Virus record (IMG/VR): IMGVR_UViG_3300020037_001525
Location: 25,938-89,937 of that record
From: a virus
Lineage: Duplodnaviria > Caudoviricetes
Length of the DNA: 64,000 nt
Strand: one strand, 5' to 3'
In this document: positions 1 through 64,000 of the stretch, one piece after another
How positions within the stretch are numbered: the first letter of the stretch is position 1
Layout: each line of letters begins with the position of its first letter
Notes under the pieces: model-generated
Seen by the model: only the letters and a program-made list of their open reading frames with translations
The model's database searches: none
Told to the model about the DNA's origin: nothing
Program-made: the position numbers and the translations under genes

Positions 1-1331
1 ATCTCTGCGCTCTCTATCAATTCCATCTCAATCTCTACACGCTTTCTGTATAAATCAACATCAAGACCTCTTTTCTCAACTTTCTCAACAAATCCATATT
101 CTACCAACTCTCTAAAGTACTGTATGTTGCCCTTGCCTTTTGGTGCAAAATTATACTTTGGCAGTCTTGGTATACCAACTTCGATGCTAAAGTTGCAAGA
201 ATCAACAACCTGCTTCACACTATCAAGCATAGTATTGAACAAACGATTAAAGATATGCTTGTCTTTATACATCTTGGATGCTTGTTCTTCAATTTCGCTA
301 TATGGCTTGAAGTGTTCATCCTCACTGTAAGAGGTTATACGCTTGTCAACCTTATTGAGATATTCCTTCAACTGAAAATACTCTTTTTCTATGTAATAAC
401 TATCTTGTATCAAGATTGGTTGAATGTGGTCTGTATATTGCTTAGTATAATTTCTTATGAATTCAAGATTGCTCATGTCAACCTTATCTTCATAGAATTC
501 AGTGTAATCAACCTGTTGGTAAATCTGAGTGAAGTGTTTCTTGTAATTATCCACTGCTTTGACAAATCCTTTTCTATCATTCTGCAAATGGCTTAATAAT
601 CCGAATTTACAAAATACCAATATCAAACCTTCGGAATGTTCAAACAGTATCTCTTCGGTGATGAACTCACCATCAAACATGGAATTAGAATAGTTATTGA
701 TTTTCAGTAGGTTCAACCAACCTTGCTTATCCTTGACATAAAGTTTTACATCAAATTTCTTTTGTAATTTTTCTTCTGGGTTGTAATCATAAGCAACTGG
801 GACTGTTCTTCCAAGTATTGATTTTATACCTGCATCCCTGCATTCCATTTGAATGGCCATGGTTGCTGCTAATGTATTTTTATCACATATGCCTAATGCA
901 TTCATACCTAAAAACTTAGCTTTCTTGACCCAATTCTTTGGCTTACCACTTCCATTCAATAATTCGTATTCTGAATGTACTCCCAAGTGTATATACCTAT
1001 CATTGTTCTTAATCGCACAGTTGCCGACATACTTAAAATCATTGAATTCTGCTGAATATCTAAGGTATTCTGAATCTCCTGTATACTCCTTTAGTTTGGA
1101 ATAATACCACCTTTTGCCAAATTCAAACAGGAAATAGTCTATCTCATATTCTTCCAGATGCTTTTGTTCGACTGAATTGAGAGTGAAACAGCAATCCTCA
1201 TCAATTATCTTGTGTTTCTTTGGGTTCAAAAGCAACAACGTGCCTAAACCTTCAACAGTGTATAATGATTCACTTGCTTCCTCAACTATCAATAAGTTTT
1301 CTGCTATCCATGATTTTAAACTATCAGACAT
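1..1331 (-). CDS. dnaE: DNA polymerase III alpha-like (family C) polymerase, N-terminal part, truncated at window edge
   Basis: Not in the ORF track. Translated by hand from ATG at 1331 (overlaps the stop of the upstream gene); no stop in the stretches translated at both ends. PHP motifs HLGVHSEYELLNGSG and LGICDKNTLAA, and DLYRKRVEIEMELIES at the edge, match DnaE. Confidence 0.85.
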   Translation of the reverse strand, partial: MSDSLKSWIAENLLIVEEASESLYTVEGLGTLLLLNPKKHKIIDEDCCFTLNSVEQKHLEEYEIDYFLFEFGKRWYYSKLKEYTGDSEYLRYSAEFNDFKYVGNCAIKNNDRYIHLGVHSEYELLNGSGKPKNWVKKAKFLGMNALGICDKNTLAATMAIQMECRDAGIKSILGRTVPVAYDYNPEEKLQKKFDVKLYVKDKQGWLNLLKINNYSNSMFDGEFITEEILFEHSEGLILVFCKFGLLSHLQNDRKGFVKAVDNYKKHFTQIYQQVDYTEFYEDKVDMSNLEFIRNYTKQYTDHIQPILIQDSYYIEKEYFQLKEYLNKVDKRITSYSEDEHFKPYSEIEEQASKMYKDKHIFNRLFNTMLDSVKQVVDSCNFSIEVGIPRLPKYNFAPKGKGNIQYFRELVEYGFVEKVEKRGLDVDLYRKRVEIEMELIESAE

Positions 1332-2583
1332 ATTGATATGTGTTAGTTGCTCCTGTTCTCTTTCCGAAGAATGCTTCTGCTAACATTAGATAGTCCCATA
1401 CTACATAATCAGCTGGGTTCTCCTCATGTTCATGTTCATGAGCATGCTCAAAGAATGATTCAGCCTGAATTTCTTGTATCTCATCAAGTGCTTTTCGTTT
1501 GTTTTTGTTGAGTTTATATCGAACATATACTTCAAGTATTCTATAAACATCTGATAAATACTCACTTGATGACCAAATCATTGTTAATATTTCATCTCTT
1601 TCACTTTCATACTTCTCAGAATCTGTAAACAGCGCAGTCAAACCATTTATCATAGCATTAATCACTAAATCAATTTGCTTCAATCTTTCTGTTGCATCTG
1701 TGCTGCTATAATTGAAATCGAACTCTCTACTCTGCATATTGGTTCCATATTCGATAGTTTTATGCTTATCTTCAGTTGTTAGTATCTTGTTGGTCAGTTC
1801 ACCCATCTTGCCTTCTGTATACATATGGAGTGACTGCGAATTATGTACCTGACTTCCTAATTGCAATCCCAATATATTCGCACACAACTCTCCCATAAAT
1901 GAGAATTGGAATATATTTGTAGGCAATCCCCAATTTATATCATTGCTTCTGTTGGCAATTGTAGTGTGTAGTTTTCCGTCTCTAACTTTCCACATCCACA
2001 AATCATTGCATGGAATATCTTTGCTTGTAGTACCTAAATCTAACTCATAATTCCATATTTGTAGAACAATCCTTCTATCATTAGGATTGTTTTCTGCCAT
2101 TTGCAACGCTCTTTGCATCTGGTCGAATCCCATCTTAGCTTCATTCTGAACAAAAGAACTAATACCTGCATTTCTGATTCTGTATCCATATGGAGCATGA
2201 AAGTTCACGCCATCATCTGAATACTCCTTCATCTGAGAATTGAATATCTGCAAGAACGCCACATCTTTTCTACCAGCGAATATCCATAGTGCTTCAGCAA
2301 GCAAAAAGAATATGTTGATATCTCTGCTTCTTCCAGCCACACATCTTTCGTATGGATTGGATACCTCTGTTTTGAAGTTTAGAACTTCACAAGCATCACC
2401 ATTCCTTGAATTATCGTTTTTACCAAACTTATACAGTAAGTCAACCATATCAAAGTAAATTCTATTGAAGTTATCTGATTTTGCCACACCTAAATCAAAA
2501 TGTATTTCTGAAACCATGTCTTTATATTGTTTTTTTATATAACTTTGAAAGAAATTCCCCCAACGTATGTTGAGGGAATCCAC
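1324..2583 (-). CDS. Thymidylate synthase-fold enzyme, most likely dUMP hydroxymethylase
   Basis: TS motifs DIPCN (catalytic Cys), RSND and GLPTNIFQF (Asn at the dUMP-specificity position). SRNG, AEALWIFAGR and YSDDG..APYGYR resemble phage hydroxymethylases. 5-hmdU-modifying genes are in the same window. Confidence 0.8.
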   Translation of the reverse strand: MDSLNIRWGNFFQSYIKKQYKDMVSEIHFDLGVAKSDNFNRIYFDMVDLLYKFGKNDNSRNGDACEVLNFKTEVSNPYERCVAGRSRDINIFFLLAEALWIFAGRKDVAFLQIFNSQMKEYSDDGVNFHAPYGYRIRNAGISSFVQNEAKMGFDQMQRALQMAENNPNDRRIVLQIWNYELDLGTTSKDIPCNDLWMWKVRDGKLHTTIANRSNDINWGLPTNIFQFSFMGELCANILGLQLGSQVHNSQSLHMYTEGKMGELTNKILTTEDKHKTIEYGTNMQSREFDFNYSSTDATERLKQIDLVINAMINGLTALFTDSEKYESERDEILTMIWSSSEYLSDVYRILEVYVRYKLNKNKRKALDEIQEIQAESFFEHAHEHEHEENPADYVVWDYLMLAEAFFGKRTGATNTYQYV

Positions 2584-2604
2584 TTAAATTTATGGGTTTA
2601 TTGA

Positions 2605-3615
2605 TTATTTCTTCTTAATCGTTGTTACGATAGCTGTTTTCTTTGGTGCAGTTGTCTTATTTTCAAGACTCTCTTCCAATGCTTGCCTGTTTGCTCCCAT
2701 TTTGGTATCTGTAGAAGATGAACGCTTTATGGTTTCTTCGTACACATCGCTCTCCATAATGGTCAACACATCTGTACTTGTAACCTTCTTAATACATGGA
2801 TGAGATTCACCTCTGAACATACCAATCTCATGCTCCTGATATTCGTCAGGTAATAATTCTGTTAATTCCTCAACTGATTTGAATCTGTTCAGATAAAGAT
2901 TGCCCAACAATTCACCATCAACTAATTTCAACTCATCAAAATTCATGACAGTAACCTTTGAATTCTTACCTAATGCACGTATTGTGAAGCCTTGTTTCAA
3001 TATATCATATTGGAACTTCTTCAAAGGAAAATGGTCATGCAAGAACTCCAAGTATTCCATGTGGTCTTTTTTGTTTCTTGCATCGAATATGTTTTCTGCC
3101 AATTTCTTTTGAACTGTGTTAGTTGCCTTACCACCAACAGGTTTTGCCTTCTTCACCTCTTGAGCCAATTCATCAAGTTCATCTTCTGTTTCTCTTGCAG
3201 GTGCTGATTTCTTCTTTATAGCAACAGTTGCTTTCTTTGGTGGTGCTTCAACTTCTTCCTCTTCTTCCTCAAATTCTTCATCATCTTCAAGTTCATCATC
3301 CTCTTCCTCTTCCTCTTCAACAACAGCTACTTTTGGTGCAGTTTTCTTCACTGGTTTCTTGGGTGCTTCTTCCTCTTCTTCCTCTTCTTCCTCAACTTCT
3401 TCAGACTCATCATCAATAACCTCATCATCATCATTGAATAATTCTGCCATGTCGATTAGGTCATCTACACCTAAATCATCATCTAAGTCAGTGACTTCCT
3501 TGGATTCAAGAAATTCTACAAGTTTTACTGTTGCTTTTTCAGCTGTAACAGCTGTAATACCAAATTGTTTCAGCCTTTGGATTTGTTTTGGCTTTAATTG
3601 TGTTGTCGTTGCCAT
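2605..3615 (-). CDS. Hypothetical protein with long acidic low-complexity tract
   Basis: 336 aa ORF with poly-E/D runs flanked by Lys-rich segments; no family recognised. Confidence 0.75.
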   Translation of the reverse strand: MATTTQLKPKQIQRLKQFGITAVTAEKATVKLVEFLESKEVTDLDDDLGVDDLIDMAELFNDDDEVIDDESEEVEEEEEEEEEAPKKPVKKTAPKVAVVEEEEEEDDELEDDEEFEEEEEEVEAPPKKATVAIKKKSAPARETEDELDELAQEVKKAKPVGGKATNTVQKKLAENIFDARNKKDHMEYLEFLHDHFPLKKFQYDILKQGFTIRALGKNSKVTVMNFDELKLVDGELLGNLYLNRFKSVEELTELLPDEYQEHEIGMFRGESHPCIKKVTSTDVLTIMESDVYEETIKRSSSTDTKMGANRQALEESLENKTTAPKKTAIVTTIKKK

Positions 3616-3655
3616 TGTTATTGTTTTTATTTTTGAAATTAACTTTGTTGTTTAT

Positions 3656-4270
3656 TTATTCTTCCTCAGACCTCTTAAAAGTCTCAAAATGATTATTTGT
3701 GAAATCATACAATTCATTTCTTTTGCCTCTGAGAAGTTTACTGTGCTGCGATATCAAATTCTCTGCATTGATTTTTGGGAATTTGGTTGACAATTCCCTT
3801 ATAGTATGCCCTTTCAGAAATAATGAAAAACATGTCTTTCTGTCATTCTTCAAGCCCGCAAGTATATCAACATCATTAACTACACAAACCTCATTGTCTA
3901 AATCAATTTCTGATGCTACTGTACTGAAGAACCCTACATCTACTGTTTCCTCACCATTGCCTATTGAAATCTTGTCTTTGTTGTTGACATTGTCAATATT
4001 GAATATTCGTATGTAATCTTTCACTTTATTAGCCAGTGTAAGACGTATCCATGACTCCATTGGTGCTGGTTTCCTCATCCCTGTTTCTCTGTAGTCTGCC
4101 CACGCTCTACCATACCCCATGATTGACATATAAATCTTTATACGCATCTCCTGTTGTATGTCTTCAAGTAGAAGACCTTGTCTTTCATAATTGAACACCT
4201 TCTTAGCATATTCTCTTGATAGATACTCATACTTGTTGTACAGGCTGTTGATAACTTTGTTGTTTTGCAT
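3656..4270 (-). CDS. Putative phage RNA polymerase sigma-factor-like protein
   Basis: N-terminal YEYLSREYAKKV..EDIQQEMRIKIY resembles sigma70 region 2; C-terminal FLKGHTIRELS resembles a region 4 HTH. Confidence 0.5.
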   Translation of the reverse strand: MQNNKVINSLYNKYEYLSREYAKKVFNYERQGLLLEDIQQEMRIKIYMSIMGYGRAWADYRETGMRKPAPMESWIRLTLANKVKDYIRIFNIDNVNNKDKISIGNGEETVDVGFFSTVASEIDLDNEVCVVNDVDILAGLKNDRKTCFSLFLKGHTIRELSTKFPKINAENLISQHSKLLRGKRNELYDFTNNHFETFKRSEEE

Positions 4271-4297
4271 TTTGTATATTGGGTTTTAATTATTGTA

Positions 4298-5182
4298 CTA
4301 TTTTGATTGAATTTTACTCACTTTAGATGCTACACGTTCATATATCTTGTTATTGTATTTGATTACAATGTAACCATTGGGAGAATGGTTGTTCTTATGA
4401 AAATGAATGTATATACCCTTGTGTTTCTTGCCTTTAATGATGAAACTTACCAAATCACCCTTCTCATATCCTTCCAATTCTCCATTAACACCATGATTGC
4501 CAAATTGTTGGTAAGGTTTGAATTTGCCCGCATTGCTTGATGGTGCTTGTGTTAGTTTTGAATCAACTTTTGACACCCTTTTAGGTAATTTGTCTGTATT
4601 GTCCCATATTACATATATTATGTCGACTTCAGTATCCTTCTCAACCAACCCTTTAGTTTGTAATGACTCTACTATCTCTCTGGCTGCTTTCTTACTTATA
4701 TTGAACTCCTTAGTAATATCTGATAAACCCACATTTGAATACGTTGGTTCCTCAATCTTCCAGTAGCTAATTGTATCCATCAGAAAATCCAATACTTTTA
4801 CTTCATCCTTTGAAAGTTCGATTGGCTTAGGTTGATTCTCAACGTCTACAAGCCATTCATCAACATTATCTGGTGCTATATTACGTTCTGCGAGTAATTG
4901 CTTACCAAATTCTGAAAAACTGTATGTGCCTGCAATGTCTCCTTTGTCCTTCTTTGTTACTATGATTACATTCTTCTGTTCAAGTGATGAAATCACTCCA
5001 GAACGTATTCTGCCTTCATATGGAAGAAAATCATTCGCTGAATAATCCCATATGATGCTATCAACTCCATCATCACAGAAATCAGATGCAAAGAACATCT
5101 GTATGAACTGTAGTTCCTTAAATGTTAGGTTTGTTTGTTGTGCTCCTGCTGTATTATCTGCAGTCTTTTTAGCTTTATTCAT
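4298..5182 (-). CDS. Hypothetical protein with two winged-helix-like repeats
   Basis: Segments LTFKELQFIQ..SGVISSLEQKNVI and LSKDEVKVLDFL..AAREIVESLQTKGLV follow a wHTH pattern. Confidence 0.5.
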   Translation of the reverse strand: MNKAKKTADNTAGAQQTNLTFKELQFIQMFFASDFCDDGVDSIIWDYSANDFLPYEGRIRSGVISSLEQKNVIIVTKKDKGDIAGTYSFSEFGKQLLAERNIAPDNVDEWLVDVENQPKPIELSKDEVKVLDFLMDTISYWKIEEPTYSNVGLSDITKEFNISKKAAREIVESLQTKGLVEKDTEVDIIYVIWDNTDKLPKRVSKVDSKLTQAPSSNAGKFKPYQQFGNHGVNGELEGYEKGDLVSFIIKGKKHKGIYIHFHKNNHSPNGYIVIKYNNKIYERVASKVSKIQSK

Positions 5183-5248
5183 TTTTTTGAGGTTTTAATT
5201 ACGATACGAAGGTCTAAATTTTTTTTGAGATAACAAAATTTTTTTTGA
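5181..5248. repeat. Short direct repeats upstream of the wHTH gene
   Basis: AAATTTTTTTTGA at 5216-5228 and 5236-5248; partial copy at 5181-5190. Confidence 0.5.
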
Positions 5249-5303
5249 AATATTTTACTTTGAGATGCTATATCATTGTCCTCCACCAAATCTTAAATTT
5301 GAC

Positions 5304-6263
5304 TCACTTTAGCTTCTGAACTTTGGAATAAAAGAATTCAAGATAATCTGTAGAGTCTGTTAACGCTTTTGCTATAACATGAAAATCTGAACTTCCTGGG
5401 TCACCAGCATCAAGATAACACACATTAACATTACACCCCTTAAATTCATGTTTAAGTAATAGTGAATACTTCTTCATGATTTCTACACTATCTCTTGCAT
5501 CATAAAACAAGAAGAAATTCTTTATATTCCTGTATTTCTTTATGATACGTATTTGATTCTTTGTCAACTTGTTGCCGAATGAACCTACACATTTCATTGT
5601 TGCATCATTGTACAACTCCATTTCATTTGTTATAGATATCTTATCGAATATGCCCTCACATATTATCAATGTGTCTGTTCTATTGCTTAATTCATCTAAG
5701 CCAAATATCAAGTTAGCAAATTTTGTGCCTAAACTATTAGAATACCTATTCTCCATCTCATCATATATTGCCCTTCCTACAAATCCCTTCAATTTATAAT
5801 TGTTTATAATCTGTATAAGCGCATAATCTTTGTACTTAGACTTGAGTTCTGTATATCCAGGAATGTATAAATCAAAATCATTTTTTGTGAATTTCCTGCT
5901 TTTGAGATAATTTGTGAAATCATCATCAGTATCATAATTGCATTTCTTGAATCCAATAGGCAATCTGGTGACTTCATCTTTCTCAATATCTTCTATTGAT
6001 ATTTCCTCAAAATTGATATCAAGTACTGGATTGTTCAGTCTTATCACCTTCTCACCCTCAATCAAATAAAGTTTGCCAAGCTTACCAAGCAACTTCTTCA
6101 CTGTTCCGTCTTCCTTACACTTTTTGCAATCCCAAGCCAATGTCTTCTTATTCAAGAAAAAGTGCTTAGTCTTGCCGCAAAATGGGCAATCTGATATAAT
6201 CTGTGAACTGTGACTTTTATTCACATTGGTTAGGAATGGTATGATAGACTCAACTTTTATCAT
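5304..6263 (-). CDS. DNA primase (Zn finger + TOPRIM)
   Basis: CPFCGK..WDCKKC zinc finger, GFVGR, TOPRIM ICEGIFD; overlaps the helicase gene. Confidence 0.85.
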   Translation of the reverse strand: MIKVESIIPFLTNVNKSHSSQIISDCPFCGKTKHFFLNKKTLAWDCKKCKEDGTVKKLLGKLGKLYLIEGEKVIRLNNPVLDINFEEISIEDIEKDEVTRLPIGFKKCNYDTDDDFTNYLKSRKFTKNDFDLYIPGYTELKSKYKDYALIQIINNYKLKGFVGRAIYDEMENRYSNSLGTKFANLIFGLDELSNRTDTLIICEGIFDKISITNEMELYNDATMKCVGSFGNKLTKNQIRIIKKYRNIKNFFLFYDARDSVEIMKKYSLLLKHEFKGCNVNVCYLDAGDPGSSDFHVIAKALTDSTDYLEFFYSKVQKLK

Positions 6264-7588
6264 GATAACATGTCTTGTTCAAAGAATTTTGTTAATGTGC
6301 CCTTCCTATCATAGAATCTACTTCTTTTCAAATTTGTCTTTATGTATATTGGCTCGTTGCCACCCCAAACCTCTCTTGCTGCTACTATGTGTAGTCTTGC
6401 TATGCTTTCATGCTCCTCATCCTTTGTTCTATTGATTGAAATCATCATATCGACCACACGTATCTTACCTTTTTCTTCTCCCAGATGTTCTCTATCTAAT
6501 ACAAATTCAGGGTCATTTATCAATTCTCTACTTAACACTCCAGTTTGAGTTGCTGTAACTATCAACACATCCTGTTCCATAGCTATCTCCTTCATTCTTC
6601 TTGCTGTCTTCTGTTGTTTAAACCTCTCATCGCTTGGTTTGTATGTTTGATTATCTGGAGCCATTAACTCCAAGTAATCCACAACTACAAGTTTCAGATT
6701 AGGTCTCTTCTTCTTCATGTTTATTATACGTCTTTCAAGATTGTCTGCATTGAATGAATTGAACTTTTCAGGAGCATATACGAAAATCTCTGAATTCATT
6801 GTCTCACGTATCTTCTTATATGCTTTCAATGATTTGTCACTAAACTCACCAACCTTAACATCTTGATACAAATTACCAGACCAATTAGCATCGTATCTAT
6901 CCAAACATTCCTTCTTAGTTCCCTCAAGTTGTATATGTAAAACATCATACCCACTTCTTAATGTTGATATACCATAATGTGATAATGCAAATGACTTTCC
7001 ACCCTTTGATTCTGCGACGAATATTACTAATTGACCTGTTTCATGTCCACCATTGGTTCTTCTGTCAAGTTCATCAATGTATGACGGCATCTTAGTGACA
7101 TTCCCACCATTCAGACGTTCAACTTGTCTTTTTGCAAAATCACCAAATACTGCCGCATACTGCTCTGTATCGAGTGTGAAATTAGATATATCTTCAGCAC
7201 CTGTTGAGTATATTGTATATGCTTCCTTTGTTTTGTCTTTATTGAACAACTCAGATGCCTTATTGTAATTCTCAATAAACATACAGTTCTTGATGAAATC
7301 TTCCAAGCCATTGAGTATTGAATCAATATCGACTGGTTCCATCTCCTTTATCTCTTCCAACATTTCAAGTGCGTCTTTGTTCTTCCTCATGGCTAACTTC
7401 ATGGTGCCAATTGATGGTCGTATTTCACGTGTTTTATGCTGAAATACCAACTCATTAAATATAGCTTCTAAAGTCCCCTCTGGGATGTATGTCACTTTTA
7501 TATTATCAATGACAATACCCAAGAAATCCTTACTTTGGAAACATCCCTTGAATATGTCGAATATGAAATCACTATTTATTGTTTGCAT
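6260..7588 (-). CDS. DnaB-like replicative helicase
   Basis: Walker A AESKGGKS, QLEG, Walker B VVVDYLELM, TATQ; adjacent to primase. Confidence 0.85.
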   Translation of the reverse strand: MQTINSDFIFDIFKGCFQSKDFLGIVIDNIKVTYIPEGTLEAIFNELVFQHKTREIRPSIGTMKLAMRKNKDALEMLEEIKEMEPVDIDSILNGLEDFIKNCMFIENYNKASELFNKDKTKEAYTIYSTGAEDISNFTLDTEQYAAVFGDFAKRQVERLNGGNVTKMPSYIDELDRRTNGGHETGQLVIFVAESKGGKSFALSHYGISTLRSGYDVLHIQLEGTKKECLDRYDANWSGNLYQDVKVGEFSDKSLKAYKKIRETMNSEIFVYAPEKFNSFNADNLERRIINMKKKRPNLKLVVVDYLELMAPDNQTYKPSDERFKQQKTARRMKEIAMEQDVLIVTATQTGVLSRELINDPEFVLDREHLGEEKGKIRVVDMMISINRTKDEEHESIARLHIVAAREVWGGNEPIYIKTNLKRSRFYDRKGTLTKFFEQDMLS

Positions 7589-8204
7589 CTTGTATCTCTA
7601 ATCTTCTTTTATATAATAATGGGAAATCAAATTCCAATCTCTTGTTACATTCTTCTTTGAATATACACCCTCTACACCATTTAGACCTTGAATCATATAA
7701 TGTTGTTGTTGTGTAACACCAAAGCAACCCCTCTTGTTTATTGTATCTAACCTGCTTCTGATTCTCTTCAACGACACTTAATCTGTCAAACAGAATCATT
7801 GTTTTGTTCTTTCTTGCAACACTATACTTATCTTTGAATGTTTTTGTAAGCCTTAAACAAACTTCATTGTCTAATTTCAACTTCACTAACCACTTCTTTG
7901 ATATATTTCTATCATTCCATGCTGTAATAGCTTTTATACCAACAACCCAACTGAACATGATTTTATTCTTGCCATAGCCAGTAGAGTATGTTCCTGAATA
8001 CCTTGAGAATTGAAATTCAAAGTATTGTATGAACAATGTAACGCTTAATTCATGTTTCTTGTACTTGCCCTTCATGAATCTAACAAACTTCACCAACATC
8101 TTTGTTTCTGATAAATTTGGCTTAAATGTAAAAGAACTGTTAAGAGAGCATTGCCTGAACAACTCTTGATATAATTCAATTGATAGATTCCATATATTCA
8201 GCAT
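7572..8204 (-). CDS. Hypothetical protein with C-terminal Cys cluster
   Basis: 210 aa ORF between the two helicases; C..WCRGCIFKEEC possible Zn site. Confidence 0.65.
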   Translation of the reverse strand: MLNIWNLSIELYQELFRQCSLNSSFTFKPNLSETKMLVKFVRFMKGKYKKHELSVTLFIQYFEFQFSRYSGTYSTGYGKNKIMFSWVVGIKAITAWNDRNISKKWLVKLKLDNEVCLRLTKTFKDKYSVARKNKTMILFDRLSVVEENQKQVRYNKQEGLLWCYTTTTLYDSRSKWCRGCIFKEECNKRLEFDFPLLYKRRLEIQDANNK

Positions 8205-8206
8205 AA

Positions 8207-9739
8207 CTATAAATCAAACCAGTTTTCGATTATATCTCTGAACATAGGATAGAACTCCTTATCAGATGAATTCAATACGTGTATCTTATCCATACCCACA
8301 GATTCTATATAAACTTCTGCTCTATTAAGAGAATGTTCAGAGAAATACTTATAATTGTCTATGAAATCTATCATCAAAGCCTTTGTTTTTGTTTCCGTTA
8401 CACCTAATACTCTACCTTTCTTCTGTATCACAGCAGTTTGTTCAAGACCACCACCTGCGTTCACCATTATCTGAACCTCTGGCAATGTTATACCCTTCTT
8501 GAATACATCTGAAGCCAACAAGACACCACCTTTCTTCTTCAAGAAATTTGTACGAATGAATGTCCTGTCTTCTAATGCAGTGTCTCCTGATACGAAAGCA
8601 TCACCTGTTATTGACTTAATGTAATAACCATGCTCTTTCCTTGAAAACAATATGAGAGTTTTCAACGAATATTTTCTTAGTATCTCAGCGAAATTTATTA
8701 TTATTGTGTTCCTATAGAAATTATGTGTTATAATTTGCTTCAAATACTCATTGTAGTCGTCTAAACCTTCTTCCAAATTTATGTTCTTGTTATCTTCGTG
8801 GTCAATGTTTATCAAAAGAACAATATCCTCTGACAAATACCCTTGCTTCTTAAGGTCTGATTCTTTAATTTCATACACAATATCACCACAAACTGTACGG
8901 AGATTCAAATTATCCAACTCATTCTCTGATTTGAATGGTGTTGCTGATATGAACAATTTGAATTCAGCAATTTTCAGAAACCTACCTATGAAGGATAATC
9001 TTGATTTTGATGAGTATTCATGACACTCATCCACTATCAACAGATGGATTGTTTTAACATAATCTAACAACGTCTTCTTGCGCAAATTCTTGGCTTTAAT
9101 AGTTTCCTTGGTCATTACCTTGTTTCCACGCTTTGCCCCAGAGGTTATTGACTGTAATGTCTGAATTGTTGATACTGTTATTTGTTGTATATTAAATACA
9201 TCACCTCTTATCTCTCCTATGTTTGCTTCTGTAATGCCATTGATATGTGATGCGATATCCTTCTTAGCTTGTAACAACAAATCCAATGTATCAACAATGA
9301 ACAACATGTTTCTACTGTTATCATGTTTTATGTGTCTGATTACTTCAGCAGCAATAAAGGTCTTCCCACCTCTGGTTGGTACTTTAATGATACCATGCTT
9401 TTCTTTGAAGAACTTCTGTATAGCTCTGTGTTGGTATTTCCTGCTTGAAATTTCTTTCGAAAACTCCAATTTTGTTACAAACTCATCTTCTCTGTATAAC
9501 TCCCACTGCATGTTGTTGCTTGATAATGCTTCTATGACAATACTTTTGAATCCTGAAGGAAAGTTTTGTTTTGTTTTATCATAGAATCTTACAATTCCAT
9601 CCCATTTTTCTGCTTTGTAGGCTGGACTATATTCTTTGTCTGGATGCTCATATCTTAATGCCGCAAATATCACTTTCTTCTCTGAATATGATGCTTCAAA
9701 GTGTATGTATCCTTCATTATGTTGATATAATTCTACCAT
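8207..9739 (-). CDS. Superfamily 2 DNA helicase (UvsW-like)
   Basis: YQHRAI, PTRGGKT, IVDECHE, SATP, KKGITLP, QKKGRVL motifs. Confidence 0.9.
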   Translation of the reverse strand: MVELYQHNEGYIHFEASYSEKKVIFAALRYEHPDKEYSPAYKAEKWDGIVRFYDKTKQNFPSGFKSIVIEALSSNNMQWELYREDEFVTKLEFSKEISSRKYQHRAIQKFFKEKHGIIKVPTRGGKTFIAAEVIRHIKHDNSRNMLFIVDTLDLLLQAKKDIASHINGITEANIGEIRGDVFNIQQITVSTIQTLQSITSGAKRGNKVMTKETIKAKNLRKKTLLDYVKTIHLLIVDECHEYSSKSRLSFIGRFLKIAEFKLFISATPFKSENELDNLNLRTVCGDIVYEIKESDLKKQGYLSEDIVLLINIDHEDNKNINLEEGLDDYNEYLKQIITHNFYRNTIIINFAEILRKYSLKTLILFSRKEHGYYIKSITGDAFVSGDTALEDRTFIRTNFLKKKGGVLLASDVFKKGITLPEVQIMVNAGGGLEQTAVIQKKGRVLGVTETKTKALMIDFIDNYKYFSEHSLNRAEVYIESVGMDKIHVLNSSDKEFYPMFRDIIENWFDL

Positions 9740-9929
9740 TTTTTCAATTTTACTATTAACTCTGCGATGGGGATGATAGAAATTTCATTCTTTATGTATC
9801 CCTGTATACACCCTGTTATTATTGTCTTCGATAGATTTATCTATCGAAGACCAGTTGCAGGGATGGATAAGAGAGAAGAAGGAAGAAGAGTTCAGAGAAG
9901 AAGGAAGGAGAGAGAACAGGAAGGGACAT

Positions 9930-11120
9930 TTATGCGACGCCACGTGTGCGCAAAATGCCTTTATTGTGAATAGAACCAGAATCATATTCATTAACCACGT
10001 TGTCAACCAATATCTCATATTGTGCAGCAGAGAAATCAGTTGTTGTGCTTGCTGAATTGTTGTACGATGTCTGATTTGTGTAAACTGAATTCTGTATTGT
10101 ATTGTTAAACAATTTCATGAAACTTTCTTCAAACAAAGCACCATTTACACTGCATTCATCGGTCAGCAATATCGGATAATCAGGGTACAAACCGCATGTC
10201 AAAGTAACAGTTATGTTTGTTTTTCGCATCAACATCATCTTAGTTATCACACCTCCGTTAACTATATACCAGAATTCACATTCAGAATTGCTATTCAATT
10301 CAATCACCTTGCCAATATAAGTGTTGTTTGCTAATAAGCTTACATCATGCAATACAAGTCCAGCCACTGTTATAAAGTCTGTTGTTGCGTCTCCCCAATT
10401 AATTGAGTATATTGGAGTTTGTGGTACAACATTTTCTAAATCAATAAATTGAGCAGCAACTAATGTTAATGATAGAATTGGTGTCGTCACCCCTGTTAAG
10501 GTTATCTCATTTATCAGAGACATATATGACACTTCTCTACCATTTTGAAATCCTGGTTCACAGAAAACACCACTATCATATCTCATGATTAATTTGAATC
10601 CATCTTTTGTTTGTTCTGGTGCAACTGCTGGGTCTAATTCACACAAATCTTCTGGAGAGCCTATTTCTTTGTTCAAATCTCTCTTCAGCCAAACTGCTAT
10701 CAATTTATCTGAAGTCCTTGAACCGATATCAAACATATTAGCAGTATCATCATCATCAGCAGCATATGTTTCAGCTTGAAATGTCACTTGATATGGCTCT
10801 GTGTACATATCAGGTATTTTTTCAACATAAAATGCTTCAGATACTTCTGAAAATCCTAAGAATATGCTGTAATTCGTATTCGCATTTAATTTCTCAACAC
10901 CTATAAGAACATCTTCGATACTACCTGCAGGATATTTCAATATCAAACAAATATACTCACTTTTCTTTTCACTCAATGCTCTATATGTCTCTTGTTGAAA
11001 TAATGTATGTAATTTGTTGTTCAAGACTTTACTGTTGCTCATAAACCCACCTAAACTCTTGTTTGCTTGAGTTTGTGGAGTATTGTAACTATCAGCACCT
11101 GTATAAAATATTTCTATCAT
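9930..11120 (-). CDS. Putative tail/baseplate structural protein
   Basis: Last gene of the tail module; beta-rich composition; position only. Confidence 0.55.
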   Translation of the reverse strand: MIEIFYTGADSYNTPQTQANKSLGGFMSNSKVLNNKLHTLFQQETYRALSEKKSEYICLILKYPAGSIEDVLIGVEKLNANTNYSIFLGFSEVSEAFYVEKIPDMYTEPYQVTFQAETYAADDDDTANMFDIGSRTSDKLIAVWLKRDLNKEIGSPEDLCELDPAVAPEQTKDGFKLIMRYDSGVFCEPGFQNGREVSYMSLINEITLTGVTTPILSLTLVAAQFIDLENVVPQTPIYSINWGDATTDFITVAGLVLHDVSLLANNTYIGKVIELNSNSECEFWYIVNGGVITKMMLMRKTNITVTLTCGLYPDYPILLTDECSVNGALFEESFMKLFNNTIQNSVYTNQTSYNNSASTTTDFSAAQYEILVDNVVNEYDSGSIHNKGILRTRGVA

Positions 11121-11133
11121 TTGTTTTGTTTTA

Positions 11134-13176
11134 CTATGCTATTCTCATAACATATAGAAGTGAATAATATGGTATAAGATTGTTATGTTGAAGACCACCA
11201 CCCTCAGAAGAAATAACATGAGTATGGTCTGGTTCTGCTGCTATTGATATTCCTGTAACGCTTGATTCAGTGCCAACGCTTGGTTCAGTGTTACCCTGTC
11301 CTGTCCTTGCTCGTTGTAGTCCACCGAAACCATTTTGTCCTAATATCTCATGTGTATGTCCTGGGTCTGTTATGCTATGAGTGTGACCACCACCTGCGCT
11401 TGTTGTTCCACCATGACTGTGGGCAGGGATTTGTGATGTTGTTAGAACTTCAGAAGATGACCCTCCAACGTCAGAAACAGAATAGTTTGGATTAGTACCA
11501 CCAGGAAGTACATTAGACGCAAGTGCAGGTGCGCCAGTATTCGGCACATTATTAATAGCACCTACAATGAATTGACCCCTTAAATCTGGTGTGCCGTTCA
11601 AACCATTGCAAACTGCCCATCCTAAGAATTCAGAAGATGTTCCTAATCCTGTCAAATCAAAATTAGCATTAATTTCTGGTGTGTTAGCTGGATACCACGG
11701 AAGTGGGATTTTCTTTGGGACATTTACATTCACAGTACTATAAGCATTTTGTAAAATTGCATTAGCATCTGTTGTGACCTCCAATGGGTCAGTCAATGTG
11801 CCTAAGCTATCAAACGCAAGTTCATTATAATATGTGCTCGCATTGAAATTTAACACCTCTGTTCTCATGAAGTGATTCTTGTAACAAAATTTCAATTTAA
11901 TTTCCTGATTAGCCACAAGCAAGTCTGTAACTCCAATTTGAATGCTTGGATTCTCCATAGCTATACCAAACATATCCATTTTCTTATATATCTCTGCACC
12001 TACTGTATTCAAGAACACATGATATACTTCAATGTCTTCAGCATTCGGTGTAACACAAACTCCTGCCCCACTCCCAATTCTTACAGAATCAAGAGTCACT
12101 TTGATTGTTGTACCTATAATCACTGAAGTTAATATTGTACTGTAATTGCCATCAGCATAATAGTATCTCCATCCATCAAAATCACCATTCTGAAACGATG
12201 TTGTATTCAACCAAACACCACCGAGACCACCAGTTATGTCAACTTGACTTATACTATTGTTTTGAGATTCTGATGTGATACGAAATTTCCAGTCAAGTCC
12301 GAGAAGATAGAATCCCGCAGAATTCGCATTTGGAAGGATTTTCTTGATATATTCTAAGCCAACAATTGGATTCGAAGGTTGAACTCGTGAGATGGAATCC
12401 ACGTGTTCCCTGTCAGATGTATTGAAAATATAATCCCATCTGTAATCTTCTATCACTGTTCCTGCACCTGTATAGCTTACTTTTCCTATGATGAATTCCT
12501 TACCATCAATTAATGTAGGCACTGGTCCGACGTTGAGTACTAAGTCAACTTGGCATGAATCATATTGAAATATCTCTTTGTGCAATGTTGGTGGTTGATA
12601 TCCATATGTGAATGTACCGACAACTGCATATTGTAAATCTGATTCTGATAAGTCAAATACACCTTGAAGTATCACAGTTGTATCACTAACTACCTCTAAC
12701 ACTTCATATTCAAGTGTATAATTGACACTATTCAGGAATTTTATCTTGGCTGGAAAGTTTGGTTGTCCTCTCAGAACTTCTGTAAATTTGGTTCCAACTC
12801 CTGTAAAAGTTCCCATGTTCACACCACCAATAGAGCCTGTCCCAACTTCTCTGGATTCATATATGTGTGATATCTTCACCCAATATTCTGTGGCTATCAG
12901 TGGGATTGTTATGTCTTCGTCTTGATATTTATAATCAATGACAAGCCTGTCCTTATCATAAGCAAAGCCATTCTTGATTTTAAATTTATCAAAGGAGCCA
13001 GTACTTACTATCTTGAAATAGTCAAACAAAGAATCTAATTTCTTGTTTCTTATGATACCCCATGTATTTGCATCTGTTTGCTTGTCGAACAAAAATCCTT
13101 TTTCTTCTATGCCTTTGATGACTCTTAACAATTCTGCTTTCTCAAGAAACAGTTCTTCATTTATCTTTGTATACAT
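11134..13176 (-). CDS. Tail fibre/baseplate protein with C-terminal tail-collar domain
   Basis: GWAVCNGLNGTPDLRGQFIVGA and LTTSQIPAHSH..GGGLQHNNLIPYYSLLYVMR are tail-collar motifs. Confidence 0.8.
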   Translation of the reverse strand: MYTKINEELFLEKAELLRVIKGIEEKGFLFDKQTDANTWGIIRNKKLDSLFDYFKIVSTGSFDKFKIKNGFAYDKDRLVIDYKYQDEDITIPLIATEYWVKISHIYESREVGTGSIGGVNMGTFTGVGTKFTEVLRGQPNFPAKIKFLNSVNYTLEYEVLEVVSDTTVILQGVFDLSESDLQYAVVGTFTYGYQPPTLHKEIFQYDSCQVDLVLNVGPVPTLIDGKEFIIGKVSYTGAGTVIEDYRWDYIFNTSDREHVDSISRVQPSNPIVGLEYIKKILPNANSAGFYLLGLDWKFRITSESQNNSISQVDITGGLGGVWLNTTSFQNGDFDGWRYYYADGNYSTILTSVIIGTTIKVTLDSVRIGSGAGVCVTPNAEDIEVYHVFLNTVGAEIYKKMDMFGIAMENPSIQIGVTDLLVANQEIKLKFCYKNHFMRTEVLNFNASTYYNELAFDSLGTLTDPLEVTTDANAILQNAYSTVNVNVPKKIPLPWYPANTPEINANFDLTGLGTSSEFLGWAVCNGLNGTPDLRGQFIVGAINNVPNTGAPALASNVLPGGTNPNYSVSDVGGSSSEVLTTSQIPAHSHGGTTSAGGGHTHSITDPGHTHEILGQNGFGGLQRARTGQGNTEPSVGTESSVTGISIAAEPDHTHVISSEGGGLQHNNLIPYYSLLYVMRIA

Positions 13177-13177
13177 A

Positions 13178-13900
13178 TTATAATTTTATTGTTATGTTTG
13201 ACGTGTTGTATGGTAATAATAGCTGATTTGCAATCTTATCAGCAGAATCATCTGTTAATTTTGTGTTGTTATTCTTTCTCCAAATTTCAAGCATGTTAGT
13301 TCCTTGTACAAATCCAGTGCTAAACTGTGTTCTGAGTGGTTTCACTTTGAAATTCCAAACCCTTAGTTCATCATTAGTGCACAATAAATTCACAATTATC
13401 TTCGATGTTAGTTCTTCCATTATTAAATTTGTCCCCACTGCTAAACTTGTTATTGGTTGAACAGCTGGTTCCAATGGTTGTTGATAACCAAAGATTATAT
13501 ACCTTGCAAAGTGCCATACATCTGGAGTTGATGAAACTTTTTGTGAATCTGGTATGAATATTTTTTCAGGAGCACCTGCAGTTATGTCAACTGTTTGTAA
13601 TTCTGTGTTGTCACACTTGAATGAATTCATACTTAATTCAAAGGATGGGTCAACTGTTGGTTGTTTAAACCAAAAACTAACTTCATAATCTAAATTGTGG
13701 TCTACCTTCATAAACCATTTACTTGAAACTTCCACGCTTGTGTATCCAAATCCAGAACCAGCATCAATTAGCATAATTCTGCCGTTTGTTCCGTCTGGTC
13801 TTGTATCTGTTATTATACTGACGCCACCTATATGAAAGTGTGGTGACGGATTCACATATTTCTCTAATAAGTATGGTAGTGTTGTGTTATTATTGTTCAT
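13178..13900 (-). CDS. Putative baseplate/tail protein
   Basis: Position between baseplate and fibre genes. Confidence 0.5.
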   Translation of the reverse strand: MNNNNTTLPYLLEKYVNPSPHFHIGGVSIITDTRPDGTNGRIMLIDAGSGFGYTSVEVSSKWFMKVDHNLDYEVSFWFKQPTVDPSFELSMNSFKCDNTELQTVDITAGAPEKIFIPDSQKVSSTPDVWHFARYIIFGYQQPLEPAVQPITSLAVGTNLIMEELTSKIIVNLLCTNDELRVWNFKVKPLRTQFSTGFVQGTNMLEIWRKNNNTKLTDDSADKIANQLLLPYNTSNITIKL

Positions 13901-13909
13901 CTTTCATTA

Positions 13910-15385
13910 TTAAATTATTGGGTAATATCTCAAATCCCAGACATCCTCAGAAAATGTTTCATACCCTTTTATTATAGTGTTGTTATTGTGATTTCTCAAA
14001 GACTTACATAATGGAGAAGCATTCCCTATATTCCAACCAGCATTTTCTTTGTTCACTATATTGAACATAAATTCATCACAATCGGAATCATAGCAGATAA
14101 GCCTTAAATACTCACCATCTTGTTGCTTTTTCACTGAGGTGTGATGAGTAGGTTCACAGACTACTGTCAACCCCAAATCCACTCTCTCTAAATCATCAAT
14201 ACCGTCTTCAACAATAACTGGAACCAACAAAATTTCTACTTTGTAATAATTCTCATCTGGAGCAAAGAGGTGTATCCCATTATTGGTTGTACATGAAAGT
14301 GCCATCGCTGTTGGAACATATTCTGCTGCTGTAGCCTCATATCCATCATTACATGGTTTTATTAATCTTGCTAATAAGGATGAATATGACCAATCGAATG
14401 GTATTTCATCCATTAAGAAATTCACTGAACCGCCCATATAGTCGAAAGTGATTTGTATATCGGCTTGTATTCCTGGTGCTGAACCTACCTGAACCTCTTC
14501 AAAGCATAGCATGCTCCAACCATAAGGTAAATCAGAAGCACTTGTATATTTAACATCATTTATCCAAATTGGGTTTATTGATGATATTGTGAATGGGTCT
14601 GGAAGTATGTATCTGTTTCTGTATCCAAACGGATACTCAAAATCCTTTGGTCTGAATATCTCTATTGTTCCTCTTTGTCTGATTTCGTCATAATAATGAC
14701 TGGCAATTCGTTGAAGCAATTCAAGGTCTGAACAATCACAAAATTGTATGGTTTTCTGCCTTAGATATTCACAAAGCAATTCCTTGTTCCAGTATATCAT
14801 TGTGAACTTCAATGAGAATTTATACAGTATTGCAAACATCTTAGCCACTGAAGACCAAAAATCTATGTAATCTTTATCTTCAAATAAATCAAATTCTTTT
14901 TCATTTCTTACAAGATATGTAGGTATTATACCAACCTCATAAACTTTCTGCACTAAGTTAACCATCAAATTAAACACATCATCATCATTCTCTATGTATT
15001 CTCTATATGTGTAATTAGTGATTCCTGTTGGGTACACTGGAGCTGCAGAATATGTTCCAGTAACATCTGTTGAGACTATCTCAATCTGACCTGTTGGGTC
15101 TGTTCCTGTTCTTTTGTATGCTAATTCAATCAAACATATTGTCTTGTCAGTAAGATTAGGATTGATTTCAGCTATCAAATTTACTTGAGTTAGTGTATAC
15201 CAATCTGTATAAACGACACCATCTAATGTATATCTAAATTTCTTTTCTACAGTCCTTGTACCAGTTATGCCTGTTATATTCTCTGTCAGAGTTGTCACTG
15301 CTGATAGAAACCATAGTGGTGTCGTTCTGAATACAACCTCTTCTCCTATACTTTCTAATATGTTATCATCGCTTGTGAATGCCAT
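13910..15385 (-). CDS. Putative baseplate wedge protein
   Basis: Directly downstream of the baseplate J-like gene. Confidence 0.55.
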   Translation of the reverse strand: MAFTSDDNILESIGEEVVFRTTPLWFLSAVTTLTENITGITGTRTVEKKFRYTLDGVVYTDWYTLTQVNLIAEINPNLTDKTICLIELAYKRTGTDPTGQIEIVSTDVTGTYSAAPVYPTGITNYTYREYIENDDDVFNLMVNLVQKVYEVGIIPTYLVRNEKEFDLFEDKDYIDFWSSVAKMFAILYKFSLKFTMIYWNKELLCEYLRQKTIQFCDCSDLELLQRIASHYYDEIRQRGTIEIFRPKDFEYPFGYRNRYILPDPFTISSINPIWINDVKYTSASDLPYGWSMLCFEEVQVGSAPGIQADIQITFDYMGGSVNFLMDEIPFDWSYSSLLARLIKPCNDGYEATAAEYVPTAMALSCTTNNGIHLFAPDENYYKVEILLVPVIVEDGIDDLERVDLGLTVVCEPTHHTSVKKQQDGEYLRLICYDSDCDEFMFNIVNKENAGWNIGNASPLCKSLRNHNNNTIIKGYETFSEDVWDLRYYPII

Positions 15386-15388
15386 TTC

Positions 15389-16588
15389 TTATATGTTTTG
15401 TAGTACAGTTGCTTGAAATCCAAAGTCTTTTTCCTGTGGATAATATATTGGGTTCAAGTTTCCTTGTAAATCTTCCAATATATTGCCATCTAAATCAAGC
15501 ATTTGAAATCCTCTAACTCTTGGTAATTTTAATACTTCTGTTTGTAAATCTACTGATGGAAAGAAATATGAATCACTTACATACCTAACACCATCTGTGT
15601 GTTTGACTATATCCAATAGATTATCCCACTCAACCTTGTTTCCTGCTCTCCAATATCTATAGTCAAGATACTTGTTTATCCTTATCTGTATCTCTTTCCT
15701 AACATCATCGGTTACAAATGCAGGGTCAATATCAACCCTCATGGAAATATCGATAGGCTGCCATTGTACATTCTGTAGCACAACCCCATATCCATTGAAA
15801 TTAGAAGGTCTGAATTCTGTCAACGAGAAGAATTTCTCTGCTCTCAACACAATATCATTTAATTCTGATGTGTTTAAGTCTATGCCATTTTCAGTAAGTA
15901 TGCTTAGAACAACTCTGCCCTGAGCATCTATGCCACCATAATACACTTTCAGAACATTTTCATTAATCTTCATGAAAACTTGTTCTACCTGTGATATGGT
16001 TGAACGACTCAACAAATCTACACCTTCTTTTACACGTTTTCTGAATACATCATCGCTCTCTCTATCATTGCCAAATTGAGCAGCATATTCATTTATAACA
16101 TATTTGTGCCCTGATGGTGGAGTTGACATCTTATTGATTGACAAAGCATCTACATTCGTATTAGAACCAGTTGTTCTGCTTCTAATCTTTATGTATCCAT
16201 ATCCAAATGCTGAAATAGTGTAATTAGCATCAATATCGAACTCAACTCCAGAATTACTTTTCAATACATGTGTTCCCACAATATATGTTGTTCCTGGGTC
16301 ACCAACAACTCTGATGTACGTTGATGATTGTCTTGCACCAAATCTTTGATACACACCATATAGCATAGCAATGTTGTCAAGAGCCTTCCCAACAGCAGTA
16401 TCTGGAAATATATTGCCTTCTAAGATAGCTATATCCTTGTTGATTTTCTGCGCTATTTTCGCAATGCCATAGGCTATTGCATTAAGAACCCCTCCATCTG
16501 TAATTTTAGTTACATTGTTGGTCTTGTTGATGAGTATTTCTTGGAATATCTCTTTGTACTCTTCTGTTGTCGTTAATTTCGTGAACAT
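15389..16588 (-). CDS. Baseplate J-like protein
   Basis: DTAVGKALDNIAMLYGV.R, GDPGT, GNDRESDDVFRKR match baseplate J/gp47-type proteins. Confidence 0.85.
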   Translation of the reverse strand: MFTKLTTTEEYKEIFQEILINKTNNVTKITDGGVLNAIAYGIAKIAQKINKDIAILEGNIFPDTAVGKALDNIAMLYGVYQRFGARQSSTYIRVVGDPGTTYIVGTHVLKSNSGVEFDIDANYTISAFGYGYIKIRSRTTGSNTNVDALSINKMSTPPSGHKYVINEYAAQFGNDRESDDVFRKRVKEGVDLLSRSTISQVEQVFMKINENVLKVYYGGIDAQGRVVLSILTENGIDLNTSELNDIVLRAEKFFSLTEFRPSNFNGYGVVLQNVQWQPIDISMRVDIDPAFVTDDVRKEIQIRINKYLDYRYWRAGNKVEWDNLLDIVKHTDGVRYVSDSYFFPSVDLQTEVLKLPRVRGFQMLDLDGNILEDLQGNLNPIYYPQEKDFGFQATVLQNI

Positions 16589-16594
16589 CTTTCT

Positions 16595-17548
16595 TTATAC
16601 ATTAAAATTGTTAAAAACCAAATTGTAGAAACTATTAGCTGAGTATTTGACGAAAACTGAACCATTGTTATCATATAATAAGCTAACCACATTAAATTCT
16701 CTTATCGTGTCATCAGATGATATTGTATCTTGTAACTGAGACATTATTTTTCCGTATTCAAATACATTTATATTAGAACCAACGCCCAATCTTGGGTCAA
16801 CACCCATTTCCTTGAATTCTGGTATATCCCCTTTCTTCAATAATACAAGTATTCCAACCGATTGCACAAACGTGTCTTTCGGTGACAGAACTTTAATCTC
16901 ATCATCTTCAAATGTGAGTTTAGCATATATATCCTTCCCATAAACATTCTCACCAACTAATGTATCTATAACACTATCAAGGAAATACTTCTTTCCATAT
17001 TTAGTGTTCTTTGTAAGTTGAAGTTTAACCCCACCTTCTGGAGTGTAGTCTTCCTCAGTCAATGAATTCTGTATGGCCAAGTCGACCCAATCCGCATCCT
17101 CATTTTGAGAATAAAGTTGTTTCCCTACAATGTCCTCTACAGTTTCGTTCTGAGCCATGACATAATCATATGTTGGGTTTGTTGTTCTCCAACTATTTGA
17201 TGTCTTTGAACTCCTTAGATACCTGCTTGAATTGTTGATTGATTCCAGTGATGTTCTTATGTTTTCAATGTAATCTAACAAATCCCAATCATCAATAGAA
17301 TTCATATTCTCCTTATGTAATTTTATGAGATTGTCTATTCGAATAGCTTCCTTCAACATCTTCTCAAGATAATCAAAACTATCAGCATCTGGCTTCACAT
17401 CTTGGTTCTGAAAATAGTCTGTTATCTTGTGTTTGTTGTTCTGTATGAAGAAACTATACAAGTCCATATATGTTGATACGTTGTATCCAATCTTCACAGA
17501 AAATCTTTCTATAGTTTGTTTTGTTATGTATGTATTAATTGAAATCAT
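16595..17548 (-). CDS. Baseplate protein (LysM-like plus gp25/W-like C-terminus)
   Basis: YVMAQNETVEDIV LysM-like segment; C-terminal KGDIPEFKEMGVD..SDDTI resembles gp25-type wedge. Confidence 0.55.
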   Translation of the reverse strand: MISINTYITKQTIERFSVKIGYNVSTYMDLYSFFIQNNKHKITDYFQNQDVKPDADSFDYLEKMLKEAIRIDNLIKLHKENMNSIDDWDLLDYIENIRTSLESINNSSRYLRSSKTSNSWRTTNPTYDYVMAQNETVEDIVGKQLYSQNEDADWVDLAIQNSLTEEDYTPEGGVKLQLTKNTKYGKKYFLDSVIDTLVGENVYGKDIYAKLTFEDDEIKVLSPKDTFVQSVGILVLLKKGDIPEFKEMGVDPRLGVGSNINVFEYGKIMSQLQDTISSDDTIREFNVVSLLYDNNGSVFVKYSANSFYNLVFNNFNV

Positions 17549-17551
17549 CGA

Positions 17552-18616
17552 CTATATAAAATTTAAAAGATTTTCACCTACATTAACAATAAAATCATCT
17601 GCGTTGTTTGGATTGCTTGCCAATTGTTGTATTACTGTTATAGCACTTTTCCCTGTATCGTTTGTAAGTCCTAATGCTCTTGACTTCAATTGTTTCTCCA
17701 TTATTCTTCTCATCTTCGTTGAATTCCTTCCGTTGATATCCAATAAAGACATTATACCCTCAGACTGATTATTGAAGTCATTGTTCATTTTGTTGAAATT
17801 CAGTATATTCTTGATACTTGATTTCTTTCTGCTCTGTTTGAATATCGCATAATATGGAGCAACTGCATTCAGTGATAATGAATAAGTCCATATAGCATTA
17901 GTCTCTCTTGATTGTGAAAACATTATATTCTCCATCTCAACCATATAGATGTGATTGAATGATAGATTGTAGAACAAAAGTCTGTAAGGTCTTGAGTTGC
18001 TATCTAATTCCTTTGACTTTAATAGCAATTTCTCCATCAATTTCATATTGCCGTACCCAGTCTTATAGTCTGTTGAAAATGATGCATTCGCTGATATCTT
18101 AGCTTCGCTTAGTTGATTAGTGCCTGTCAGAGTGTTGCCTATGGGTTCAAAAGCATCCGATTTGCTCTCATTGACGACTTTCTTATCAAAAGCCATAATC
18201 TTTCTGAACCTTCTACCAAAATTTCCAGATAATTGTATTGGGAATGGATTAAATGTTGGATTGCTATGCACGACCACACCAGCCATTGTTTTCTGTATTG
18301 AGATATGACCTTCTTTATGTATGTTGATATTGCTTGGCATAACAGGGAAACTGAAGAAACTCTTTGTATCACCATTGCTATCAACAAGCTCAAGAGCACA
18401 AGCATAATATTCAATTTCATTAGGGTATTTATTGTGCACCTCTTCCTTACCAACACCCTTAACCAATCCAGCTGTTATCCCAGCACCTGTCCCAAAGGTA
18501 TTATTGAATGTAGTTCCGTTATCGACAGAATCATTGGTGAATACACCAATTCTTCCATGGATTTCTCCAAGCAAACGCTTTTCAAGGTCGATTATATTTG
18601 GGTCAATATTGCTCAT
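17552..18616 (-). CDS. Putative tail/baseplate protein
   Basis: FFSFPVMPSNINI..IQKTMAGVVV resembles myovirus tube-initiator-type proteins; position. Confidence 0.5.
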   Translation of the reverse strand: MSNIDPNIIDLEKRLLGEIHGRIGVFTNDSVDNGTTFNNTFGTGAGITAGLVKGVGKEEVHNKYPNEIEYYACALELVDSNGDTKSFFSFPVMPSNINIHKEGHISIQKTMAGVVVHSNPTFNPFPIQLSGNFGRRFRKIMAFDKKVVNESKSDAFEPIGNTLTGTNQLSEAKISANASFSTDYKTGYGNMKLMEKLLLKSKELDSNSRPYRLLFYNLSFNHIYMVEMENIMFSQSRETNAIWTYSLSLNAVAPYYAIFKQSRKKSSIKNILNFNKMNNDFNNQSEGIMSLLDINGRNSTKMRRIMEKQLKSRALGLTNDTGKSAITVIQQLASNPNNADDFIVNVGENLLNFI

Positions 18617-19722
18617 GTTAATTTCACTGTTTTAGATTTCATTTCTATCAAGTCAGCTTTTAATAACTCAATACTTCCTTGCAACTGAACAAACATGGCT
18701 ATTGTATCTGGAAACATCGGCATTGGAGAACCACCTAATGGACTTACAACTTTAGCTGTTTGTATTTGTTGGCAGATATCTGACATCTTGTCTAATACGT
18801 TAGTAAGAGTGTCTTTTAGAGGAGTGTACAACACAGCGTCATCCTTATCATCTTTATATTGTTCATCGAACAATTCTATGTTGTCACCATCTTTTACAAT
18901 CGCTCTTATTCCCTTGTCTTCTTTATCATCTTCATCATCTTTTATGCGTATTATTGAATTATTCCTTTCAATGTTTATACCTTCCTTGCTTGTTTGTACT
19001 TTATTTACAAATTTATCAAGAAAATCAAGTCCATCATCGTTTATATGCAAGGTATTATTGTATTCATCTTCAAACTTGAACCCATGTTCGCCATTCATCT
19101 CTATCAAATTACCTCTGTTGTCGATGCTTTGGTCTCCAACCCATAGTTTTATTGAACTCTTGGCTTTAATCTGAACAGCATTTTCAGCATCGATATCAAC
19201 TGTTCCCTGTATATACACTTTCAACATGCCTAATACATCAGAATTGAGTGCATTTATGAATACACCACCTTCTTCTCCCAGAGAATCAGACATAATCTTA
19301 ACAGAACCATTCTCTCCATCAATCAAGACTGATGCTGATGACTGGGCAGTGCGCTTTTCTGATAGGGACTGATTGTCTTTGAAGTTATTGTAATCATCTT
19401 TCTTGTTGAGAACACCAATTATGACACGTTTATTCAGTATAGGTATGTTTATCCACACTAAACAACTGCCTCTTTCCTTAAAAGATGAAGGAAATTGTAT
19501 TTCCTGCCATGCTGATTTTGTTACTAAGCAATTTCTTATCAGCTCACTCTTGTCAGTAATAATTGTGATTGTGTTGTTTCTATAACAATTCTCTATGTAT
19601 GTTTTTCTATCATATTCCCTTGACAGCACTACATACCCAACACCAGAGGAAAATGAGCCAGAATTGTAGGTCATTGGGTTGACTCCACTCGCACTTTGTT
19701 CTATGTTAGCTGTGTTACTCAT
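18613..19722 (-). CDS. Putative baseplate spike/hub (gp5/VgrG-like)
   Basis: Follows the hub/lysin gene; beta-repeat middle region. Confidence 0.5.
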   Translation of the reverse strand: MSNTANIEQSASGVNPMTYNSGSFSSGVGYVVLSREYDRKTYIENCYRNNTITIITDKSELIRNCLVTKSAWQEIQFPSSFKERGSCLVWINIPILNKRVIIGVLNKKDDYNNFKDNQSLSEKRTAQSSASVLIDGENGSVKIMSDSLGEEGGVFINALNSDVLGMLKVYIQGTVDIDAENAVQIKAKSSIKLWVGDQSIDNRGNLIEMNGEHGFKFEDEYNNTLHINDDGLDFLDKFVNKVQTSKEGINIERNNSIIRIKDDEDDKEDKGIRAIVKDGDNIELFDEQYKDDKDDAVLYTPLKDTLTNVLDKMSDICQQIQTAKVVSPLGGSPMPMFPDTIAMFVQLQGSIELLKADLIEMKSKTVKLT

Positions 19723-22700
19723 TATTCTGGAACTGTTTTCTTTGTAATAAAAAATCGAAATTCATTCTGTTGACTGTCCACGTGTCAGAATCCCACTTAG
19801 TTGAATTCTTGCTCTTTCTCAATAAATTCACTACATTGAAATACTTGTCTATGTGTTTTTCAACCATGCCACGACTAACATGCAATGTTGTCACTTGGTC
19901 TGCTGAAGAGGTGAAGTTCTTTGAATTCGAAACACCATCTATGTGATAAATTTCACCTGTTGGCATATAGCGTATATTCATGCCTACCTTAATTCTCCTG
20001 TCAGGTTTTATGTTTATCGAACCCTGTCTAACGAATGGTAGGTATGCATTTGTTTCTATTAGCCAATCCAAATCTTGTCTTCCTTGTTCTTGTATGTTTT
20101 CTAAATTACTTTTTGATTGGTCTGATTCAACATGGTCAAAATCCAAGTACTGTGTTGTTACATCTAATATCTTACTTCCCCAAATTTCCATATATTCTGG
20201 CAGCATTACTGCTGGGAGAATTATCAACGAACCACCACCTGTTGCGTCTATTATTGAGCCTGCAGGATTCAGTTTATACCATGTATAGAATTCATTCGTA
20301 AATGATAGGTTATCAGAGATAACATCATGAGCAAATACATTTATGCAGTAGTTTGTTTTGAACGATTGTTCTGAATATGGTGGTTTTCTACATATAAAAT
20401 AGAATTTATCACCATACGTATCCATGAAGAATTCAATGAAAGGTGGTTGACAAATCTTTCTTATCAGGTTTAACAAGCTTCCCATTGCTGTTGTGAAGCT
20501 ACTGTCAGCTATCTTGCGTTCACTTATTTCTGGGTCAACTGCGAGCCTCATTATCTGCCATATTCCGTTCGCTTGAACACTCTTATAATCAAATCCATTC
20601 TCTGTTTGTTCCCTTGTTATTATGAACGCTTTTTCCTTGTAAGAATTGAATAGACTATCTGGGCAGATGTCAATATTGGAAAGTTGACTGAATATGAACG
20701 TCAACCACTCCATTATGGTTTGTGTCTTGTCAAAGTTGAATGTTATATCCCCTGCGAATCCCTGTATATTCTTCCTGATATTGCTCTCATACTCATTTTT
20801 ATTAGTGTTTGAACTTGGTATTATCAAGCGATTGCCACACTTATTCTTTGTGCTGTTCTTGATTATTTGTTCTCTGTCATCCGTTGCATATTCTACATCG
20901 AAGAAATAGACACCATCGTCTAACAATGTCTTGCTCAAGTCCTTGCCAGATATGTTAACATTGTATTCGTTGTTGGCTGAATTGTATGTTGTTGAAACAT
21001 CATCAACCAACCCTATTAAATCAAATACTCCACCACCGAGTACGTCACTTGTCATAGATAAATCTTGACTCATACGTTCATTGTCAATCTGTAGTTTCTC
21101 TAATTTGATGAATATCAGGTCATTGTTCTGTAAATACGTGTTAAAGAACGACTCATTCCTCTTATAGAATCTGTATTCTTCGTTTTGAAACTCATTGTTA
21201 TCATCATTGAAATTAACAAAAGTTCTTGATAAGTCAAACAGTTCTTCTCTCAATATAGATTCCTTATGTACAAAGTTATCTATATTGTATTGACTCCTCG
21301 TGCTGTACTCCATAACTCTAAGGTCATCATGATTGAGTTTGGTTGTATCTATACCATCCTTATATACAATATGCGGCAAACCTATGTTGAAGTTCCCACC
21401 ATTCTTATTGACATTTATGTTTATTGTACTTATATACTTGCTGATGTCAACCACATAAGCACCTGTTTTGTCGAGTGCTTTACACCATATGAATACCTGT
21501 ACTTGTTCTTCTCTTTTGTACAAATTCCCTTCTCTGCTGAATCCAGCATCCTTGTGAGATATCTTTTTGTAGTTAGGATTATTGAGAAGTGCTCTTATGT
21601 TCTTTTCAATGAAAGTATTATAAGCAACATTCTCAGCAATAGTTTGGTTGATAGAATAGATTGACCTGTTTTTTATTGCTGAAAACGGCACTGCAATCTG
21701 CGCTCCGAACCCTATGAAGTTCTTTGTCGGTTTATTATTGTAAAGTTTCATTTTCTCATCATTGTATGATGAGAGTATTGAATTCTTGTTATCATACTTC
21801 TCATAATTGAACACTTGCTCGTCTGTGAGGTTGATGTGATAGAAGTCAATGAATTCTTGCAAACTTGTTATTTTGCTGCTTATGTTAGTTATTACAGTAT
21901 ATTCTGGTTGTGCCTGCTTGTTTGTTTCCTTTTCATCTTTTTGAGTAGTTCTGTTTTCAGAAACTAATGTATTTGAGTTGATTTGTTCTTGTAATAGATT
22001 CTGAACAATTATGAATCCATATATACTTGATATCCTTCTCCTTCTTCTGTACACCCCTTGGCCATCTCTGCCACCCTCTGAATCAGTGTTACCTTCTATT
22101 GTGTTGACATATCCATCTTCTACACTCTCCACTATACCTGTGTGTCCCTTACCCTTTGTGAACTTCATTATGAATATAGAACCCTTAACAATCAAGTGTG
22201 TTTCTTTGTTATCTGCCTTCACTGCGTTCTTTACAAGATTCCACTGCGACAGACACCCACCTGTAACTTGTAGTGGATTCTGTATCTTCATTCTCTTACA
22301 TGTCTCATCATATACCCAAAATACAAACGCCATACACCAATAATTTCCTGGACGTAAACCAACACTTCTCAAATATGTATCAACCTCTTTACCAGAATTT
22401 GAGCCAAGTGGTTTCTCCTGCACTCCTATCTGACTTTTAGCTATCTCAACTATCGTATTACTGATGAGGTTGCTGTCAGTCTTTGGCAATGCAATGTTCG
22501 TACTTGGTGCATTGCTATTTATAGAGCCTGAAGTGTAGAATTGGTATTCACGCTTTCTCCTTTCGTTTAATACAGGGTCATATTGAGAAACACCATCCTT
22601 CTTGGATTTGTTGTGCTTCATGAAAGCAGCCTTAATCTTCGTGTTATCCTTTGCTTCAATCGCTATCCTCATGTCTTTTGTTATGCTTCCAACATTGTAA

Positions 22701-22978
22701 GCAAAACTACATAATGCATCGAATTGGTTCTGTGTTAGTGTTGTGTTTATCAACTTGAACCAATTATATACATTCTTTATGATATGAGAAGTAAGATATT
22801 TGCTTGCCTCTTGTGAATTTTCTTTGAAATCAACCTTATCACCGAACTGTACAGGTCTTCCATCTGTATGGTAGTGATTCCCATAACATATAGCATAGCC
22901 ATTCTTATCCCAATAAGCCTTGTTTCGGAAACCTTCCTCACGCTTCAGAAATTTTATGCCGTTTGCACTAATGACCAT
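19715..22978 (-). CDS. Tail hub protein with N-terminal GH24 lysozyme and CHAP domains
   Basis: ISANGIKFLKREEGFRNKAY..QNQFDALCSFAYNVG (phage lysozyme); YWCMAFVFW..GHTGIV..TIEGNT (CHAP Cys/His); long C-terminal hub-like region. Confidence 0.8.
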   Translation of the reverse strand: MVISANGIKFLKREEGFRNKAYWDKNGYAICYGNHYHTDGRPVQFGDKVDFKENSQEASKYLTSHIIKNVYNWFKLINTTLTQNQFDALCSFAYNVGSITKDMRIAIEAKDNTKIKAAFMKHNKSKKDGVSQYDPVLNERRKREYQFYTSGSINSNAPSTNIALPKTDSNLISNTIVEIAKSQIGVQEKPLGSNSGKEVDTYLRSVGLRPGNYWCMAFVFWVYDETCKRMKIQNPLQVTGGCLSQWNLVKNAVKADNKETHLIVKGSIFIMKFTKGKGHTGIVESVEDGYVNTIEGNTDSEGGRDGQGVYRRRRRISSIYGFIIVQNLLQEQINSNTLVSENRTTQKDEKETNKQAQPEYTVITNISSKITSLQEFIDFYHINLTDEQVFNYEKYDNKNSILSSYNDEKMKLYNNKPTKNFIGFGAQIAVPFSAIKNRSIYSINQTIAENVAYNTFIEKNIRALLNNPNYKKISHKDAGFSREGNLYKREEQVQVFIWCKALDKTGAYVVDISKYISTININVNKNGGNFNIGLPHIVYKDGIDTTKLNHDDLRVMEYSTRSQYNIDNFVHKESILREELFDLSRTFVNFNDDNNEFQNEEYRFYKRNESFFNTYLQNNDLIFIKLEKLQIDNERMSQDLSMTSDVLGGGVFDLIGLVDDVSTTYNSANNEYNVNISGKDLSKTLLDDGVYFFDVEYATDDREQIIKNSTKNKCGNRLIIPSSNTNKNEYESNIRKNIQGFAGDITFNFDKTQTIMEWLTFIFSQLSNIDICPDSLFNSYKEKAFIITREQTENGFDYKSVQANGIWQIMRLAVDPEISERKIADSSFTTAMGSLLNLIRKICQPPFIEFFMDTYGDKFYFICRKPPYSEQSFKTNYCINVFAHDVISDNLSFTNEFYTWYKLNPAGSIIDATGGGSLIILPAVMLPEYMEIWGSKILDVTTQYLDFDHVESDQSKSNLENIQEQGRQDLDWLIETNAYLPFVRQGSINIKPDRRIKVGMNIRYMPTGEIYHIDGVSNSKNFTSSADQVTTLHVSRGMVEKHIDKYFNVVNLLRKSKNSTKWDSDTWTVNRMNFDFLLQRKQFQNNE

Positions 22979-24626
22979 TTAAATTCGCTGGTTTTGTTGT
23001 GTTATTGAATCTATTTCCCATATTCTTATTTAATTGCCAATCTGTAGAACGACCTGTTTGTTGACTTCCAGACACTCCCTTTAATGCACTGTCTAAGGCT
23101 GTCATTACATTACCCCAGAATGAACGCCATGCAGCCATAGCATTATCGACTATTTTATCCTGTTCTAATACAAAACTATCACTTCTGTCTCTTATTTTTT
23201 CATAAACATTATCATCCTTCGTCATCTTGCCTGTACCTTCAGTTGCTCCTAAAAATTTCTCAAGATTTCCATCAGAATCAAGCCTATTAGCATCCTGTTG
23301 TTTCATGCCTAATTGCTTTAACACCATTCTTCTCATTTCACCTTGTGGCATTCTCATGATGTCTGGCAATATAGCCTTCATATTTTCTGCTGAAGCACCA
23401 TCTTCTTGTTTTGCAAGAATATCTGTATACGATGCATTTGGGTTTGCTCTCTTTAACATTTCGAATATGTAAGCCTTCATCCCACCATTTTGTGGACTTT
23501 GTATTCCTGCATTCATACCCTGCATAACACTGCCTAATCTATCATCTGCGAACCTTCCACCTATACCCTGACCACTCAATAATAGATTTGCAGCATACCC
23601 TTCATCAACTTTCTCTGATGAATTTTTCTGCATCCCCATGATACCACTTACTGTTTGTAGAGCCTGTGGTATCCTTGCAAAATCTCCTTTGTTTACACCT
23701 AACAACCCTTTAGATTCGCTCCTTTTCAATATTTCAGCTATAATCACTGTTGGGTCTGAGCCACCCTGAAAAGCGAATCTGTCAAACTGCTGTGTATCAC
23801 CATCACTAACACCAAAAGCATTCTTTAAATATGCTCTTCGTATTGTTTCTTCACCTATGTTGTTTCCACTTCCACGACTTTGTGCTGTTTGTAGAGCAAA
23901 TGCAGCATAATCATTAGAATCCATACCAGAAGAAGCATCATAACTTCCTCTATAAGCCTGTGAGAACACCGCATTATTCTTGTTATCTCTTCTTACTTGT
24001 TCCCAACCATCCACCATTCCTTTGCCGATGATTGCAGCAATGGCTAATGCTGTACTCGCTGCTGCTATAACACCACCTGCTACCCCACCTGCGCCTGTTG
24101 CAGAACCACCTACCAAACCACCTCTTGTCGCATTAATAACACTGCTTGCATTACCACCTCTCGCTAATGTTTGAAATCCTCTTTGTAAAGCAGTAGTTAC
24201 GTTGTTGCCACCTGCATTCCCACCAACTCCTGGAACATTGTTAGAACGTGCATTCTGTACTTGTTTTCTTGCAATTTGAGAAGTCATGGTTTTAGAGAAA
24301 TTCTCTAATGCTGTTGAAGCCTTATCGAATTTGTCTGTTGAAGCCTTGCGTAAACTTTCTATTTTGTTCTTGTAGGCATCATTACCTCTTTCAGCCATTG
24401 TGTCAAATGTAGAATTTGACTTGGCTCTTGCTGATTGAAGAGTGCTTTTTAATGTATTGATTTTATCGTTGACATTTGAAAACTGACTGTCTACACCTGA
24501 TAGTGCGTCCCCTAAATTAATATTAGTGAAAGCATCCTTCAGGTTTTGTTTAGTTCTCTGTATCTCTTTATTCAAATCAGAGGCATCACCTGAGATGGAT
24601 ATCCTAATCAGTTTTTCATCTTCCAT
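22968..24626 (-). CDS. Tape measure-like protein
   Basis: Coiled-coil N-terminus, Gly/Ala-rich hydrophobic middle; after tail chaperones, before hub. Confidence 0.65.
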   Translation of the reverse strand: MEDEKLIRISISGDASDLNKEIQRTKQNLKDAFTNINLGDALSGVDSQFSNVNDKINTLKSTLQSARAKSNSTFDTMAERGNDAYKNKIESLRKASTDKFDKASTALENFSKTMTSQIARKQVQNARSNNVPGVGGNAGGNNVTTALQRGFQTLARGGNASSVINATRGGLVGGSATGAGGVAGGVIAAASTALAIAAIIGKGMVDGWEQVRRDNKNNAVFSQAYRGSYDASSGMDSNDYAAFALQTAQSRGSGNNIGEETIRRAYLKNAFGVSDGDTQQFDRFAFQGGSDPTVIIAEILKRSESKGLLGVNKGDFARIPQALQTVSGIMGMQKNSSEKVDEGYAANLLLSGQGIGGRFADDRLGSVMQGMNAGIQSPQNGGMKAYIFEMLKRANPNASYTDILAKQEDGASAENMKAILPDIMRMPQGEMRRMVLKQLGMKQQDANRLDSDGNLEKFLGATEGTGKMTKDDNVYEKIRDRSDSFVLEQDKIVDNAMAAWRSFWGNVMTALDSALKGVSGSQQTGRSTDWQLNKNMGNRFNNTTKPANLNGH

Positions 24627-24629
24627 TTG

Positions 24630-24965
24630 TTAAAATTTTGTTATATCAATGCTATCAAATTCTTTGTCAACCTCTTTCTTGGACAATTTAATGACTTTAT
24701 CTTTCTTGTTATCGCCAACAACAAAACTGTCTAATAACATATCATCCGTATCTTTTTTCTCTTCTATCTTGCTCTTTATATACTCCTCTTCAATTATATC
24801 AAAACACATATCAACATGAGAAGCATTCAAGTGTTCGGTCGAACCGAATGGTATCTTATACTTTTTTCTCCATAGATAATCATATGGATACTGGTTATTC
24901 CACTTTATTACTTTCTGCAGTATTGTCATCGGTCTTGTTTTCTTTGGTTCCCAATATTGCTTCAA
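24630..24965 (-). CDS. Putative tail assembly chaperone (second)
   Basis: Between tube and tape measure; real start may be the internal ATG (MTILQK). Confidence 0.5.
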   Translation of the reverse strand: MKQYWEPKKTRPMTILQKVIKWNNQYPYDYLWRKKYKIPFGSTEHLNASHVDMCFDIIEEEYIKSKIEEKKDTDDMLLDSFVVGDNKKDKVIKLSKKEVDKEFDSIDITKF

Positions 24966-25287
24966 TTATGCTGTTGTCAATTTCTGTAAGCCAATTCACT
25001 ATCTCATTTCTATATGCTATCACAAACGTCATCTCTAACACAGGTGTGAGATTAGCAAAATTTTCAATCTTCAAGCCTAAAGCAGGACATAGAACACTTA
25101 GATATGCATAAGCATCAATGATATCAAGCATTGCACTCGATTTTAGTGTTCCACTTTGTACAAGTTGCCCATATAAGTCCTTTGACAATATTATCTTTCT
25201 TGATTCGATTTCAAGTTTCTGTCCTACTGTTGGATATGATATCTGATGTTCTTCAGAACCAATTTTGATTATCTTTGTTGTATTCAT
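24895..25287 (-). CDS. Putative tail assembly chaperone (first)
   Basis: 130 aa ORF in the canonical chaperone position. Confidence 0.55.
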   Translation of the reverse strand: MNTTKIIKIGSEEHQISYPTVGQKLEIESRKIILSKDLYGQLVQSGTLKSSAMLDIIDAYAYLSVLCPALGLKIENFANLTPVLEMTFVIAYRNEIVNWLTEIDNSIIEAILGTKENKTDDNTAESNKVE

Positions 25288-25309
25288 TTTGTTTGTTTTT
25301 TATTTTTTA

Positions 25310-25351
25310 AAAGAAAAATGCACAATAAAGCATGGAAGCTCATATTGTGCA
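25310..25351 (-). terminator. Terminator-like hairpin
   Basis: TGCACAATA (25319-25327) / TATTGTGCA (25343-25351), followed on the minus strand by TTTTTCTTTT. Confidence 0.55.
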
Positions 25352-25392
25352 CAATTCAAATAATTAAACCTTGATTATAATAACTGTGTTGG

Positions 25393-25671
25393 TTATTCCT
25401 TAGCTTCCAATCCAAAAGCCTTAGTGATGATTCGCATAGCACCAGTAACAAACACTATAATCTTATTCACAAGTGCTTCAGTGCCATCTGGTATCTCATC
25501 TGCAAACGTGGCTAATGCTAATGCTAAGATGGTGGCTAATGCTAACCAAATGTTAAATATTTGAGAAGCTATCTTTGGAGATGGAGCATGGAAATTCAAA
25601 ACAACTTTCGTGTCCTTCAAATCAACTGCTTTGTTGCCTATTATAACCTTATCCATTTTTTGTTCGTTCAT
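25393..25671 (-). CDS. Small two-TM membrane protein, holin-like
   Basis: Hydrophobic IFNIWLALATILALALATFA and IIVFVTGAMRII segments. Confidence 0.45.
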   Translation of the reverse strand: MNEQKMDKVIIGNKAVDLKDTKVVLNFHAPSPKIASQIFNIWLALATILALALATFADEIPDGTEALVNKIIVFVTGAMRIITKAFGLEAKE

Positions 25672-25692
25672 GTTTTCTTGTTTAATTTGTTA

Positions 25693-26169
25693 TTAAATAG
25701 GGAATAGTATTGGTGTTGAGTAATCAAAGTCAACATCTCTTCCAGATATTTGTGACTCTGATATGTCAAATGATTCTCTTGTTATGAAGCAACCTTTGAT
25801 ACTTGCAAATATTTCTAATTTTGGTACAATAACACCACTCGGCAAAACTGTGTCCTCAACTTTCCTCAGAATATCGATTTGAACTCCATTATTGCTAAGA
25901 AGAAGTGTGTCTTCCCATTCTTGGACAGTGTTCATTCTCCTTAGTAAAGCACCAGGAATCACTTCCTTGCTTAAATCTATGGCAAATGCACCACAATTTA
26001 ATGTACCTGTCCAGTCCAATGGGGCATATTCCGATGCAACTAAAGCACCAATACCAACCACCTTTTGTAGTCTTATATTCTCGGTGCAACGTATTGATTT
26101 CATCTTCCCAATAGCAACTCCATTTACTTTTATGATTGCCAAGGGTGCTGTCATTACTCTATCTGCCAT
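25693..26169 (-). CDS. Tail tube protein
   Basis: 158 aa directly after the sheath; IIKVNGVAIGKMKSI..ENI..VVGIG pattern. Confidence 0.8.
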   Translation of the reverse strand: MADRVMTAPLAIIKVNGVAIGKMKSIRCTENIRLQKVVGIGALVASEYAPLDWTGTLNCGAFAIDLSKEVIPGALLRRMNTVQEWEDTLLLSNNGVQIDILRKVEDTVLPSGVIVPKLEIFASIKGCFITRESFDISESQISGRDVDFDYSTPILFPI

Positions 26170-26194
26170 GATTTGTTAGTTTTATGTTTGTTTT

Positions 26195-27880
26195 TTAAAT
26201 ACTTATGTTAGGGTCAATCACATAACCAGTGAAGAACAATCTGTTTATTGGTGAATTAGGTACAAAGCAATATGAAATGTGCCAATCTGCTCCTTGTAAT
26301 TCAACTTTCACGTTCTCATATCTGATTATGAGATTGTCAGCTAATGGTTGAGCAATTCGAGATAGCAAGTATCCTTCAGTAAATGCTTTGATTTCAGCAG
26401 CAGATGCTGTGTTCAAGTTTCCTCCAACATATCTTGGTGTGGCATTTATAATCAATTCCTTATTCAACTGATGTTTGATTCTCTTAATGGAGATTTCTGG
26501 TGTCGCTCCACTTGGATATACCAATGCACTGTTTGGATTCAATGTTGTAACTGCTTGATTACAAACATAACCCATATTCGATACATATCTCACATGGAAT
26601 AATCCTACAAGCAAAGCTTGTTCTCTTTGTGATTTCTTCAATTCGTGTTTAACTCCAATAATTCTTACATCTTTATAAGTAGGAGATGTCTGAGGCTCAA
26701 GACCTGCTGTACGACCACACCATAAAGCAGCATGATATAAGCTATCTACAAATTTATATGGCAATGCTGTATTGAAACTTGAAGGCACTTTTACTTGGCT
26801 ATGTACAACAGCTACTGAATCATTATTGAAATATGCGCAAAGTTGTAAAGAACCATCTACACCACCACCAGGAATATCATATTGTGCAGAATTTTGTCCT
26901 CCACCAATCCATAACAATTTATCTGTATAGGTTGATGTGTTATTAACATAAGCTAATAATTTGTCATTGAATGTCGATAGTGCACCTTTGTTTGCTCCTG
27001 CCAATATCTCTCCACCTGTCAATGCAGGTGAAGGTGTTATGCCATAATCCAAAGAAAGAATCATACTATGGTCTAAATCCTCTATGCTTGATAGAACTGA
27101 GTCCATAGCTGTTGTGCTATAAGCTTCTGTACCTGATGCAAATAATTGGTGCGCAGAAAAGTTTGTCACATCAGCTGTAACAAGAGATATTGCTGATGCT
27201 GTGCTTGCAGATAAAGTGAAGTATGAATTGAATATCTCATCAGCTGCCATCCAAGCTATAATCTGATTAACATTAAGGATTTCTGGTGTTTGTGTCAATA
27301 GACGTTCTTTCACTAAAGTTTCTGCCATTTCATATTCTGTACCTGCACTGTCTGCACCTCTGTATTGCCCTTCATAGAATTGCAATATGAATTTAGCAGA
27401 ATCGATTGTACCTGCTTTTAATTTCATGGAATACCCTCTTGTTAAGACTGTTCCACCTGTTAATACCCCATTGCCTCTTATTCCTTCGTTCTTAGCTTTA
27501 ACAGTGATTGCACCATTTGAGAATGTTATCAATTTTAAAGCAGCAACTGTAGTCGCAGCACGAGCATATTGCAATTTGTTTATCCCTCTGCCGTTTCTTG
27601 AAGGATTCCATAGATAGTCCATCAAATCCCATAACAATCCGCCACCAAATGCTTTCTTACAATCTTCTACAGAAGAGAATTCGTACACTGCTTGTGCATT
27701 TTGTGCAAGTTCACCTGTTATACCAGAGCCAAATCCATAGTTCTTGCCGAGACCAGTATCAATCAATAACACTGTTCCAAAAGCACCTGTTACTGGTGGA
27801 ATTGCTCCTAAACCTCTGATAGTTGAGTAACTTCCTGGTTCAACTATTTGTCTATTGTTAAAATTTACAATTAAAGGCAT
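26195..27880 (-). CDS. Tail sheath protein
   Basis: 561 aa; IVEPGSYS N-terminus, C-terminal EISIKRI..YVGG..AEIKAF..FVPNSPINRL as in SPO1/Twort-type sheaths. Confidence 0.85.
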   Translation of the reverse strand: MPLIVNFNNRQIVEPGSYSTIRGLGAIPPVTGAFGTVLLIDTGLGKNYGFGSGITGELAQNAQAVYEFSSVEDCKKAFGGGLLWDLMDYLWNPSRNGRGINKLQYARAATTVAALKLITFSNGAITVKAKNEGIRGNGVLTGGTVLTRGYSMKLKAGTIDSAKFILQFYEGQYRGADSAGTEYEMAETLVKERLLTQTPEILNVNQIIAWMAADEIFNSYFTLSASTASAISLVTADVTNFSAHQLFASGTEAYSTTAMDSVLSSIEDLDHSMILSLDYGITPSPALTGGEILAGANKGALSTFNDKLLAYVNNTSTYTDKLLWIGGGQNSAQYDIPGGGVDGSLQLCAYFNNDSVAVVHSQVKVPSSFNTALPYKFVDSLYHAALWCGRTAGLEPQTSPTYKDVRIIGVKHELKKSQREQALLVGLFHVRYVSNMGYVCNQAVTTLNPNSALVYPSGATPEISIKRIKHQLNKELIINATPRYVGGNLNTASAAEIKAFTEGYLLSRIAQPLADNLIIRYENVKVELQGADWHISYCFVPNSPINRLFFTGYVIDPNISI

Positions 27881-27912
27881 AATTTATTGTTTTTCTTTGT
27901 TTATTGTTATTG

Positions 27913-28146
27913 TTACTTGTTCTTTGGAGTGTTTACCTTGACTTCTTTAACATCCTCTTTAGCATCATCACCATTTGAGATGTTCTTCATCTCTCCTAAA
28001 TCAAAGTCATTCTTTAGGAATGTGTACCACTCTGGGTATGTCTTCTCCATGTTAGCGTATTTCTTGTAAATGACGCTTAGATTAATCTCATTGATACCTC
28101 CATGGATATCACAAAATCTAACATTGTTTATTTTTCCTAAGCTCAT
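27913..28146 (-). CDS. Small hypothetical protein
   Basis: 77 aa ORF in frame with the module, preceded by the conserved upstream motif. Confidence 0.55.
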   Translation of the reverse strand: MSLGKINNVRFCDIHGGINEINLSVIYKKYANMEKTYPEWYTFLKNDFDLGEMKNISNGDDAKEDVKEVKVNTPKNK

Positions 28147-28161
28147 ATTGTATTTTGATTT

Positions 28162-28170
28162 TTATAACTG
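28162..28170 (-). promoter_or_regulatory. Conserved upstream motif CAGTTATAA before the sheath/tube operon
   Basis: Same motif, about 16 nt before the 27913..28146 start. Confidence 0.5.
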
Positions 28171-28173
28171 AAA

Positions 28174-28905
28174 CTAAGCCAAAGGTTTTGTTGCTATTGG
28201 TTTGGCATGATATTCTGCAACATCAATACTAAAATCATCACATATCTTAAACACCATTGCATCCATCTTTGAATATAGACTTCTGAATTCATAGGTATTT
28301 CCGTAATCAAATTGAATTGACAGATTCCTGTGGTAGATGTGCGGTGGTGTTAATTCTTGTTGCATCGTAACATCCTGACCAGATACTGTAGCATTTAACA
28401 TACCATGCAATCCAAGTGTATCACCGAATATGGTCAACATGGCTTTCAACCAGTAATATATTATCAGAACCTCATGACTGTTGTCTGATGTAATCATTAG
28501 GTGATATACAGAATTTGATGAATTGCTTTTCTTTTGGAAGATTCCATCTCCGTTACAAGTATTTCTTAAATATGTGTCTGTTTCATCAACTGATATTGCG
28601 TCGAATTTGCCCTTGTTTTCTGTTGGCAGAAGTATGTGAATGCATGGTGATGATGCCTGTTCAAGATTGTACCCAACGAAATGTTTGAGTGTCCTTGAAT
28701 TAGTGTTGTCTCTTAATAGAATTGATTTAGCCTGTTTCAAGAAATTGTATCTATCAAATTCTATTGTGTTGTTGTTATCATCTTTATCAAACATCATACC
28801 AATCAGTGTACACTCTTCTTGTGTTCCATATGCGGCATAATCTTCTTGTATGATTCTTAAGAAATTACCTATAAGATTGTATATTAAGACTTCTGGTATC
28901 AGCAT
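28174..28905 (-). CDS. Putative tail terminator/neck protein
   Basis: Position before the sheath; FVGYN..PCIHILLP.E pattern. Confidence 0.5.
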   Translation of the reverse strand: MLIPEVLIYNLIGNFLRIIQEDYAAYGTQEECTLIGMMFDKDDNNNTIEFDRYNFLKQAKSILLRDNTNSRTLKHFVGYNLEQASSPCIHILLPTENKGKFDAISVDETDTYLRNTCNGDGIFQKKSNSSNSVYHLMITSDNSHEVLIIYYWLKAMLTIFGDTLGLHGMLNATVSGQDVTMQQELTPPHIYHRNLSIQFDYGNTYEFRSLYSKMDAMVFKICDDFSIDVAEYHAKPIATKPLA

Positions 28906-28932
28906 GATTGTATAATAACTGCTCTAAATAGA

Positions 28933-28956
28933 AACTGCCCACTTCGGTGGGCAGTT
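28933..28956. terminator. Strong GC-rich hairpin, terminator-like
   Basis: Perfect 10 bp stem AACTGCCCAC-TTCG-GTGGGCAGTT downstream of the FN3 gene. Confidence 0.75.
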
Positions 28957-28981
28957 CTTTATTTTGGTTGGCTTAATGATA

Positions 28982-29527
28982 CTATGAAGTGGTCTCAGTA
29001 GCAGTAGCAGAATTTGCGCCTGTTGTGTAATCTGTTGCTGTTGCTCTCACTCTGAACCAATATTGTGTTGCGGTTGTTAAACCTGTAACCTGAAATACGC
29101 TTGCTGTTGATGTGAAGGCAACTACTCCTGTGGTGAATCCTACATTTGTTGCTCTTTCTATGATATAGCCTGTTGCATTCACAACATCTGGCCAATCGCA
29201 TGTTACTTTTGTTGCTGAATCAACTGTTGGTGTTACTGTTCCTACTGTTGGTAATGTCGGTGTATATCGTGCAACTGCTGCTGGAACGGCTTCTGTGTTT
29301 GCAACAATTGATTTCAATACAAGCGAATTGTTAGTTGCAATTGTAACTAATTGTTGAAGAGTACAAGTTAAACCTCTTCGCAAAGCCTGTGTTGCCATCT
29401 TCAACTCTTCATCAGTTCCCATGTCAATGATGTCAAGTATTGTGAAATTGTCAACACGCCCCATCATTGCGTCTGTTCTCAATGTAAAGAGAACTGTTGT
29501 ACTGTTTTTGAACTGAAAATCTGTCAT
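28982..29527 (-). CDS. Virion decoration-like protein with C-terminal fibronectin type III domain
   Basis: VTCDWPDVVNATGYIIER..VTGLTTATQYWFRVRA is FN3; has its own upstream motif and terminator. Confidence 0.7.
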   Translation of the reverse strand: MTDFQFKNSTTVLFTLRTDAMMGRVDNFTILDIIDMGTDEELKMATQALRRGLTCTLQQLVTIATNNSLVLKSIVANTEAVPAAVARYTPTLPTVGTVTPTVDSATKVTCDWPDVVNATGYIIERATNVGFTTGVVAFTSTASVFQVTGLTTATQYWFRVRATATDYTTGANSATATETTS

Positions 29528-29562
29528 TGTATTTGCTTTTTGTTTGTGATTAAAGTGATGTT

Positions 29563-29577
29563 TTATAACTGGGTTGC
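29563..29577 (-). promoter_or_regulatory. Conserved upstream motif GCAACCCAGTTATAA before FN3 gene
   Basis: Same motif, 36 nt before the start codon. Confidence 0.5.
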
Positions 29578-29585
29578 GGTTATCA

Positions 29586-31139
29586 TTACATGAAGCTTAC
29601 TATGTCCCTCATGGATAATGTCGAATTATATAATACACGTCTTTTTACAGTAATTGGTTCTGTTTTCCATCCTACTTTCACCTTGAAGCTAATTTCTTCA
29701 ACATCATACGATTTTGCCGCCATTTTATCATATATGTTGTTGCTTTTCACTTCTTCTTTGAATGAACCAATTTTTTTAGTTGTTATATCAGTAGGTTCAT
29801 AATTCTTATTGAAGAAGTTGTACAGATTGTTGTCATCTCCTATTGCCATAGCAAGATTCTTCAAATCTTCTTCATTGTACTTTGCATAGGAATATTCTGA
29901 CTCCTTTTGTTTTTCTTTGAAAAACTTCTTTTTTGCATTGTCAGAACTAACTTTTGATAAAGATTTTGAAAATTGTGACACTGAATATTCCCCACTTGGT
30001 TCTATTGGAACTTTTGTGTCATCCTCTGGCATCGTCTTTATTCTTGAGAATAAGCCTTGTTCGATTGATTGCTTAGCAAAATCAATGTCAGAATCTGATA
30101 ATACACTATCTCTTAATGTATACTCCTTGCCACCTATTGACATTGCTACCCTGCCGTATTCATATCTTTTATTGCCACTATGGTCATCTTTATTCAAATA
30201 TCCATTGGCAATTCGGTCTGCCTCTACTTCTGTTGCCCCTTCTTCCAAAGCCTTAACATGAGCATCCATTTGTTTGTTGCCTTGGCTATGTTGCAAGTTC
30301 CTCAATGACTTAGCATAGGTGTTCCCTGCTTCATCTTTGATATGAGCTGTACCAAATTTATCCCACTTAGCATCATGCTTTAAACCATGTATTTTGCCTG
30401 TTACCTGCTTACCTTTGTGTTCAAAGGATACATGGTCGCCATGTGTGAACTCATGCTTTGCTCCGTCATCATGATGTCGAACGTAAACTGTTTGTTGGAC
30501 ACCTGCTTTGTTTGTGATGATTTTCTTCTCTAAGTGACTAACATCTTTCATAGCTTTCTCAAAGTCATCTTCTGTGATTTCACCTGATTCTAATGCTTTG
30601 TTGATGTCTGTGTGAAACTGAAGTATTGAGTCTTCTGTGAAGACCTCATAATGTTCTGATTTGGATAACTTATCAATCATTTGCTCTACAGTGTGTTCTT
30701 CACTATCCTCACCTGTTTTGTCTTCAAATTCTCTTTTCAGAGCATCTTCAGTTAAATTTTCGTAATGCGATCTCTTATCATACCCTTCATCATCTTTGTT
30801 GTCTTCTTCGCTGTCCATCACATGAGCATCGTCGTACTCTTTATCATTGAGTTCTGATGCTTGTTCTCTTTGATATTTGCCATATTCTATGTGTCTGCCT
30901 ACTTTATCATAATGCTTAGCTTTCTCTTCATGATCTTTCTTGGTCATGCCATGCTTGCTTACCTTCTGCCACTTGCCTTCAGCTACTTTCTTGTAGCCAT
31001 TGTGGACTGTACCAATAGGGAATGATTTGCCCTTTTCCAAATCAGTTTCCACTGCCTTGTTCATTTCTTCGGTTTGCTCTTCATCTTTGTTGATGAAATT
31101 GTTGAAAATTGCTTGTTTGCGGATATCGTTGATTGCCAT
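29586..31139 (-). CDS. Putative internal head protein (K-S/A/G motif family)
   Basis: Charged, His-rich; shares an approx 120 aa module with 31209..32645. Confidence 0.6.
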   Translation of the reverse strand: MAINDIRKQAIFNNFINKDEEQTEEMNKAVETDLEKGKSFPIGTVHNGYKKVAEGKWQKVSKHGMTKKDHEEKAKHYDKVGRHIEYGKYQREQASELNDKEYDDAHVMDSEEDNKDDEGYDKRSHYENLTEDALKREFEDKTGEDSEEHTVEQMIDKLSKSEHYEVFTEDSILQFHTDINKALESGEITEDDFEKAMKDVSHLEKKIITNKAGVQQTVYVRHHDDGAKHEFTHGDHVSFEHKGKQVTGKIHGLKHDAKWDKFGTAHIKDEAGNTYAKSLRNLQHSQGNKQMDAHVKALEEGATEVEADRIANGYLNKDDHSGNKRYEYGRVAMSIGGKEYTLRDSVLSDSDIDFAKQSIEQGLFSRIKTMPEDDTKVPIEPSGEYSVSQFSKSLSKVSSDNAKKKFFKEKQKESEYSYAKYNEEDLKNLAMAIGDDNNLYNFFNKNYEPTDITTKKIGSFKEEVKSNNIYDKMAAKSYDVEEISFKVKVGWKTEPITVKRRVLYNSTLSMRDIVSFM

Positions 31140-31208
31140 TGTTTCTTATTTTTGTTTTGTTATACCTGTTTAAGATTAATGAGACTGTTTTCTCTTATCC
31201 ATACCATC

Positions 31209-32645
31209 TTAATTGTTCTTGCTTGGTTTCTTAGCAAGTTTCTCTGCCATATCATAATGACCTTGAGCTGTTTCTGAATGTCTATTGGCTCTTTTAGGGT
31301 AATTGTTCATCATGGCTTTCACTGCATGTGCTGAATGAAATTGCGCTGCTTCTTTATGGTCTTGTGCTGTAAAACCATTGTAGTAATAATCATCTGCCTT
31401 GCGTTTCGCACTCACTCTCAATCCAGAAGTTGTTTCTCCTACATATCCTGGACCAGTTGGTATAGGTTTTGATTCTGTATTCGTCCTCGTTGTACCCAAC
31501 TTACCAGAACCTTTCAGGTTTGAAATTTGTCTGTTGGTTGCTTTCTCATTCTCCTCATTTTCTATGCTATCACGCAATTCTTTTTGTGACTCTTCATGTG
31601 TTTGTGGTTTCTCCTTTGACAAATTATTCATGTGGGTTGTAGTCGTTGTCTTCAATCCATCAAGTCTAATTTTTCTCATGCTTCCCTTTAGTGCAGTAAC
31701 CTTGCCTCTCCTTAGTTTACCACCATCATGCAACCAAACTTCTGAGCCAACTCCGTGTGGTACATCTGAATCTGGTTCATCATGCCCAGAAGCATCAAAG
31801 TCATGCTGTACAATAGCTTTCGATGGGTCAATTTTGTGCAATTCTTTTGTGGAAGGATGAACCCCCATCAAATTGCCTGTCTTCTTGTCATGACCAACAA
31901 CATGAACTAAATCATGCTTGTAACCATTCACACTTTGTGGATGTTGCATCAATACTCTCTGACCACGCTTCATCTGCACACCGAATTGGTCTTTTGTTCC
32001 TTGCTTCACATTATCGTGGTTGGCTGCGTGCTTTTTGATTTCTGATTTTAATTCTTCTGGCTTCATTTCTTCTTGTGTGTTTAATCTTGGTAAACCTCTG
32101 TCATCTTCAGAAGTATCTGGTGAAGAAGTTGCTGGTTTAGCTGTTTGCTCCAACTCCTTACCTTCTTCGTGGTGTTCTATACCTCTAAGAGACTTACTGT
32201 ACGTATTGCCCTTGTCATCTTTGATGTGAGCTGTACCGAATTTATCATAAACCTCATGATGTTTGAGTTTCGTGATATGACCTACTTTCTTGATACCTTT
32301 ATCTTCGAAAACAACTTTGTGTCCTTCGGAGAACTCATGCTTGTCACCGTTATCAGCATGTCTTGTATAGACTGTCTTCTGGTGACCATTTTTATCTGTA
32401 ATGGTTTTCTTTTCTAAGTTCGCTATATTTCTCATACCTTTGTTGAACTCTGAAGCATCAATCAAATTATCCTGAAATGCTTTCGTAAGGTCTGTCTGGT
32501 ATTGCTCCAAACCTTCTCTGGTATAGATTTCCACATGTTCATTTTGCTTTGAAACTTCTTTATTTTCAACTGATTTCTCAAACTGGGATGCTATATTCTC
32601 AGCGATTTTCTGTCTTCTTTCTTGTAGTGATTGTGCTATGTTCAT
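31209..32645 (-). CDS. Putative internal head protein (K-S/A/G motif family)
   Basis: Shared modules with neighbours; SH3/KOW-like segments. Confidence 0.6.
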   Translation of the reverse strand: MNIAQSLQERRQKIAENIASQFEKSVENKEVSKQNEHVEIYTREGLEQYQTDLTKAFQDNLIDASEFNKGMRNIANLEKKTITDKNGHQKTVYTRHADNGDKHEFSEGHKVVFEDKGIKKVGHITKLKHHEVYDKFGTAHIKDDKGNTYSKSLRGIEHHEEGKELEQTAKPATSSPDTSEDDRGLPRLNTQEEMKPEELKSEIKKHAANHDNVKQGTKDQFGVQMKRGQRVLMQHPQSVNGYKHDLVHVVGHDKKTGNLMGVHPSTKELHKIDPSKAIVQHDFDASGHDEPDSDVPHGVGSEVWLHDGGKLRRGKVTALKGSMRKIRLDGLKTTTTTHMNNLSKEKPQTHEESQKELRDSIENEENEKATNRQISNLKGSGKLGTTRTNTESKPIPTGPGYVGETTSGLRVSAKRKADDYYYNGFTAQDHKEAAQFHSAHAVKAMMNNYPKRANRHSETAQGHYDMAEKLAKKPSKNN

Positions 32646-32678
32646 TGTATTTTGTTTTATTATGATTGTTTATTTGTG

Positions 32679-33383
32679 TTAATTATAAACTCTTATTTCT
32701 ATCATTGTTCTTGCAAGAATATCATCAGCTAATACATCTGATGAGTTGTATGTCTGTATTAGTAGAGCACTTGTTGATATGAATGTTATGTTAATAGTTG
32801 AGCCATCCATTGTTTTATAGATTGCATTGTTAGGAATAAACAAATTGTCCTCTATGAATTTGTTCGCTGAGTTCAATCTATACTCACCAACGTCATTTCT
32901 TGCGATACCTGTGATACCAATAGTATCTTCAAGAACCAATGCTGTTGGAGCAGCTGTTGCTGATTGCGAGAGCATTGCTGTATAAGATTTGTATTGTACA
33001 GTATTAGCTATGTCAGCTAATATGATAGTCGCTATTTCTCTAATTGTGGTTGCTCCATAATCACCACTATCAACTTCATCCAAATTCTCTTTTGTAAGAT
33101 AATTCAACTCAAATACAACTCTGGTTGGATTTGGCATAGTTCTATCATTGTGCTTTATAATCAATGAAGAGTTGAGATTGCCTTCGATTTCAGCTACGAT
33201 ATCTGTAAATGGCTGTATAAACGCTGCTAACACCAATGGCACATATGTTATCACCTGTGATGGTAGTATTGGATTGTGTGGTTCATATGAAATTGTTATA
33301 TTCTCTAATGAATATACATTGATGACACCACTCCTATCAATTGTTATTGTTCTGTTCGTGTTATTTACTGTTATACTTGACAT
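32679..33383 (-). CDS. Putative structural protein
   Basis: Beta-rich, T/I/S-rich 234 aa ORF. Confidence 0.5.
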   Translation of the reverse strand: MSSITVNNTNRTITIDRSGVINVYSLENITISYEPHNPILPSQVITYVPLVLAAFIQPFTDIVAEIEGNLNSSLIIKHNDRTMPNPTRVVFELNYLTKENLDEVDSGDYGATTIREIATIILADIANTVQYKSYTAMLSQSATAAPTALVLEDTIGITGIARNDVGEYRLNSANKFIEDNLFIPNNAIYKTMDGSTINITFISTSALLIQTYNSSDVLADDILARTMIEIRVYN

Positions 33384-33408
33384 TTGTGAATTTTGTTTTT
33401 AGTATGTA

Positions 33409-35217
33409 TTAATCTTCTGTCTCGAATGCTTCTATGCCACCTAATCTTGTAAGCATCTTCTTATATGTAGGTATAAGTGTTCCAATTTGTTTGTCCATGT
33501 GGCTATCTCCACCTACTTTCCACACATTGGTTGCCATATTATCCATGGCATGACGCCCAACTGAACTTATAAGGAATGCGCCTATCTCTCTGTCATTTAA
33601 TCCTTTTTTACGGAGATAACCTTCTAATGCTGCATCACGCTCATCGTTTCTGTCATTGTGATATATTGCACCATATCCACCTGCGTAATTTTGGAATGCT
33701 GGAGATTCAAACACTGCTTTGCTGTAACCGCCTTGTTGGATGCCGTCTCTGTGTTCCATTGTGGATTTGTTGTTCTCTGATGCAATTTTATCAATTTGTT
33801 GTTTATATGACAACCCTTCTTGATCGTCTAAATAAGAACCCTTGCCAACATGTCTTTCCCATCCAAGCTTATCTGCTGACTTATCGCCTATCAATTTTGC
33901 TCCCTTTAATCGGTCAACCAATTTAGCTTTAATAGAGCTTGCGTCTCTGTGGTCAGTGGCTGTGAAATCTTTGTGATTTTCATGATCAAATGCTATGTGA
34001 ATGGGTTTACCAGAAGTTGTATTGCCTAACACTGCATCCCCACCCCTTTTCAGTGTTTTAGCAATTTCAATATCATCATTTGCTGCCTTCATCTTAGCAG
34101 CTATTTCTGGAACTGCTGCCATTGGGTTTGTTTCTAATTTCACATCTTTCCACATTTTATCAAATCTCACCCTGTTGATATGACTTAGTTGCGACACATG
34201 TTTAGCTACTTCAATCAGTTCATCATTTGATATATCCTTCTTCTGCATGATGCCGTTGGGATTGAATACTGTTGACTTTGCACTCCAACCTTCACCATCT
34301 TTCTTATATCCAAAGTGATTTGCTGCTTCTTCCCAATTATTCAACACCTTGCCATCGACCATGCTTCCGCTACTGTATCCGTGCTTCTCTGATATGTGAT
34401 TCTTCATTTGGTGGTCAGACATCTTTGTATTGTTGCTTACATAGATTGTTCTCACAACACCGTTCTTGTCGGTCATTGTTTTCTTTGTAAGATGAGACAA
34501 ATTCTTCATTCCTTTCTCAAAGTCTTCCTGAGATACTTCCTCAGACTCCATTGCTTTGTTGAGGTCTGTGATGTATTGTTGGATGGATTCTTCTGTGTAG
34601 AATTGGATGGATTTTTCAACTTTATTTCCTACGATGTTTGGTTGATTTGGTTTCTTTTTTATCAAGTGTATGTGAACTTCACCGTTGCTTCCAGAATCAT
34701 CTCTTTTTGTTATGAGAGATTGATGGTCTGGGAACTTCTTACTGAATACGCTTCTTATGTTGTCATTATCTCCCACATTACCTTTTTTTGTCACTAATTT
34801 CAATTTATGACCACCGTGACCATCATGTTCGTGCGTATGAACTCCATACGAATGGAACTGGTCTCCATAATGGTCTTTATCTATGCTTTGAACAGCACGC
34901 TTTGCTTCATCTAAATTTCTGATATCTTTCTTTATAGGTTTTATGTTATCCGCATTGTGCACTTTTCCATTTGATGAATATCTTAAATCATTTGCTTCCT
35001 TATGTTCACCTCTTGTGAAATCTTTGTGCAAATCAGGAACAGCACTTTGATATATAGGCTTACCACTTTTCGTATGTCCTATCACTTTACCACCTCTTGA
35101 TCCCTCTGCTTTTTCAAGATCATTGTCTATACCAATAAATCTGTCTGCTATTCCTTTGCGAAACGCTTGTTGTTTTGCTGCAATGGCTTGTTGCAATTGT
35201 TCTTGTATGTTTTTCAT
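33409..35217 (-). CDS. Putative internal head protein (K-S/A/G motif family)
   Basis: Carries the FYTEESIQQY..DLNKA..FEKGMK module and two G.T.SGKPI repeats. Confidence 0.6.
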   Translation of the reverse strand: MKNIQEQLQQAIAAKQQAFRKGIADRFIGIDNDLEKAEGSRGGKVIGHTKSGKPIYQSAVPDLHKDFTRGEHKEANDLRYSSNGKVHNADNIKPIKKDIRNLDEAKRAVQSIDKDHYGDQFHSYGVHTHEHDGHGGHKLKLVTKKGNVGDNDNIRSVFSKKFPDHQSLITKRDDSGSNGEVHIHLIKKKPNQPNIVGNKVEKSIQFYTEESIQQYITDLNKAMESEEVSQEDFEKGMKNLSHLTKKTMTDKNGVVRTIYVSNNTKMSDHQMKNHISEKHGYSSGSMVDGKVLNNWEEAANHFGYKKDGEGWSAKSTVFNPNGIMQKKDISNDELIEVAKHVSQLSHINRVRFDKMWKDVKLETNPMAAVPEIAAKMKAANDDIEIAKTLKRGGDAVLGNTTSGKPIHIAFDHENHKDFTATDHRDASSIKAKLVDRLKGAKLIGDKSADKLGWERHVGKGSYLDDQEGLSYKQQIDKIASENNKSTMEHRDGIQQGGYSKAVFESPAFQNYAGGYGAIYHNDRNDERDAALEGYLRKKGLNDREIGAFLISSVGRHAMDNMATNVWKVGGDSHMDKQIGTLIPTYKKMLTRLGGIEAFETED

Positions 35218-35219
35218 CT

Positions 35220-37328
35220 TTATTGATTAAATTGTAATTTGTATTTTAATTTTGCTCCTATACTGTACATCTCCTGTGCAAGATTTTCTACACCAATGAA
35301 ACCCATCTCTTCAGCATAATTCTCAACGTCAAACGCTAAAACAATTATATGCTCAGCAACACCATTTGGGTCTATACTATCACTGTAACTTTGTTTGTTA
35401 TTCACCATAACAATCATGGTGTTGAACTTATCCTTGCCGACAAGCCCAAGAAGTTGTTCAGCTATTGTATCTGTAAGAGAATCAAACTCTGATAGTGCCT
35501 CTCCAAATGCTTCATGTATCGGTTCACTTGCAGTCTTCAAGTGCACCCATTTAAGCCATACTTCCGTTTCATGCATTCTTGATATCAATGTAGACAATGT
35601 ATAATCATCAGTGCTATCTCTTTCAACCTCTACTACTGGCATTTCTTTAATGTAATCTTCTCCATTATCACCGACATCAACTCCTAAGTCTCCTAATGCT
35701 TTGATGATTTCATTGCTGTTAGATTTTGAAAATAACACCATGTCCTTAGCATCATGAACCCAATCAACTCCATCTTCTTTGGCACCATGTATAATATCAA
35801 GAAGACTTCCAACTGTACGAATATTCAAATCATTCGTTTTGTTTTTATACTTGTCAAGGAAATCAATGGCATCTTTCAAATCTGCTTGGTCGTACTTGAT
35901 ATCCTTGCCATCAGAGCCTTGAAACTTGATGTTATTGTATTCTTTGGTTTCAGGGTGTTGTGCTATATGTCGAATACGTTGTATTGTCTCGTCTGGAGTC
36001 ATCGTCATATCAACCCTCAAAGACCTTGATTTCAATGGTTGTGGCACTTTATTCGGTGGTAGGTTTGATATAAAAACTGCTCTACCATTGAAATTAAACC
36101 TGTTTGGTATTGGTTGCCCAAAGCTATCTTTCAATGGTCTCTGTGACGCATAAGCCACTGTTCCATCTCCTGAAGTATCTAATGCACCTTTCCACAAACC
36201 TTCATCTGTGTCTGTTATGGCAGTATCACAGTCATCAATCATCAATATCTTACCATTGTGTTCATACATTGCCTGATATAATCCAGCTGTAGTCGCTTTA
36301 CCTGTTATCTTTACATAATCATAATCATCACTACCCACTTCCATACCTTCTTTGAATTCACGCTTACCAAGTTTCTTCAATTCTTGTTGAACAGTGTATG
36401 TCTTGCCAACCCCACCTGTTCCGTATGATATTACAGATTTCATGCCACCCTTGCCAGAAGCCACAGAACGCACAAATCTTGCAAACGTATCAAAACGTCT
36501 GTTAATATCTCCTCTGCCTTCCTCTGCTTCATCTGCTTTCTTCTCACCAACTATCTTGTCTGCTGCTGCGTCTGCATCCAGTGGATTGTCCTTGTCTTTT
36601 TCTTCAGATTCTCCATCTTTCTTGTCACCTCTACTTTCAAGTTCCTTTTCAGCTATTTTCTTGATGTTTTCATCTTTTGTGGTCTTGATAGTGTTCTCTA
36701 AGCCACCTCTCGATGCTTTCTTAGCGAAATTTTGTAAATCTTCTGGAGAGTGTTTTGGTTCTTCCTGTTTCTTACTACCTTCTCCATGAGGACTATCGAA
36801 CTGATGTGGATGCTTGTTGATTGTCTGTCCACCATGTTCTTTATCAAGTTTAATTGCATATTCTCCTGTTTTGCCAACGCTACCAACAGTTCCTGTTACT
36901 TTGCTTCCCTTATGTTCAAGTTCTACCTTAGAACCATGTTCTGCGTGTTCTCGGTTGCCTTTGTTTGGGTCAACCCAACGATGCATCATCTTACCATTAA
37001 CATTCACTTCTTTCAAGACAAGATGTGAAGTATTGAGTTTGCCACCTTTCTCAAAGTAATCATCATCTTCAAATGATTTACTAACAATATCACACAAATC
37101 GTTGACTTGGTGCATGTGGTCTTCGTGGTAGTTCTGCATAAACTCCTTCACTGATTCTTTGCTACCGTAATGGCTGTCTTTTTCTCCATCTTCTGTCATC
37201 CAATCATGATATTCCTTCTTCAATTGTTTAACATCAATATCTTCACCTTTTTGTAAATTATTATCAATAAAAGATGACGCTATACGTTGCGCCTTACTGT
37301 CCCCAATATTAAAGTTTGTCAGATTCAT
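35220..37328 (-). CDS. Multidomain protein: AAA-type ATPase plus C-terminal ferritin/Dps-like domain
   Basis: Walker A GTGGVGKT, Walker B MIDDCD, FISN, LKSRS; C-terminal WVHLKT..IHEAF..FDSLTDTIAEQLLG four-helix pattern. Confidence 0.7.
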   Translation of the reverse strand: MNLTNFNIGDSKAQRIASSFIDNNLQKGEDIDVKQLKKEYHDWMTEDGEKDSHYGSKESVKEFMQNYHEDHMHQVNDLCDIVSKSFEDDDYFEKGGKLNTSHLVLKEVNVNGKMMHRWVDPNKGNREHAEHGSKVELEHKGSKVTGTVGSVGKTGEYAIKLDKEHGGQTINKHPHQFDSPHGEGSKKQEEPKHSPEDLQNFAKKASRGGLENTIKTTKDENIKKIAEKELESRGDKKDGESEEKDKDNPLDADAAADKIVGEKKADEAEEGRGDINRRFDTFARFVRSVASGKGGMKSVISYGTGGVGKTYTVQQELKKLGKREFKEGMEVGSDDYDYVKITGKATTAGLYQAMYEHNGKILMIDDCDTAITDTDEGLWKGALDTSGDGTVAYASQRPLKDSFGQPIPNRFNFNGRAVFISNLPPNKVPQPLKSRSLRVDMTMTPDETIQRIRHIAQHPETKEYNNIKFQGSDGKDIKYDQADLKDAIDFLDKYKNKTNDLNIRTVGSLLDIIHGAKEDGVDWVHDAKDMVLFSKSNSNEIIKALGDLGVDVGDNGEDYIKEMPVVEVERDSTDDYTLSTLISRMHETEVWLKWVHLKTASEPIHEAFGEALSEFDSLTDTIAEQLLGLVGKDKFNTMIVMVNNKQSYSDSIDPNGVAEHIIVLAFDVENYAEEMGFIGVENLAQEMYSIGAKLKYKLQFNQ

Positions 37329-37584
37329 TGTTTAATTTTTGTATAAATACTGTGAATAATTTTACTCCATGTTCATTTGTAACTACACTCTTGTTCATTC
37401 TATGACACTCTAACAAAGCTTCTCTGTATTCATTGCTATTAATCTCATCATCATCATACGATTTCTTCAAATCTTCATTGTATCTTGTCATATCCTTTTG
37501 AGTGAAAACAGCAATCTCACCAGCCTTCATCTGTTCATTGAGAAGATTGATGGTTATTTCTTTGCTATCACTTAATTCTGCCAT
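37309..37584 (-). CDS. Small protein consisting of the shared head-protein module alone
   Basis: IAVFTQKDMTRYNEDLKKSYDDDEI..NEHGVK aligns with the module of the three larger proteins. Confidence 0.6.
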   Translation of the reverse strand: MAELSDSKEITINLLNEQMKAGEIAVFTQKDMTRYNEDLKKSYDDDEINSNEYREALLECHRMNKSVVTNEHGVKLFTVFIQKLNNESDKL

Positions 37585-37616
37585 AGTTCAAATTTAAAGT
37601 CTTAATAGCTGTTTCA

Positions 37617-39497
37617 TCAAAACACAAATTCTGATAAACTTCTATCAACGACATTGTTAACGATTGTATCATCGTCTGTATTATCGATTGCTTGCTGTGC
37701 AAGGTTATGCATCTTTATACCTTTATGTATCCATGAACTTGGGTCAGATAAAGCACTTACTGTTCTGAAACTGTTGTACGTTGATTGTTGTGCTCCGCTT
37801 GGGAATGTCTTGAGACTTCTTACAATACCTTCATATATTGAAGACTTATGAACATAAGCATCAAAGGTCTTGCCTAAATTATTTGATGTTTCTGCTCTGG
37901 TCTTCTTTTGCAGAAATTCGACTGCCAAATCCTTGAAACCTATTCCTTCATTATTTCCTTTTGTCTTCAAAATCGCATAGATTTCTGGTGGAAGAACGCC
38001 AGAAAAAATCTCATTCTCACCGATTGCTCCTGTTGTTGCCCACCTGAATGGTATGCTTATGTACCAATTACCTTTCTTTGACATCTTGACCTTAGAAGAT
38101 TTTGCAAATCCTGAATTGTGTGTAACGATACCAGCTGCTATGTAGCTTGAGTCATCTTCAACTGTTAAATTATATTTATAATAATGTGCACGTGAAGAAT
38201 CATTTGTTATGTCTATTTTTTCAATCTCAAAATTATGTTGTAGAAAACTATAATTATCATTATGATTATCCAACACTCTTTCTATCTCATTCTTACATTC
38301 ATTGAGTTTGGAATACACTTCCTTACTCCAAAATGATATATATCTCCAACCAGCTGCTTCCACCTCGCTTTTCTTAGTCTCATCTTGTTCTTTTGTGTGC
38401 CAATATTCGCCATTAACCTCAATACATATCTTATGTTTAGGTATAGCAAAATCAAAATAATAAAATCTGTTTCTATTCATAGCCTCACATCTAACATTTC
38501 TTTCAAATTGAAATTGTCTTTCGATGCCTTCTATATTGTTTATTACATTCCATAATACTGATTCTGGGTCTGTGAACTTGTTTTTCTTTCCAAGACTTAC
38601 TGCTGCCTTGTATTGTAATTCCTTGCCCTTCTCATCATCTATTGTTCCAAATCCCCAATCACTATTATTCTTAGCATTATTTTGTATCCAATTGTTTAAT
38701 AGTCCAGTTTGTGTAACATGAGTTCCATTCTCTATTGATTTTTTATTCAATTCTATGACGGCATTCCTTAATTTCTCACATGTTTCTGGTTTAAGATATG
38801 GTTTACCATTATCTTTTCTTGATAAATTACTACCTGTAGCTGAGCACGACTTTGAACAATATCTTTTCTGTTCAAACTTATCAGTGAACATTCTTGATAT
38901 GCGCTTACCACAAACACATTTATTAGCTATTGTGAATAACTTGTGTTTGTCTTCAATAAGATTCTCCGCTTTAACCCATCCTGCATTCGTAAGTATGGGA
39001 TGGTTTCCAGTGACATATAAACTTTTTGTTTGGTCTCTATTAGAATATATTGGTGTTATTTTGTACACAAATCTATCATCATTCAATTCTTTGAACAATC
39101 CAGAAACTCTTTTAAATTTACCAGAATGTGTCAAAACCAAATCTCCTACTTTAATATCACATATCTTAACATTGCCTTTAGATGTATATATCAACGTATT
39201 TCTATTCGTGATACACTTCATATCAAATGCTGTAACTCCGTTCTCCAGCATATTGTTGAATCTGCCTACTAATTGTATGCCTGCGTTGCCTTCCCCAAAA
39301 TCTATGATTTTCAATCCTTTTATGTAATTGCTTCTTGTAGAATTCAATTCTTTTTCAGCAGCAACAACCCAGTTTCTATGTACTTCTAATGCGAGTGCCT
39401 GTTTAACGGATTCAACCATCGTCCTGACTTGGTCATTATTAAGTTTGAATTCATCAAGAATTTCACTGAGGTCGATATTGATTTTTAATGCTTGCAA
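37617..39497 (-). CDS. Putative neck/head-tail joining protein interrupted by an intein
   Basis: Exteins (aa 1-94 and the last 165 aa) join as AFDMK|SGFAKSSKVK; position among neck genes. Confidence 0.7.
   Translation of the reverse strand: MQALKINIDLSEILDEFKLNNDQVRTMVESVKQALALEVHRNWVVAAEKELNSTRSNYIKGLKIIDFGEGNAGIQLVGRFNNMLENGVTAFDMKCITNRNTLIYTSKGNVKICDIKVGDLVLTHSGKFKRVSGLFKELNDDRFVYKITPIYSNRDQTKSLYVTGNHPILTNAGWVKAENLIEDKHKLFTIANKCVCGKRISRMFTDKFEQKRYCSKSCSATGSNLSRKDNGKPYLKPETCEKLRNAVIELNKKSIENGTHVTQTGLLNNWIQNNAKNNSDWGFGTIDDEKGKELQYKAAVSLGKKNKFTDPESVLWNVINNIEGIERQFQFERNVRCEAMNRNRFYYFDFAIPKHKICIEVNGEYWHTKEQDETKKSEVEAAGWRYISFWSKEVYSKLNECKNEIERVLDNHNDNYSFLQHNFEIEKIDITNDSSRAHYYKYNLTVEDDSSYIAAGIVTHNSGFAKSSKVKMSKKGNWYISIPFRWATTGAIGENEIFSGVLPPEIYAILKTKGNNEGIGFKDLAVEFLQKKTRAETSNNLGKTFDAYVHKSSIYEGIVRSLKTFPSGAQQSTYNSFRTVSALSDPSSWIHKGIKMHNLAQQAIDNTDDDTIVNNVVDRSLSEFVF
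38115..39215 (-). mobile_element. Intein (367 aa) with embedded DUF559/Vsr-like endonuclease
   Basis: Starts CITNRNTLI (Cys1, codon 39213-39215); IKVGDLVLTH; block B VTGNHPI; ends YNLTVEDDSSYIAAGIVTHN followed by Ser+1; internal FDFAIPKHKICIEVNGEYWH nuclease motif. Confidence 0.92.
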
Positions 39498-40313
39498 TTA
39501 GTGGTTTTCATACTCTATACCTGTTGCATTATAATCAGTGTTGTCCCTTACAGAATCTGTTGCGTAATTCTGTGCATCAAGAACATAGTGTGCTCTCCTC
39601 GCCACACAACTAAGTGGGAAATTAGCTTGAAAATTTGTATCACTCTTACAAGCTATTGCTCTCTTTTGTTTCATCAAATCTCTGCTTATGTCAATAACAT
39701 GATATGATGGTCTGTGCGTATATCGTATAGATAGTGTTATGCTTGTTTCAGAAGCATACTTAGCTTGGTCTAACAGAATCTTGTTATCGGCTACAGTATA
39801 ATCTACATCAATTACAAGTCTTTCCAATGGTTCATCATCTTGCTTGAATTTATATACATCAAATACTGTTATTGGGTAATAGGTTGTAAAGGAAAACCAT
39901 CTTGATAGCGATAACACCTTCTTCATTTGAAGAATCTGTGAATGCCAACATTCAAGTTCAAGCAATGTTATCCTATCCATATAACCAAGCTTATCCTGTG
40001 CTCTTGATGCGATATTAACAGTTCCTGAATTCTCTGCCGTCCATGTCTCATATTTATTACGATTTGCCATTGCTGTGCACAATAGTATTGTCTCTGTCCT
40101 ATCAATGAAGAACCATCCCACTCCATTACAATTTTGACATGTACTTAGTGGAGCATTAGTGACACTTACTCTACAAGGACATTGTAACGCTCTATCGATG
40201 TATGCTTTGTACCCATGTTCTTGAATAGCATCTTGAAACATGAGCAAATCATGATGTACTTGTGGGTTCGCAACAGGTGCTAAAGTCTTGGTTGTTTTTA
40301 CTTGTATTGACAT
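39498..40313 (-). CDS. Putative head-tail adaptor/neck protein
   Basis: RALQCPC..CQNCNGVGW motif typical of the SPO1/Twort-type neck protein. Confidence 0.65.
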   Translation of the reverse strand: MSIQVKTTKTLAPVANPQVHHDLLMFQDAIQEHGYKAYIDRALQCPCRVSVTNAPLSTCQNCNGVGWFFIDRTETILLCTAMANRNKYETWTAENSGTVNIASRAQDKLGYMDRITLLELECWHSQILQMKKVLSLSRWFSFTTYYPITVFDVYKFKQDDEPLERLVIDVDYTVADNKILLDQAKYASETSITLSIRYTHRPSYHVIDISRDLMKQKRAIACKSDTNFQANFPLSCVARRAHYVLDAQNYATDSVRDNTDYNATGIEYENH

Positions 40314-40786
40314 TCTTGCATCATTTCGTTTTTAAACAATTGGTTCATGTGTGCATTCAAATCAAGTATCAAATCCATCTGGTTCCACTCTTCCTTGTTC
40401 ATCCACATATACTGAACATGTTCTTCGTCATCTATACGTATGAAAGATTGAACACCACCTGTTGGGTCTTTCAGTATTGCTTTGTAATAGAAAATGTTTA
40501 CATCTTTCAAATCAACCTTCATTGATTCAAGTATAACATAAGTGTCATCCTCTATGCCTGACTCTTCATACACCTCTCTCTTAACAGCACTTATTGCTTC
40601 TTCGTATCCTTCTACACCACCTCCAGGCAGACACCATGTTGATGGGTGGAAAGAATCTTGTGGACTTCTTTTCAGAAATAGTACTTTTCCCTTATCATTC
40701 ATTATCGCCATTGCTGCACATTGCTTCTTCTTCATTGTTATCTGTGAAGCTATGTGCTCTGCCTTACTAATGTTTTGTATTAACAT
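40298..40786 (-). CDS. NUDIX hydrolase
   Basis: WCLPGGGVEGYEEAISAVKREVYEESGI fits the GX5EX7REUXEEXGU box. Confidence 0.9.
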   Translation of the reverse strand: MLIQNISKAEHIASQITMKKKQCAAMAIMNDKGKVLFLKRSPQDSFHPSTWCLPGGGVEGYEEAISAVKREVYEESGIEDDTYVILESMKVDLKDVNIFYYKAILKDPTGGVQSFIRIDDEEHVQYMWMNKEEWNQMDLILDLNAHMNQLFKNEMMQECQYK

Positions 40787-41589
40787 ACATCGAATTTTAT
40801 TCCTGAATAAATACCTTTCAATCTTTGTACATCAGCTTTCAATCTCTCACCGAACCCCTTCATTCTATCAGAGAATATGTTGCCACCATTGATTTTACTT
40901 GTTGACTGGCTCAGCCCATCAAGACTTAATGATTGTGAAGCTAATCCAAATGTTGTTGCGTTTCCACCACCTATTGACAATTCTATTTGTGGCAATACAT
41001 ACATCGATGCAACTAAACCAACAAGCTCAATCAATTCTTCTGGAACCTGTTTGAATCCTGTAACGTAATGTATTTGCCAATAATTTGGTAATTGTCTTGT
41101 ACCAAAATAACTAAAGTAGTGTGGATAATATGTCATCAATTGATGAAATGTTATCGAAGCACTACCATTAGGCACTATATATATGGTGTTGTGAGGAGTA
41201 TCAGCGTTGTCTCTTCTGTGTGAAATCCACTCTGCAGGGTATGTTATCACTGGTCTCTCATTCAGTCTCCCCTTCAATGAACATACGCTTAATACTGGCC
41301 ATGAAGCCTTCAAGAATCCAAATTGCTGGAATTCTTCTTTTACGTAATCCTTTTGTTCGAGTATTGTTTGTTGGTTGAGTTTTATACCTAATTCATTCTC
41401 AATACGCTGTTGCGCTGCTAATATCCTTTGTGATATGAAATCATCTGATATAGTCTCACCTGTGTATGGATTGCAAAGTGGTATTCCTTGCAACCACTGT
41501 TCCTTGAACTCAAAAGAACTGAATAACAGCGATTTTGCTCCTCCATATTCTTTCCAATTGGTTACGAAATTCTGTTTAACTGTTGCCAT
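40780..41589 (-). CDS. Putative head-tail connector protein
   Basis: AAQQRIENELGIKL..IHYVTGFKQVPEEL pattern; position after capsid. Confidence 0.6.
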   Translation of the reverse strand: MATVKQNFVTNWKEYGGAKSLLFSSFEFKEQWLQGIPLCNPYTGETISDDFISQRILAAQQRIENELGIKLNQQTILEQKDYVKEEFQQFGFLKASWPVLSVCSLKGRLNERPVITYPAEWISHRRDNADTPHNTIYIVPNGSASITFHQLMTYYPHYFSYFGTRQLPNYWQIHYVTGFKQVPEELIELVGLVASMYVLPQIELSIGGGNATTFGLASQSLSLDGLSQSTSKINGGNIFSDRMKGFGERLKADVQRLKGIYSGIKFDVC

Positions 41590-41604
41590 TGAAAATGATA
41601 ACTG

Positions 41605-42024
41605 TTATTTGAATAGATTCTTCTTGAGGAAAGTCCTCAACGCTTTCTCATTATTCTTCATCGTTCTCCACTTCAAATCTGTCTGACCAGCTATCTCATT
41701 CAATTGCTCTAAATTCATGGCATCCAAATCCTCTGGTGTGATTTCGACATTTTCCTGCTCTTCATCTTCTTCATTCTCATCGTTTGCTTTTGTGTCTGTT
41801 GCATCAACATCAACATCTTTCTTCACAACAGTCTCTTTCTTTTGTGACATCTTAGCAGTCATAAGGTAACTCCAGTCTTCTGAATTGTCCACTACAAGAG
41901 CAGCAATTTCTTCTGGTACTGATACAACGCCTTCAGCGTCTGTAGAAACCTTCTCAGTCATGTCTGGAAAGTTTAATGTCATGTTAAGACATTTTGCATT
42001 GATAATTTTTACAGTTTTTGACAT
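41605..42024 (-). CDS. Hypothetical acidic protein
   Basis: 139 aa; C-terminal LDAMNLEQLNEIA resembles a small helical (HeH/Rho-N-like) motif. Confidence 0.6.
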   Translation of the reverse strand: MSKTVKIINAKCLNMTLNFPDMTEKVSTDAEGVVSVPEEIAALVVDNSEDWSYLMTAKMSQKKETVVKKDVDVDATDTKANDENEEDEEQENVEITPEDLDAMNLEQLNEIAGQTDLKWRTMKNNEKALRTFLKKNLFK

Positions 42025-42046
42025 TTTATATTGTTTTTAATTTTTA

Positions 42047-42087
42047 AGAAAAACAAATGGTGGCTTTGCTTTCACATCACCACCATT
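42047..42087 (-). terminator. Terminator-like hairpin after major capsid gene
   Basis: AATGGTGG (42056-42063) / CCACCATT (42080-42087), then a T-rich run on the minus strand. Confidence 0.55.
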
Positions 42088-42115
42088 GTTATTTAGTTTA
42101 ACTTTGCGAATTTAT

Positions 42116-43603
42116 TTACGCTATTGTGTCTCCAATATTCACGAACACTATGAAGCGACGGATATTGTACAAGAAAGGTGTACCATAAAGCAACATCATG
42201 AATCGATATGCTGGAGATGTTACAGCCAAGTCCATTTTCATCAACGGAGCAAGTTGTTTGAACTCAAGTACATCTGTGTCAAACTGGCACAAGAACGCTT
42301 TATCTGTGTTCGCCATCCAACGGTTGTTGTCTCTGATTTTACCTGCTGCACCTAAATCATAGCCTGCAGTCAATTCAGCAAGACTTACAGTAAACAAAGG
42401 ATACATTGTTGAACCAGCTGGTGTAGCTGCACCTTTCTGTGAACGATAGATAGTGAACGCTGTAGCGTTGTAAGTCGAAGCAGTTCCTGTGAACTGTAAA
42501 TCCACTGCACCGCCAGCTACAACAGTTGTAGGAGTAACATCAAGGATTGTCATCGCTGAGTCTCCGTATTTGTTGTTACCAACAACACCATATATGTAGT
42601 TACCTGCATCGCCTGCAGCGAACACCGAATAAGCAGAAGAACCGACAGCAGCAGTTGGCGTACCACCTACAGTTGGAGCATTTGGAGCACTTGTGTGGGT
42701 TGCAGGTGCATTGTACAATTTGGTTGGTTTCTTATTGAAGAACACATCCCAATTCAAACCGATGTTACCGAATTGGCTTTCGAAGTTCTTCACTGATTGG
42801 CCAATGGTTGCATTTTGAATTGCTCCTTGTTGTCCAACACCAACAAATTTGTTACCATAGAAATTTTTCACGAAATTGCTCAACACCTTTGGTGGCGCAT
42901 ACAATTCAGTTCCACGACCAAAGTTTTCTGCAATTGTATTAGCAGCACTTTCGATTGCAGACTCTGTAAGAACTGAACCTCTCAAGTCAACAACAAGACC
43001 ACTGTTGAAGTAATCATTGATTGTTGCAAATTGGTCATTCTTCTTGTGTTGGGTCAACAAACCATTGAATTCTTCAGGCACTAATTTTTCATCAGCATCA
43101 TACAAACCTTTATCAAGTTTGCGCAAAATCCAAAGTGTACCATTTTGAATTTCTTTCTCCACAATGTTTCCGATTTGTGTATTGACTAAACTCATAGGAT
43201 GAGTTACACTTTTGGTAACACCTAAGAATTTAACCAATTGAGAACGACGGATGTAAGTAGAATCTTCTTCTTGCGGAAGTTCACCCTCTCCATTGAAACC
43301 ACCTCTATCAGCACCATAAGAAGACAACTGATTGTACTCCTCTACAGTGTTATAGGCAGCAGCCTTTGGAATATTTTTCCACAATGTAACCTCATCTTTC
43401 GTGTGGGTCAACACTTTAAGTGTCTTCTCTAAGGATTCAACCTTCAAAGGAGCACCTGATGCAGTTGTTAAGTTTAGTGTGCTTTGACCAGTTGTGTCTC
43501 CTGCGGAGAGTGCCTTGTTCAATTCACCCAACTCCTGTTCTGAAGTGCCAGAGCCGAACATTGCGTTCGAATTTGATACTTGGTAGTCAGCTAATGTAAT
43601 CAT
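42116..43603 (-). CDS. Major capsid protein (SPO1/Twort-like)
   Basis: GAPLKVESLE..VTLWKNIPK..NTVEEYNQ..GELPQEEDSTY resembles phage K/A511-type capsid precursors as recalled; downstream of the protease. Confidence 0.9.
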   Translation of the reverse strand: MITLADYQVSNSNAMFGSGTSEQELGELNKALSAGDTTGQSTLNLTTASGAPLKVESLEKTLKVLTHTKDEVTLWKNIPKAAAYNTVEEYNQLSSYGADRGGFNGEGELPQEEDSTYIRRSQLVKFLGVTKSVTHPMSLVNTQIGNIVEKEIQNGTLWILRKLDKGLYDADEKLVPEEFNGLLTQHKKNDQFATINDYFNSGLVVDLRGSVLTESAIESAANTIAENFGRGTELYAPPKVLSNFVKNFYGNKFVGVGQQGAIQNATIGQSVKNFESQFGNIGLNWDVFFNKKPTKLYNAPATHTSAPNAPTVGGTPTAAVGSSAYSVFAAGDAGNYIYGVVGNNKYGDSAMTILDVTPTTVVAGGAVDLQFTGTASTYNATAFTIYRSQKGAATPAGSTMYPLFTVSLAELTAGYDLGAAGKIRDNNRWMANTDKAFLCQFDTDVLEFKQLAPLMKMDLAVTSPAYRFMMLLYGTPFLYNIRRFIVFVNIGDTIA

Positions 43604-43642
43604 GTTTTTTGTTTGTTTGTTTAAAATGTTTGTAATAGTGTG

Positions 43643-43657
43643 TTATAACTGTTTGCT
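43643..43657 (-). promoter_or_regulatory. Conserved upstream motif CAGTTATAA (candidate late promoter) before major capsid gene
   Basis: Exact copies also at 28162-28170, 29563-29571 and 61503-61511, each in a short intergenic gap. Confidence 0.55.
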
Positions 43658-43662
43658 CAAGA

Positions 43663-45369
43663 TTATACCTTACCACCTGTCAACTCTTCAACCATTGCCT
43701 TTACTTTGTTTGTAAGATTGTTGGTTGTTTCATAGCTTATAAGTGATTTAGAAATTTCTTCATCAAATCCTTTCTCAAATGTCAATTTCTCAAGAGCATT
43801 CAATACCTGTGATTTTGACAATTTGTTAGTTTGAGTATCTCTGTTACCAGAAAGTTCATCATTACCAACACCTTTTTCAAAGGTACGTTCAACTGCTCGC
43901 ACTACTGATTTTCTTTGCATTGGTGCACTTGATAGTTCATCAATCTTCTCATGTGACTTCTGTATTTCATCACGCAATTCAAGAACTTCATTCTGTAATG
44001 ACTTCATTATCTTGTCGTTACCTTCTTTTATTTCATCGAACAATCCCTTGAGCAACTTGCCCATGCTTGTTCCTTGTTTAGATATTTGGTCTGACAATGA
44101 CTTCTCAACTTTATTGTACATTTCATCATCACTCATAGGCTTTTCCTCTTCTTCATCATCCTCTTCTTCCTCTTCTTCCTCTTCTTCAGAGTCGTCTTCA
44201 GTTTCCTCTTTCTTCTTTGGCTTACTTGCTGGTTTGTCTGTGTTGTCATCAGAATCACCGTCAGAATCATCTTCAGCAGAATCATCGCTACCATCATCAC
44301 CCTTAGAAATTTTTGTATCCGTTGTCTCTTGTTCATCAAGAGAATCCTCTTCTTCAGAGTTGTCTTCACCCTTATTCAATGAGTCTGCGCCTAATTCTTC
44401 AAGTGCTTTGTTGATTAGGTCTCTGTTTGATGGTTTTTGTTCTGTTTTAGCTATTGCCATGATATTAAGTTTTTGTTGAATATTGTTATATATTGAGTCT
44501 GCTTGTTCAAAACTAATAACTGAATCAGACTTCAATATTTCTTGCATTAACTCTTCATCCATTGATTTCTGTAAGTCCTTCAGATTCTTGTCTACATGTT
44601 CTTTGCGCAAAGCACCACCACTGCCAACCTCTGTGCTCAGTGCTTTATCAATCGTGACACAGTAATTGTTATCAACCATGATTCTAACACCATCTGGTCT
44701 TGTTATGTCAACAATCTTGTCGTGTGATTCTTTGCCCTTATCTCCACCATTCCTGTTTTCTTGTATATTACCATCAATAGCATCCAAATCATCACCCTTC
44801 TCAATTTCTTCATTGATATCCTCAATGATTTCATCGATACTCTTGTTGATATCTGTAGATGTATTGTCGAATTCATGAAAATTACCCTTAATGATATCAA
44901 CGATGCTATCAGGATTCTTTGGAGATATTGTTAAAGCTATGTTAGTTATCATAGCCTTTGTAACCTTTGATTTGTCTAATGGGTCTCTTTCTGTAGCTTT
45001 ACCTTCTACAGAATAGCCAAGTCTTCTTGTTTTACTATTCTTCTCAAGCGTTTCTGCTAATTCCCATACTGATTTTGATAATGCATTATCAGGATACAGC
45101 ATAGACTCTACATATAAACCACCACTTCTTTTCTCAACCTTAGTTGGTTCTCCTATTACTGCATCTGGTGATTTATTGTGGTTCCAATTCACAATGCCCT
45201 TTTCTTTCAAATAATCAATGTCAAAGTTGCTTGGGTCTAATGATTCGCCATCAGTATCTCTTCTGCTTGTTGATGCCATCCCACCAAGTTTCATTACAAC
45301 ATTTCCATTGTTGTCCTTTGATTTCTTAATCTTGTCTAATGGTATCCAAAATCTGAAGTTATTGTTCAT
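43663..45369 (-). CDS. Prohead protease with acidic scaffold-like C-terminal region
   Basis: GMAST..DTDGE..GIVNWNH..GYSVEGK..NIALT..PKNP protease motifs, then acidic/coiled-coil tail. Confidence 0.85.
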   Translation of the reverse strand: MNNNFRFWIPLDKIKKSKDNNGNVVMKLGGMASTSRRDTDGESLDPSNFDIDYLKEKGIVNWNHNKSPDAVIGEPTKVEKRSGGLYVESMLYPDNALSKSVWELAETLEKNSKTRRLGYSVEGKATERDPLDKSKVTKAMITNIALTISPKNPDSIVDIIKGNFHEFDNTSTDINKSIDEIIEDINEEIEKGDDLDAIDGNIQENRNGGDKGKESHDKIVDITRPDGVRIMVDNNYCVTIDKALSTEVGSGGALRKEHVDKNLKDLQKSMDEELMQEILKSDSVISFEQADSIYNNIQQKLNIMAIAKTEQKPSNRDLINKALEELGADSLNKGEDNSEEEDSLDEQETTDTKISKGDDGSDDSAEDDSDGDSDDNTDKPASKPKKKEETEDDSEEEEEEEEEDDEEEEKPMSDDEMYNKVEKSLSDQISKQGTSMGKLLKGLFDEIKEGNDKIMKSLQNEVLELRDEIQKSHEKIDELSSAPMQRKSVVRAVERTFEKGVGNDELSGNRDTQTNKLSKSQVLNALEKLTFEKGFDEEISKSLISYETTNNLTNKVKAMVEELTGGKV

Positions 45370-45399
45370 TTAAAATAATTTATTGTGTTATATCTGTTT

Positions 45400-48006
45400 T
45401 TAATCAGTGGTTGAGAATCCAGGATGTTCTTTGTATGGGTTTTCATTATACGACACAATCTCCATTTTATTGAATGGAACCACGTCATACTGTTTTGATG
45501 GATTTTCCTTCTTAGCTTTCATCCAATCAATGAAGTCTCCCATAGTTCCTGTTGATGGCTCTTTTGTTTTCCAATGTATCTTAACAATTGTGTTCTTGTC
45601 AATAGGAGAAGGTCTGTTCTCTCTGATTTTCATCTGAATGTTCGTTCGTATGAGCAAATCTGTATAAAAATCCTTTACAGACATATCTCCTAAGTCTACA
45701 TCGTCTATATTTTCAAAGAATTTTATATATTTTGACTTATCGGCTTCAAACTTATCATGTTTAAACTGTAGTTCCCTTTTGCGCAATGCGTTGTTCTTAG
45801 CTTCAACTTCCTCTGCCATTCTCTTCTGCTCCTCATGCACTATCTTGCGACCAATGTCAGTGTTAAGTGTTTTATGCAATTCGTCTCTTGTGCTGGAATC
45901 TCTTGCATGTAAAGCATTTGTAACATCAGAGTACATGTCAATGTATTCTTTGCTTTCATCAGTAGGTTTGTAATCGTGATATATCAAGAATTGACTATTA
46001 TGACGATTGTTGATTCCGTCATATTCCTTGCGTGTTTGTTCATAATTACTTTCCTGTTTAGTCTTCTCCTTGATTAGCTTATTTCTGTATGCTTCTTCAT
46101 CTGGATGAAGATGGAAGAAGTGCTTATGTTCGAATGTTTCGTTGCTTGTTCCTTGATAATTGCTTCTGCCAAATGTTTTTGTTAATCCTTGGTATGGTAA
46201 CGTCTTCACATATACCTTCCTGCCATTGATTTCAATGTCTGAATTGTCATCTTTCTTACCTTCTGACAGAGATAATAAGTGTTCATCATAATGTGCTCCG
46301 ATTGTATGTAGATTGAACTTCTTTGTTTTTGTAGGGTCTTTATCACTGCCTACCTTCATCATTCTTGTGAAATTAGTGCCTTTCTTGTTTGTAACTTCCA
46401 CAGGAGCAATGTATTTAGATTTTGATAATACATCATCAATAGCTTTGCTGATAAGACCATACTCTCTCAATAATCTCAATCTTTCTTCTGTTGAAACCTC
46501 ATGTAACTCACCTGAATCTCTATCATCTTTATTATGCTGACAACAGTATTGGAAGAATTCTTCTCCCTGTAATGCTTCATCCCACTTCCTGTTAATGAGT
46601 TTAGTCCAACGTGGATTAGTATCTTCTGATTTTTCTATGGTCTCTTGCAATATAGCACCCTTCAATTTTATTTGTTCGATGTATTGTTCAAGTCTTTCAT
46701 TTCCATAGTACTTCATATCTTCACTGTTCTCACCTTTAATAAGTTCGACACCAAATTGGCCATTACCGATATTAAGATGTACGATTATCTTATTATTGTC
46801 TTCTGTGTTAAACTCCATAACTCCTTGCTCTTCTGATTTTGATATCGAATCTTCATATCCCTCACGTTCAAAATCAAATAGATTATACTCATCACATTGC
46901 TCTTCATCATCCTCATCAATGTCAATGCCAAGTGTTTGAACTGTATTATACGTTATTATGTCATCAAGAGGCATATAATCAGTATCTATGTAATCTACAG
47001 CCTTTAACAAGTCTTCACTAAGTCCTAAAGTATTCAACCATTGTTTTCTAACAATAGGGTGCACATAGGCAGTTTCTGCCATCTTTGGTGTATTGTTGAG
47101 TTTCTGTGAAACTATCTTATACATATTAGCAAGTGTAGCAACCACTAACCTTCTATCTTTCTTAATATCTCCTGTTAATTGTTCTTTGACTTGGCTTGTG
47201 TGTTCTTGTAACGTCTTGTTGCCTAAATCAGTAGCAACATATGTTCTCATATCCTTTATCTTGAGATTCTTGAATCCATACTTGTTCTTGAATATCTTGT
47301 CAACAAAAGTTCTGTCCATACTGAACAAACGTGGATGTTCACTCTTAATCCTTGTAGCTTTCAACTTCTTCAAATAAGCACTCAATTCTGGTTCTCCTGT
47401 GATTTCTCCAGTATTGTTCTTGTATGATTTACCAATGAATTCAAAATTTATGTCACCACTCTTGTTTATATTGAGGTTGTCAACACCCAATGTAGAAACT
47501 CCCATATTACCAGTCTTTTCAAATCCAGCTGTTTGACCAACACGCAAACCTGTATGTGCTATAATCAACAATATAGCAGCTGCTTCTGCGAATTTAGGAT
47601 TGCTGTTTGATAGGTCTGCTCTGGCTTTGTTCTTGATGTTCTCCACAGTGTTTGCGTCTACATTAGCAATTCTATCCCACTTTACAAGAGCATTCCTGTT
47701 CAAAAATTCCTTAGTGTATGCTCTGATTTTTGTGTTGGTTTTTGGGTCTGTCCATGACATAACACACTTACTATTGAATTCTTCTGGGTTCGTAATATCA
47801 ACGTGTATTTGTACATCTTTCTTGTCTACACCTACTGGAAGCCTTGTTAAACCTATCCCTGCGAACTTATCATACCATTGTGGTTGACGCACTGCTTTAG
47901 GTTTGCTCTTATTCTTCTCATTAGATACTAATTTCTTCACAAGATGACCTTTCTTGTCAGTGTGTATTTCTATGTGGTTCTTGCTTCTGTCTATTGCTTT
48001 ACTCAT
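45400..48006 (-). CDS. DNA topoisomerase IB domain fused to a long uncharacterised C-terminal region
   Basis: Catalytic set GLRVG (R), FIGKS (K), KDMRT (R), LNNTP (N as in bacterial TopIB), AYVHP (Y). Confidence 0.82.
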   Translation of the reverse strand: MSKAIDRSKNHIEIHTDKKGHLVKKLVSNEKNKSKPKAVRQPQWYDKFAGIGLTRLPVGVDKKDVQIHVDITNPEEFNSKCVMSWTDPKTNTKIRAYTKEFLNRNALVKWDRIANVDANTVENIKNKARADLSNSNPKFAEAAAILLIIAHTGLRVGQTAGFEKTGNMGVSTLGVDNLNINKSGDINFEFIGKSYKNNTGEITGEPELSAYLKKLKATRIKSEHPRLFSMDRTFVDKIFKNKYGFKNLKIKDMRTYVATDLGNKTLQEHTSQVKEQLTGDIKKDRRLVVATLANMYKIVSQKLNNTPKMAETAYVHPIVRKQWLNTLGLSEDLLKAVDYIDTDYMPLDDIITYNTVQTLGIDIDEDDEEQCDEYNLFDFEREGYEDSISKSEEQGVMEFNTEDNNKIIVHLNIGNGQFGVELIKGENSEDMKYYGNERLEQYIEQIKLKGAILQETIEKSEDTNPRWTKLINRKWDEALQGEEFFQYCCQHNKDDRDSGELHEVSTEERLRLLREYGLISKAIDDVLSKSKYIAPVEVTNKKGTNFTRMMKVGSDKDPTKTKKFNLHTIGAHYDEHLLSLSEGKKDDNSDIEINGRKVYVKTLPYQGLTKTFGRSNYQGTSNETFEHKHFFHLHPDEEAYRNKLIKEKTKQESNYEQTRKEYDGINNRHNSQFLIYHDYKPTDESKEYIDMYSDVTNALHARDSSTRDELHKTLNTDIGRKIVHEEQKRMAEEVEAKNNALRKRELQFKHDKFEADKSKYIKFFENIDDVDLGDMSVKDFYTDLLIRTNIQMKIRENRPSPIDKNTIVKIHWKTKEPSTGTMGDFIDWMKAKKENPSKQYDVVPFNKMEIVSYNENPYKEHPGFSTTD

Positions 48007-48901
48007 AAGATATCTTTACTTTTGATTTACGTTTTATGCCGTAATTGTTTCTTGTTAATATGAACATTTTTTTAACTGAATCCCAAACAGTGTTCTCAAT
48101 GTACTCATTTGACTCACATCTACAAAATGGATGTAAAGAGTATAGTGTTGGTTTGTAATTTTCAGGCTTAACACCTATATTACTGCCATTAGACATAACA
48201 TCAAGTACTGTAAATACCTTTGGTTCTCCATCCTTCTTAAGATGCACTCTCTTGCAATGATTGCAAGCATCATCCTTCACAGAATACCAAATTTTTGCGT
48301 CTTTCCCAACTCTGTTAAGTATCTCAAGTGCCTTGCCATGATTAAATGCTGAATGCATTACATAATCAGCTATCCTACCAAAATCCCTATTCCAGTCTTC
48401 TGACTTCTTTGACAGTATTTTTGAGAATTCTTCTACAGTTAGCTTGTTGTTTACTGCATTTATTGCTTCCTTCTTGATTATGGTCTTGAGTTTTTGGTCT
48501 TGATGTTTCGTTATTGATATTTGATACAAATCATTTATCTGTCTGTTTTTAAGATTAGTTACATCTTTGTACATCTGATGTTTCAACACATCTAATGTAA
48601 CTTTCTCAATGTCACTCAGTGGAGCAAACTTACCATCTGCTATATATTTTCTAAGACTATTGTAATTAAATTTAGATGACCTTTTGTATTTCAAACCAGA
48701 AGCAATCATGCCGAACTTATATGCGTGCTCCAATTGAGTTTGCTTTGCAAGATTAGCAAAATTTATGCCAAATCTTTTGAGTATTCTCTTGTCGTTTCTG
48801 GATAACGGTGATGTTCCTATATTATTGACAATAAATAAGCAATTGAAATTTTCAACCACTTCTACTATATCATCAATCTGTTGTTTTTCTAACCACATCA
48901 C
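47999..48901 (-). CDS. MuF/SPP1 gp7-like minor head protein
   Basis: DACNHCKRVHL..LHPFCRC C-terminal motif; near portal. Confidence 0.75.
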   Translation of the reverse strand: MMWLEKQQIDDIVEVVENFNCLFIVNNIGTSPLSRNDKRILKRFGINFANLAKQTQLEHAYKFGMIASGLKYKRSSKFNYNSLRKYIADGKFAPLSDIEKVTLDVLKHQMYKDVTNLKNRQINDLYQISITKHQDQKLKTIIKKEAINAVNNKLTVEEFSKILSKKSEDWNRDFGRIADYVMHSAFNHGKALEILNRVGKDAKIWYSVKDDACNHCKRVHLKKDGEPKVFTVLDVMSNGSNIGVKPENYKPTLYSLHPFCRCESNEYIENTVWDSVKKMFILTRNNYGIKRKSKVKISYE

Positions 48902-49039
48902 TTCTATTGTTTTTAACTATCTGCAATATCGATTTCCCCATATTTATTAACATGCTTGAATAGTCTTGCTTCATGCTTTGCTCTATTTCTCTTGAGCAAA
49001 GATAATTGGCTTGATTGTTCTTCTTCTTGTTTGTTTTCA

Positions 49040-49450
49040 TTATCTTGCTCCTATAAAATACCCAAATACTGCCATAATGATAGCCGTGATATATCCCTTG
49101 ACATTGTTGAGATTATTTCGTCTATTAGTGTTCTTTATATGTATTCTATTAAGAGAATCCAAACTTCTGTAATATAATGAATTCTTAATTTCAACATTAT
49201 ACATCCTTTCAGTGTACATGATTATAGAATCCTTGCTGCTCAGATTCTGCTCCAGCAATTCAACTTTCTTCTCACAGTTTACAAGAAGTTTGCTATTGTA
49301 CTTACCTTTCTGTATATCCACCATTGATTTCTTCAATTGAGACACAGGAATACATATAGTATCATCGATAGTTGTTTGCGAAAAACAATCTGATTGAATC
49401 CTTAGTGTAAGAAGGATTGACAACATGAGCAATCTGAGCATCCATTTCAT
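49040..49450 (-). CDS. Putative spanin-like envelope protein (outer component)
   Basis: Signal-like N-terminus ending in QSDC, coiled-coil, hydrophobic C-terminus; overlaps the upstream gene. Confidence 0.4.
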   Translation of the reverse strand: MKWMLRLLMLSILLTLRIQSDCFSQTTIDDTICIPVSQLKKSMVDIQKGKYNSKLLVNCEKKVELLEQNLSSKDSIIMYTERMYNVEIKNSLYYRSLDSLNRIHIKNTNRRNNLNNVKGYITAIIMAVFGYFIGAR

Positions 49451-49709
49451 GTATAATATTGGTTTTTTCTATGCTATTGTTAAAAATTAATGTATCTCTA
49501 TATCTGATTTGTGTTTTCAAAATATGAACGGTGTTTTCCAATGAATCTATCATCTCATTGTGTAATTTTGTGTACTGTTCAAGCATGAATTTATCTCGTT
49601 TTTCATTGCTTCTGTTCATCTTTATGATGTTAAACGAATTGTATATAAAATACAAAACAAGCATTAAAATGCCCAATTTCATGACAATATCCATAGTTTT
49701 TGTACTCAT
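49362..49709 (-). CDS. Putative i-spanin-like protein
   Basis: Single N-terminal TM helix followed by coiled-coil. Confidence 0.45.
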   Translation of the reverse strand: MSTKTMDIVMKLGILMLVLYFIYNSFNIIKMNRSNEKRDKFMLEQYTKLHNEMIDSLENTVHILKTQIRYRDTLIFNNSIEKTNIIHEMDAQIAHVVNPSYTKDSIRLFFANNYR

Positions 49710-49712
49710 ATG

Positions 49713-50057
49713 TTATCCTGTTTGCTGGTCTTGTCTATATAATTGATAGATTTTCGACTTCTTGAATTCTTGCATATCTTTTATGAAACACTGCAGTAGT
49801 CTGTGTGTTTCCCTGTTAGTGTTTACACACTCATTGAAAGCCTCAGTGTTCTCCTTTATAAGGTCATTGCTCACCTTCCTGTCAACAGTCATATACTCAT
49901 CCATTTTCTTTTCATACTCATCAAGCTTCCTCTCAGTCTTATCTATGTGTTGAACATATCTCTTCCAAAGTATCCAACCGATGAATACCAATATACCAAA
50001 TAGTAAACTGTTTTCTAATACCTTTCCAAATAACCCTGTTAATGCATCTGTTCCCAT
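49713..50057 (-). CDS. Membrane protein, holin-like
   Basis: N-terminal TM LLFGILVFIGWILW; beside the spanin-like pair. Confidence 0.4.
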   Translation of the reverse strand: MGTDALTGLFGKVLENSLLFGILVFIGWILWKRYVQHIDKTERKLDEYEKKMDEYMTVDRKVSNDLIKENTEAFNECVNTNRETHRLLQCFIKDMQEFKKSKIYQLYRQDQQTG

Positions 50058-50061
50058 GCTG

Positions 50062-51726
50062 TTAAATCTTGTTTAAATAATTATTGAATGCTTTCTCAAA
50101 TGGATTCTCTTCTTGACCACTTCCATCATTATTAACTGCGTAATTCATATCGTTGTCTTGCTGTGGTTGTTCTTCCTCATCTTCCCCACCCTGTTCTTCT
50201 CCACCCATGTCGTCCCCACCTTGTTGCTCAGCTTGTTGCTGTTGCTGTTTTGCCATAATTGCTTGTGAGACTATGCTATTAGCTATTGTGTTTCCACCTT
50301 TCTCTTCACCAACTGGCTTCAAACCTCTCTTGACACGTATCTCGTCTACAGTCATGAAATTCATCAACTTCACATCATCTTCAAGTTCATCTTTAGCACT
50401 ATCTACGCCTAAACCAACAAATTTAAACACAAATTCAGGGTCAATTCTTTGAACTATATACTTATTGATTTTTCTCTCAAGAAATTTCAATAGTGGTAAT
50501 AAACCCTTATCTTTACTGTGCTTCAATCTTGCTTCATTGTTACCTTCGAACATAGATTTTTGTTCTGAACCACCTGATAGTGGAAAGTTAATCTCTGCTG
50601 GGTCTATTCTGTAAATGGCACATGAAAGTTTTATCAGATATTCTTGCCAATTTGAGAACTCCATATCTCTATTGTTCTTCTGTAGGTCAATCCAATCGAT
50701 ATCTCCTTCAAGTATTGGAGTCTTATGTGTGTTGTAAACACCTGACATCATGCCTTGCCACATCTGTTTAAACTGTGATAGCTTATCAGAAGATATTGAA
50801 GTTCCTGGTTTAATCTTGAAGAACCCTTTAGGTGCAGAACCTTGCATAAAGAATCTTCTGTTATACTCATCAGAATACAACATAGATGTTATTATTTGGG
50901 TCATCATCTCTATTTCAGAAACGCCATATCCATTTGAATATATGTTAGTCGTTGGATTTCTAACACCGAAACACATCTCCCATGGATAATAATCTGCTGT
51001 AATTGCGCTATCCTTAATTTGACAAAATGATGGATAGTATCCCATGACCTCTATTCTATCTCTGAATCTCTCATCCTTTTCATACAATTCTTTGTCAATG
51101 GAATCAGCTATTCTAATCGTTGCACCATCAACTGCAAAGAACTCAACAGGTCTGCCCCTCCTATCATGCACTACTTCAAAACAGGCTTGGTCGAATGTCA
51201 AACTATCATTTAATAACTTTCTTATGAAAGAATCGAAGTCATCACCATCGAATTTGTTATTAAGACCACCATCAAGCAAGAATTGTGTTATTCTTTCTGC
51301 CCTTAATAGGTCTTCTTTATCCATTTGCTTGGTTTCTTTATCATAGAACCCAGTTTTCTTCTTTATTACAAACCCTGCGTCATACTTTGTTTCTTGTGGT
51401 TCGCAAAACGCTAACACCTGTTCAATTCTTGTATTGATTACAGAACGGATGATTGGTGCTGTGTAAGATATACGTCTTGCCATAGAATAAGATACAGAAA
51501 ATGGCTTGTCTTTGTACCCCATGAAATTCTGAAACTCATATGGGTCTACAATGTATGATTTTTTGTTTATATCCTCTCTATTCTCTACATTTAGTATGTT
51601 ATTTGCTTTTATTAAGTCGCTTGGGTGATTTGAATGTATAGCTTGGTTCACAAGTATTGCCTTCTTCGCAGTAAGTTTTCTTTCTGCAAGTTCTATGGTC
51701 TCTATGCGTTTCTTTATAGTTGACAT
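50062..51726 (-). CDS. Portal protein
   Basis: LTFDQACFE..FAVDGATIR, YGVSEIE, FFMQGSAPKG, RDMEF..AIYRIDPAEINF, GLLPLL portal motifs. Confidence 0.9.
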   Translation of the reverse strand: MSTIKKRIETIELAERKLTAKKAILVNQAIHSNHPSDLIKANNILNVENREDINKKSYIVDPYEFQNFMGYKDKPFSVSYSMARRISYTAPIIRSVINTRIEQVLAFCEPQETKYDAGFVIKKKTGFYDKETKQMDKEDLLRAERITQFLLDGGLNNKFDGDDFDSFIRKLLNDSLTFDQACFEVVHDRRGRPVEFFAVDGATIRIADSIDKELYEKDERFRDRIEVMGYYPSFCQIKDSAITADYYPWEMCFGVRNPTTNIYSNGYGVSEIEMMTQIITSMLYSDEYNRRFFMQGSAPKGFFKIKPGTSISSDKLSQFKQMWQGMMSGVYNTHKTPILEGDIDWIDLQKNNRDMEFSNWQEYLIKLSCAIYRIDPAEINFPLSGGSEQKSMFEGNNEARLKHSKDKGLLPLLKFLERKINKYIVQRIDPEFVFKFVGLGVDSAKDELEDDVKLMNFMTVDEIRVKRGLKPVGEEKGGNTIANSIVSQAIMAKQQQQQAEQQGGDDMGGEEQGGEDEEEQPQQDNDMNYAVNNDGSGQEENPFEKAFNNYLNKI

Positions 51727-51783
51727 AATTTATGTTAATGAGATTTGTAATAACTGTTGTCTAACGCATATTGTACAAGTATT

Positions 51784-52369
51784 TCATCTTGGTTTGAATT
51801 CTAATTCAACTGTATTCATGCCTTTCAAGTATTGTTCCACAATTGATTCTTTCAATACTATTATCTTGACTTTCTTAACATTGTTGCAAACCCATTTGAT
51901 TTTATTGTATTGCCCATTTTTGATACAAGTCTTTATTGTATACATGGATTTTATTTCTAACATATAATCATCTGTCTCAAAATCTGCGGTGTACCAGCCA
52001 AGTGGTGTCTTTACATTATTAGCTTTCTGAACACTTTGTTCCTCTTAAATATTTCAAGTAATAATACAATTCATACCTGCCTTGTATTGTGAAACCATCA
52101 ATTTTGTAAAATTTACACTTACCACCTCTATTGATGAAACCACTTTCATTGATTTTCTTCATACGTTGGCTTAGTGTCTTCCTTTGTTCTTCTGATAAGT
52201 TCAATTTCTTACCCTTAGTACATAAATTCTTGCTTAACACATCTCCATTCTTAGAAAATCTCTTCTTCATTCTAAGACTCTGTCTTCTCTTGAATTCTTC
52301 TGAATGGCTGAATGTGTTACCATAATTAGGATTGTTTTCACCAAATATATCACGTTTGTTCATAACCAA
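51784..52369 (-). pseudogene. Frameshifted NUMOD3 + PD-(D/E)xK-type homing endonuclease
   Basis: Frame 1 (GENNPNYG..HSEEFKRRQS) stops at 52019. The +1 frame continues EEQSVQK..YTADFETDDYMLEIKS to TGA at 51784. Confidence 0.7.
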
Positions 52370-52382
52370 AACTCATTTAGAA

Positions 52383-53339
52383 CTAAATAACTGGATTGTA
52401 TTTATCTCTTGATTTCCCAATTCCAGTTTTTATCTTCCAGTACTTCTGGTATTCGCACAAGAAAAATTCGATATTAGATAACACAATATTCCAATCACAC
52501 AATTCATACTTCTCTTGCTGCTTGTTCCACTGTACATACTTGAAGTCCTCTGGTAGTAGGTCTCTTGATAAATCTTGTATTTCTCTCAATGTATCAAGAG
52601 TTTGTGGTCTTGATGGCATTATAATACGCAAACCCAGCTGCGCTCCTGGTCCGATGTTAGTCCATGTGTTTTCTGTTGCCAAAAACTCTGATTTCTCTGT
52701 ATATTTAGTCATGTAACACATATCCAAAAACCATTCATGTGATACGAATTTTCCAATTCCTTCAACCATAGTCATCTTCCTTATCAATTCTTTCCATGAA
52801 TATTTACCTATGAATCCAATAAAGTATATTTCAGATATATGTTTATACAGCGATGGTACTATATATTTAGCACAAGCCAATCCCTGAGTTGTGCCCTTAG
52901 CTAACCAACTATTTATGGCATAAGCCTTTTTGTTTGTTGAAGGTTTGTATTCTTCATAGCACTCAACAACATAATAGAATGATTCTGGTGTGTACTCAAC
53001 TATTGTCGGTATTTCAACAATGTTAAGAAATTCTACATTGTTATACAATCTCGATATACAGATTTTCCAAAGTTTATCTGCTTCTGATAACTCCTTGTTG
53101 AGTATTATATTGTGTATAATCCACTGTGATACCTTGTCTAATTCTCTGTAAGCATTGCAGAATTTATACTTAGAAAGTATATCATCGTCCTTATTCCATT
53201 GTTTTCGTGGCAAATTAAGCATGTTTCTGTCATACCAAATCTCCTGTCTTATATACATCGTTGTGAAGAATTCTGCTAAGTTTTCCTCATGTATTTCTAT
53301 ATCTTTTGATGGAAAGTATTTCTCAAAGTCTGTTGACAT
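52383..53339 (-). CDS. 5-hmdU DNA kinase-like protein (aGPT-Pplase1 family)
   Basis: RQEIWY.R..LPRKQW..DDILSKYKFCNAYRELDKVSQWI, GIGKFVSHE, NIGPGAQLGL, IEFFLCEYQKY. Confidence 0.82.
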   Translation of the reverse strand: MSTDFEKYFPSKDIEIHEENLAEFFTTMYIRQEIWYDRNMLNLPRKQWNKDDDILSKYKFCNAYRELDKVSQWIIHNIILNKELSEADKLWKICISRLYNNVEFLNIVEIPTIVEYTPESFYYVVECYEEYKPSTNKKAYAINSWLAKGTTQGLACAKYIVPSLYKHISEIYFIGFIGKYSWKELIRKMTMVEGIGKFVSHEWFLDMCYMTKYTEKSEFLATENTWTNIGPGAQLGLRIIMPSRPQTLDTLREIQDLSRDLLPEDFKYVQWNKQQEKYELCDWNIVLSNIEFFLCEYQKYWKIKTGIGKSRDKYNPVI

Positions 53340-53367
53340 TGAAATTTTTAACTGCTAATCGAATTCA

Positions 53368-53937
53368 TTAGAATTTGTACTCATAGAATTCAATGATGAA
53401 GTCTTCCACCATTTTCTGAGAATATAAGCATCCTATATTGAAATCATTCTTCTTCAGAACCTTAGCTGCTTTTGTTGGTTCAGTTCTTGATGTACTTATA
53501 TCATGGTCTACTACAAGTTCACGTTTCTTTGTGTATCCCCAAAATGTGAATCCTAATTTATTGTAGAACATGACCGAATCTAATGTTGATGCGAGACTGT
53601 ATATACGTTTTGGGTCTTCCTTCTTTAAGGTGTATTCAATTAATGCTCTCTGCACTCCTTGACCTCTATATTCTGGCACTGTGTAGATGAAATATATATT
53701 GAGATAGTCATCCTTACCATGTTTGTATGATATGAATCCACATATTTCTCCATCGTTGGCACACATCGCCAGAACCTTGCAACCATAAAAATGGCTTATC
53801 CTTGCCTCTGACAGAAACGACTTATCCTCTTTGCTTTGTGAAGCCTTGGATTGTGATTTCAAAAAGTCATAAAACATCTGCTTTTCTGATTCTGGTATGT
53901 AGCAGAATGACACTGATTCCTCTGTTAATATTTTCAT
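53368..53937 (-). CDS. GNAT acetyltransferase
   Basis: IYTVPEYRGQGV (motif A) and FYNKLGF. Confidence 0.88.
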   Translation of the reverse strand: MKILTEESVSFCYIPESEKQMFYDFLKSQSKASQSKEDKSFLSEARISHFYGCKVLAMCANDGEICGFISYKHGKDDYLNIYFIYTVPEYRGQGVQRALIEYTLKKEDPKRIYSLASTLDSVMFYNKLGFTFWGYTKKRELVVDHDISTSRTEPTKAAKVLKKNDFNIGCLYSQKMVEDFIIEFYEYKF

Positions 53938-54560
53938 GATAAAGATAGTATTTTATTCAAGACTTCCATCTCGATTTGTTCAGGTGAATTCAAAGCATCA
54001 ATTTGTATCTTATTCAACACTCTGTCTTGTACTTTATTCCAGATATTCATATATTGCTTGTTCTTACCAATCACTGAATCATAATTCCTATCAGATATGC
54101 TAAGCAACAAATGTTCATTGTTATCAGGATACATGTTATGCAATTTCTTATATTGTCTTAACTTCAAACGCTTGATGTTTTCATCATAGCTTATATTCAA
54201 GTGTACTAACAAGAAATTCTCATCAATTTTCTCTACAAAATCAAACCAAGTATATGCTGCTTGCGCACCTTCTACTATCACAAATTCACAATCTTCGTTG
54301 GCTTTGCGTATGCTTAATTCCACACCTTCTGTTTTCAACCATCCCATGACTGGGTCTATACCGCAAGTAGCCACACCATCCTTCATTTGTCCAATGGACG
54401 CAACTCTGCCAATTCTGCTGTACATAAAATTGACACCATTTTCTGTTCCCTTCACTATATCACAACCATGCTCATGCCCATCATAGGATAATGTGGATAT
54501 TAGATTTTTGTTCAGTGTTGTTTTACCAGAAGCCATGCTTCCCATTATCCATATTATCAT
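53934..54560 (-). CDS. P-loop nucleotide kinase
   Basis: Walker A GSMASGKTT, IVEG, lid Arg region KRLKLRQ. Confidence 0.8.
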   Translation of the reverse strand: MIIWIMGSMASGKTTLNKNLISTLSYDGHEHGCDIVKGTENGVNFMYSRIGRVASIGQMKDGVATCGIDPVMGWLKTEGVELSIRKANEDCEFVIVEGAQAAYTWFDFVEKIDENFLLVHLNISYDENIKRLKLRQYKKLHNMYPDNNEHLLLSISDRNYDSVIGKNKQYMNIWNKVQDRVLNKIQIDALNSPEQIEMEVLNKILSLS

Positions 54561-54727
54561 TGCTTTCTTTTTGTTTGAACTTTACTACTTGTTATGTGGA
54601 AACACTTGCATTCAGTGCAATAGTATGACCTCTTTGGTATGATTGACTCACTGCTATGCTTTTTTATATAAGCAATAGCTTCATTTGCTTCTCTCTGTCT
54701 CATGTATTTGGTTTTATTGCAACTCAT
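54557..54727 (-). CDS. Small Zn-finger protein (56 aa)
   Basis: Below the track cut-off. Hand translation MSCNKTKY..KRSYYCTECKCFHITSS; ATGA overlaps with both neighbours. Confidence 0.7.
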   Translation of the reverse strand: MSCNKTKYMRQREANEAIAYIKKHSSESIIPKRSYYCTECKCFHITSSKVQTKRKQ

Positions 54728-55746
54728 TGTATTCCTTCATATTTGCTATCAGTGAACCAATCAATCAATTCAACCTGCCCTTTGTCAAGGAAATAGTGCA
54801 TCCTGCGCTCATCCACTTTGTTTCTTAACAGTTCTGGTATGAGTGTTTCTTCCCTTGCATCCCATAGTAGCTTCCACTCAATTCCTGGCCAATAGTGGTC
54901 AACCTCACATCGCTTTATGTTTTCTGCTTGTCTGTCTATGTAATATCCTAAGTATCTCCCGTGTTTTTTACGAAACATTTTCTTGAAGCTACATAATGAT
55001 GTTTCCATAGTGAAATAATCTACTTCAACGTCTGGATACTCACTTCTCATCTCATCCAGAATTTGCTTTGCTTCTTGGTCAAGATATTCATGCGTTTCTT
55101 TGTCGAATGGTGTTCCTTTTTCCGTCATCTCATCCATAGCAATTGTGTAAAATAAACCATTTCTATGGCTCGTACTTGAATCATCCTTCAACAATAGGTC
55201 TCGTGGCATTACTGGTAAATCGCATGTCTCTCTCAATGTTTGTAAATAGAAGAATGCTAAGTACCTTCCGAATTTGAAAAAGTCCTTCTTGATTATCTTC
55301 ATAGCAATATCAAAATTGTCCTCTTCCGAACCACCTATGCAAACTGTTTCCCTGAAATACTGTTCTTGTGTCGTACAACCGAATTCATATACATTCTTCC
55401 TGTATGAAGCAAACATTGCTGGGAGATGACCTCTCTGCCATTTATTGTCTGTTTCGTATATAAGTTTCTTGTAATTCTCTGCATTCCACTTCTCAAGTCT
55501 CTCTTGGTCAACATTCTCGAAGTCAGGAAATTCATTCCATATAATCCATGTTGTCGCAACATTATATGTATTAGCATATATCCAAGCTATCCAATATCTC
55601 TGTTCTATGTTCAATTCCATACGCTTATGGATATAATTCAACATATACATAGCAGGGTCACAATCTTGAGTCATTAGTTGCCAATGATAGTATCTCTTGA
55701 AGAACTCTCTACGTAAATTGTAATCTTGTGTTCTGTAATCTTTCAT
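54724..55746 (-). CDS. Amino acid:DNA transferase-like protein (aGPT-Pplase2 family)
   Basis: DCDPA..QRYWIAWIYANTY..EFPDF, FGRYLAFFYLQTL, SHRNGL, ETSLCSFK, RYLGYY.DRQAE. Confidence 0.8.
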   Translation of the reverse strand: MKDYRTQDYNLRREFFKRYYHWQLMTQDCDPAMYMLNYIHKRMELNIEQRYWIAWIYANTYNVATTWIIWNEFPDFENVDQERLEKWNAENYKKLIYETDNKWQRGHLPAMFASYRKNVYEFGCTTQEQYFRETVCIGGSEEDNFDIAMKIIKKDFFKFGRYLAFFYLQTLRETCDLPVMPRDLLLKDDSSTSHRNGLFYTIAMDEMTEKGTPFDKETHEYLDQEAKQILDEMRSEYPDVEVDYFTMETSLCSFKKMFRKKHGRYLGYYIDRQAENIKRCEVDHYWPGIEWKLLWDAREETLIPELLRNKVDERRMHYFLDKGQVELIDWFTDSKYEGIQ

Positions 55747-56474
55747 TATGATATGTATTTATCTTCTGATTTTGTTCTGATTTGTTTATCCTCTATGTGT
55801 TTAACATTGTAGGAAAGTTCATTTGATATAAGTAAATTACCACTTTCAGCAGTATGAAAAAAGTAGTAAACAAATGGTTCTGTTGGGAAGATTTTGACGT
55901 TCTCATATCCCAGATTCTTCATTGCTCTCTTTATTATATCTTTTGTAGAAGCAAACCCAGCAAATTTTTCTCCTGCAAATAACCACAGTGGTCTTGTTTC
56001 ATTGCGAAAACAATACAAATTTTCTGTATCTAAAACGCCACAGGCTATGGAAGATTTCTTGAACTTCTTAAATACAACAGAACCTTCTTCTATGCATTTA
56101 AGCAACAACTCACTGTCATTCTTTGTTTTGAAGTCTGTATAACCGAAGTGTTCTTCCCACATTTCTGGTTTCTCCTGTGTGATGATGCCGTTATGTGTTA
56201 TAGCTATTTCTTCAGTTGATATTGGTTGATGATGTTTGATGAAAGATGTGGAATACCTAACATGACCTATCATTCTTGGAGACCATGGAAGTTCATACTC
56301 TTTAACAAACTTATCTGCTGACATAGCCACCGTTACAGTATCTACAACTCCGTCTTCTATGGTTGATATTCCCACTGAGTGTCTGCCTCTGATTTGTGAT
56401 TGCTTGAGCAATTCTTCAAATACTGTAATCCCTATATTCTTGCCCTTACTGATTAATCCTACAATTCCACACAT
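55746..56474 (-). CDS. Class II (Ntn) glutamine amidotransferase, stand-alone
   Basis: N-terminal MCGIVG, RGRHSVG, IGHVRYST, HNGII, NDSE, FRNETRPL. Confidence 0.88.
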   Translation of the reverse strand: MCGIVGLISKGKNIGITVFEELLKQSQIRGRHSVGISTIEDGVVDTVTVAMSADKFVKEYELPWSPRMIGHVRYSTSFIKHHQPISTEEIAITHNGIITQEKPEMWEEHFGYTDFKTKNDSELLLKCIEEGSVVFKKFKKSSIACGVLDTENLYCFRNETRPLWLFAGEKFAGFASTKDIIKRAMKNLGYENVKIFPTEPFVYYFFHTAESGNLLISNELSYNVKHIEDKQIRTKSEDKYIS

Positions 56475-56475
56475 A

Positions 56476-56925
56476 TTATTTTTGGTTTATTGGTTTTAAA
56501 ATGTATTTTGGTAAAGATTCTGTATGAAAATCAATGTTTCTTATTCTTATTGATGGTATTCCAATCTTCGATGTACCTCTCAATGCTTCTGAAATCAAGA
56601 ATGTTTCATTTACATTGTTTTCAAATTTCACTTTTTCTACTATCGCTAAGTGTAACCCTGACAACACTTCTTTGTAATACAATATACAGTTTCCACCGAT
56701 TTTCATTGGTAAGAATTGAGTGTTTGCATTATCCCACATAAGAATATCACCGACTTGTATATGATTGTAATTATATTCGTGCTTCTTAAAATATGTATCA
56801 AGATGTTTTTCTATGCTCAAATTATACAATTTCGCATCGTCTATATTGAGATATGCTTCCAACCCTCTTCTCCTTATAACGTATGTAAAACATGTGTCTT
56901 GCTTGTTAAGTGTCACTTCTCGCAT
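56476..56925 (-). CDS. Hypothetical protein
   Basis: 149 aa ORF ending 1 bp before the amidotransferase start. Confidence 0.6.
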   Translation of the reverse strand: MREVTLNKQDTCFTYVIRRRGLEAYLNIDDAKLYNLSIEKHLDTYFKKHEYNYNHIQVGDILMWDNANTQFLPMKIGGNCILYYKEVLSGLHLAIVEKVKFENNVNETFLISEALRGTSKIGIPSIRIRNIDFHTESLPKYILKPINQK

Positions 56926-56964
56926 ATTCTGTTAGCTTTCTTTTGTTGTTAATAACTTTAAACA

Positions 56965-56993
56965 AGAATGCCCATCACATGGATGAGCATTCT
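56965..56993 (-). terminator. Possible terminator hairpin
   Basis: AGAATGC.CATC / GATG.GCATTCT downstream of 57020..57295. Confidence 0.4.
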
Positions 56994-57019
56994 CATAAGC
57001 ATAAATGTGGAAATTTATA

Positions 57020-57295
57020 CTATTTTTTCTTGGCAACCACAACTTTTTTCTTAGTTGTTGTTTCCTCCATGGTTGCCCACTCGTTTTCTACAGCTGCTTC
57101 AGCTTGGTCTTTGGACATGATTTTGGTAATTTTGTTACCATCTTCATCCACGCCAGATGCAATGAATCTGTTGTTTGAGTTCTTAATTACTACATCCTGC
57201 ATAAGATTGCTGGATTTTGTCTTCATACAATATCCGAAGATACCTTCTTGTTGTTCTGCGGCTTTCTTTGAAACCACTTTTTTAGCTGTTGCCAT
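57020..57295 (-). CDS. Small basic protein (DUF5679-like)
   Basis: GYCMKTK..NNRFIASGVDEDGNKITKI with Lys-rich ends. Confidence 0.5.
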   Translation of the reverse strand: MATAKKVVSKKAAEQQEGIFGYCMKTKSSNLMQDVVIKNSNNRFIASGVDEDGNKITKIMSKDQAEAAVENEWATMEETTTKKKVVVAKKK

Positions 57296-57401
57296 GTTTA
57301 TTGTTTTTTAGATGTTATGTAACTGTGTTGCGTGTTATAGTGAATTTTACAAGTATGTGAATTGACATAGGATTGTGTCTCTAACAAGAGAAAAAATATT
57401 T

Positions 57402-58013
57402 TTACAAGTTGTCGAACCTCATATTATCGCTTAAGAATTCCAATATCTTCAGATGAATATCTTCCAATTCTTCATCTGCATTAATCTTTATGTGAGCATC
57501 ACATAAGTGTTTGGTTCTCTCATACAGACTATAGAAACCTCTCTGCTTACCTGCAAGATTTTCCTTAGTCTTATCACTTAAATCTTCTACAATTCCACTC
57601 TTGATGTATCTTCTATGTATAACTCTATAGAAATTGTCTTCTGGTGTCTCAAAATGCAAGTATATAACCAATAAGTTTATGCTGTACTTGCGTAACAATT
57701 CTATGTGTTTCCCTGTACTCATGATAGGGTCTAATACAATTACATCTATGCTTGCTTCTCTTTTCATTATCTCATCATAAGTCAATATGACTTGTGATTT
57801 CTGTGGTAATGTATCTGTCCCTGTGCATTGATTGTCTTTAATCCCACCTATGTGTACTGAATTATCGTATAACGTATATTCCCACTTCAAACCACCTTCA
57901 AATCCAGAGAATATGGTCTTTTCTGCAGAATTGGACAAAGACTCATGTATGAGTCTTGCCTGTGTAGTCTTGCCAGAAGCATTGCTTCCGTATATCCAAA
58001 TTACATTCTTCAT
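57402..58013 (-). CDS. P-loop nucleotide kinase, paralog of 53934..54560
   Basis: GSNASGKTT; HIGGIKD..CTGTD resembles SIGQMKD..TCGID of the other kinase. Confidence 0.75.
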   Translation of the reverse strand: MKNVIWIYGSNASGKTTQARLIHESLSNSAEKTIFSGFEGGLKWEYTLYDNSVHIGGIKDNQCTGTDTLPQKSQVILTYDEIMKREASIDVIVLDPIMSTGKHIELLRKYSINLLVIYLHFETPEDNFYRVIHRRYIKSGIVEDLSDKTKENLAGKQRGFYSLYERTKHLCDAHIKINADEELEDIHLKILEFLSDNMRFDNL

Positions 58014-58279
58014 TAAAACTCACACATTGATTTCACTTGTTCTCTGATTTTGTCAATTCCTAATGTGTCTATGTTAGTGTTGAAAACAACCAATTCTGTT
58101 ATTTCATCAGAATTCAATGTAGTTATCAGCATATAGCCATACTTTGAAACATGTTTTTGTAATTCTTTTGTGTTCTGAACACAACTTGCTTTGTCTGATG
58201 AATGCGCAAATTTAACCCATATTATGGGTTGTATTGGGTTTGCCCACATAAATAAACTTCTTATTAATTTCTTTATCAT
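58013..58279 (-). CDS. Hypothetical protein
   Basis: 88 aa, overlapping both neighbours. Confidence 0.55.
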   Translation of the reverse strand: MIKKLIRSLFMWANPIQPIIWVKFAHSSDKASCVQNTKELQKHVSKYGYMLITTLNSDEITELVVFNTNIDTLGIDKIREQVKSMCEF

Positions 58280-58731
58280 TTTGGTTGTTTTTTAAGTCCT
58301 ATTTTAGATAACTTGTCTGCTTGTTGATTCTGTTCTCTTGGTATCCATATTATTTTCTTGTATTCCTCTCCAACATTTGATGCTCTTAATAACATCCATG
58401 CTGCTCTGTATCTGTCCTTGAACATCTTATCATTCATTTTCCAAAGTCCATTGAATTGATTTGTTATTAACTGACTGTCGGAATATATTTCTACAATAGT
58501 GTCTTCATCGATTACACAATCTTCAGACAATTCCTTTATTATGCACATTGTTGTAACACAAGCATTCCATTCTGCTACATTACTTGTACCCAATGGAAAA
58601 TACTCAGACACTGAAAACTCACTAAAGTATGTATCCTCCATGTAAACAGCAACACCAATCCCCATAGGAGATAGTTCATCTTTCTTGTTGTGACAAGCAC
58701 CATCGAAGTATATTGATAATTTACTAAGCAT
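58276..58731 (-). CDS. RNase H-like protein
   Basis: YFDGAC, SNVAEWNA, YSDSQL, WIPREQNQQADKLS. Confidence 0.88.
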   Translation of the reverse strand: MLSKLSIYFDGACHNKKDELSPMGIGVAVYMEDTYFSEFSVSEYFPLGTSNVAEWNACVTTMCIIKELSEDCVIDEDTIVEIYSDSQLITNQFNGLWKMNDKMFKDRYRAAWMLLRASNVGEEYKKIIWIPREQNQQADKLSKIGLKKQPK

Positions 58732-58903
58732 CGTGCATTCTTCTCAAATTAGGTCGTCCTAAGTGGTTGTTCATGTATTTTCTTCGCTTCAACTTCTTGA
58801 TTCGATGTGCTCTCTGAATCCACACTTCTTCATATTGAAGTTCATCAAACTTCACAGTTCGCAAACTATCCTCTAATGACTCAACTTTCCATATCCTACT
58901 CAT
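58724..58903 (-). CDS. Small basic hypothetical protein (59 aa)
   Basis: Hand translation MSRIWKVESL..RRMHDA; overlaps the ligase stop and the RNase H start. Confidence 0.5.
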   Translation of the reverse strand: MSRIWKVESLEDSLRTVKFDELQYEEVWIQRAHRIKKLKRRKYMNNHLGRPNLRRMHDA

Positions 58904-60035
58904 AATCTCTTATTGCTTTAAATGTTGGGAAACGCAAACTTTTCTTTGTTGTATATCCTTGAAACTGTATCGTAGCCATCTTTCCAGGATATTGGTCTCT
59001 TTCTATCCACATTTTCTTGTACAATTCTACATTACCAGACATACCAGCTTTACATAATTGTCCATTCTCTAATCTCACTTCCACCTTTCCTACCATTCCT
59101 GACCTATTGCCCTTGCCTTCAAGTAATCGCACAATTTCAAATTCTTTATCAATAAGTCGTTTATCCTTCAACAACTGTTTAGTTCGCTTTTGCTGATATG
59201 GTTCTTCTGCTCTCAGCATCTGACCTTCATAACCCAGTTCCACATATCTGTCATGAATTTTTGCTAACAAATTCTTGTTTCTTGGATTGACCTTAATAGT
59301 CTTGATGATTCTGATTTTGCCTGCTGTCTTTGGGTTGCTTCCACCTATTCCACCTATCAGATTATTCATGTACGCTAATCGTTCTTTGTATAGCATGTTT
59401 GGTTTCTGTGGAAAGAATATATCATATACATGATATTCCAACAATTCTGCGCTCTCTTCCAAGTCTGCTGCCGTTGGGACTGTTTTTCTTGCTAAAGATA
59501 TGATTTTATCAAAATCTTTTCTAAATTTATGAGCATACAATTCTCCGTCAATCACCATGTCTGGAAAAATTTCAAACAATCCCTTTAATATTTGAAATAT
59601 GTGTGGTGCTGATACTGTTGGATTATGCTCTTTGCTAAACATTCCATTTGCTTTCACATATGACCTAACACCATCCAATTTAGGTTGTGAATGCATGTAT
59701 TCTAATTGTTCTACAAATTTCCAGTGGTCTTTCAATTCATACGCAAGCATAGGTTCAAATCTCTCAACGAGCATTGCTTCTTCAACTGTTGTCCTGTATC
59801 CACCTTTCTCCATCAATACAATCTTCGCATTGACTTCTGATATTGCTTGGTCGAATTCATTACGGAAATTAGCCTTGCCAACATTCATTGGTTGTGCTTC
59901 TGTCCACTGTGAAATCACTAATTTTCCACCAACTTGACCAGATATGATTCTGTATCTATCCTTATCCAATTCAATACTCCATTGAATTGCTTTGCCTGTT
60001 GTTGCTTTCTTGTATAGTGTTACTGTTGTTATCAT
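58896..60035 (-). CDS. ATP-dependent DNA ligase
   Basis: PKLDGVR, IDGELY, YHVYD, GYEGQMLR, LLKDK, SLRFP. Confidence 0.92.
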   Translation of the reverse strand: MITTVTLYKKATTGKAIQWSIELDKDRYRIISGQVGGKLVISQWTEAQPMNVGKANFRNEFDQAISEVNAKIVLMEKGGYRTTVEEAMLVERFEPMLAYELKDHWKFVEQLEYMHSQPKLDGVRSYVKANGMFSKEHNPTVSAPHIFQILKGLFEIFPDMVIDGELYAHKFRKDFDKIISLARKTVPTAADLEESAELLEYHVYDIFFPQKPNMLYKERLAYMNNLIGGIGGSNPKTAGKIRIIKTIKVNPRNKNLLAKIHDRYVELGYEGQMLRAEEPYQQKRTKQLLKDKRLIDKEFEIVRLLEGKGNRSGMVGKVEVRLENGQLCKAGMSGNVELYKKMWIERDQYPGKMATIQFQGYTTKKSLRFPTFKAIRDYE

Positions 60036-60052
60036 ACCTTGTATAACTTTGT

Positions 60053-60646
60053 TTAATCAAATAGTGATAGTTGCTTCCATTTTACTTCTAAAATGCCATC
60101 TTTCTCTTCCACACTAATGAGCTCTCCAATTGGCTTGTCGTGTTTATGATGATGCCAATCTATCTTATTTGGTTCTGCTGGCAACTGTACCAATCCGTTC
60201 TTGATAGCCCATCCCAAGCATTCTCTCCCGAATCCCACTTTCAGACTTTCTGGATGTGTCAATAATTTGCCGCATCTTCCACATGTTCCTTGATAGAACA
60301 CCTTGACTGTTGGATATTTAGCCTTGAAAGCATTTGGTTTCAAGAATTTGTCAAAAAACCATTGTATTGCTGATGCTGATTTCGATGTAGCTTTAATCTG
60401 TGATTTCTCTGAATACCTGTAAGATAATTCATCTGAATAGCCACCTAAGAATTTGTAGCTATCTTCTGATTCATAATCAAATCTTGATAATACAGAAACC
60501 CAATACACGCTTGGGTTTCTTTTTGATTGCTTGAATTTATATGTTAAGTGTGTTTGAGTCTTTTCATTCTGAATTGTTATCCTGCAATTACCGCCCCTTA
60601 TGTATGATAATACTCTTCCAATTGTGTCAAGTTCATGCATTTCCAT
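60053..60646 (-). CDS. DUF6011-like protein
   Basis: CGRCGKLLTHPESLKVGFGREC. Start moved to the ATG at 60646 because the track start lies inside a terminator. Confidence 0.65.
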   Translation of the reverse strand: MEMHELDTIGRVLSYIRGGNCRITIQNEKTQTHLTYKFKQSKRNPSVYWVSVLSRFDYESEDSYKFLGGYSDELSYRYSEKSQIKATSKSASAIQWFFDKFLKPNAFKAKYPTVKVFYQGTCGRCGKLLTHPESLKVGFGRECLGWAIKNGLVQLPAEPNKIDWHHHKHDKPIGELISVEEKDGILEVKWKQLSLFD

Positions 60647-60664
60647 GTTGCTTATAACTATGTA

Positions 60665-60692
60665 TAAAAAAATCCTCAATTGCTTGAGGATT
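60665..60692 (-). terminator. Rho-independent terminator
   Basis: AATCCTCAA-TTGC-TTGAGGATT, then a T run on the minus strand. Confidence 0.7.
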
Positions 60693-60721
60693 TCTTGTAT
60701 TAAACGGTATTACGAAATTTT

Positions 60722-61141
60722 TTAAATATTGCGAGCATTGCTACACCAACACCTATCAACGCCTTTACGAAGGTTTTGCTTTGTGACCGAAGTGATTGTG
60801 TATTTTTCTGTTTTTTCTGCAAACATAGGAACATCCGTATTAGGATTGTAATATGATACATCGTGGTTGATGAGTGTTACCTCATAACATGTATCATATC
60901 CTTTACTGATAAGAATGTCATTGGTTGCTTGAAGTGCTGCGTTTTGCATTGTTTGCTCGGGGACATCTTGGCAAAAATCAAATTGTTCATTAAAGATAGA
61001 TTCTGAATGTGTTGGTGGTGATGCACCAAAACAAGTCAGGGTTGCTATTAGGAATAGCATGACCATAGCTGATTTTCTCATGTTTTTGTTTTTGTGATGC
61101 ATTATTGGTTCTTCAATTGATGGGTCTATACAGTAATTCAC
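60722..61141 (-). CDS. Hypothetical protein with signal-peptide-like segment
   Basis: MRKSAMVMLFLIATLTCFGA; true start may be internal. Confidence 0.55.
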   Translation of the reverse strand: MNYCIDPSIEEPIMHHKNKNMRKSAMVMLFLIATLTCFGASPPTHSESIFNEQFDFCQDVPEQTMQNAALQATNDILISKGYDTCYEVTLINHDVSYYNPNTDVPMFAEKTEKYTITSVTKQNLRKGVDRCWCSNARNI

Positions 61142-61317
61142 AACACAAAAATATAAGTGTTGTTTTTAATAGGTTAAAAAGTGTTACACTTATTTTAAAG
61201 CGAGCCTTTGGCGGACCATTTGCGAATATAAAGGCAATTTATTTTCCTATAATTAAGCGTTATCGTTAAATAGAAAGCCACCGCACAATAAATAAATAAT
61301 TTCGGTGTGTGGAAGGC

Positions 61318-61348
61318 AAAAAAAAAGCATAAGCTACTAACTTATGCT
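61318..61348 (-). terminator. Rho-independent terminator
   Basis: AGCATAAG / CTTATGCT stem followed by a poly-T run on the minus strand. Confidence 0.65.
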
Positions 61349-61370
61349 AAGTTCTTTGAGTATCAAAAAT

Positions 61371-61444
61371 GGCTTCGTAGCTTAATTGAATAAAGCAACT
61401 TTTTTGCGAAATGTGGGATATAGGTTTGAATCCTATCGAGGTCA
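61371..61444 (+). tRNA. tRNA-like element, anticodon TGC (Ala), probably degenerate
   Basis: Cloverleaf by hand: acceptor GGCTTCG/CGAGGTC, D stem GCTT/AAGC, anticodon stem ACTTT/AATGT (one mismatch), T arm ATAGG-TTTGAAT-CCTAT. No G3:U70 pair, no CCA. Confidence 0.6.
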
Positions 61445-61521
61445 CTTTTGATATACAAATAAAAATTTTTGTTTATTTTCTTTTAATGATTAAAGAGACT
61501 TATTATAACTGTGTTGTAAAA

Positions 61522-61863
61522 TTATTTTATCAACTTGCCATATCTTATCAGAAACTCTCTCTTCGCTTCCTTATCCCCAGATTTCGCTCTCCTCATCAAC
61601 TCAATACTTGAAATCTTTGTATTGAAGACAAATCCTGAAACTTTCAATTTAGCTGCAATTCTCTTGTTCAATTTGGTTAATATCCTTTCTGGTATTCTGC
61701 CTTCATTGCTTGCAATTCTCTCACTACTTATATTGGCTGTAAACCTTGAATCAGTGATATCAGAAATACTGAACATATTTCTACGGAGACCTGTAATTAT
61801 CAATAATCTATGTTTGAATAACAAGCCATCAACTTTTACTATATCTCCTATACTATTCTTCAT
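61522..61863 (-). CDS. Hypothetical basic protein
   Basis: 113 aa; KOW-like start IGDIVKV. Confidence 0.55.
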   Translation of the reverse strand: MKNSIGDIVKVDGLLFKHRLLIITGLRRNMFSISDITDSRFTANISSERIASNEGRIPERILTKLNKRIAAKLKVSGFVFNTKISSIELMRRAKSGDKEAKREFLIRYGKLIK

Positions 61864-62537
61864 CTTCTATTTTTTGCTATTATGTGTTCTAACTTTGTTA
61901 TACCGTTTTCTTTATAATCTATTTCATGCATCCATAAGAAACTTCCTGCTCTGTATAGCTTCTTATTTATACAATCCTTAACATTACCAGAAGATATTGA
62001 TTTATTTGCTTGTACTGATGAGTCAAATCTTGCCATGAAATTGCCTTCCAAATCTAACTTAACAACTGCTTTGCCTAACGCCTTTGATAACATCATTTTT
62101 GTTTCTTCACTATGATTCTTGCCATAAAATGAATTCCCATTACCTGTCATGCGTTTTGAATGTTCCAATCTTTGTTCTTGTGTTGTATTACAAATTCCTG
62201 TAAAATGTTCACTTAGACGTTTCCTTACTTCTGTAGTGTGGGTTTTACCATACATTGGGTTATTCTTGCCATTGAATCTCTTTGATGATTCTGACAATCT
62301 CCGCTTAACGTCATCAGTGTGTGTTTTACCAAACATATAGTTCTCTTCACCGAACAATATAGGATATTGTTCCCCGCCCTTTTCTTTATAACATAAGCAT
62401 CCGTTAGAATACTTCCTAAAAAGCTCGTCAAGAAACATATCTGACTTTAAAATATACCACTTTTTTTTAGTATGGACATAGTATAATTTATCATTATTAT
62501 ATGCCACCTCAATTGTGGCTAAATATAGTTTATCCAT
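61860..62537 (-). CDS. NUMOD3/NUMOD1 homing-endonuclease-like protein with degenerate GIY-YIG-like N-terminus
   Basis: Three N.(M/F)(F/Y)GK.H(T/S) repeats and C-terminal KAVVKLDLEGNFMARFDS..CINKK. Confidence 0.75.
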   Translation of the reverse strand: MDKLYLATIEVAYNNDKLYYVHTKKKWYILKSDMFLDELFRKYSNGCLCYKEKGGEQYPILFGEENYMFGKTHTDDVKRRLSESSKRFNGKNNPMYGKTHTTEVRKRLSEHFTGICNTTQEQRLEHSKRMTGNGNSFYGKNHSEETKMMLSKALGKAVVKLDLEGNFMARFDSSVQANKSISSGNVKDCINKKLYRAGSFLWMHEIDYKENGITKLEHIIAKNRR

Positions 62538-62567
62538 TGGATTTTAGCATTTAAGTTATTTTTTTTA

Positions 62568-62597
62568 CAGTCCTATCAAGTAGTTGTGTGCTATGCC
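62568..62597 (-). repeat. attC-like half site (left arm only)
   Basis: GGCATAGCACACAAC right after the stop of 62597..62980 is 14/15 complementary to that cassette's start; no partner for the inner arm TACTTGATAGGACTG was found. Confidence 0.5.
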
Positions 62598-62980
62598 TAT
62601 TGACGCACTTTGTGGTTATTGTCGTCAGACGTAGAACTATCTTCAGTTAATTTCAAATGGCTTCCAACCGATAAACATTCATATTGCTTTTGACTTACAT
62701 AGATGGTTTCAGTTCTTTCTTCACCTTTATATTTACCATTAATCTTTACTACCCAATCTTCATAATCCGTAATAACATAAGGTATCATTATAGTTGTTGT
62801 ACTCTTGCCATTTGAAATTACCATAGGCATTAATGCAACGTATGTATGTGTAGGTTCATACCATTTTTCTATAACATCGCCTTCTTCAAGTTTATTGCAG
62901 GAATAAAGGCACAGCACACAACAAAGTATTGCCAAAAGGCAGGCTGACGTGCTAAATTGAAATTTTGTAATTCTGTTCAT
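62597..62980 (-). CDS. Cassette-borne putative lipoprotein
   Basis: Hydrophobic ACLLAILCCVLCLYSC with lipobox-like LYSC. Confidence 0.6.
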   Translation of the reverse strand: MNRITKFQFSTSACLLAILCCVLCLYSCNKLEEGDVIEKWYEPTHTYVALMPMVISNGKSTTTIMIPYVITDYEDWVVKINGKYKGEERTETIYVSQKQYECLSVGSHLKLTEDSSTSDDNNHKVRQ

Positions 62981-63047
62981 ATTTTGTACTATTTTGAAAG
63001 TTTTGTAATTTTAATCCTGCCCTTCGGCAATACTCGGAACGTTAGTG
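62916..63047 (-). repeat. attC-like site 2 (132 bp)
   Basis: Minus strand: CACTAAC..AGTATTGCCGAAGGGCAGG..spacer..CCTGCCTTTTGGCAATACT..GTTGTGT. Confidence 0.7.
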
Positions 63048-63051
63048 GCAA

Positions 63052-63255
63052 TTACACCTCAACCATCGTATAAGGTCTGTATTCACCATTTTTATTTAAG
63101 CTATCTACCATTTTTTTGGCTTCTTCGTAAGTTCTTCTTCTACCACTCCAATGGTCTGGCATCTCAACTCCGTCTTTATCAAGTATCTTGTAACTGCCGC
63201 TAACATTGTGTTGCTGCAATAGCGGCTTGACGTTCTTAATTTCAACATTCTGCAT
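63052..63255 (-). CDS. Cassette-borne small hypothetical protein
   Basis: 67 aa ORF between two attC-like sites. Confidence 0.55.
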   Translation of the reverse strand: MQNVEIKNVKPLLQQHNVSGSYKILDKDGVEMPDHWSGRRRTYEEAKKMVDSLNKNGEYRPYTMVEV

Positions 63256-63331
63256 ATAATTATCTTTTAGTTGTTAATTAATCTTTTGTATTCCAAATGC
63301 CGCTACTGACAGCAACACTTGAACGTTATAC
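63198..63331 (-). repeat. attC-like site 1 (134 bp)
   Basis: Minus strand: GTATAAC..GTGTTGCTG-TCAG-TAGCGGC..spacer..GCCGCTA-TTG-CAGCAACAC..GTTAGCG, with one unpaired extra base. Confidence 0.72.
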
Positions 63332-63338
63332 GCAAGCA

Positions 63339-64000
63339 CTACATTTCGTTTCCAAATAGAGTTTGCGTTTCAAATTTTTTATTAAAATCTTCCACCCTCT
63401 TTAAAATAATATCGTAATACTTTTGCTCTTGCTCCATTACTATAAATTGTCGGTTTGTATTCAAACAAGCTATTGCAGTAGTTCCGCTTCCTGCTGTGTT
63501 ATCTAATACTAAATCGCCTTCGTTTGTGTAGGTGTTGATTAGGTATTCAAATAACTCCAATGGTTTTTCGGTTGGGTGCAGTTTGTCTTTTCTGTTTGCG
63601 TTGCTTACTTCTATTATTGAAGTCGGATAATACTCATTATTTTCAACTACACTATTTTCAAACTTGCCGTAATTACTTGTGTGTTTTCCTGTTTCAGTAG
63701 TTATTCCTTTCTTTCTAACTTTACCTCTTGTAACCATTTCAGGATTATAAATAGGTAATTTTTTGTAAAAGCAAAGTATTTGTTCGTGCCTTCTTAATGG
63801 CATACGTTTAGCGTTTAGAAATCCACTTGAAAGTTTTTTATCCCAAATCAAATCGTATTTAAACAACTTCTTATTTGAAGTAATTAAAGTGCTTGTAAAT
63901 GGTTCAGCACTTGTTAAACATATCATTCCGTTATCCTTAATAATTCTTTCGTATTCTTCCCAAAGTTTGTCAAGTGGGATAATTACATCCCATTTGTTTT
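63339..64000 (-). CDS. N6-adenine/N4-cytosine DNA methyltransferase (beta class), 5'-truncated by the window
   Basis: The frame stays open past the track start (NKWDVIIPLDKLWEEYERIIKDNG); HPTEKP, VLDNTAGSGTT. Confidence 0.88.
   Translation of the reverse strand, partial: NKWDVIIPLDKLWEEYERIIKDNGMICLTSAEPFTSTLITSNKKLFKYDLIWDKKLSSGFLNAKRMPLRRHEQILCFYKKLPIYNPEMVTRGKVRKKGITTETGKHTSNYGKFENSVVENNEYYPTSIIEVSNANRKDKLHPTEKPLELFEYLINTYTNEGDLVLDNTAGSGTTAIACLNTNRQFIVMEQEQKYYDIILKRVEDFNKKFETQTLFGNEM

Follow-up and report, generated by a model that had tools for sequence, protein, structure and literature searches.

The window, by which we mean the whole 64,000-nucleotide stretch analysed, is the head module of a large uncultured SPO1-related myophage of Bacteroidota type. 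Its prohead protease very probably cuts after Lys in the motif hydrophobic-x-K/[AGS] (K-site), judging from sequence comparisons. Because a set of enzyme-carrying proteins shares this motif and has a common N-terminal tag, these proteins probably enter the capsid and undergo trimming inside it. We consider the whole model (a Lys-cutting protease and cargo that is loaded through a leader and module and then trimmed) fairly probable. The gene order is portal, five small or unassigned genes plus the TopIB gene, protease-scaffold, and major capsid protein (MCP). The same order of portal, protease-scaffold and MCP was found in L084, L088 and L090. The candidate cargo genes belong to the head module and occupy part of the interval from the portal to the tail genes (Table 1).

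Table 1. Features of the head module, with positions in the window and the basis of each assignment.
Feature	Position	Strand	Basis	Sites and layout
517-aa module protein	29586..31139	-	paralogy, module HMM	leader sites M-N-K28/A, L-E-K36/G; module 160-228 (30456-30662)
478-aa module protein	31209..32645	-	AF2 model of residues 1-110; paralogy	leader helix (3-23) to F-E-K24/S; disordered 24-39; module 34-102 (32340-32546)
602-aa module protein	33409..35217	-	paralogy, module HMM, site context scores	leader sites F-R-K21/G, L-E-K36/A; module 201-268 (34414-34617)
702-aa AAA/Dps-like protein	35220..37328	-	phrog_1250, phrog_168, phrog_858	leader to L-Q-K27/G; degenerate module (77-123); AAA+ ATPase; linker; DUF5856/Dps-like C-terminus
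Double K-site linker	35697-35732	-	between AAA+ and Dps-like domain	F-S-K535/S, I-I-K543/A
91-aa stand-alone module copy	37309..37584	-	paralogy; HMM E 3e-17	module at residues 20-89
NUDIX hydrolase, 162 aa	40298..40786	-	phrog_1198	single match I-S-K8/A
MCP	42116..43603	-	phrog_752, E 1e-74	
MCP N-terminal 30-residue propeptide	43514-43603	-	site conservation	ends L-N-K30/A31
Acidic scaffold domain	43663..44886	-	site excess	residues 162-568 of fusion; 16 further K-sites
Prohead serine protease domain	44887..45369	-	phrog_1028	residues 1-161 of 568-aa fusion
868-aa TopIB polyprotein	45400..48006	-	Pfam Topoisom_I, 63 bits	
TopIB C-terminal domain without assignment	within 45400..48006	-		residues ~557-863
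TopIB linker	46420-47001	-	low pLDDT	six K-sites (333, 388, 422, 457, 519, 527)
TopIB core	47002-48006	-	Pfam PF01028	residues ~1-335
Portal protein	50062..51726	-	phrog_12	two conserved K-sites

The predicted maturation enzyme, a serine protease probably of HK97/S78 type, carries an acidic scaffold domain in the same polypeptide. PHROG profiles matched phrog_1028 ('head maturation protease') at residues 2-157 with E 3e-44. Pfam PF04586 (Peptidase_S78) gave 17.6 bits (E 0.0045), below the 21-bit cut-off, and a sequence search for the protease matched no solved structure. His64 and Ser120, which we take to be the catalytic residues by analogy with HK97 gp4, are invariant in 120/120 homologues, as is Glu122. 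The protease gene is situated between the portal and MCP genes with the scaffold function attached, an arrangement taken here as one of the marks of an S78 enzyme. The protease domain ends at the junction site I159-I-K161/G162, which is occupied in all 120 homologues, and the predicted scaffold fragments have a median length of ~21 aa.

The whole fusion (43663..45369, minus strand) contains 21 copies of [ILVF]-x-K-[SAG] vs 2.44 expected (0 of 5000 composition-preserving shuffles; Poisson 2.5e-13), and the remainder of the 90-kb genome contains 90 copies vs 88 expected. The reading of the earlier note calls for motif enrichment over composition-matched controls; the scaffold counts show it, although the copy number given there, about 15, was too low. 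The excess extends to the family: 76 scaffold orthologues have 993 sites vs 195 expected, and 120 homologues have 2084 vs 378, with at least 4-fold enrichment in every one. At P1 the enrichment is restricted to Lys (K 5.07-fold, R 1.35-fold, E 0.54-fold). Sites in scaffold relatives turn over across 157 alignment columns, and around half of these sites are lineage-specific, while site density is kept.

Such an excess might arise as a by-product of composition, or of amphipathic or coiled-coil periodicity in Lys-rich acidic helical proteins, since K, E, D and S abound in the scaffold and cargo proteins, which are mostly helical or disordered. This origin is extremely improbable, being contradicted by the shuffles, the P1 test and the context scores: shuffles that keep composition yield 2.4 copies, not 21; the same flanks with E (which is commoner than K), D, R or Q show no comparable excess; and in these proteins the site context described below is missing around non-motif Lys residues.

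The capsid copy reported at residue 30 is present, and its exact site is L28-N29-K30/A31. L-x-K-A is invariant in 79 MCP orthologues and DAC16, and the residues upstream of it are variable. The position is equivalent to that of the cut K23/S24 in Cps of Listeria phage A511. The GenBank record of A511 has a mat_peptide starting at codon 24 (...A-L-K/S-F), in agreement with the Lys23/Ser24 cleavage cited in the earlier note. P3 at the A511 site is Ala, outside [ILVF]; the P3 rule is therefore specific to the clade of the window phage. The portal shows no excess of motif copies (2 vs 1.96 expected). Its two sites, L-I-K40/A near the N-terminus and NP-F-E-K545/A ~10 residues before the C-terminus and following a hypervariable acidic tail, are both conserved in a further four portals, two of which (L090 and L091) are distant. 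Conservation of a match is no proof of cleavage, since conserved matches also occur in structural or catalytic places (GVTKS in the MCP, the catalytic Lys of TopIB, Walker A). Lys cutting by the protease is well supported by sequence comparison, because the scaffold excess is family-wide and Lys-specific while the sites themselves turn over, because the site that ends the capsid propeptide never varies and is near the experimentally mapped A511 site, and because the protease/scaffold junction site is universal.

Six proteins, encoded by the genes starting at 29586, 31209, 33409, 35220, 37309 and 45400, were treated as candidate cargo. All motif copies listed previously are in the sequence, and further copies were found: FSKS (29586), FRKG and VGKG (33409), LWKG (35220), and INKS and IGKS (45400). 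Pooled, the six proteins have 29 copies vs 13.9 expected (2 of 5000 shuffles; p ~3e-4). However, 7-9 of the 29 stem from a paralogous ~65-aa module, in which they fall at two conserved positions; when paralogous copies are collapsed, the count falls to 22 vs 13.9 (p ~0.03), and TopIB is the only protein that is individually nominal (8 vs 3.2, p ~0.013). By count alone the cargo excess is modest. The comparative evidence for cargo sites is stronger. A context score was trained on distant scaffolds using auxiliary positions only (P6-P4, P2 and P2'-P5'). Motif Lys residues of the cargo scored +1.37 vs -2.37 for the other Lys residues there (p=3e-8), and the signal persisted when module sites were omitted (p=1.8e-5). 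In all other proteins, motif and other Lys residues scored -1.74 and -1.67, respectively (p=0.69).

The ~65-aa module is common to five of the six cargo proteins and is weak in the AAA/Dps-like protein (module HMM, E 6.5e-4). It matched nothing in Pfam (LPD families included), PHROG or PDB, and the N-terminal leader plus module appears to be a previously undescribed tag. What unites these proteins, beyond the motif copies listed in the earlier note, is the leader and module they have in common, so many of the copies cannot count as independent. The predicted fold is beta-alpha-alpha-beta-beta with a strongly basic second half, and the AF2 model of residues 1-110 of the 478-aa protein gave pLDDT >90 for the module. 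After the module, this protein consists of small beta-rich repeats. The 602-aa protein had no family, atlas or fold match, and its C-terminal part is without assignment. Leader-type sites are at residues 22-37 in the cargo proteins of the window; an N-terminal leader here ends in the prohead protease's own predicted motif, the feature that characterizes cargo of the T4 and phiKZ type. In our library, 170 proteins match the module, mostly 25-50 aa from the N-terminus. Their leaders contain 113 K-sites vs 12.8 expected, with at least one in 82 of 94. In unrelated contigs, module genes are neighbours of genes for portal, scaffold, MCP or TopIB; in one such contig, a protease domain with 71% identity and a scaffold rich in K are encoded as well. 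The module was not found within 10 kb of the MCP genes of the 80 nearest relatives, and no cultured phage carrying it was found.

The TopIB core matched PF01028 with 63.1 bits (cut-off 23.7 bits). The pentad R155/K193/R254/N305/Y314 is invariant across 17 TopIB homologues, with Asn in the His position, as in bacterial TopIB. The match IGKS191 contains the invariant catalytic Lys. The six linker sites are kept in close orthologues, a K-site follows the core in 16 of 17 homologues, and homologues with N-terminal fusions have K-sites at the fusion junctions. Of the six central sites, five have their Lys in a segment that AF2 models with pLDDT<50, and the sixth is 3 residues ahead of such a segment (binomial p ~8e-4), although the deep part of the TopIB alignment has just 3-7 sequences, which lowers pLDDT by itself. 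The placement of motif copies at domain borders, as proposed earlier, is upheld for TopIB by these low-pLDDT linkers.

The 702-aa AAA/Dps-like protein has weak Pfam matches to AAA and DUF5856. It was compared with 38 dereplicated orthologues (~27% identical to the window protein). These have a universal N-terminal peptide of 8-12 aa terminating in [IL]-x-K/A, a site present in 39/39 aligned sequences including that of the window. The linker between the AAA and Dps-like domains is hypervariable and has 2-6 K-sites, the motif alone being conserved while its copy number varies. The orthologues also match the motif through Walker A, G-[VI]-G-K-[ST]. Since extended site context is shared and the sites are in linkers and junctions, comparison of these sequences indirectly supports the TopIB and AAA/Dps-like proteins as precursors cut at K-sites.

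Alternatively, the motif may be a protease site only in the protease-scaffold, capsid and portal, and the cargo matches may be structural, binding-related or fortuitous in proteins that stay unprocessed. The collapsed cargo count and the individual significance of TopIB alone fit this explanation, as do the catalytic or structural roles of other conserved matches. In addition, AF2 places both module K-sites within helices of a domain modelled with high confidence, and what keeps these two conserved may be structure or binding, not cutting. We nevertheless judge it quite unlikely, because the non-module cargo sites keep the scaffold-type context, the 94 library leaders show a 9-fold site excess in otherwise unconserved sequence, the AAA/Dps linkers conserve nothing but the motif, and cargo sites occupy fusion junctions and linkers modelled with low confidence. 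Of the earlier proposal of a motif-marked set of processed, packaged polyproteins, the cut site is well supported, and cleavage of the TopIB and AAA/Dps-like proteins is indirectly supported. Release of NUDIX from a precursor was not upheld: it is a separate gene with one match at residues 6-9 (0.56 expected) and no statistical support, and its only link to the set is its fusion to TopIB in five homologues elsewhere.

Packaging of the cargo in the head and its injection are suggested by gene position, by polyvalent-type cargo elsewhere and by analogy with T4 and phiKZ. Library fusions of the module include ART-PolyVal, PBECR3, SNF2/ResIII, methylases (N6_Mtase/Eco57I), RadC, lysozyme, InPase, TopIB and DUF5856; none of the window's own domains (TopIB, AAA, DUF5856 and the unassigned ones) is a hallmark polyvalent Pfam family. 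Processed and packaged cargo could instead serve the virion, with no injected payload acting on the host: as an inner scaffold or inner body, or with TopIB relaxing or anchoring DNA, the Dps-like domain protecting it and the AAA+ domain as a remodeller. The TopIB, Dps-like and AAA+ domains all bind or act on DNA, the second half of the module is basic, the genes are inside the portal-to-tail interval, and in phiKZ-like phages an inner body is made up of head proteins that are paralogous and processed (PMC5694885). Against this stand the fusions elsewhere of the same leader and module to host-directed conflict-type domains (ART-PolyVal, PBECR3 nuclease, SNF2 with methylases, lysozyme), which Iyer et al. 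2017 read as delivered effectors (PMC5512222). A role confined to the virion is rather unlikely.

Sequence statistics, conservation, domain architecture and predicted structures were obtained directly; from them we infer cleavage, packaging and delivery into the host as follows. The fusion would co-assemble into the procapsid, and the protease would cut after Lys in [F/I/L/M/V]-x-K/[A/G/S], with a preference for E, S or Q at P2 and with Pro absent from P2'. It would free itself at the universal I-x-K/G junction, chop the scaffold into ~20-residue peptides, take off the 30-residue capsid propeptide and trim the portal at both ends. In five head-module proteins, the short helical leader and module would most likely be a capsid-targeting pro-region, like the T4 capsid-targeting sequence (CTS) and phiKZ/SPN3US propeptides, that loads the attached enzymes into the procapsid and is then cut away; the sixth, TopIB, has its six sites in the linkers between domains. 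Linker cuts would split the C-terminal domain off TopIB and the Dps-like domain off the AAA ATPase.

In T4, the prohead protease gp21 cuts at hydrophobic-x-acid, and the internal proteins IPI-III and Alt have a CTS (Mullaney and Black 1996; PMC9026906). T4 and the predicted system resemble each other in a short N-terminal targeting peptide that ends in the protease's motif and comes off once the cargo is loaded, in breakdown of the scaffold to small peptides, and in trimming of capsid and portal-vertex proteins. As predicted here, the cargo of T4 includes an enzyme, Alt, which is injected. P1 is Glu in T4 and Lys here, the T4 protease is S77 gp21 in contrast to an S78/HK97-like protease fused to scaffold, and the T4 CTS has 10 residues, as compared with a leader helix, a folded ~65-aa module and four stereotyped sites. 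In the giant phages phiKZ, 201phi2-1 and SPN3US, the prohead protease (gp175/gp245) recognizes a consensus motif in the paralogous head and ejection proteins that it processes (PMC10052503, PMC5694885, PMC7411985). Shared with these phages are paralogous head proteins whose N-terminal propeptides hold several motif copies and, as predicted here, a self-cleaving protease and many proteins packaged with DNA and ejected. Their motif is small-x-Glu and their protease T4-like; mass spectrometry mapped their cleavages (14 sites in nine proteins of SPN3US), whereas ours are predicted from sequence; and the predicted cargo here (TopIB, AAA/Dps-like) and the shared module differ from theirs.

A511 and other Herelleviridae have the same capsid protein family (36% identity to SPO1-like capsids) and the same gene order of portal, protease, scaffold, capsid. 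The record annotation places the cut in A511 Cps between Lys23 and Ser, and the A511 scaffold gp85 has many x-S-K-S repeats. Protease and scaffold are separate genes in A511, and P3 of its capsid site differs as noted above. We know of no cargo set or leader/module in this group. A generalised Lys motif and its use in non-structural enzymes were not found described in the literature searched. The likeness to polyvalent proteins consists of the module fusions to ART-PolyVal, PBECR3, SNF2, N6 methylases and RadC, the location of the genes among virion genes, and predicted delivery with DNA. For those proteins, Iyer, Burroughs, Anand, de Souza and Aravind 2017 proposed that packaging is determined by MuF/portal fusion and that embedded zincin-like (MPTase) peptidases carry out the processing (PMC5512222). 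In the system proposed here, by contrast, the determinant would be the new leader plus module, and processing would be performed by the prohead protease at Lys sites.

Every copy of the motif [ILVF]-x-K-[SAG] (hydrophobic-x-Lys followed by Ala, Gly or Ser; hereafter K-site) listed in the earlier note was present in the sequence. The count given there for the protease-scaffold fusion, about 15, was too low; the actual number is 21. Composition-preserving shuffles (5000) gave an expectation of 2.44 for this protein and never reached the observed value (0/5000), so that the suspected enrichment over composition-matched controls was borne out for the scaffold. The six putative cargo proteins, named by start coordinate (29586, 31209, 33409, 35220, 37309 and 45400), had 29 copies when pooled vs 13.9 expected (2/5000 shuffles). 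The rest of the genome had 90 copies vs 88 expected, and the NUDIX hydrolase and portal showed no excess over shuffles. Two fixed positions of a ~65-aa module, common to 29586, 31209, 33409 and 37309 and weakly present in 35220, accounted for 7-9 of the 29 candidate copies. Because the cargo count was just 22 vs 13.9 expected (p about 0.03) when module copies were collapsed, counting within the window proves the motif point for the scaffold only.

All long ORFs of the 90-kb phage contig are on the minus strand. Among annotated phages, the cultured Bacteroides phages DAC16-23 and SJC03 (167-179 kb; capsid 44% identical) are closest and belong to the same capsid family; the next-nearest capsids are those of SPO1-like Herelleviridae (about 36% identity).

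Head-region genes of the phage contig and the basis of their assignment
Feature	Coordinates	Strand	Basis
Portal	50062..51726	-	family searches
868-aa protein with type IB topoisomerase (TopIB) core	45400..48006	-	Pfam Topoisom_I, 63 bits
568-aa protease-scaffold fusion	43663..45369	-	phrog_1028, E 3e-44
Major capsid protein (MCP)	42116..43603	-	phrog_752
NUDIX hydrolase	40298..40786	-	family searches
Intein-bearing virion protein	37617..39497	-	family searches
AAA/DUF5856 (Dps-like) protein	35220..37328	-	family searches
Protein without family match	37309..37584	-	
Protein without family match	33409..35217	-	
Protein without family match	31209..32645	-	
Protein without family match	29586..31139	-	

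The intein of the virion protein is 367 residues long (Cys95 ... His-Asn461 / Ser462) and has a DUF559/Vsr-like endonuclease nested in it. The orthologue in the related contig L084 is 260 aa long, without intein, and a free-standing NUMOD3 endonuclease gene comes after it. In L084, a close relative, the Walker A loop of the AAA/Dps orthologue (L084:15984-19328) is interrupted by a 355-residue LAGLIDADG intein (GGVGK / A...THN / TYTVQ), which is not present in the window's copy; different head-cargo genes were thus invaded in sister phages. The 300-aa protein encoded between the portal and TopIB genes (47999-48901, minus strand) had no family match and no K-site (1.5 expected); its C-terminal end contains C-x-x-C ... 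H-P-F-C-R-C, a pattern characteristic of minor head proteins of the MuF/SPP1 gp7 type. Directly upstream of the portal, 52383-53339 (minus strand) encodes a 318-aa phrog_2396 protein. Genes at the same position in L084 and four further related contigs (L088, L090, L091, L093) encode proteins of 317-349 aa that match Pfam HMUDK_hel and adjoin ADDT and HMUDK_HMUD1 genes, suggesting that DNA of the window phage and related contigs is probably subject to thymidine hypermodification.

Five independent lines of sequence evidence agree in identifying the motif as a predicted cleavage site. Scaffolds contained 993 K-sites vs 195 expected among 76 orthologues from related viral contigs, and 2084 vs 378 among 120 homologues from databases, none of which fell below a 4-fold excess. 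When the P1 residue was scanned within the same flanks, K was enriched 5.07-fold, vs 0.54 for E, 0.25 for D, 1.35 for R and 1.67 for Q. A charge or heptad artefact is excluded by this K-specific enrichment, and a composition or coiled-coil artefact was ruled out by the scan together with the within-protein Lys control. Sites occupied 157 columns of the scaffold alignment, 8 of them near-universal and 137 used by <20% of proteins. Of the 21 sites in the window scaffold, about 9 recurred in homologues at 30-40% identity, which still had about 16 sites in total. Selection evidently acts on the possession of many scaffold sites. This analysis of site turnover was used instead of an "unalignable scaffold" control, which was weak since the scaffold region could be aligned in 113/120 homologues. 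The median predicted scaffold fragment is 21 residues long. The site I159-x-K161/G162 (slash, putative cut), occupied in 120/120 homologues, lies at the exact border between scaffold and protease domain, in which His64 and Ser120 are invariant. All of 79 MCP orthologues and DAC16 keep the L-x-K/A located at residues 28-31, with free variation in the residues ahead of it. This site is a few residues from the mature N-terminus of A511 Cps (codon 24, ...A-L-K/S), the position of which was taken from the GenBank mat_peptide annotation. At P3, A511 has Ala where the window's clade has a hydrophobic residue; the hydrophobic P3 rule is therefore specific to that clade.

Sites in the candidate cargo proteins were compared by a context score based on non-motif-defining positions only (P6-P4, P2, P2'-P5') and trained on scaffold homologues, excluding the window scaffold and its two >70% identical relatives. 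Motif lysines of the candidates scored +1.37 vs -2.37 for other lysines (p=3e-8), and the held-out window scaffold behaved in the same way. Across the remaining proteins of the genome, motif and other lysines did not differ (-1.74 vs -1.67, p=0.69). The candidate signal persisted without the module sites (19 sites, p=1.8e-5).

Two orthologues of the TopIB protein (73-77% identity) retain its six central sites, several of which are flanked by indels. AF2 modelling placed all six in or at low-confidence segments between the predicted folded blocks (41-330, 468-519 and 557-863). The site directly after the TopIB core was found in 16/17 homologues, down to 30% identity. Fusions in which TopIB is extended N-terminally (by NUDIX and others) had a K-site just ahead of the TopIB homology; in one, L-E-K/A aligned with the M-S-K/A start of the window protein. 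Two motif matches inside the core are buried in the AF2 model, and one of them, IGKS191, contains the invariant catalytic Lys193. An acidic peptide, I-D-x-D-E-D/E-E-E-x-C-D-E-Y-x-L-x-x-F/W, follows the core (46840-47001, residues about 336-390) in nearly all 17 homologues. It is also seen in homologues that have TopIB as their final domain; in longer proteins a K-site flanks it on either side. Autoinhibition by DNA mimicry and docking are possible roles.

AAA/Dps orthologues are only about 27% identical. An N-terminal [IL]-x-K/A was present in 39/39 aligned sequences and, in the orthologues, closes a peptide of 8-12 residues; the AAA-to-Dps linker, hypervariable in length and sequence, always contained 2-6 K-sites. 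The earlier proposal of precursors cut by the prohead protease gained indirect support from site context and from the anatomy of the TopIB and AAA/Dps proteins; for the NUDIX hydrolase the motif count gave none. Both portal K-sites were kept in four other portals, distant ones included; conserved motif matches were also found in catalytic or structural motifs, so that conservation by itself does not prove cleavage. For the cargo domains, PHROG and Pfam searches gave no match and the atlas search nothing usable. In the cultured Bacteroides phage DAC16, the 573-aa hypothetical protein DAC16_206 (L001:22298-24019), two genes past the capsid gene, has 9 motif copies vs 2.4 expected (p about 8e-4), which makes it a candidate for head-protein processing in a culturable phage.

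A profile of the module matched 170 proteins of 41 to 2258 residues in a library of 1.84 billion proteins, most of the matches having the module 25-50 residues into the chain. Both of its K-sites rank with its best-conserved columns (K in 107/125 and 118/125 copies). The leaders ahead of it are short and poorly conserved, many with an N-I-A-x-x-F helix motif; they contained 113 sites vs 12.8 expected, with at least one site in 82/94. Module proteins of unrelated contigs had four stereotyped sites at about residues 15, 38, 62 and 76. AF2 confidently predicted a beta-alpha-alpha-beta-beta fold, with a leader helix and then a disordered stretch ahead of it. The two K-sites of the module fall inside helices and may therefore be conserved for folding or binding. 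Neither Pfam nor PHROG has a family for the module; Foldseek with the fold gave no PDB match and only uncharacterised viral proteins in BFVD. Pfam domains behind the module were ART-PolyVal, PBECR3, SNF2/ResIII, N6 methylases, RadC, lysozyme, InPase, TopIB (three times) and DUF5856 (twice), which by their annotation are polyvalent-type cargo. In other contigs, module genes adjoin portal, scaffold, capsid or TopIB genes; in one such contig the protease domain is 71% identical and is attached to a scaffold that holds 20 sites vs 3.6 expected. The module was not found within 10 kb of MCP genes in the 80 nearest relatives, or in cultured phages (tblastn of P0135, 50,697 phage records). A possible degenerate copy in the TopIB protein (about 505-555) gave no module HMM match, its D-K-x-G beta-hairpin resemblance being visual only. 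The scaffold C-terminus was rejected as a further copy: its L-x-K-[SA]...F-E-K-G spacing of 14 is identical, but an HMM of library-wide module copies (--max, E up to 50) did not match. A basic beta-hairpin, D-K-x-G-x(3-5)-[VW]-[YW]-V, recurs at the start of the TopIB core (47926-47976, residues 11-27), in 35220 (36969-37007, residues 108-120) and as the C-terminal hairpin of the module, and may be a small common DNA- or capsid-binding element.

The most parsimonious interpretation is that a Lys-specific S78-type protease runs a scheme like that of T4 or phiKZ. The leader, with or without the module, would load cargo into the procapsid; the protease would then free itself, degrade scaffold and pro-regions, and separate domains at linker sites. 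We tentatively suggest, as possible rather than probable, that leader and module form a portable, self-removing capsid-loading tag for arbitrary enzymes (at least 170 protein clusters, uncultured phages), removed by this protease at the four stereotyped sites. Enzymes so loaded would include TopIB, AAA/Dps, lysozyme, ADP-ribosyltransferase, nucleases and SNF2-methylases. Cargo types and the literature (PMC5512222, PMC10052503) suggest that the cargo may be injected; a live alternative is that it acts within the head, structurally or in DNA handling.

If motif, leader and module work as proposed, capsid cargo and cut positions could be read from sequence alone in a large set of uncultured phages from gut and environmental sources, and dozens of "hypothetical" head-module genes would become candidate delivered enzymes. 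The payload would be unusual in that candidates include a virion-borne type IB topoisomerase, an enzyme that poxviruses are otherwise known to carry in the virion. A defined loading tag would also be a possible tool, in laboratory strains, for packaging foreign proteins into phage heads. Standard tryptic proteomics is blind to cleavage after Lys; such processing has therefore probably been overlooked in SPO1-like phages. The searched papers described no generalised Lys motif or its use in punctuating enzyme polyproteins, no leader-module family, and neither TopIB nor AAA-Dps as probable head cargo. The load-and-cleave principle is already known from T4 (CTS, gp21) and phiKZ/SPN3US, and cleavage after Lys from A511 Cps; the proposed tag, if real, would amount to a general means of cargo delivery alongside the T4 CTS and MuF fusions.

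What the first reader, a model, noticed from the sequence alone, without database searches (positions are those of the whole stretch)
52383..56474. Thymidine-hypermodification operon pairing an amino acid:DNA transferase with a glutamine amidotransferase and a GNAT: candidate new base-modification route
Seen: five genes chained by 1-4 nt stop/start overlaps (class II GATase, TAATG, AADT-like, ATGA, Zn finger, ATGA, P-loop kinase, ATGA, GNAT), then a 5-hmdU DNA kinase-like gene 28 bp later. A dUMP hydroxymethylase-like gene lies at 1324..2583. Established: in phages M6, ViI and PaMx11, 5-hmdU in DNA is phosphorylated by the kinase, an AADT adds Gly or Ser, and a PLP decarboxylase, radical SAM isomerase, or FAD oxidoreductase plus acetyltransferase finishes the base. 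None of those finishing enzymes is recognisable here except the GNAT; an Ntn amidotransferase with intact Cys2 sits in their place. Inference: the GATase may supply ammonia from Gln so that the AADT makes 5-aminomethyl-dU directly, which the GNAT then acetylates. That would be a shortcut to 5-AcNmdU or a route to an undescribed base. I cannot check whether this gene combination is already published.
Basis: partly seen in the sequence, partly recalled or inferred. Interest (0 to 1): 0.88.

Follow-up and report, generated by a model that had tools for sequence, protein, structure and literature searches.

The report
Glutamine-fed phage thymine hypermodification operon
An uncultured phage carries a tight gene cluster in which a glutamine-splitting enzyme most likely hands ammonia to a DNA-base transferase, turning hydroxymethyl-uracil in its DNA into an aminomethyl base that is then probably acetylated. 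This gene combination has been noted in print, but its chemistry has never been tested.

Summary
Six co-oriented genes at 52383-56474 (minus strand) have 1-4 nt overlaps and one 28-bp gap. They encode a class II GATase (MCGIVG), a clade-2 AADT (E248/C252), a 56-aa Cys-rich protein, a P-loop kinase, a GNAT, and a helical AADT paralogue. That last gene is not a kinase. A thymidylate-synthase-like gene lies at 1324-2583.

No radical SAM, FAD or PLP finishing enzyme was found on the 89.9-kb contig.

- At least 12 natural GATase-AADT fusion proteins (or 50%-identity cluster representatives) start with Met-Cys.
- All six longer relatives of the GATase are such fusions.
- The GATase was present in 45 of 45 related viral loci with enough flank.
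- A complex model scored 0.86 against 0.01 for controls, with the glutaminase catalytic face at the interface.
- In one PaMx11-syntenic cluster, a GATase-AADT fusion replaces the glycine transferase plus FAD lyase, ahead of a close homologue of the 5-NmdU acetyltransferase.

The likely product is 5-aminomethyl-dU, then probably 5-acetylaminomethyl-dU.

The co-occurrence is already published (Lee 2021; PNAS 2026) without a function. This scan has noted the same cassette type on at least 11 other genomes. I rate it a new variant of a known kind.

The parts
55746..56474 (-). Stand-alone class II (Ntn) glutamine amidotransferase, 242 aa (P0001). Proposed glutaminase subunit.
   Evidence: Pfam GATase_6 and GATase_7 are above cut-off. 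The protein starts MCGIVG. C2, R73, N95, G96 and D120 are invariant in a 46-sequence family alignment. 90 of 91 family members start with MC.
54724..55746 (-). Clade-2 AADT (aGPT-Pplase2) homologue, 340 aa (P0002). Proposed ammonia-accepting 5-PmdU aminotransferase subunit.
   Evidence: PF18724 scores 55.2 bits. The E248-T-S-L-C252 motif matches E243/T244/C247 of PaMx11 gp46. The AlphaFold model has pLDDT 95, and its top PDB fold hit is 8z2m, PaMx11 gp46. It is the only PF18724 match in the genome.
54557..54727 (-). 56-aa Cys-rich protein (C3 ... C37-x2-C40-x-C42-x-H44), role unknown. Not part of the conserved cassette.
   Evidence: Translation. Only weak matches to PHROGs of unknown function. 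Absent from related loci.
53934..54560 (-). P-loop kinase, 208 aa (P0004). Candidate 5-hmdU DNA kinase.
   Evidence: Walker A motif GSMASGKT. AAA_18 is below cut-off and phrog_800 is matched over its N-terminal part. It matches the HMM of the cassette kinase family (Ploopntkinase3-type) at E 4.4e-5. Members of that family match the proven kinase PaMx11 gp49.
53368..53937 (-). GNAT acetyltransferase, 189 aa (P0005). Proposed 5-NmdU N-acetyltransferase.
   Evidence: Three Pfam GNAT models are above cut-off. It belongs to the cassette GNAT family, E 1e-18. It is a weak homologue of PaMx11 gp48: 26% identity over 126 aa, E 3.6e-7.
52383..53339 (-). Helical AADT paralogue (PF18723 HMUDK_hel, 'clade 1'), 318 aa (P0006). 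No P-loop, role unknown.
   Evidence: PF18723 scores 106 bits. It is a homologue of PaMx11 gp50 (E 2e-19) and M6 gp55. hhalign to the AADTs gives probability 95.6%, with E291/C295 aligned to E248/C252.
57402..58013 (-). Second P-loop kinase-like protein, 203 aa (P0248), a paralogue of P0004. Candidate lineage-conserved 5-hmdU DNA kinase.
   Evidence: BLASTP against P0004: 23% identity over 201 aa, E 1e-12. Walker A motif GSNASGKT. Full-length weak match to PaMx11 gp49, E 0.014. Homologues lie upstream of the GATase in L002-L004, L007 and L008.
1324..2583 (-). Thymidylate-synthase-family protein, 419 aa. Inferred dUMP hydroxymethylase supplying 5-hmdU.
   Evidence: PF00303 at E 1.2e-26. 38% identical to PaMx11 gp51 and 35% to M6 gp58. 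The hydroxymethylase activity itself was not tested.

Best explanation
This is a thymidine-hypermodification operon of an uncultured phage. The phage is probably Bacteroidota-infecting.

Proposed pathway, with every step inferred:
1. The thymidylate-synthase-like enzyme (1324-2583) makes 5-hydroxymethyl-dUMP, so the phage DNA is built with 5-hmdU.
2. One or both P-loop kinases (53934-54560; paralogue at 57402-58013) phosphorylate 5-hmdU in the DNA polymer to give 5-PmdU.
3. The AADT attacks C6 with Cys252, helped by Glu248. It expels phosphate and forms the exocyclic C5 methylene, as shown for M6 gp51 and PaMx11 gp46.
4. The nucleophile is not a free amino acid. It is ammonia released from glutamine by the Ntn glutaminase. 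This glutaminase docks its catalytic face on the AADT, and in other phages it is fused to the AADT N-terminus. The two gene products together form a class II glutamine amidotransferase whose acceptor is a base in DNA. The product is 5-aminomethyl-dU (5-NmdU).
5. The GNAT then N-acetylates the amine to give 5-acetylaminomethyl-dU (5-AcNmdU).

This reaches the PaMx11 base without the glycine adduct and without the FAD lyase.
For: (1) Fusions. An exhaustive search with the AADT found 384 relatives. Pfam shows an N-terminal GATase and a C-terminal AADT in P0102, P0103, P0116, P0119, P0125, P0127 and P0131. A 'longer' search with the GATase returned six proteins, all GATase-AADT fusions and no GlmS, AsnB or PurF type. 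Eleven fusions start with MCG. All fusions examined keep the AADT E[TS]xxC motif, and the five checked for them (P0249-P0253) also keep HNG and NDSE. The glutaminase is always N-terminal, as an Ntn nucleophile requires.

(2) Co-occurrence. Among the 80 best of at least 585 IMG/VR loci, 45 have 4 kb or more upstream. Of those, 45 carry the GATase and 41 the GNAT. 59 of the 64 loci with 1.5 kb or more downstream carry the cassette kinase. The most distant GATase family members (31-35% identity) also sit in AADT cassettes.

(3) Complex model. ipSAE was 0.86 in three runs (0.85-0.87) against 0.01 for the best of three controls. The runs share at least 84% of contacts, and partner pLDDT is at least 84. 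In calibration the mark was reached by 58 of 80 solved complexes and 2 of 110 mismatched pairs. Those counts hold only roughly here, because my own alignments were used. The GATase interface residues (1, 27-32, 74, 76, 96-97, 100, 159-162, 176-179) coincide with the family's invariant catalytic residues. No GATase-AADT complex appeared among the PDB matches to the AADT.

(4) Natural module swap. L093 reads GATase-AADT fusion, kinase (34% identical to PaMx11 gp49), GNAT (39% to gp48, E 1e-32), helical protein (gp50/gp55), TS (39% to gp51), HD hydrolase (gp52). This is the PaMx11 cluster with gp46 plus the FAD lyase gp47 replaced by the fusion. In PaMx11, gp48 acts only on 5-NmdU (PMC8989533).

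(5) No known finishing enzyme. The own contig has no match to Radical_SAM, DAO, Pyridoxal_deC or Aminotran_5. It also has no homologue of PaMx11 gp47, M6 gp52 or M6 gp53. The 88 related loci scanned have none either.

(6) The variable slot holds enzymes that can cap an amine. These are a GNAT, a Methyltransf_21 enzyme in the closest relatives (L002/L003), or an amidoligase-like protein.

(7) Glycine-binding residues are not kept. Trp146 and Lys150 of PaMx11 gp46 (PMC11472151) are Tyr162 and Phe166 here. GATase-fused AADTs share a signature (D28, D30, Y61, Y162, R272) that differs from PALP-, TET- and HMUD2-fused AADTs.

(8) Chemical precedent. The M6 gp51 methylene intermediate is trapped by exogenous nucleophiles (PMC8989533). 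From my own knowledge of the Moukadiri 2009 paper cited there, tRNA MnmEG uses ammonium or glycine on an analogous intermediate.
Against: There are no biochemical or mass-spectrometric data for any member of this clade.

The complex score is a model's own confidence, obtained with my own alignments. I could not inspect coordinates for a tunnel between Cys2 and the AADT pocket.

The window's GNAT is only weakly similar to PaMx11 gp48 (26% identity). It did not match the L093 GNAT by BLASTP at E 1e-3. The acyl group and acceptor are therefore uncertain.

The kinase matches none of the Pfam 5-hmdU-kinase families.

The helical AADT paralogue keeps its catalytic Cys. The second kinase, the 56-aa protein and a 149-aa upstream protein are all unassigned and could change the final base.

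The hydroxymethylase activity of the TS-like gene is inferred from homology only.

The contig is about 90% complete, so a finishing enzyme could lie in the missing part.
Confidence: 0.6

Rival explanations
1. The AADT installs a free amino acid, as in M6, ViI and SP10. The GATase supplies ammonia to amidate the carboxylate of that appended amino acid after activation by the extra kinase (or, in other cassettes, by the amidoligase). The result would be an amino-acid-amide base that the GNAT then acetylates.
For: The AADT family is characterised as an amino acid or polyamine transferase (PMC8989533). The operon has two paralogous kinases. Many related cassettes carry an amidoligase-like gene between the GATase and the GNAT.
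Against: The only fusion partner found for the GATase is the AADT, never a kinase or an amidoligase. The complex model places the glutaminase face on the AADT. This window, L092 and L093 have no amidoligase. In L093 the fusion replaces both the glycine transferase and the FAD lyase ahead of a gp48-like enzyme, which in PaMx11 does not accept the glycine adduct (PMC8989533). The glycine-binding Lys and Trp are not conserved.
Confidence: 0.12
2. The Ntn domain is a hydrolase, not an ammonia donor. The AADT attaches glutamine, or a gamma-glutamyl compound, to the base. The Ntn enzyme then cleaves the tethered amide, in the manner of EgtC. The result would be a glutamyl base or would unmask an amine.
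For: From my own knowledge, some stand-alone class II GATase homologues such as EgtC act as gamma-glutamyl amidohydrolases. A bifunctional fusion would also fit two successive steps. SP10 makes alpha-glutamyl-thymidine (PMC8989533).
Against: The amide nitrogen of glutamine is a poor nucleophile for the methylene intermediate. An alpha-linked glutaminyl adduct would bury the alpha-amino group. The invariant Asp120 is expected to bind that group, a role I assign by analogy to GlmS from memory; its invariance is. The predicted interface buries the glutaminase active site against the AADT rather than leaving it open to DNA. The L093 swap points to 5-NmdU as the direct product.
Confidence: 0.1
3. 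The amination happens as proposed, but the final base in this phage is not 5-AcNmdU. The GNAT may transfer another acyl or aminoacyl group, or act elsewhere. Alternatively the AADT paralogue with the second kinase installs a further or different group on some of the 5-hmdU residues.
For: The window's GNAT is only a distant relative of gp48. P0006 keeps the Glu/Cys dyad. There are two kinases. The closest relatives swap the GNAT for a methyltransferase, so the slot is chemically plastic.
Against: PaMx11 and M6 also carry the helical paralogue. It was not needed for the first two steps in M6 (5-PmdU to N-alpha-GlyT), and purified gp47 and gp48 alone converted N-alpha-GlyT DNA to the final base in PaMx11 (PMC8989533). 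Acetyl-CoA is the default GNAT donor, and three acetyltransferase models match.
Confidence: 0.15
4. The GATase is an auxiliary metabolic gene acting on small-molecule nucleotide or amino-sugar metabolism, like a PurF, GlmS or AsnB fragment. It merely happens to lie beside the DNA-modification genes.
For: Some source annotations call family members PRPP amidotransferase or asparagine synthetase. PHROGs labels its best match as GlmS-like.
Against: The protein has no synthase domain. All six longer relatives are AADT fusions. The GATase is present in 45 of 45 related loci with enough flank. The gene overlaps the AADT start by 1 nt.
Confidence: 0.03

Closest known systems
Pseudomonas phage PaMx11 5-AcNmdU pathway (gp46 AADT/PUGT, gp47 FAD lyase, gp48 acetyltransferase, gp49 5-HMUDK, gp50, gp51 TS-like). 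Sources: Lee et al. 2021, PMC8989533; Wen et al. 2024, PMC11472151.
   Same: Both have a TS-like 5-hmdU source, a P-loop kinase, an AADT with the E-T-x-x-C dyad and the same fold (top PDB hit 8z2m), a GNAT, and a helical gp50-like paralogue, clustered in a similar order. The predicted end product is the same.
   Different: There is no FAD lyase. A class II GATase precedes the AADT. The AADT is about 13% identical to gp46 and lacks its glycine-binding Trp146 and Lys150. The window also has two kinases and an extra 56-aa protein. The route would skip the N-alpha-glycinyl-thymidine intermediate.
Metavirome thymidine-hypermodification clusters with 'glutaminotransferase' and amidoligase domains (Lee et al. 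2021), and ParB-dependent T-dioxygenase clusters with GATase, P-loop kinase and AADT (PNAS 2026, PMC13229309).
   Same: They contain the same GATase, AADT, kinase and GNAT families. The 80 IMG/VR loci fetched here are mostly of this type: TET - GATase - (amidoligase-like) - GNAT - (ParB-like) - AADT - kinase.
   Different: This phage has no TET/JBP, ParB-like or amidoligase-like gene. It uses a TS-like enzyme, so 5-hmdU would be made before replication, and it carries the helical paralogue. Neither paper, nor any other I found in the held library, assigns a function to the GATase.
Class II (Ntn) glutamine amidotransferases GlmS, PurF, AsnB and GltS.
   Same: Both have an N-terminal Cys nucleophile and conserved Arg, Asn-Gly and Asp residues. 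In fused forms the glutaminase is N-terminal to the acceptor domain. The predicted glutaminase face is apposed to the acceptor domain.
   Different: The acceptor domain is an HhH-GPD-like DNA base-flipping transferase, and the acceptor would be a base in polymeric DNA. In this window the two halves are separate genes.
tRNA MnmEG / MnmC pathway (nm5U, cmnm5U, mnm5U).
   Same: The chemistry is analogous. A C5-methylene uridine intermediate is captured by ammonium or glycine, then the amine is tailored. Lee et al. 2021 draw this comparison; the ammonium route is from my own knowledge of the Moukadiri 2009 paper they cite. Relatives that carry a methyltransferase in the GNAT slot parallel the step from nm5U to mnm5U.
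   Different: The protein families are unrelated, the substrate is DNA rather than tRNA, and activation is by phosphorylation of 5-hmU rather than by folate and FAD chemistry.

Membership tests
Amino acid:DNA transferase (AADT, aGPT-Pplase clade 2, PF18724) | Match to the family profile above the curated cut-off | tested here: met
   55.2 bits against a cut-off of 26.2, E 1e-14. phrog_3271 at E 2.9e-45.
Amino acid:DNA transferase (AADT, aGPT-Pplase clade 2, PF18724) | Essential Cys and neighbouring Glu (PaMx11 gp46 E243/T244/C247; mutants of M6 gp51 and ViI gp247 are inactive) | tested here: met
   E248-T249-S-L-C252. E248 and C252 are invariant in 38 homologues. The motif aligns to the gp46 and gp51 motif.
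Amino acid:DNA transferase (AADT, aGPT-Pplase clade 2, PF18724) | Fold of the solved member (PaMx11 gp46, PDB 8z2m/8z2n) | tested here: met
   Model pLDDT 95.3. The top Foldseek PDB hits are 8z2m and 8z2n, with probability 1.00 and TM 0.55/0.63 over 315 columns. The E-value of 1.2e-3 is borderline.
Amino acid:DNA transferase (AADT, aGPT-Pplase clade 2, PF18724) | Uses a free amino acid or polyamine as nucleophile (glycine held by Asp24, Trp146 and Lys150 in gp46) | tested here: not met
   Trp146 corresponds to Tyr162 and Lys150 to Phe166. Only the Asp (D30) appears to be kept, and that is judged from the D-x-D-P motif, because the gp46 N-terminus did not align. This is a sequence comparison only. 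The substrate itself cannot be tested here.
Class II (Ntn) glutamine amidotransferase | N-terminal nucleophile Cys directly after the initiator Met | tested here: met
   The protein starts MCGIVG. 90 of 91 stand-alone family members and 11 fusions start with MC.
Class II (Ntn) glutamine amidotransferase | Profile match and conserved glutamine-binding and oxyanion residues (Arg, Asn-Gly, Asp) | tested here: met
   GATase_6 scores 30.1 against a cut-off of 27, and GATase_7 28.5 against 25. R73, N95, G96 and D120 are invariant. Their mapping to GlmS R73/N98/G99/D123 is from memory.
Class II (Ntn) glutamine amidotransferase | Coupled acceptor (synthase) domain that receives the ammonia | tested here: inconclusive
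   Fusions to the AADT and a complex model at 0.86 against 0.01 for controls support coupling. Ammonia transfer itself cannot be tested with these tools.
5-hmdU DNA kinase (5-HMUDK: PF18748, PF18747, PF18751) | P-loop kinase matching one of the family profiles | tested here: inconclusive
   P0004 and P0248 both have Walker A motifs. Neither matches a Pfam HMUDK family, even at E up to 5. P0004 matches an HMM built from the cassette kinases at E 4.4e-5. Those kinases match PaMx11 gp49 down to E 8e-6.
PaMx11-type 5-AcNmdU pathway | FAD-dependent glycinyl-thymine lyase (gp47) | tested here: not met
   There is no DAO-family match and no gp47 homologue on the contig.
PaMx11-type 5-AcNmdU pathway | 5-NmdU N-acetyltransferase (gp48 homologue) | tested here: inconclusive
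   A GNAT is present. It is 26% identical to gp48, E 3.6e-7. The clear orthologue (39%, E 1e-32) is in L093, not in this window.
dUMP hydroxymethylase (thymidylate synthase superfamily) | Hydroxymethylase rather than methylase activity | not testable with these tools
   The protein matches PF00303 and is 35-38% identical to the TS-like genes of the 5-hmdU phages M6 and PaMx11. No discriminating residues were examined.

The most novel reading that the evidence does not exclude
The stand-alone GATase and the AADT together form a glutamine amidotransferase whose acceptor is a base in polymeric DNA. I know of no described example; that rests on my own knowledge and on the literature searches. Ammonia from glutamine is delivered to the enzyme-bound C5-methylene of 5-PmdU, giving 5-aminomethyl-dU in one step. 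This would be an FAD-, PLP- and radical-SAM-independent entry to a family of amine-capped thymine derivatives, tailored by acetyl, methyl or amide-linked groups according to the enzyme in the variable slot.
Probability: 0.55. Interest if true: 0.75.

Novelty: new variant of a known kind. Interest (0 to 1): 0.6.

Why it matters
Thymidine hypermodification protects phage DNA from restriction. It is also a source of enzymes that derivatise DNA in place.

The glutamine amidotransferases seen beside AADTs in metaviromes have had no assigned role since 2021. If the reading is right, they define a second, shorter route to 5-aminomethyl-dU. That base is a primary amine on DNA, which is useful as a chemical handle.

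It would also explain a cassette found in hundreds of viral contigs, and add DNA to the list of acceptors of Ntn amidotransferases.

The evidence gathered here turns the idea into a small, well-defined experiment. That evidence is the natural fusions, the PaMx11-syntenic module swap, and the predicted interface on the catalytic face.

Tried and rejected
- Megablast of the operon against 50,697 phage records found nothing.
- tblastn of the AADT found only relatives below 30% identity in cultured phages.
- The GNAT had no phage match at E 1e-4.
- The GATase matched only Photobacterium phage PhCF1.2 (27.5% identity). There it is the N-terminus of a 455-aa protein in a cluster without an AADT, so it is not the same system.
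- phmmer of the AADT against PDB sequences found nothing. Only the fold search reached PaMx11 gp46.
- The promoter and terminator scan of 51.5-59 kb gave no more sites than shuffled sequence, so the transcription unit's ends are undefined.
- I considered the 203-aa ORF at 57402-58013 to be a Sak4-like AAA_24 recombination ATPase. I rejected that as the sole reading, because it is a full-length paralogue of the operon kinase.
- Iyer et al. 2013, the original aGPT-Pplase paper, is not in the held library. I could not check whether it predicted a role for the GATase.
- The first complex-prediction request failed because the machine was busy, and was repeated unchanged.
- Cassette families c5, c8 and c13 have no confident Pfam match. 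From consensus motifs and one weak PF12224 match, c5 looks amidoligase-like and c8 ParB-like. Neither occurs in this genome.

Full report
**What is there**

The window is bases 25938-89937 of an 89,937-bp IMG/VR viral contig that is about 90% complete. GC content is about 35%, and the long ORFs that tile the window all lie on the minus strand.

Profile searches and translations give:
- a 242-aa class II glutamine amidotransferase starting MCGIVG;
- a 340-aa AADT (PF18724, 55 bits);
- a 56-aa Cys-rich protein;
- a 208-aa P-loop kinase with Walker A motif GSMASGKT;
- a 189-aa GNAT;
- a 318-aa protein matching PF18723 (HMUDK_hel).

The gene at 1324-2583 belongs to the thymidylate synthase family. 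It is 38% identical to the TS-like gp51 of PaMx11 and 35% to M6 gp58.

The portal protein at 50062-51726 is closest to those of Chryseobacterium and Bacteroides phages, at 38-41% identity.

**Corrections to the observation**

The sixth gene is not a kinase. It has no P-loop and is homologous to M6 gp55 and PaMx11 gp50.

A profile-profile comparison shows it is a paralogue of the AADT: probability 95.6% over 217 columns. Its Glu291 and Cys295 align with the AADT catalytic Glu248 and Cys252.

A second P-loop protein lies at 57402-58013 (P0248). It is a full-length paralogue of the operon kinase (23% identity, E 1e-12). It is the kinase-like protein conserved upstream of the GATase in the nearest relatives.

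**Is the AADT a true family member?**

- It passes the Pfam cut-off.
- It keeps the E-T-x-x-C dyad. This matches E243/T244/C247 of PaMx11 gp46, which mutagenesis showed to be essential in M6 gp51 and ViI gp247 (PMC8989533, PMC11472151).
- Its AlphaFold model (pLDDT 95.3) finds the gp46 crystal structures 8z2m and 8z2n as the top PDB folds, followed by HhH-GPD glycosylases.
- The residues that hold glycine in gp46 are not kept. Trp146 corresponds to Tyr162 and Lys150 to Phe166.

**What the GATase does: comparative evidence**

(a) An exhaustive HMMER search with the AADT returned 384 relatives. Many of the longer ones have an N-terminal class II GATase domain joined directly to the AADT domain.

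(b) The reverse search, for longer relatives of the GATase, returned six proteins. All six are GATase-AADT fusions.

(c) Eleven fusions begin MCG. All fusions examined keep the AADT E[TS]xxC motif, and the five checked for them (P0249-P0253) also keep HNG and NDSE. This is the architecture of GlmS, PurF, AsnB and GltS, in which the glutaminase must be N-terminal.

(d) The stand-alone GATase family has 91 members, all metagenomic. Ninety of them start with MC. Cys2, Arg73, Asn95-Gly96 and Asp120 are invariant in a 46-sequence alignment of the family.

(e) In the 80 closest of at least 585 IMG/VR loci encoding this AADT type, the GATase is present in 45 of the 45 loci with 4 kb or more upstream. 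The GNAT is present in 41 of those 45. The cassette kinase is present in 59 of the 64 loci with enough downstream sequence.

(f) Family members only 31-35% identical to the window's GATase still lie in AADT cassettes.

(g) A complex prediction for the AADT and the GATase, each as an alignment, gave ipSAE 0.86 in three runs (0.85-0.87). The best of three controls scored 0.01. The runs share at least 84% of contacts, and partner pLDDT is at least 84. In the tool's calibration, 58 of 80 solved complexes and 2 of 110 mismatched pairs reached the mark. Those counts hold only roughly here, because my own alignments were used.

(h) The GATase residues at the interface are 1, 27-32, 74, 76, 96-97, 100, 159-162 and 176-179. 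These are the invariant catalytic-face residues. A catalytic face apposed to the acceptor domain is what an ammonia-channelling pair would show.

**The most telling locus**

L093 reads:
- GATase-AADT fusion (P0253);
- kinase, 34% identical to the proven 5-HMUDK PaMx11 gp49;
- GNAT, 39% identical to gp48 (E 1e-32);
- gp50/gp55-like helical protein;
- TS-like protein, 39% identical to gp51;
- HD hydrolase resembling gp52.

This is the PaMx11 cluster with the glycine transferase gp46 and the FAD lyase gp47 replaced by the fusion.

In PaMx11, gp46 plus gp47 produce 5-NmdU, and gp48 accepts only 5-NmdU, not the glycine adduct (PMC8989533). The simplest reading is that the fusion makes 5-NmdU directly.

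L090 and L092 show the fusion with an HMUDK_HMUD1 kinase and a TS-like gene, and L092 also has a helical protein. No GNAT was detected in either. They may stop at the free amine.

**Absence of other finishing enzymes**

The own contig has no match to Radical_SAM, DAO, Pyridoxal_deC or Aminotran_5. It has no homologue of PaMx11 gp47, M6 gp52 or M6 gp53. The 88 related loci scanned with those proteins have none either.

The slot next to the GATase-AADT core varies between lineages:
- a GNAT (this window, L009, L011 and most TET-type cassettes);
- a Methyltransf_21 enzyme in the closest relatives L002 and L003, with a similar protein in L007 and L008;
- an amidoligase-like protein in many cassettes.

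All three enzyme classes can act on an amine. That fits a primary amine as the common intermediate.

AADTs fused to a GATase also share residues that differ from those in AADTs fused to PALP, TET or HMUD2 domains.

**Mechanism proposed (all steps inferred)**

1. The TS-like enzyme supplies 5-hmdU.
2. The kinase or kinases make 5-PmdU in DNA.
3. AADT Cys252 adds to C6 and expels phosphate, giving the C5-methylene. This step was shown for M6 gp51, where borohydride and mercaptoethanol trap the intermediate.
4. Ammonia from glutamine hydrolysis at Cys2 of the docked GATase attacks the methylene, giving 5-NmdU.
5. The GNAT acetylates the amine, giving 5-AcNmdU.

I put about 0.6 on the amination step. 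I put somewhat less on acetyl as the final group in this phage, because the window's GNAT is only 26% identical to gp48. The AADT paralogue, the second kinase, the 56-aa protein and a 149-aa upstream protein also remain unassigned.

**Rivals**

- Amidation of an appended amino acid.
- An EgtC-like hydrolase role for the Ntn domain.
- A different final base.
- An unrelated metabolic role for the GATase.

Each is weighed in its own section of this report. The fusion partner, the predicted interface and the L093 swap argue against the first, second and fourth.

**What is already known**

Lee et al. 2021 state that amidoligase and 'glutaminotransferase' domains co-occur with 5-HMUDK and aGPT-Pplase2 in metaviromes, with functions not yet known.

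The 2025 preprint and the 2026 PNAS paper on phage T-dioxygenases list GATases, P-loop kinases and AADTs as machinery linked to ParB-dependent TET/JBP enzymes. GNAT appears among the domain categories in a figure.

I found no paper in the held library that assigns the GATase a role or reports the fusions. Iyer et al. 2013 could not be read.

No cultured phage in the 50,697-record collection carries this GATase family next to an AADT.

This scan's earlier notes list at least 11 findings of the same cassette type on other genomes, mostly TET-initiated and in T4-like phages. Several reach the same reading. I reached mine before reading them, and they are not independent evidence.

**How this window differs from the common form**

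It has no TET/JBP, ParB-like or amidoligase-like gene. It uses a TS-like 5-hmdU source and carries the helical paralogue, as M6 and PaMx11 do. The GATase and AADT are separate genes joined by a TAATG overlap.

**Verdict**

It is a new variant of a known kind, of moderate to high interest, and directly testable.

Noticed in passing
window 57402-58013 (-): A 203-aa P-loop protein (P0248) is a full-length paralogue of the operon kinase (23% identity, E 1e-12). Its homologues, not P0004's, are conserved upstream of the GATase in relatives that lack an in-cluster kinase. The phage may have two 5-hmdU kinases, as ViI does.
   Followed up: partly
window 56476-56925 (-): A 149-aa ORF (P0247) ends 1 nt before the GATase start and is conserved in L002 and L003. 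It has a weak CHAP / cysteine-proteinase-fold match (E 0.006), with a Cys12 ... His92 pattern. Protein Atlas neighbours are phage hypotheticals, a minority of them NlpC/P60. It is possibly an amidase-like member of the unit.
   Followed up: partly
window 52383-53339 (-); L009-L011: The helical 'clade 1' protein keeps the AADT catalytic Cys in all 11 sequences aligned. The paired Glu is kept in most but is Ser in L009-L011. A conserved nucleophile suggests catalysis rather than a mere DNA-binding helper for the kinase. The function is unknown.
   Followed up: partly
L002:4728-5432, L003:3317-4021, L007:3516-4232, L008:6980-7696: The closest relatives (GATase 73% identical in L002/L003) carry a different gene between the AADT and the helical protein, in place of the window's 56-aa protein, kinase and GNAT. 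In L002 and L003 it is a Methyltransf_21 (FkbM-type) methyltransferase. In L007 and L008 it is a 238-aa protein that looks like one by its SAM-binding motif. This predicts a methylaminomethyl-dU-like base in those phages.
   Followed up: no
P0104, P0208, P0199, P0154, P0148, P0101/P0133/P0158, P0171/P0191: The AADT domain occurs fused to many partners: a low-molecular-weight phosphatase (LMWPc), Tet_JBP, a PALP-type PLP enzyme, the HMUD2 kinase, an AAA_18 kinase, and a C-terminal Ploopntkinase3. Two AADTs are interrupted by HNH-bearing inteins.
   Followed up: partly
L010:3477-5060: In this relative the AADT ORF is 527 aa, with a C-terminal extension of about 190 residues of unknown nature. 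No separate kinase was detected in the locus.
   Followed up: no
window 52019-52369 (-): A 116-aa ORF with a weak NUMOD3 match (E 9e-4) lies between the modification cluster and the portal gene. It may be a remnant or small form of a homing endonuclease. GIY-YIG genes also sit in or beside the cassette in several related loci (cluster c20).
   Followed up: no
window 61371-61445 (+): A single tRNA-Ala (TGC) gene is predicted on the plus strand, opposite to all the long ORFs that tile the window.
   Followed up: no
window 1324-2583 (-): The TS-like protein is 419 aa. The thymidylate synthase domain covers residues 42-280, leaving a C-terminal extension of about 140 residues with no family match.
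   Followed up: no
L091 (Photobacterium phage PhCF1.2, PQ521129.1:7545-12382): A cultured phage encodes a 455-aa protein with an N-terminal GATase of this broad type, beside an ATP-grasp enzyme and a weak match to the amidoligase-like family c5. No AADT was detected. It may be a different, uncharacterised modification cluster.
   Followed up: partly

Follow-up and report, generated by a model that had tools for sequence, protein, structure and literature searches.

A probable recombinase-less end of an integron-like cassette array, with folding sites between its genes, in an uncultured phage contig

Integron recombination is thought to depend on an insertion specific to the integrase IntI, which reads the extrahelical bases of the folded attC site. 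Small stem-loops between accessory genes, termed PeSLs, were reportedly described by Arbiol et al. in 2010 in the plastic regions of the T4-type phages RB49 and phi1, and are said to be implicated in modular shuffling and the formation of mini-circles. These promoter-early stem-loops are reportedly alike in sequence, carry a sigma-70 promoter and a terminator, and exchange genes by homology. IntegronFinder finds almost no integrons in Bacteroidota (PMC9024848). Virulent phages carry clusters of attC-like sites with methylases as cargo (Qi et al., 2023, Front Microbiol, PMC9892861). The latter study treats these sites as integron attC and does not include the Xer-type recombinase, the complementary boxes at each cassette's own ends, the inverted gene orientation or the size of the family described here.

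The locus considered here lies at the end of an uncultured phage contig of ~90 kb (89.9 kb; genome ~90% complete) and was analysed within a window of 64,000 nt, the whole stretch of DNA under study. Positions 62583-64000 are probably the recombinase-less end of an integron-like cassette array, belonging to a family specific to Bacteroidota phages. The array comprises three co-oriented minus-strand genes, encoding a DNA methylase, a small protein and a lipoprotein (one gene per cassette), separated by two ~120-nt folding sites with 19-20-bp stems and 72-nt loops, and each gene body has an inverted repeat of its own at its ends (GTT.../...AAC, 13-16 nt). The edge of the window coincides with the contig end, and the array beyond it is unreadable in the phage genome itself; relatives carry at least one more folded site past this edge, upstream of the methylase cassette, as expected from the proposal in the initial annotation that the array continues. 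Judging by these relatives, some 330 nt of the methylase cassette are missing from the contig. The features of the region are as follows.

63325-64000, minus strand: 3' part of the methylase cassette, an N6/N4 DNA methyltransferase ORF cut by the contig end
63205-63324, minus strand: folding site a, which folds as DNA and as RNA, with homologous sites in the relatives L003 and L174
63041-63204, minus strand: body of cassette A, from the ORF call and boxes
62923-63040, minus strand: folding site b, from the inverted-repeat search and folds, with homologous sites showing compensatory pairs
62583-62922, minus strand: body of cassette B, from an inverted repeat (16 nt, 94%) and an ORF call
62538-62582, minus strand: array end, AAC followed directly by TACTTGATAGG, then the NUMOD3 gene
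61860-62537, minus strand: NUMOD3 neighbour outside the array (Pfam PF07460, E 7e-21; PHROG 314, homing endonuclease)

The methylase ORF (Pfam PF01555, E 1e-29) ends in a stop codon at 63339-63341, followed by the closing ...AAC box of its cassette, TGCTTGCGTATAAC in the sense direction (63325-63338). Site a then reads, in sense order, as the spacer GTTCAAGT, a 5' arm (63318-63299), a 72-nt loop (63298-63227), a 3' arm (63226-63208) and the spacer AAT; read from the sequence as a gapped repeat, its arms (63208-63226 and 63299-63318) form 19 bp with one bulged base. Cassette A opens with the box GTTAGCGGCAGTT (63204-63192) and closes with AATTGCCACTAAC (63053-63041), the closing box taking in the stop codon (63052-63054) of a 67-aa ORF whose whole CDS spans 63052-63255. 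The two boxes form 11 Watson-Crick pairs out of 13, plus one G.T. Site b follows as the spacer GTTCCG, a 5' arm (63034-63016), a 72-nt loop, a 3' arm (62943-62925) and the spacer TT, and its 19-nt arms (62925-62943 and 63016-63034, 72 nt apart) are 89% Watson-Crick complementary, the stem being completely paired once minus-strand G.T is counted. The boxes of cassette B (62583-62598 and 62907-62922) are 16 nt long and 94% complementary; the opening box GTTGTGTGCTGTGCCT (62922-62907) lies within the signal peptide, and the closing box AGGCATAGCACACAAC (62598-62583) overlaps the stop codon of the 127-aa lipoprotein ORF (CDS 62597-62980). The lipoprotein has weak matches to PHROG 4392 and 6716, both of unknown function, and is a member of a phage-dominated protein cluster. 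The two inverted repeats reported initially are thus present, at slightly shifted coordinates (arms at 62925-63034 and 63208-63318), and they do begin right after a stop codon, that of the small gene falling inside the ...AAC box itself.

Both sites are ~120-135 nt in length, with unpaired spacers of 8/3 nt (site a) and 6/2 nt (site b), and represent a long-loop variant with an AACGTT core. The cores match GTTRRRY only partially (GTTAGCG, GTTGTGT and GTTATAC). The loops hold the start codons of the next genes, at 63255 for the small gene (site a) and 62980 for the lipoprotein gene (site b), so that the 3' arm and GTT box of each site are coding; those of site b encode the lipoprotein signal peptide. 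The minus-strand position of all genes, the start codons in the loops and the coding nature of the 3' arm and GTT box were not mentioned in the initial annotation. The hexamer AACGTT occurs in two copies, both within the sites; its rarity was considered as a sign of a specific restriction site and dropped, as the genome avoids many palindromic hexamers.

Mobility is indicated by the methylase cassette, which recurs at 92-97% identity in five otherwise unrelated metagenome contexts (L410, L411/412, L413, L414 and L415) that have no other part of the phage genome in common. Similarity to the window breaks off at 63322-63325, no more than 3 nt from the AAC core, and the cassette opens in these relatives with GTTATACGCTGGC, the complement of the closing box in the window. 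As judged from these alignments, near-identical cassettes are shared by unrelated genomes and the similarity stops at the cores, in keeping with the cassette-array reading first proposed, and the high identity in otherwise unrelated contigs indicates that exchange of the methylase is recent. The small-gene cassette is also found in L001 and L002. In L001 the cassette A boxes flank a 65%-identical homologue, with the opening box read in another frame, and in L039 the same boxes surround a different gene; an exact 15-mer search with the opening box GTTAGCGGCAGTTAC returned 72 matches, about the number due to chance, of which only those in L001/L046 and L039 are real. The initial annotation placed recombination at G/TT. 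Breakpoints do fall at the core boundaries but are seen on either side of the hairpin, after AAC and before GTT, rather than at a single G/TT. A hairpin is inherited together with the box and gene downstream of it in 47 cases, vs. 6 with the upstream box, and 241 pairs of identical hairpins in different contexts share the hairpin alone. Searches of GenBank phages with DNA and protein gave methylase similarity only and no syntenic relative, an IMG/VR search with the phage DNA ligase gave no close relatives of the phage, and the lipoprotein has no relatives in IMG/VR.

In relatives, arrays adjoin a tyrosine recombinase of the Xer/IntI clade (265-277 aa, with 266 aa in L119/L330; Pfam PF13495 and PF00589, all catalytic residues conserved), encoded on the same strand, with the arrays upstream. 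A model search gave 166 matches across 80 loci; every match shares the strand of the recombinase, and a single one does not lie upstream of the gene. A regular-expression search gave 69 upstream, 0 downstream and 0 on the other strand. The array abuts the recombinase at a fixed junction of TAAC and TATNATATAT: in 68 of 76 relatives with a recombinase gene, TATNATATAT comes after the final TAAC, with the recombinase ATG 26-53 nt further on, and variable cassettes join the constant sequence exactly there. The adjacent cassette differs between otherwise identical phages, L330 and L331 being identical from the end of TATAAC onward and unrelated before it. This association of recombinase and array may be due in part to synteny that related phages have kept. 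The enzyme scores best against archaeal-type XerA, with which it aligns end to end (NF040815 at 172-198 bits, below the family cut-off; PDB 4a8e). It differs from the Xer systems (XerA, and XerC/D at dif) in lying beside multi-site cassette arrays rather than one dif, and in being associated with hairpin sites rather than a 28-bp duplex core.

The window array ends differently. Its last AAC is joined to TACTTGATAGG, with neither a recombinase nor the TATNATATAT junction, and the slot in which relatives carry the recombinase is filled by the NUMOD3 gene, whose 225-aa product contains three copies of NUMOD3, a motif from the DNA-binding portion of homing endonucleases. Downstream of the array end (62538-62582) there are no more hairpins, no TATNATATAT motif and no recombinase gene, and a PF00589 profile search of the entire 89.9-kb phage genome (~90% complete) found no tyrosine recombinase, so the array is an orphan, comparable to a CALIN, and activity here cannot be claimed. 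The initial annotation had called for a search for an IntI-type recombinase in the phage and in host genomes; there is none in the phage genome, and none above the cut-off in five Bacteroidota genomes carrying sites, whose chromosomes also have no array beside a recombinase.

The two sites do not stand alone. Family sites occur in over 120 viral contigs, vs. about 10 expected by chance, and ~80 true hairpins are found among 120 genome matches, almost all in Bacteroidota. The unit consists of a TAAC core, a short spacer, a covarying stem with its loop, a second short spacer and a GTTA core, and on sequence evidence the sites appear to be a large family specific to Bacteroidota and their phages, being neither chance repeats nor canonical attC. 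Chromosomal copies are dispersed. The covariance model R1 was built from short-type sites and gives no score to the long-loop sites of the window, whose membership is deduced from their architecture and shared boxes, from their presence together in the same arrays and from blastn homology between sites, including homology to sites in recombinase-linked arrays. The top local R1 match in the phage, at 11.5 bits within the NUMOD3 gene (62380-62415), is probably due to chance, and the short-type loop TCGTTTTAATG is absent from the phage genome. P12002L_attC1 of Polaribacter phage P12002L, located between methylase genes, is a short-type member (TAACGG ... TCGTTTTAATG ... GTTA). Cultured relatives include this phage and the Flavobacterium 'mumin' phages. 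Apart from the report of a "CALIN" in PMC9892861, the family is undescribed in the literature found, and a literature search for the loop motif gave nothing relevant.

Folding of the sites is both strong and strand-specific. The minus strand of both sites folds better than the plus strand, and as DNA this gene-sense strand scores below shuffled sequences (z = -3.85 for site a and -2.0 for site b). When a cassette's own ...AAC end, the site and the GTT... end are joined, predicted energies reach -57.4 and -62.4 kcal/mol, vs. -46.6 and -39.7 kcal/mol in array order. The complementarity of each unit's own ends, noted early for cassettes A and B, is significant across the family, at 54 of 113 vs. 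13 of 565 controls. In the short-type hairpin, double changes are seen at all 11 of 11 pairs, and pairing stands at 92.7%, vs. 59% in shuffled sequences (0 of 500 shuffles equal this). Among long-type sites, with those of the window included, twelve homologous sites share 22 consensus pairs, of which 15 are compensatory, as well as conserved G.U pairs; the window sites align with 11 homologues from other arrays, and compensatory stem changes are seen in the homologues of site a in L003 and L174. Across the family the ratio of G.T to A.C in the R helix is 102:4, and the G.T wobbles are confined to one strand regardless of the direction of the neighbouring gene. Together, the covariation and the one-strand wobbles indicate single-stranded DNA, and not mRNA, as the folded form; the strand under selection to fold is the element's own, in phages the gene-sense one.

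Much of this resembles integrons and CALINs: a co-oriented row of one-gene cassettes, AAC...GTT cores with a stem that varies in sequence but keeps its pairing, strand-specific folding, mutually complementary cassette ends, and, in relatives, an Xer/IntI-clade tyrosine recombinase at one array end with a fixed insertion junction. A cargo rich in DNA methylases is common to both systems, and HattCI called P12002L_attC1 an attC (PMC9892861). The reading of these units as true integron cassettes, with attC sites, a host integron as their source and IntI as the enzyme that moves them, is nevertheless very unlikely. The call in P12002L was made by HattCI only, not by HattCI with Infernal, and concerns the one family member assayed in print, which was the sole phage site that IntI1 failed to recombine (PMC9892861). 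The linked enzyme of relatives is without ~48 residues found in IntI4 (2a3v 179-260 vs. query 177-210), the IntI-specific insertion, and scores 150-165 bits vs. a TIGR02249 cut-off of 265. Complementary boxes measure 13-16 nt rather than 7 and contain a conserved G.T wobble. The initial annotation had named a lack of extrahelical bases, together with inertness towards IntI, among the grounds against its reading. A single bulged base and a 3-nt bulge are seen in site a and none in site b, and no bulge is conserved in 90 family hairpins; conserved extrahelical bases are not found. Because hairpins are inherited with the downstream gene and the recombinase gene follows the array on its strand, the cassette genes point towards the recombinase gene and are inverted relative to canonical cassettes. 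Further differences are the breakpoints on both sides of the hairpin, which misfit a single-crossover integron scheme, and the next gene's start codon within long-loop sites. Capture from a host integron has no evidence in its favour, and identification of the sites as canonical attC is not supported. The family is specific to Bacteroidota and their phages, in a phylum with almost no integrons (PMC9024848).

The remaining alternatives do without site-specific recombination or without a biological signal. The stems might be mRNA structures of a polycistronic early transcript, acting in processing, as a stabilizer or as an insulator that displays the start codon in an open loop, with shuffling as a by-product. 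The gene-sense strand folds strongly as RNA (z = -4.5 for site a and -3.8 for site b), all wobbles are G.U on that strand, the start codons lie in 72-nt loops and viral sites are co-oriented with genes. This explanation is still unlikely: most chromosomal copies are antisense to their flanking genes, yet where those genes run the opposite way the G.T:A.C bias stays at 15:1, in stems as well as in R helices, breaks in homology fall precisely at the cores, the directional tie to the recombinase gene is tight, and no Rfam family matches the sites. Regulatory stem-loops of the PeSL type from T4-like phages, combining a promoter with a terminator hairpin and shuffling genes by homologous recombination between similar copies, would fit the position of the sites between small accessory genes of a plastic region and the recurrence of identical hairpins across contexts. 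Such elements are quite unlikely here, as a sigma-70 promoter and terminator scan detected nothing resembling a terminator and promoter-like sites were not in excess, neighbouring sites differ in sequence and so offer little homology on which to recombine, the boundaries are exact at 4-nt cores, a tyrosine recombinase is linked, and compensatory covariation with strand-specific wobbles argues that a folded strand is recognised. A last explanation is that the repeats arose by chance in AT-rich DNA. Scanned for a generic AAC-stem-GTT pattern, the whole genome gave 24 matches vs. 8-19 in shuffles, with no further convincing sites, and shuffled genomes yield as many weak candidates as the real one; the fold z-scores, the covarying homologous sites elsewhere and an own-end complementarity far above controls refute this explanation.

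Under the favoured explanation, an integron-like cassette array without a recombinase of its own in this phage, the recombinase of relatives would recognise a folded single strand, as IntI does attC, and strand exchange would occur at the TAAC and GTTA cores. Through this enzyme, cassettes would be inserted next to the gene that encodes it and released as circles. Since breakpoints are found to the left and to the right of the hairpin, both strands, or both arms, are probably usable, and hairpins and gene bodies may shuffle independently, a two-strand explanation that we infer. With the enzyme absent here, the three cassettes may be a frozen record of past captures, or may still be moved in trans by a co-infecting relative. 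The loops of the long-loop sites in the window would in addition supply a 5' leader, a start codon and the first 12-17 codons to the gene downstream. A more specific version of this scheme is offered tentatively, as a possibility that is less probable than the array reading itself: the window sites may be live substrates of a structure-specific single-strand system, served in trans by an insertion-less Xer-type enzyme from a co-infecting relative, with both strands recombined, hairpins and gene bodies acting as separate modules, and long-loop sites serving as portable translation-start modules that provide leaders, start codons and signal-peptide segments. If this is true, an integron-like machine would have evolved or persisted without the hallmark domain of IntI, in viruses of a phylum thought to be free of integrons.

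By this route, phages of Bacteroidota, including marine, freshwater and gut-related lineages, probably trade small accessory genes, anti-restriction methylases among them, in the form of complete units. Tools of the IntegronFinder type miss these mosaic regions, and a cassette system of this kind explains both the mosaicism and the miss. To this the window adds that arrays persist without a recombinase, and that the start and N-terminal codons of the next gene lie within some of the sites. Folded attC-like sites without conserved bulges, paired with an insertion-less Xer-type enzyme, offer a natural test of how structure-specific recombination of single strands arose from Xer.

Every gene in the window between 58 and 64 kb lies on the minus strand, and the window edge coincides with the end of the sole contig of the IMG/VR virus record (89,937 bp, rated ~90% complete). 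Read inward from this edge, in minus-strand order, the features are:

cut by the window edge, minus strand: N6/N4 DNA methyltransferase gene (Pfam PF01555)
63205-63324, minus strand: site a, a folding site
between sites a and b, minus strand: 67-aa ORF
62923-63040, minus strand: site b, a folding site
after site b, minus strand: 127-aa lipoprotein ORF
61860-62537, minus strand: NUMOD3 protein, 225 aa (DNA-binding part of a homing endonuclease)

A tRNA-Ala gene (anticodon TGC) on the plus strand at 61371-61445 sits within this minus-strand block, overlapping small mechanical ORFs just past the 113-aa ORF that adjoins the NUMOD3 gene.

Site b has arms of 19 nt each (62925-62943 and 63016-63034) with 72 nt between them, and the arms of site a (63208-63226 and 63299-63318, with one bulged base) are likewise exactly 72 nt apart. 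An inverted repeat particular to the unit flanks each gene body: GTTAGCGGCAGTT ... AATTGCCACTAAC for the small gene and GTTGTGTGCTGTGCCT ... AGGCATAGCACACAAC (16 nt, 94% complementary) for the lipoprotein gene. Mismatches in these helices are nearly all G.T/G.U wobbles on the gene-sense strand, the sole exception being one C.A in the small-gene boxes. The gene-sense strand of the sites folds better than either the opposite strand or shuffled sequences, and joining a cassette's own ends around its site gives a far more stable fold than the array arrangement. The inverted-repeat sites and complementary cassette ends described in the initial annotation are real. That annotation overlooked that each 72-nt loop contains the start codon of the gene that follows; the 3' arm and GTT box are coding, and in site b they encode part of the lipoprotein signal peptide. 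An embedded start of this kind, present in both cassettes of the window, apparently also occurs at L411:2028-2140, where the methylase ORF begins within the loop of the site ahead of it and extends across the 3' arm and GTT box. Contig L001 and the window use different frames for the conserved box GTTAGCGGCAGTTAC, with a 4-nt indel restoring frame, and the DNA motif CAGAATGTTGAAAnTTAG is common to several loops, in frame or not. Just downstream of the recombinase gene of another locus (L346:5844-5920) lies the 3' half only of a site-a-like element, and the N-terminus that it encodes, MTKDKIKNVKPLLQQANVSGG, closely resembles the one of the small protein in the window.

This arrangement, with different genes in a different order, occurs in four IMG/VR contigs (L001, L002, L003, L039) and between the methylase genes of Polaribacter phage P12002L. 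Certain arrays hold both long-loop sites, the window's kind, and a short form with the loop TCGTTTTAATG. A pattern search for the short form returned >120 viral contigs vs ~10 expected. The pattern also matched >120 genome contigs; a true hairpin is present in ~80 of these, which come almost exclusively from Bacteroidota. Across 90 distinct short-type hairpins, compensatory changes occur at 11 of 11 pairs; 92.7% are paired vs 59% in shuffles, none of 500 shuffles being as good. The complement of the GTT box that follows a site, ending in AAC, was found downstream in 54/113 cases vs 13/565 controls. By blastn, many arrays contain homologues of the window's long-loop sites, and a consensus of 12 such sites contains 22 pairs, 15 with compensatory changes, with G.U pairs conserved. 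Alignments A2 and A5 place a G.T wobble at a fixed position in the box helix family-wide (opening ...GCAGT, closing ATTGC...) and a conserved double G.T in long-type stems (GAAGG / CTTTT); this wobble may be a recognition feature in place of the extrahelical bases of attC.

DNA methylases dominate the cargo (13/85 cassette genes), the remainder being small, mostly unknown genes. The cultured Flavobacterium phage vB_FspS_mumin6-3 carries four methylase genes amid tiny ORFs at 1.6-5.8 kb, with one weak match to the short-type model (E 0.67). In the 89.9 kb of the window phage's genome AACGTT occurs twice vs ~30 expected, at 63038 and 63322, both cassette junctions; many other palindromic hexamers are missing too (ACTAGT and AGATCT, 0 seen vs 28 expected). 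This scarcity suggests strong restriction-site avoidance, consistent with the methylase cargo.

Sites are oriented with the genes in viral contigs and mostly antisense to them in bacterial chromosomes. If selection acted on mRNA structure, the wobble bias should follow gene orientation; if it acted on the structure of a single DNA strand, it should not. Chromosomal antisense copies still show the bias on the strand of the element itself, G.T outnumbering A.C 15:1 in stems and also 15:1 in box helices (102:4 for all box helices pooled), which argues for selection in one DNA strand rather than in mRNA, the same logic as that of the attC bottom strand of integrons.

Movement of cassettes is evident among relatives. 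Six metagenome contigs, retrieved with a 32-mer taken from the methylase gene of the window, have only the methylase cassette in common with the window phage (92-97% identity) and, again, with one another. Homology to the window stops at 63322-63325, no more than 3 nt from the ...TATAAC core; the opening sequence of the cassette in these contigs, GTTATACGCTGGC, is complementary to the closing box in the window, and the hairpins preceding it differ among the contigs. L001 and L002 have in common 304 nt (92% identity) that span a hairpin and the small gene with both its boxes; the window and L001 have in common only the box-to-box body. Family-wide, a hairpin is inherited with its downstream box 47 times and with its upstream box 6 times, and the hairpin alone is common to 241 pairs. 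Breakpoints therefore fall at both cores, AAC| and |GTT, with hairpins and bodies shuffling separately. This use of both cores does not fit a single-crossover integron scheme. Probably either strand (or arm) of the nearly palindromic site can be exchanged, with the sense strand preferred.

Clustering of site-proximal proteins gave methylases, a helicase and a tyrosine recombinase as the leading groups, the last (265-277 aa, PF13495 + PF00589) in 12 loci. Its catalytic residues are all conserved. It is most similar to archaeal-type XerA and next to integron integrases, below both family cut-offs, and compared with IntI4 lacks ~48 residues where the IntI-specific insertion sits. A search based on this recombinase yielded 429 viral stretches. 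Within the best 80 loci, the model matched 166 times on the recombinase strand, in all but one case upstream, and a regex count gave 69 sites upstream and none either downstream or on the opposite strand. A constant TATNATATAT, 26-53 nt ahead of the start codon, directly follows the terminal TAAC of a variable box in 68/76 loci. Two contigs whose recombinases are 99-100% identical agree completely from TATAAC| on and have unrelated sequence ahead of that point. The fixed junction resembles an integron attI, with insertion at one point, and this short Xer-type tyrosine recombinase is likely the enzyme of the cassette system. A chromosomal site cluster in Flavivirga jejuensis (G002:C29:214500-234400) lies amid co-oriented small genes antisense to the sites and includes at least four identical 111-aa ORFs whose similarity to tyrosine recombinases is confined to the C-terminal catalytic part.

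Clusters of attC in virulent phages have been reported (Qi et al., 2023; PMC9892861). One of the reported sites, P12002L_attC1, was detected by HattCI only and was the single site that IntI1 failed to recombine (PMC9892861); it is a short-type site of the window's family. Integrons are almost absent from Bacteroidetes according to IntegronFinder 2.0 (PMC9024848). In five site-carrying Bacteroidota genomes the sites occur dispersed or as small groups; these genomes have no IntI above cut-off, the enzyme the initial annotation had proposed seeking, and none of the sites was found adjoining a recombinase. The proposed capture from a host integron is not supported, and a literature search found no description of the Xer-type platform.

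No tyrosine recombinase was detectable in the window phage's own genome, and its array terminates in AAC|TACTTGATAGG, lacks the junction motif there and is followed by the NUMOD3 gene; the array is therefore an orphan, which may be inert or acted on by an enzyme supplied in trans. The NUMOD3-repeat protein, in which no nuclease domain is recognisable, stands exactly where relatives have the array recombinase, and we speculate that the latter may have been displaced by a homing-endonuclease insertion. The reading of the initial annotation is partly supported: the genes do form a cassette array, and its junctions fall at the cores, but it is not a canonical integron. The window array, itself without a recombinase, belongs to an integron-like system that a different enzyme probably operates.
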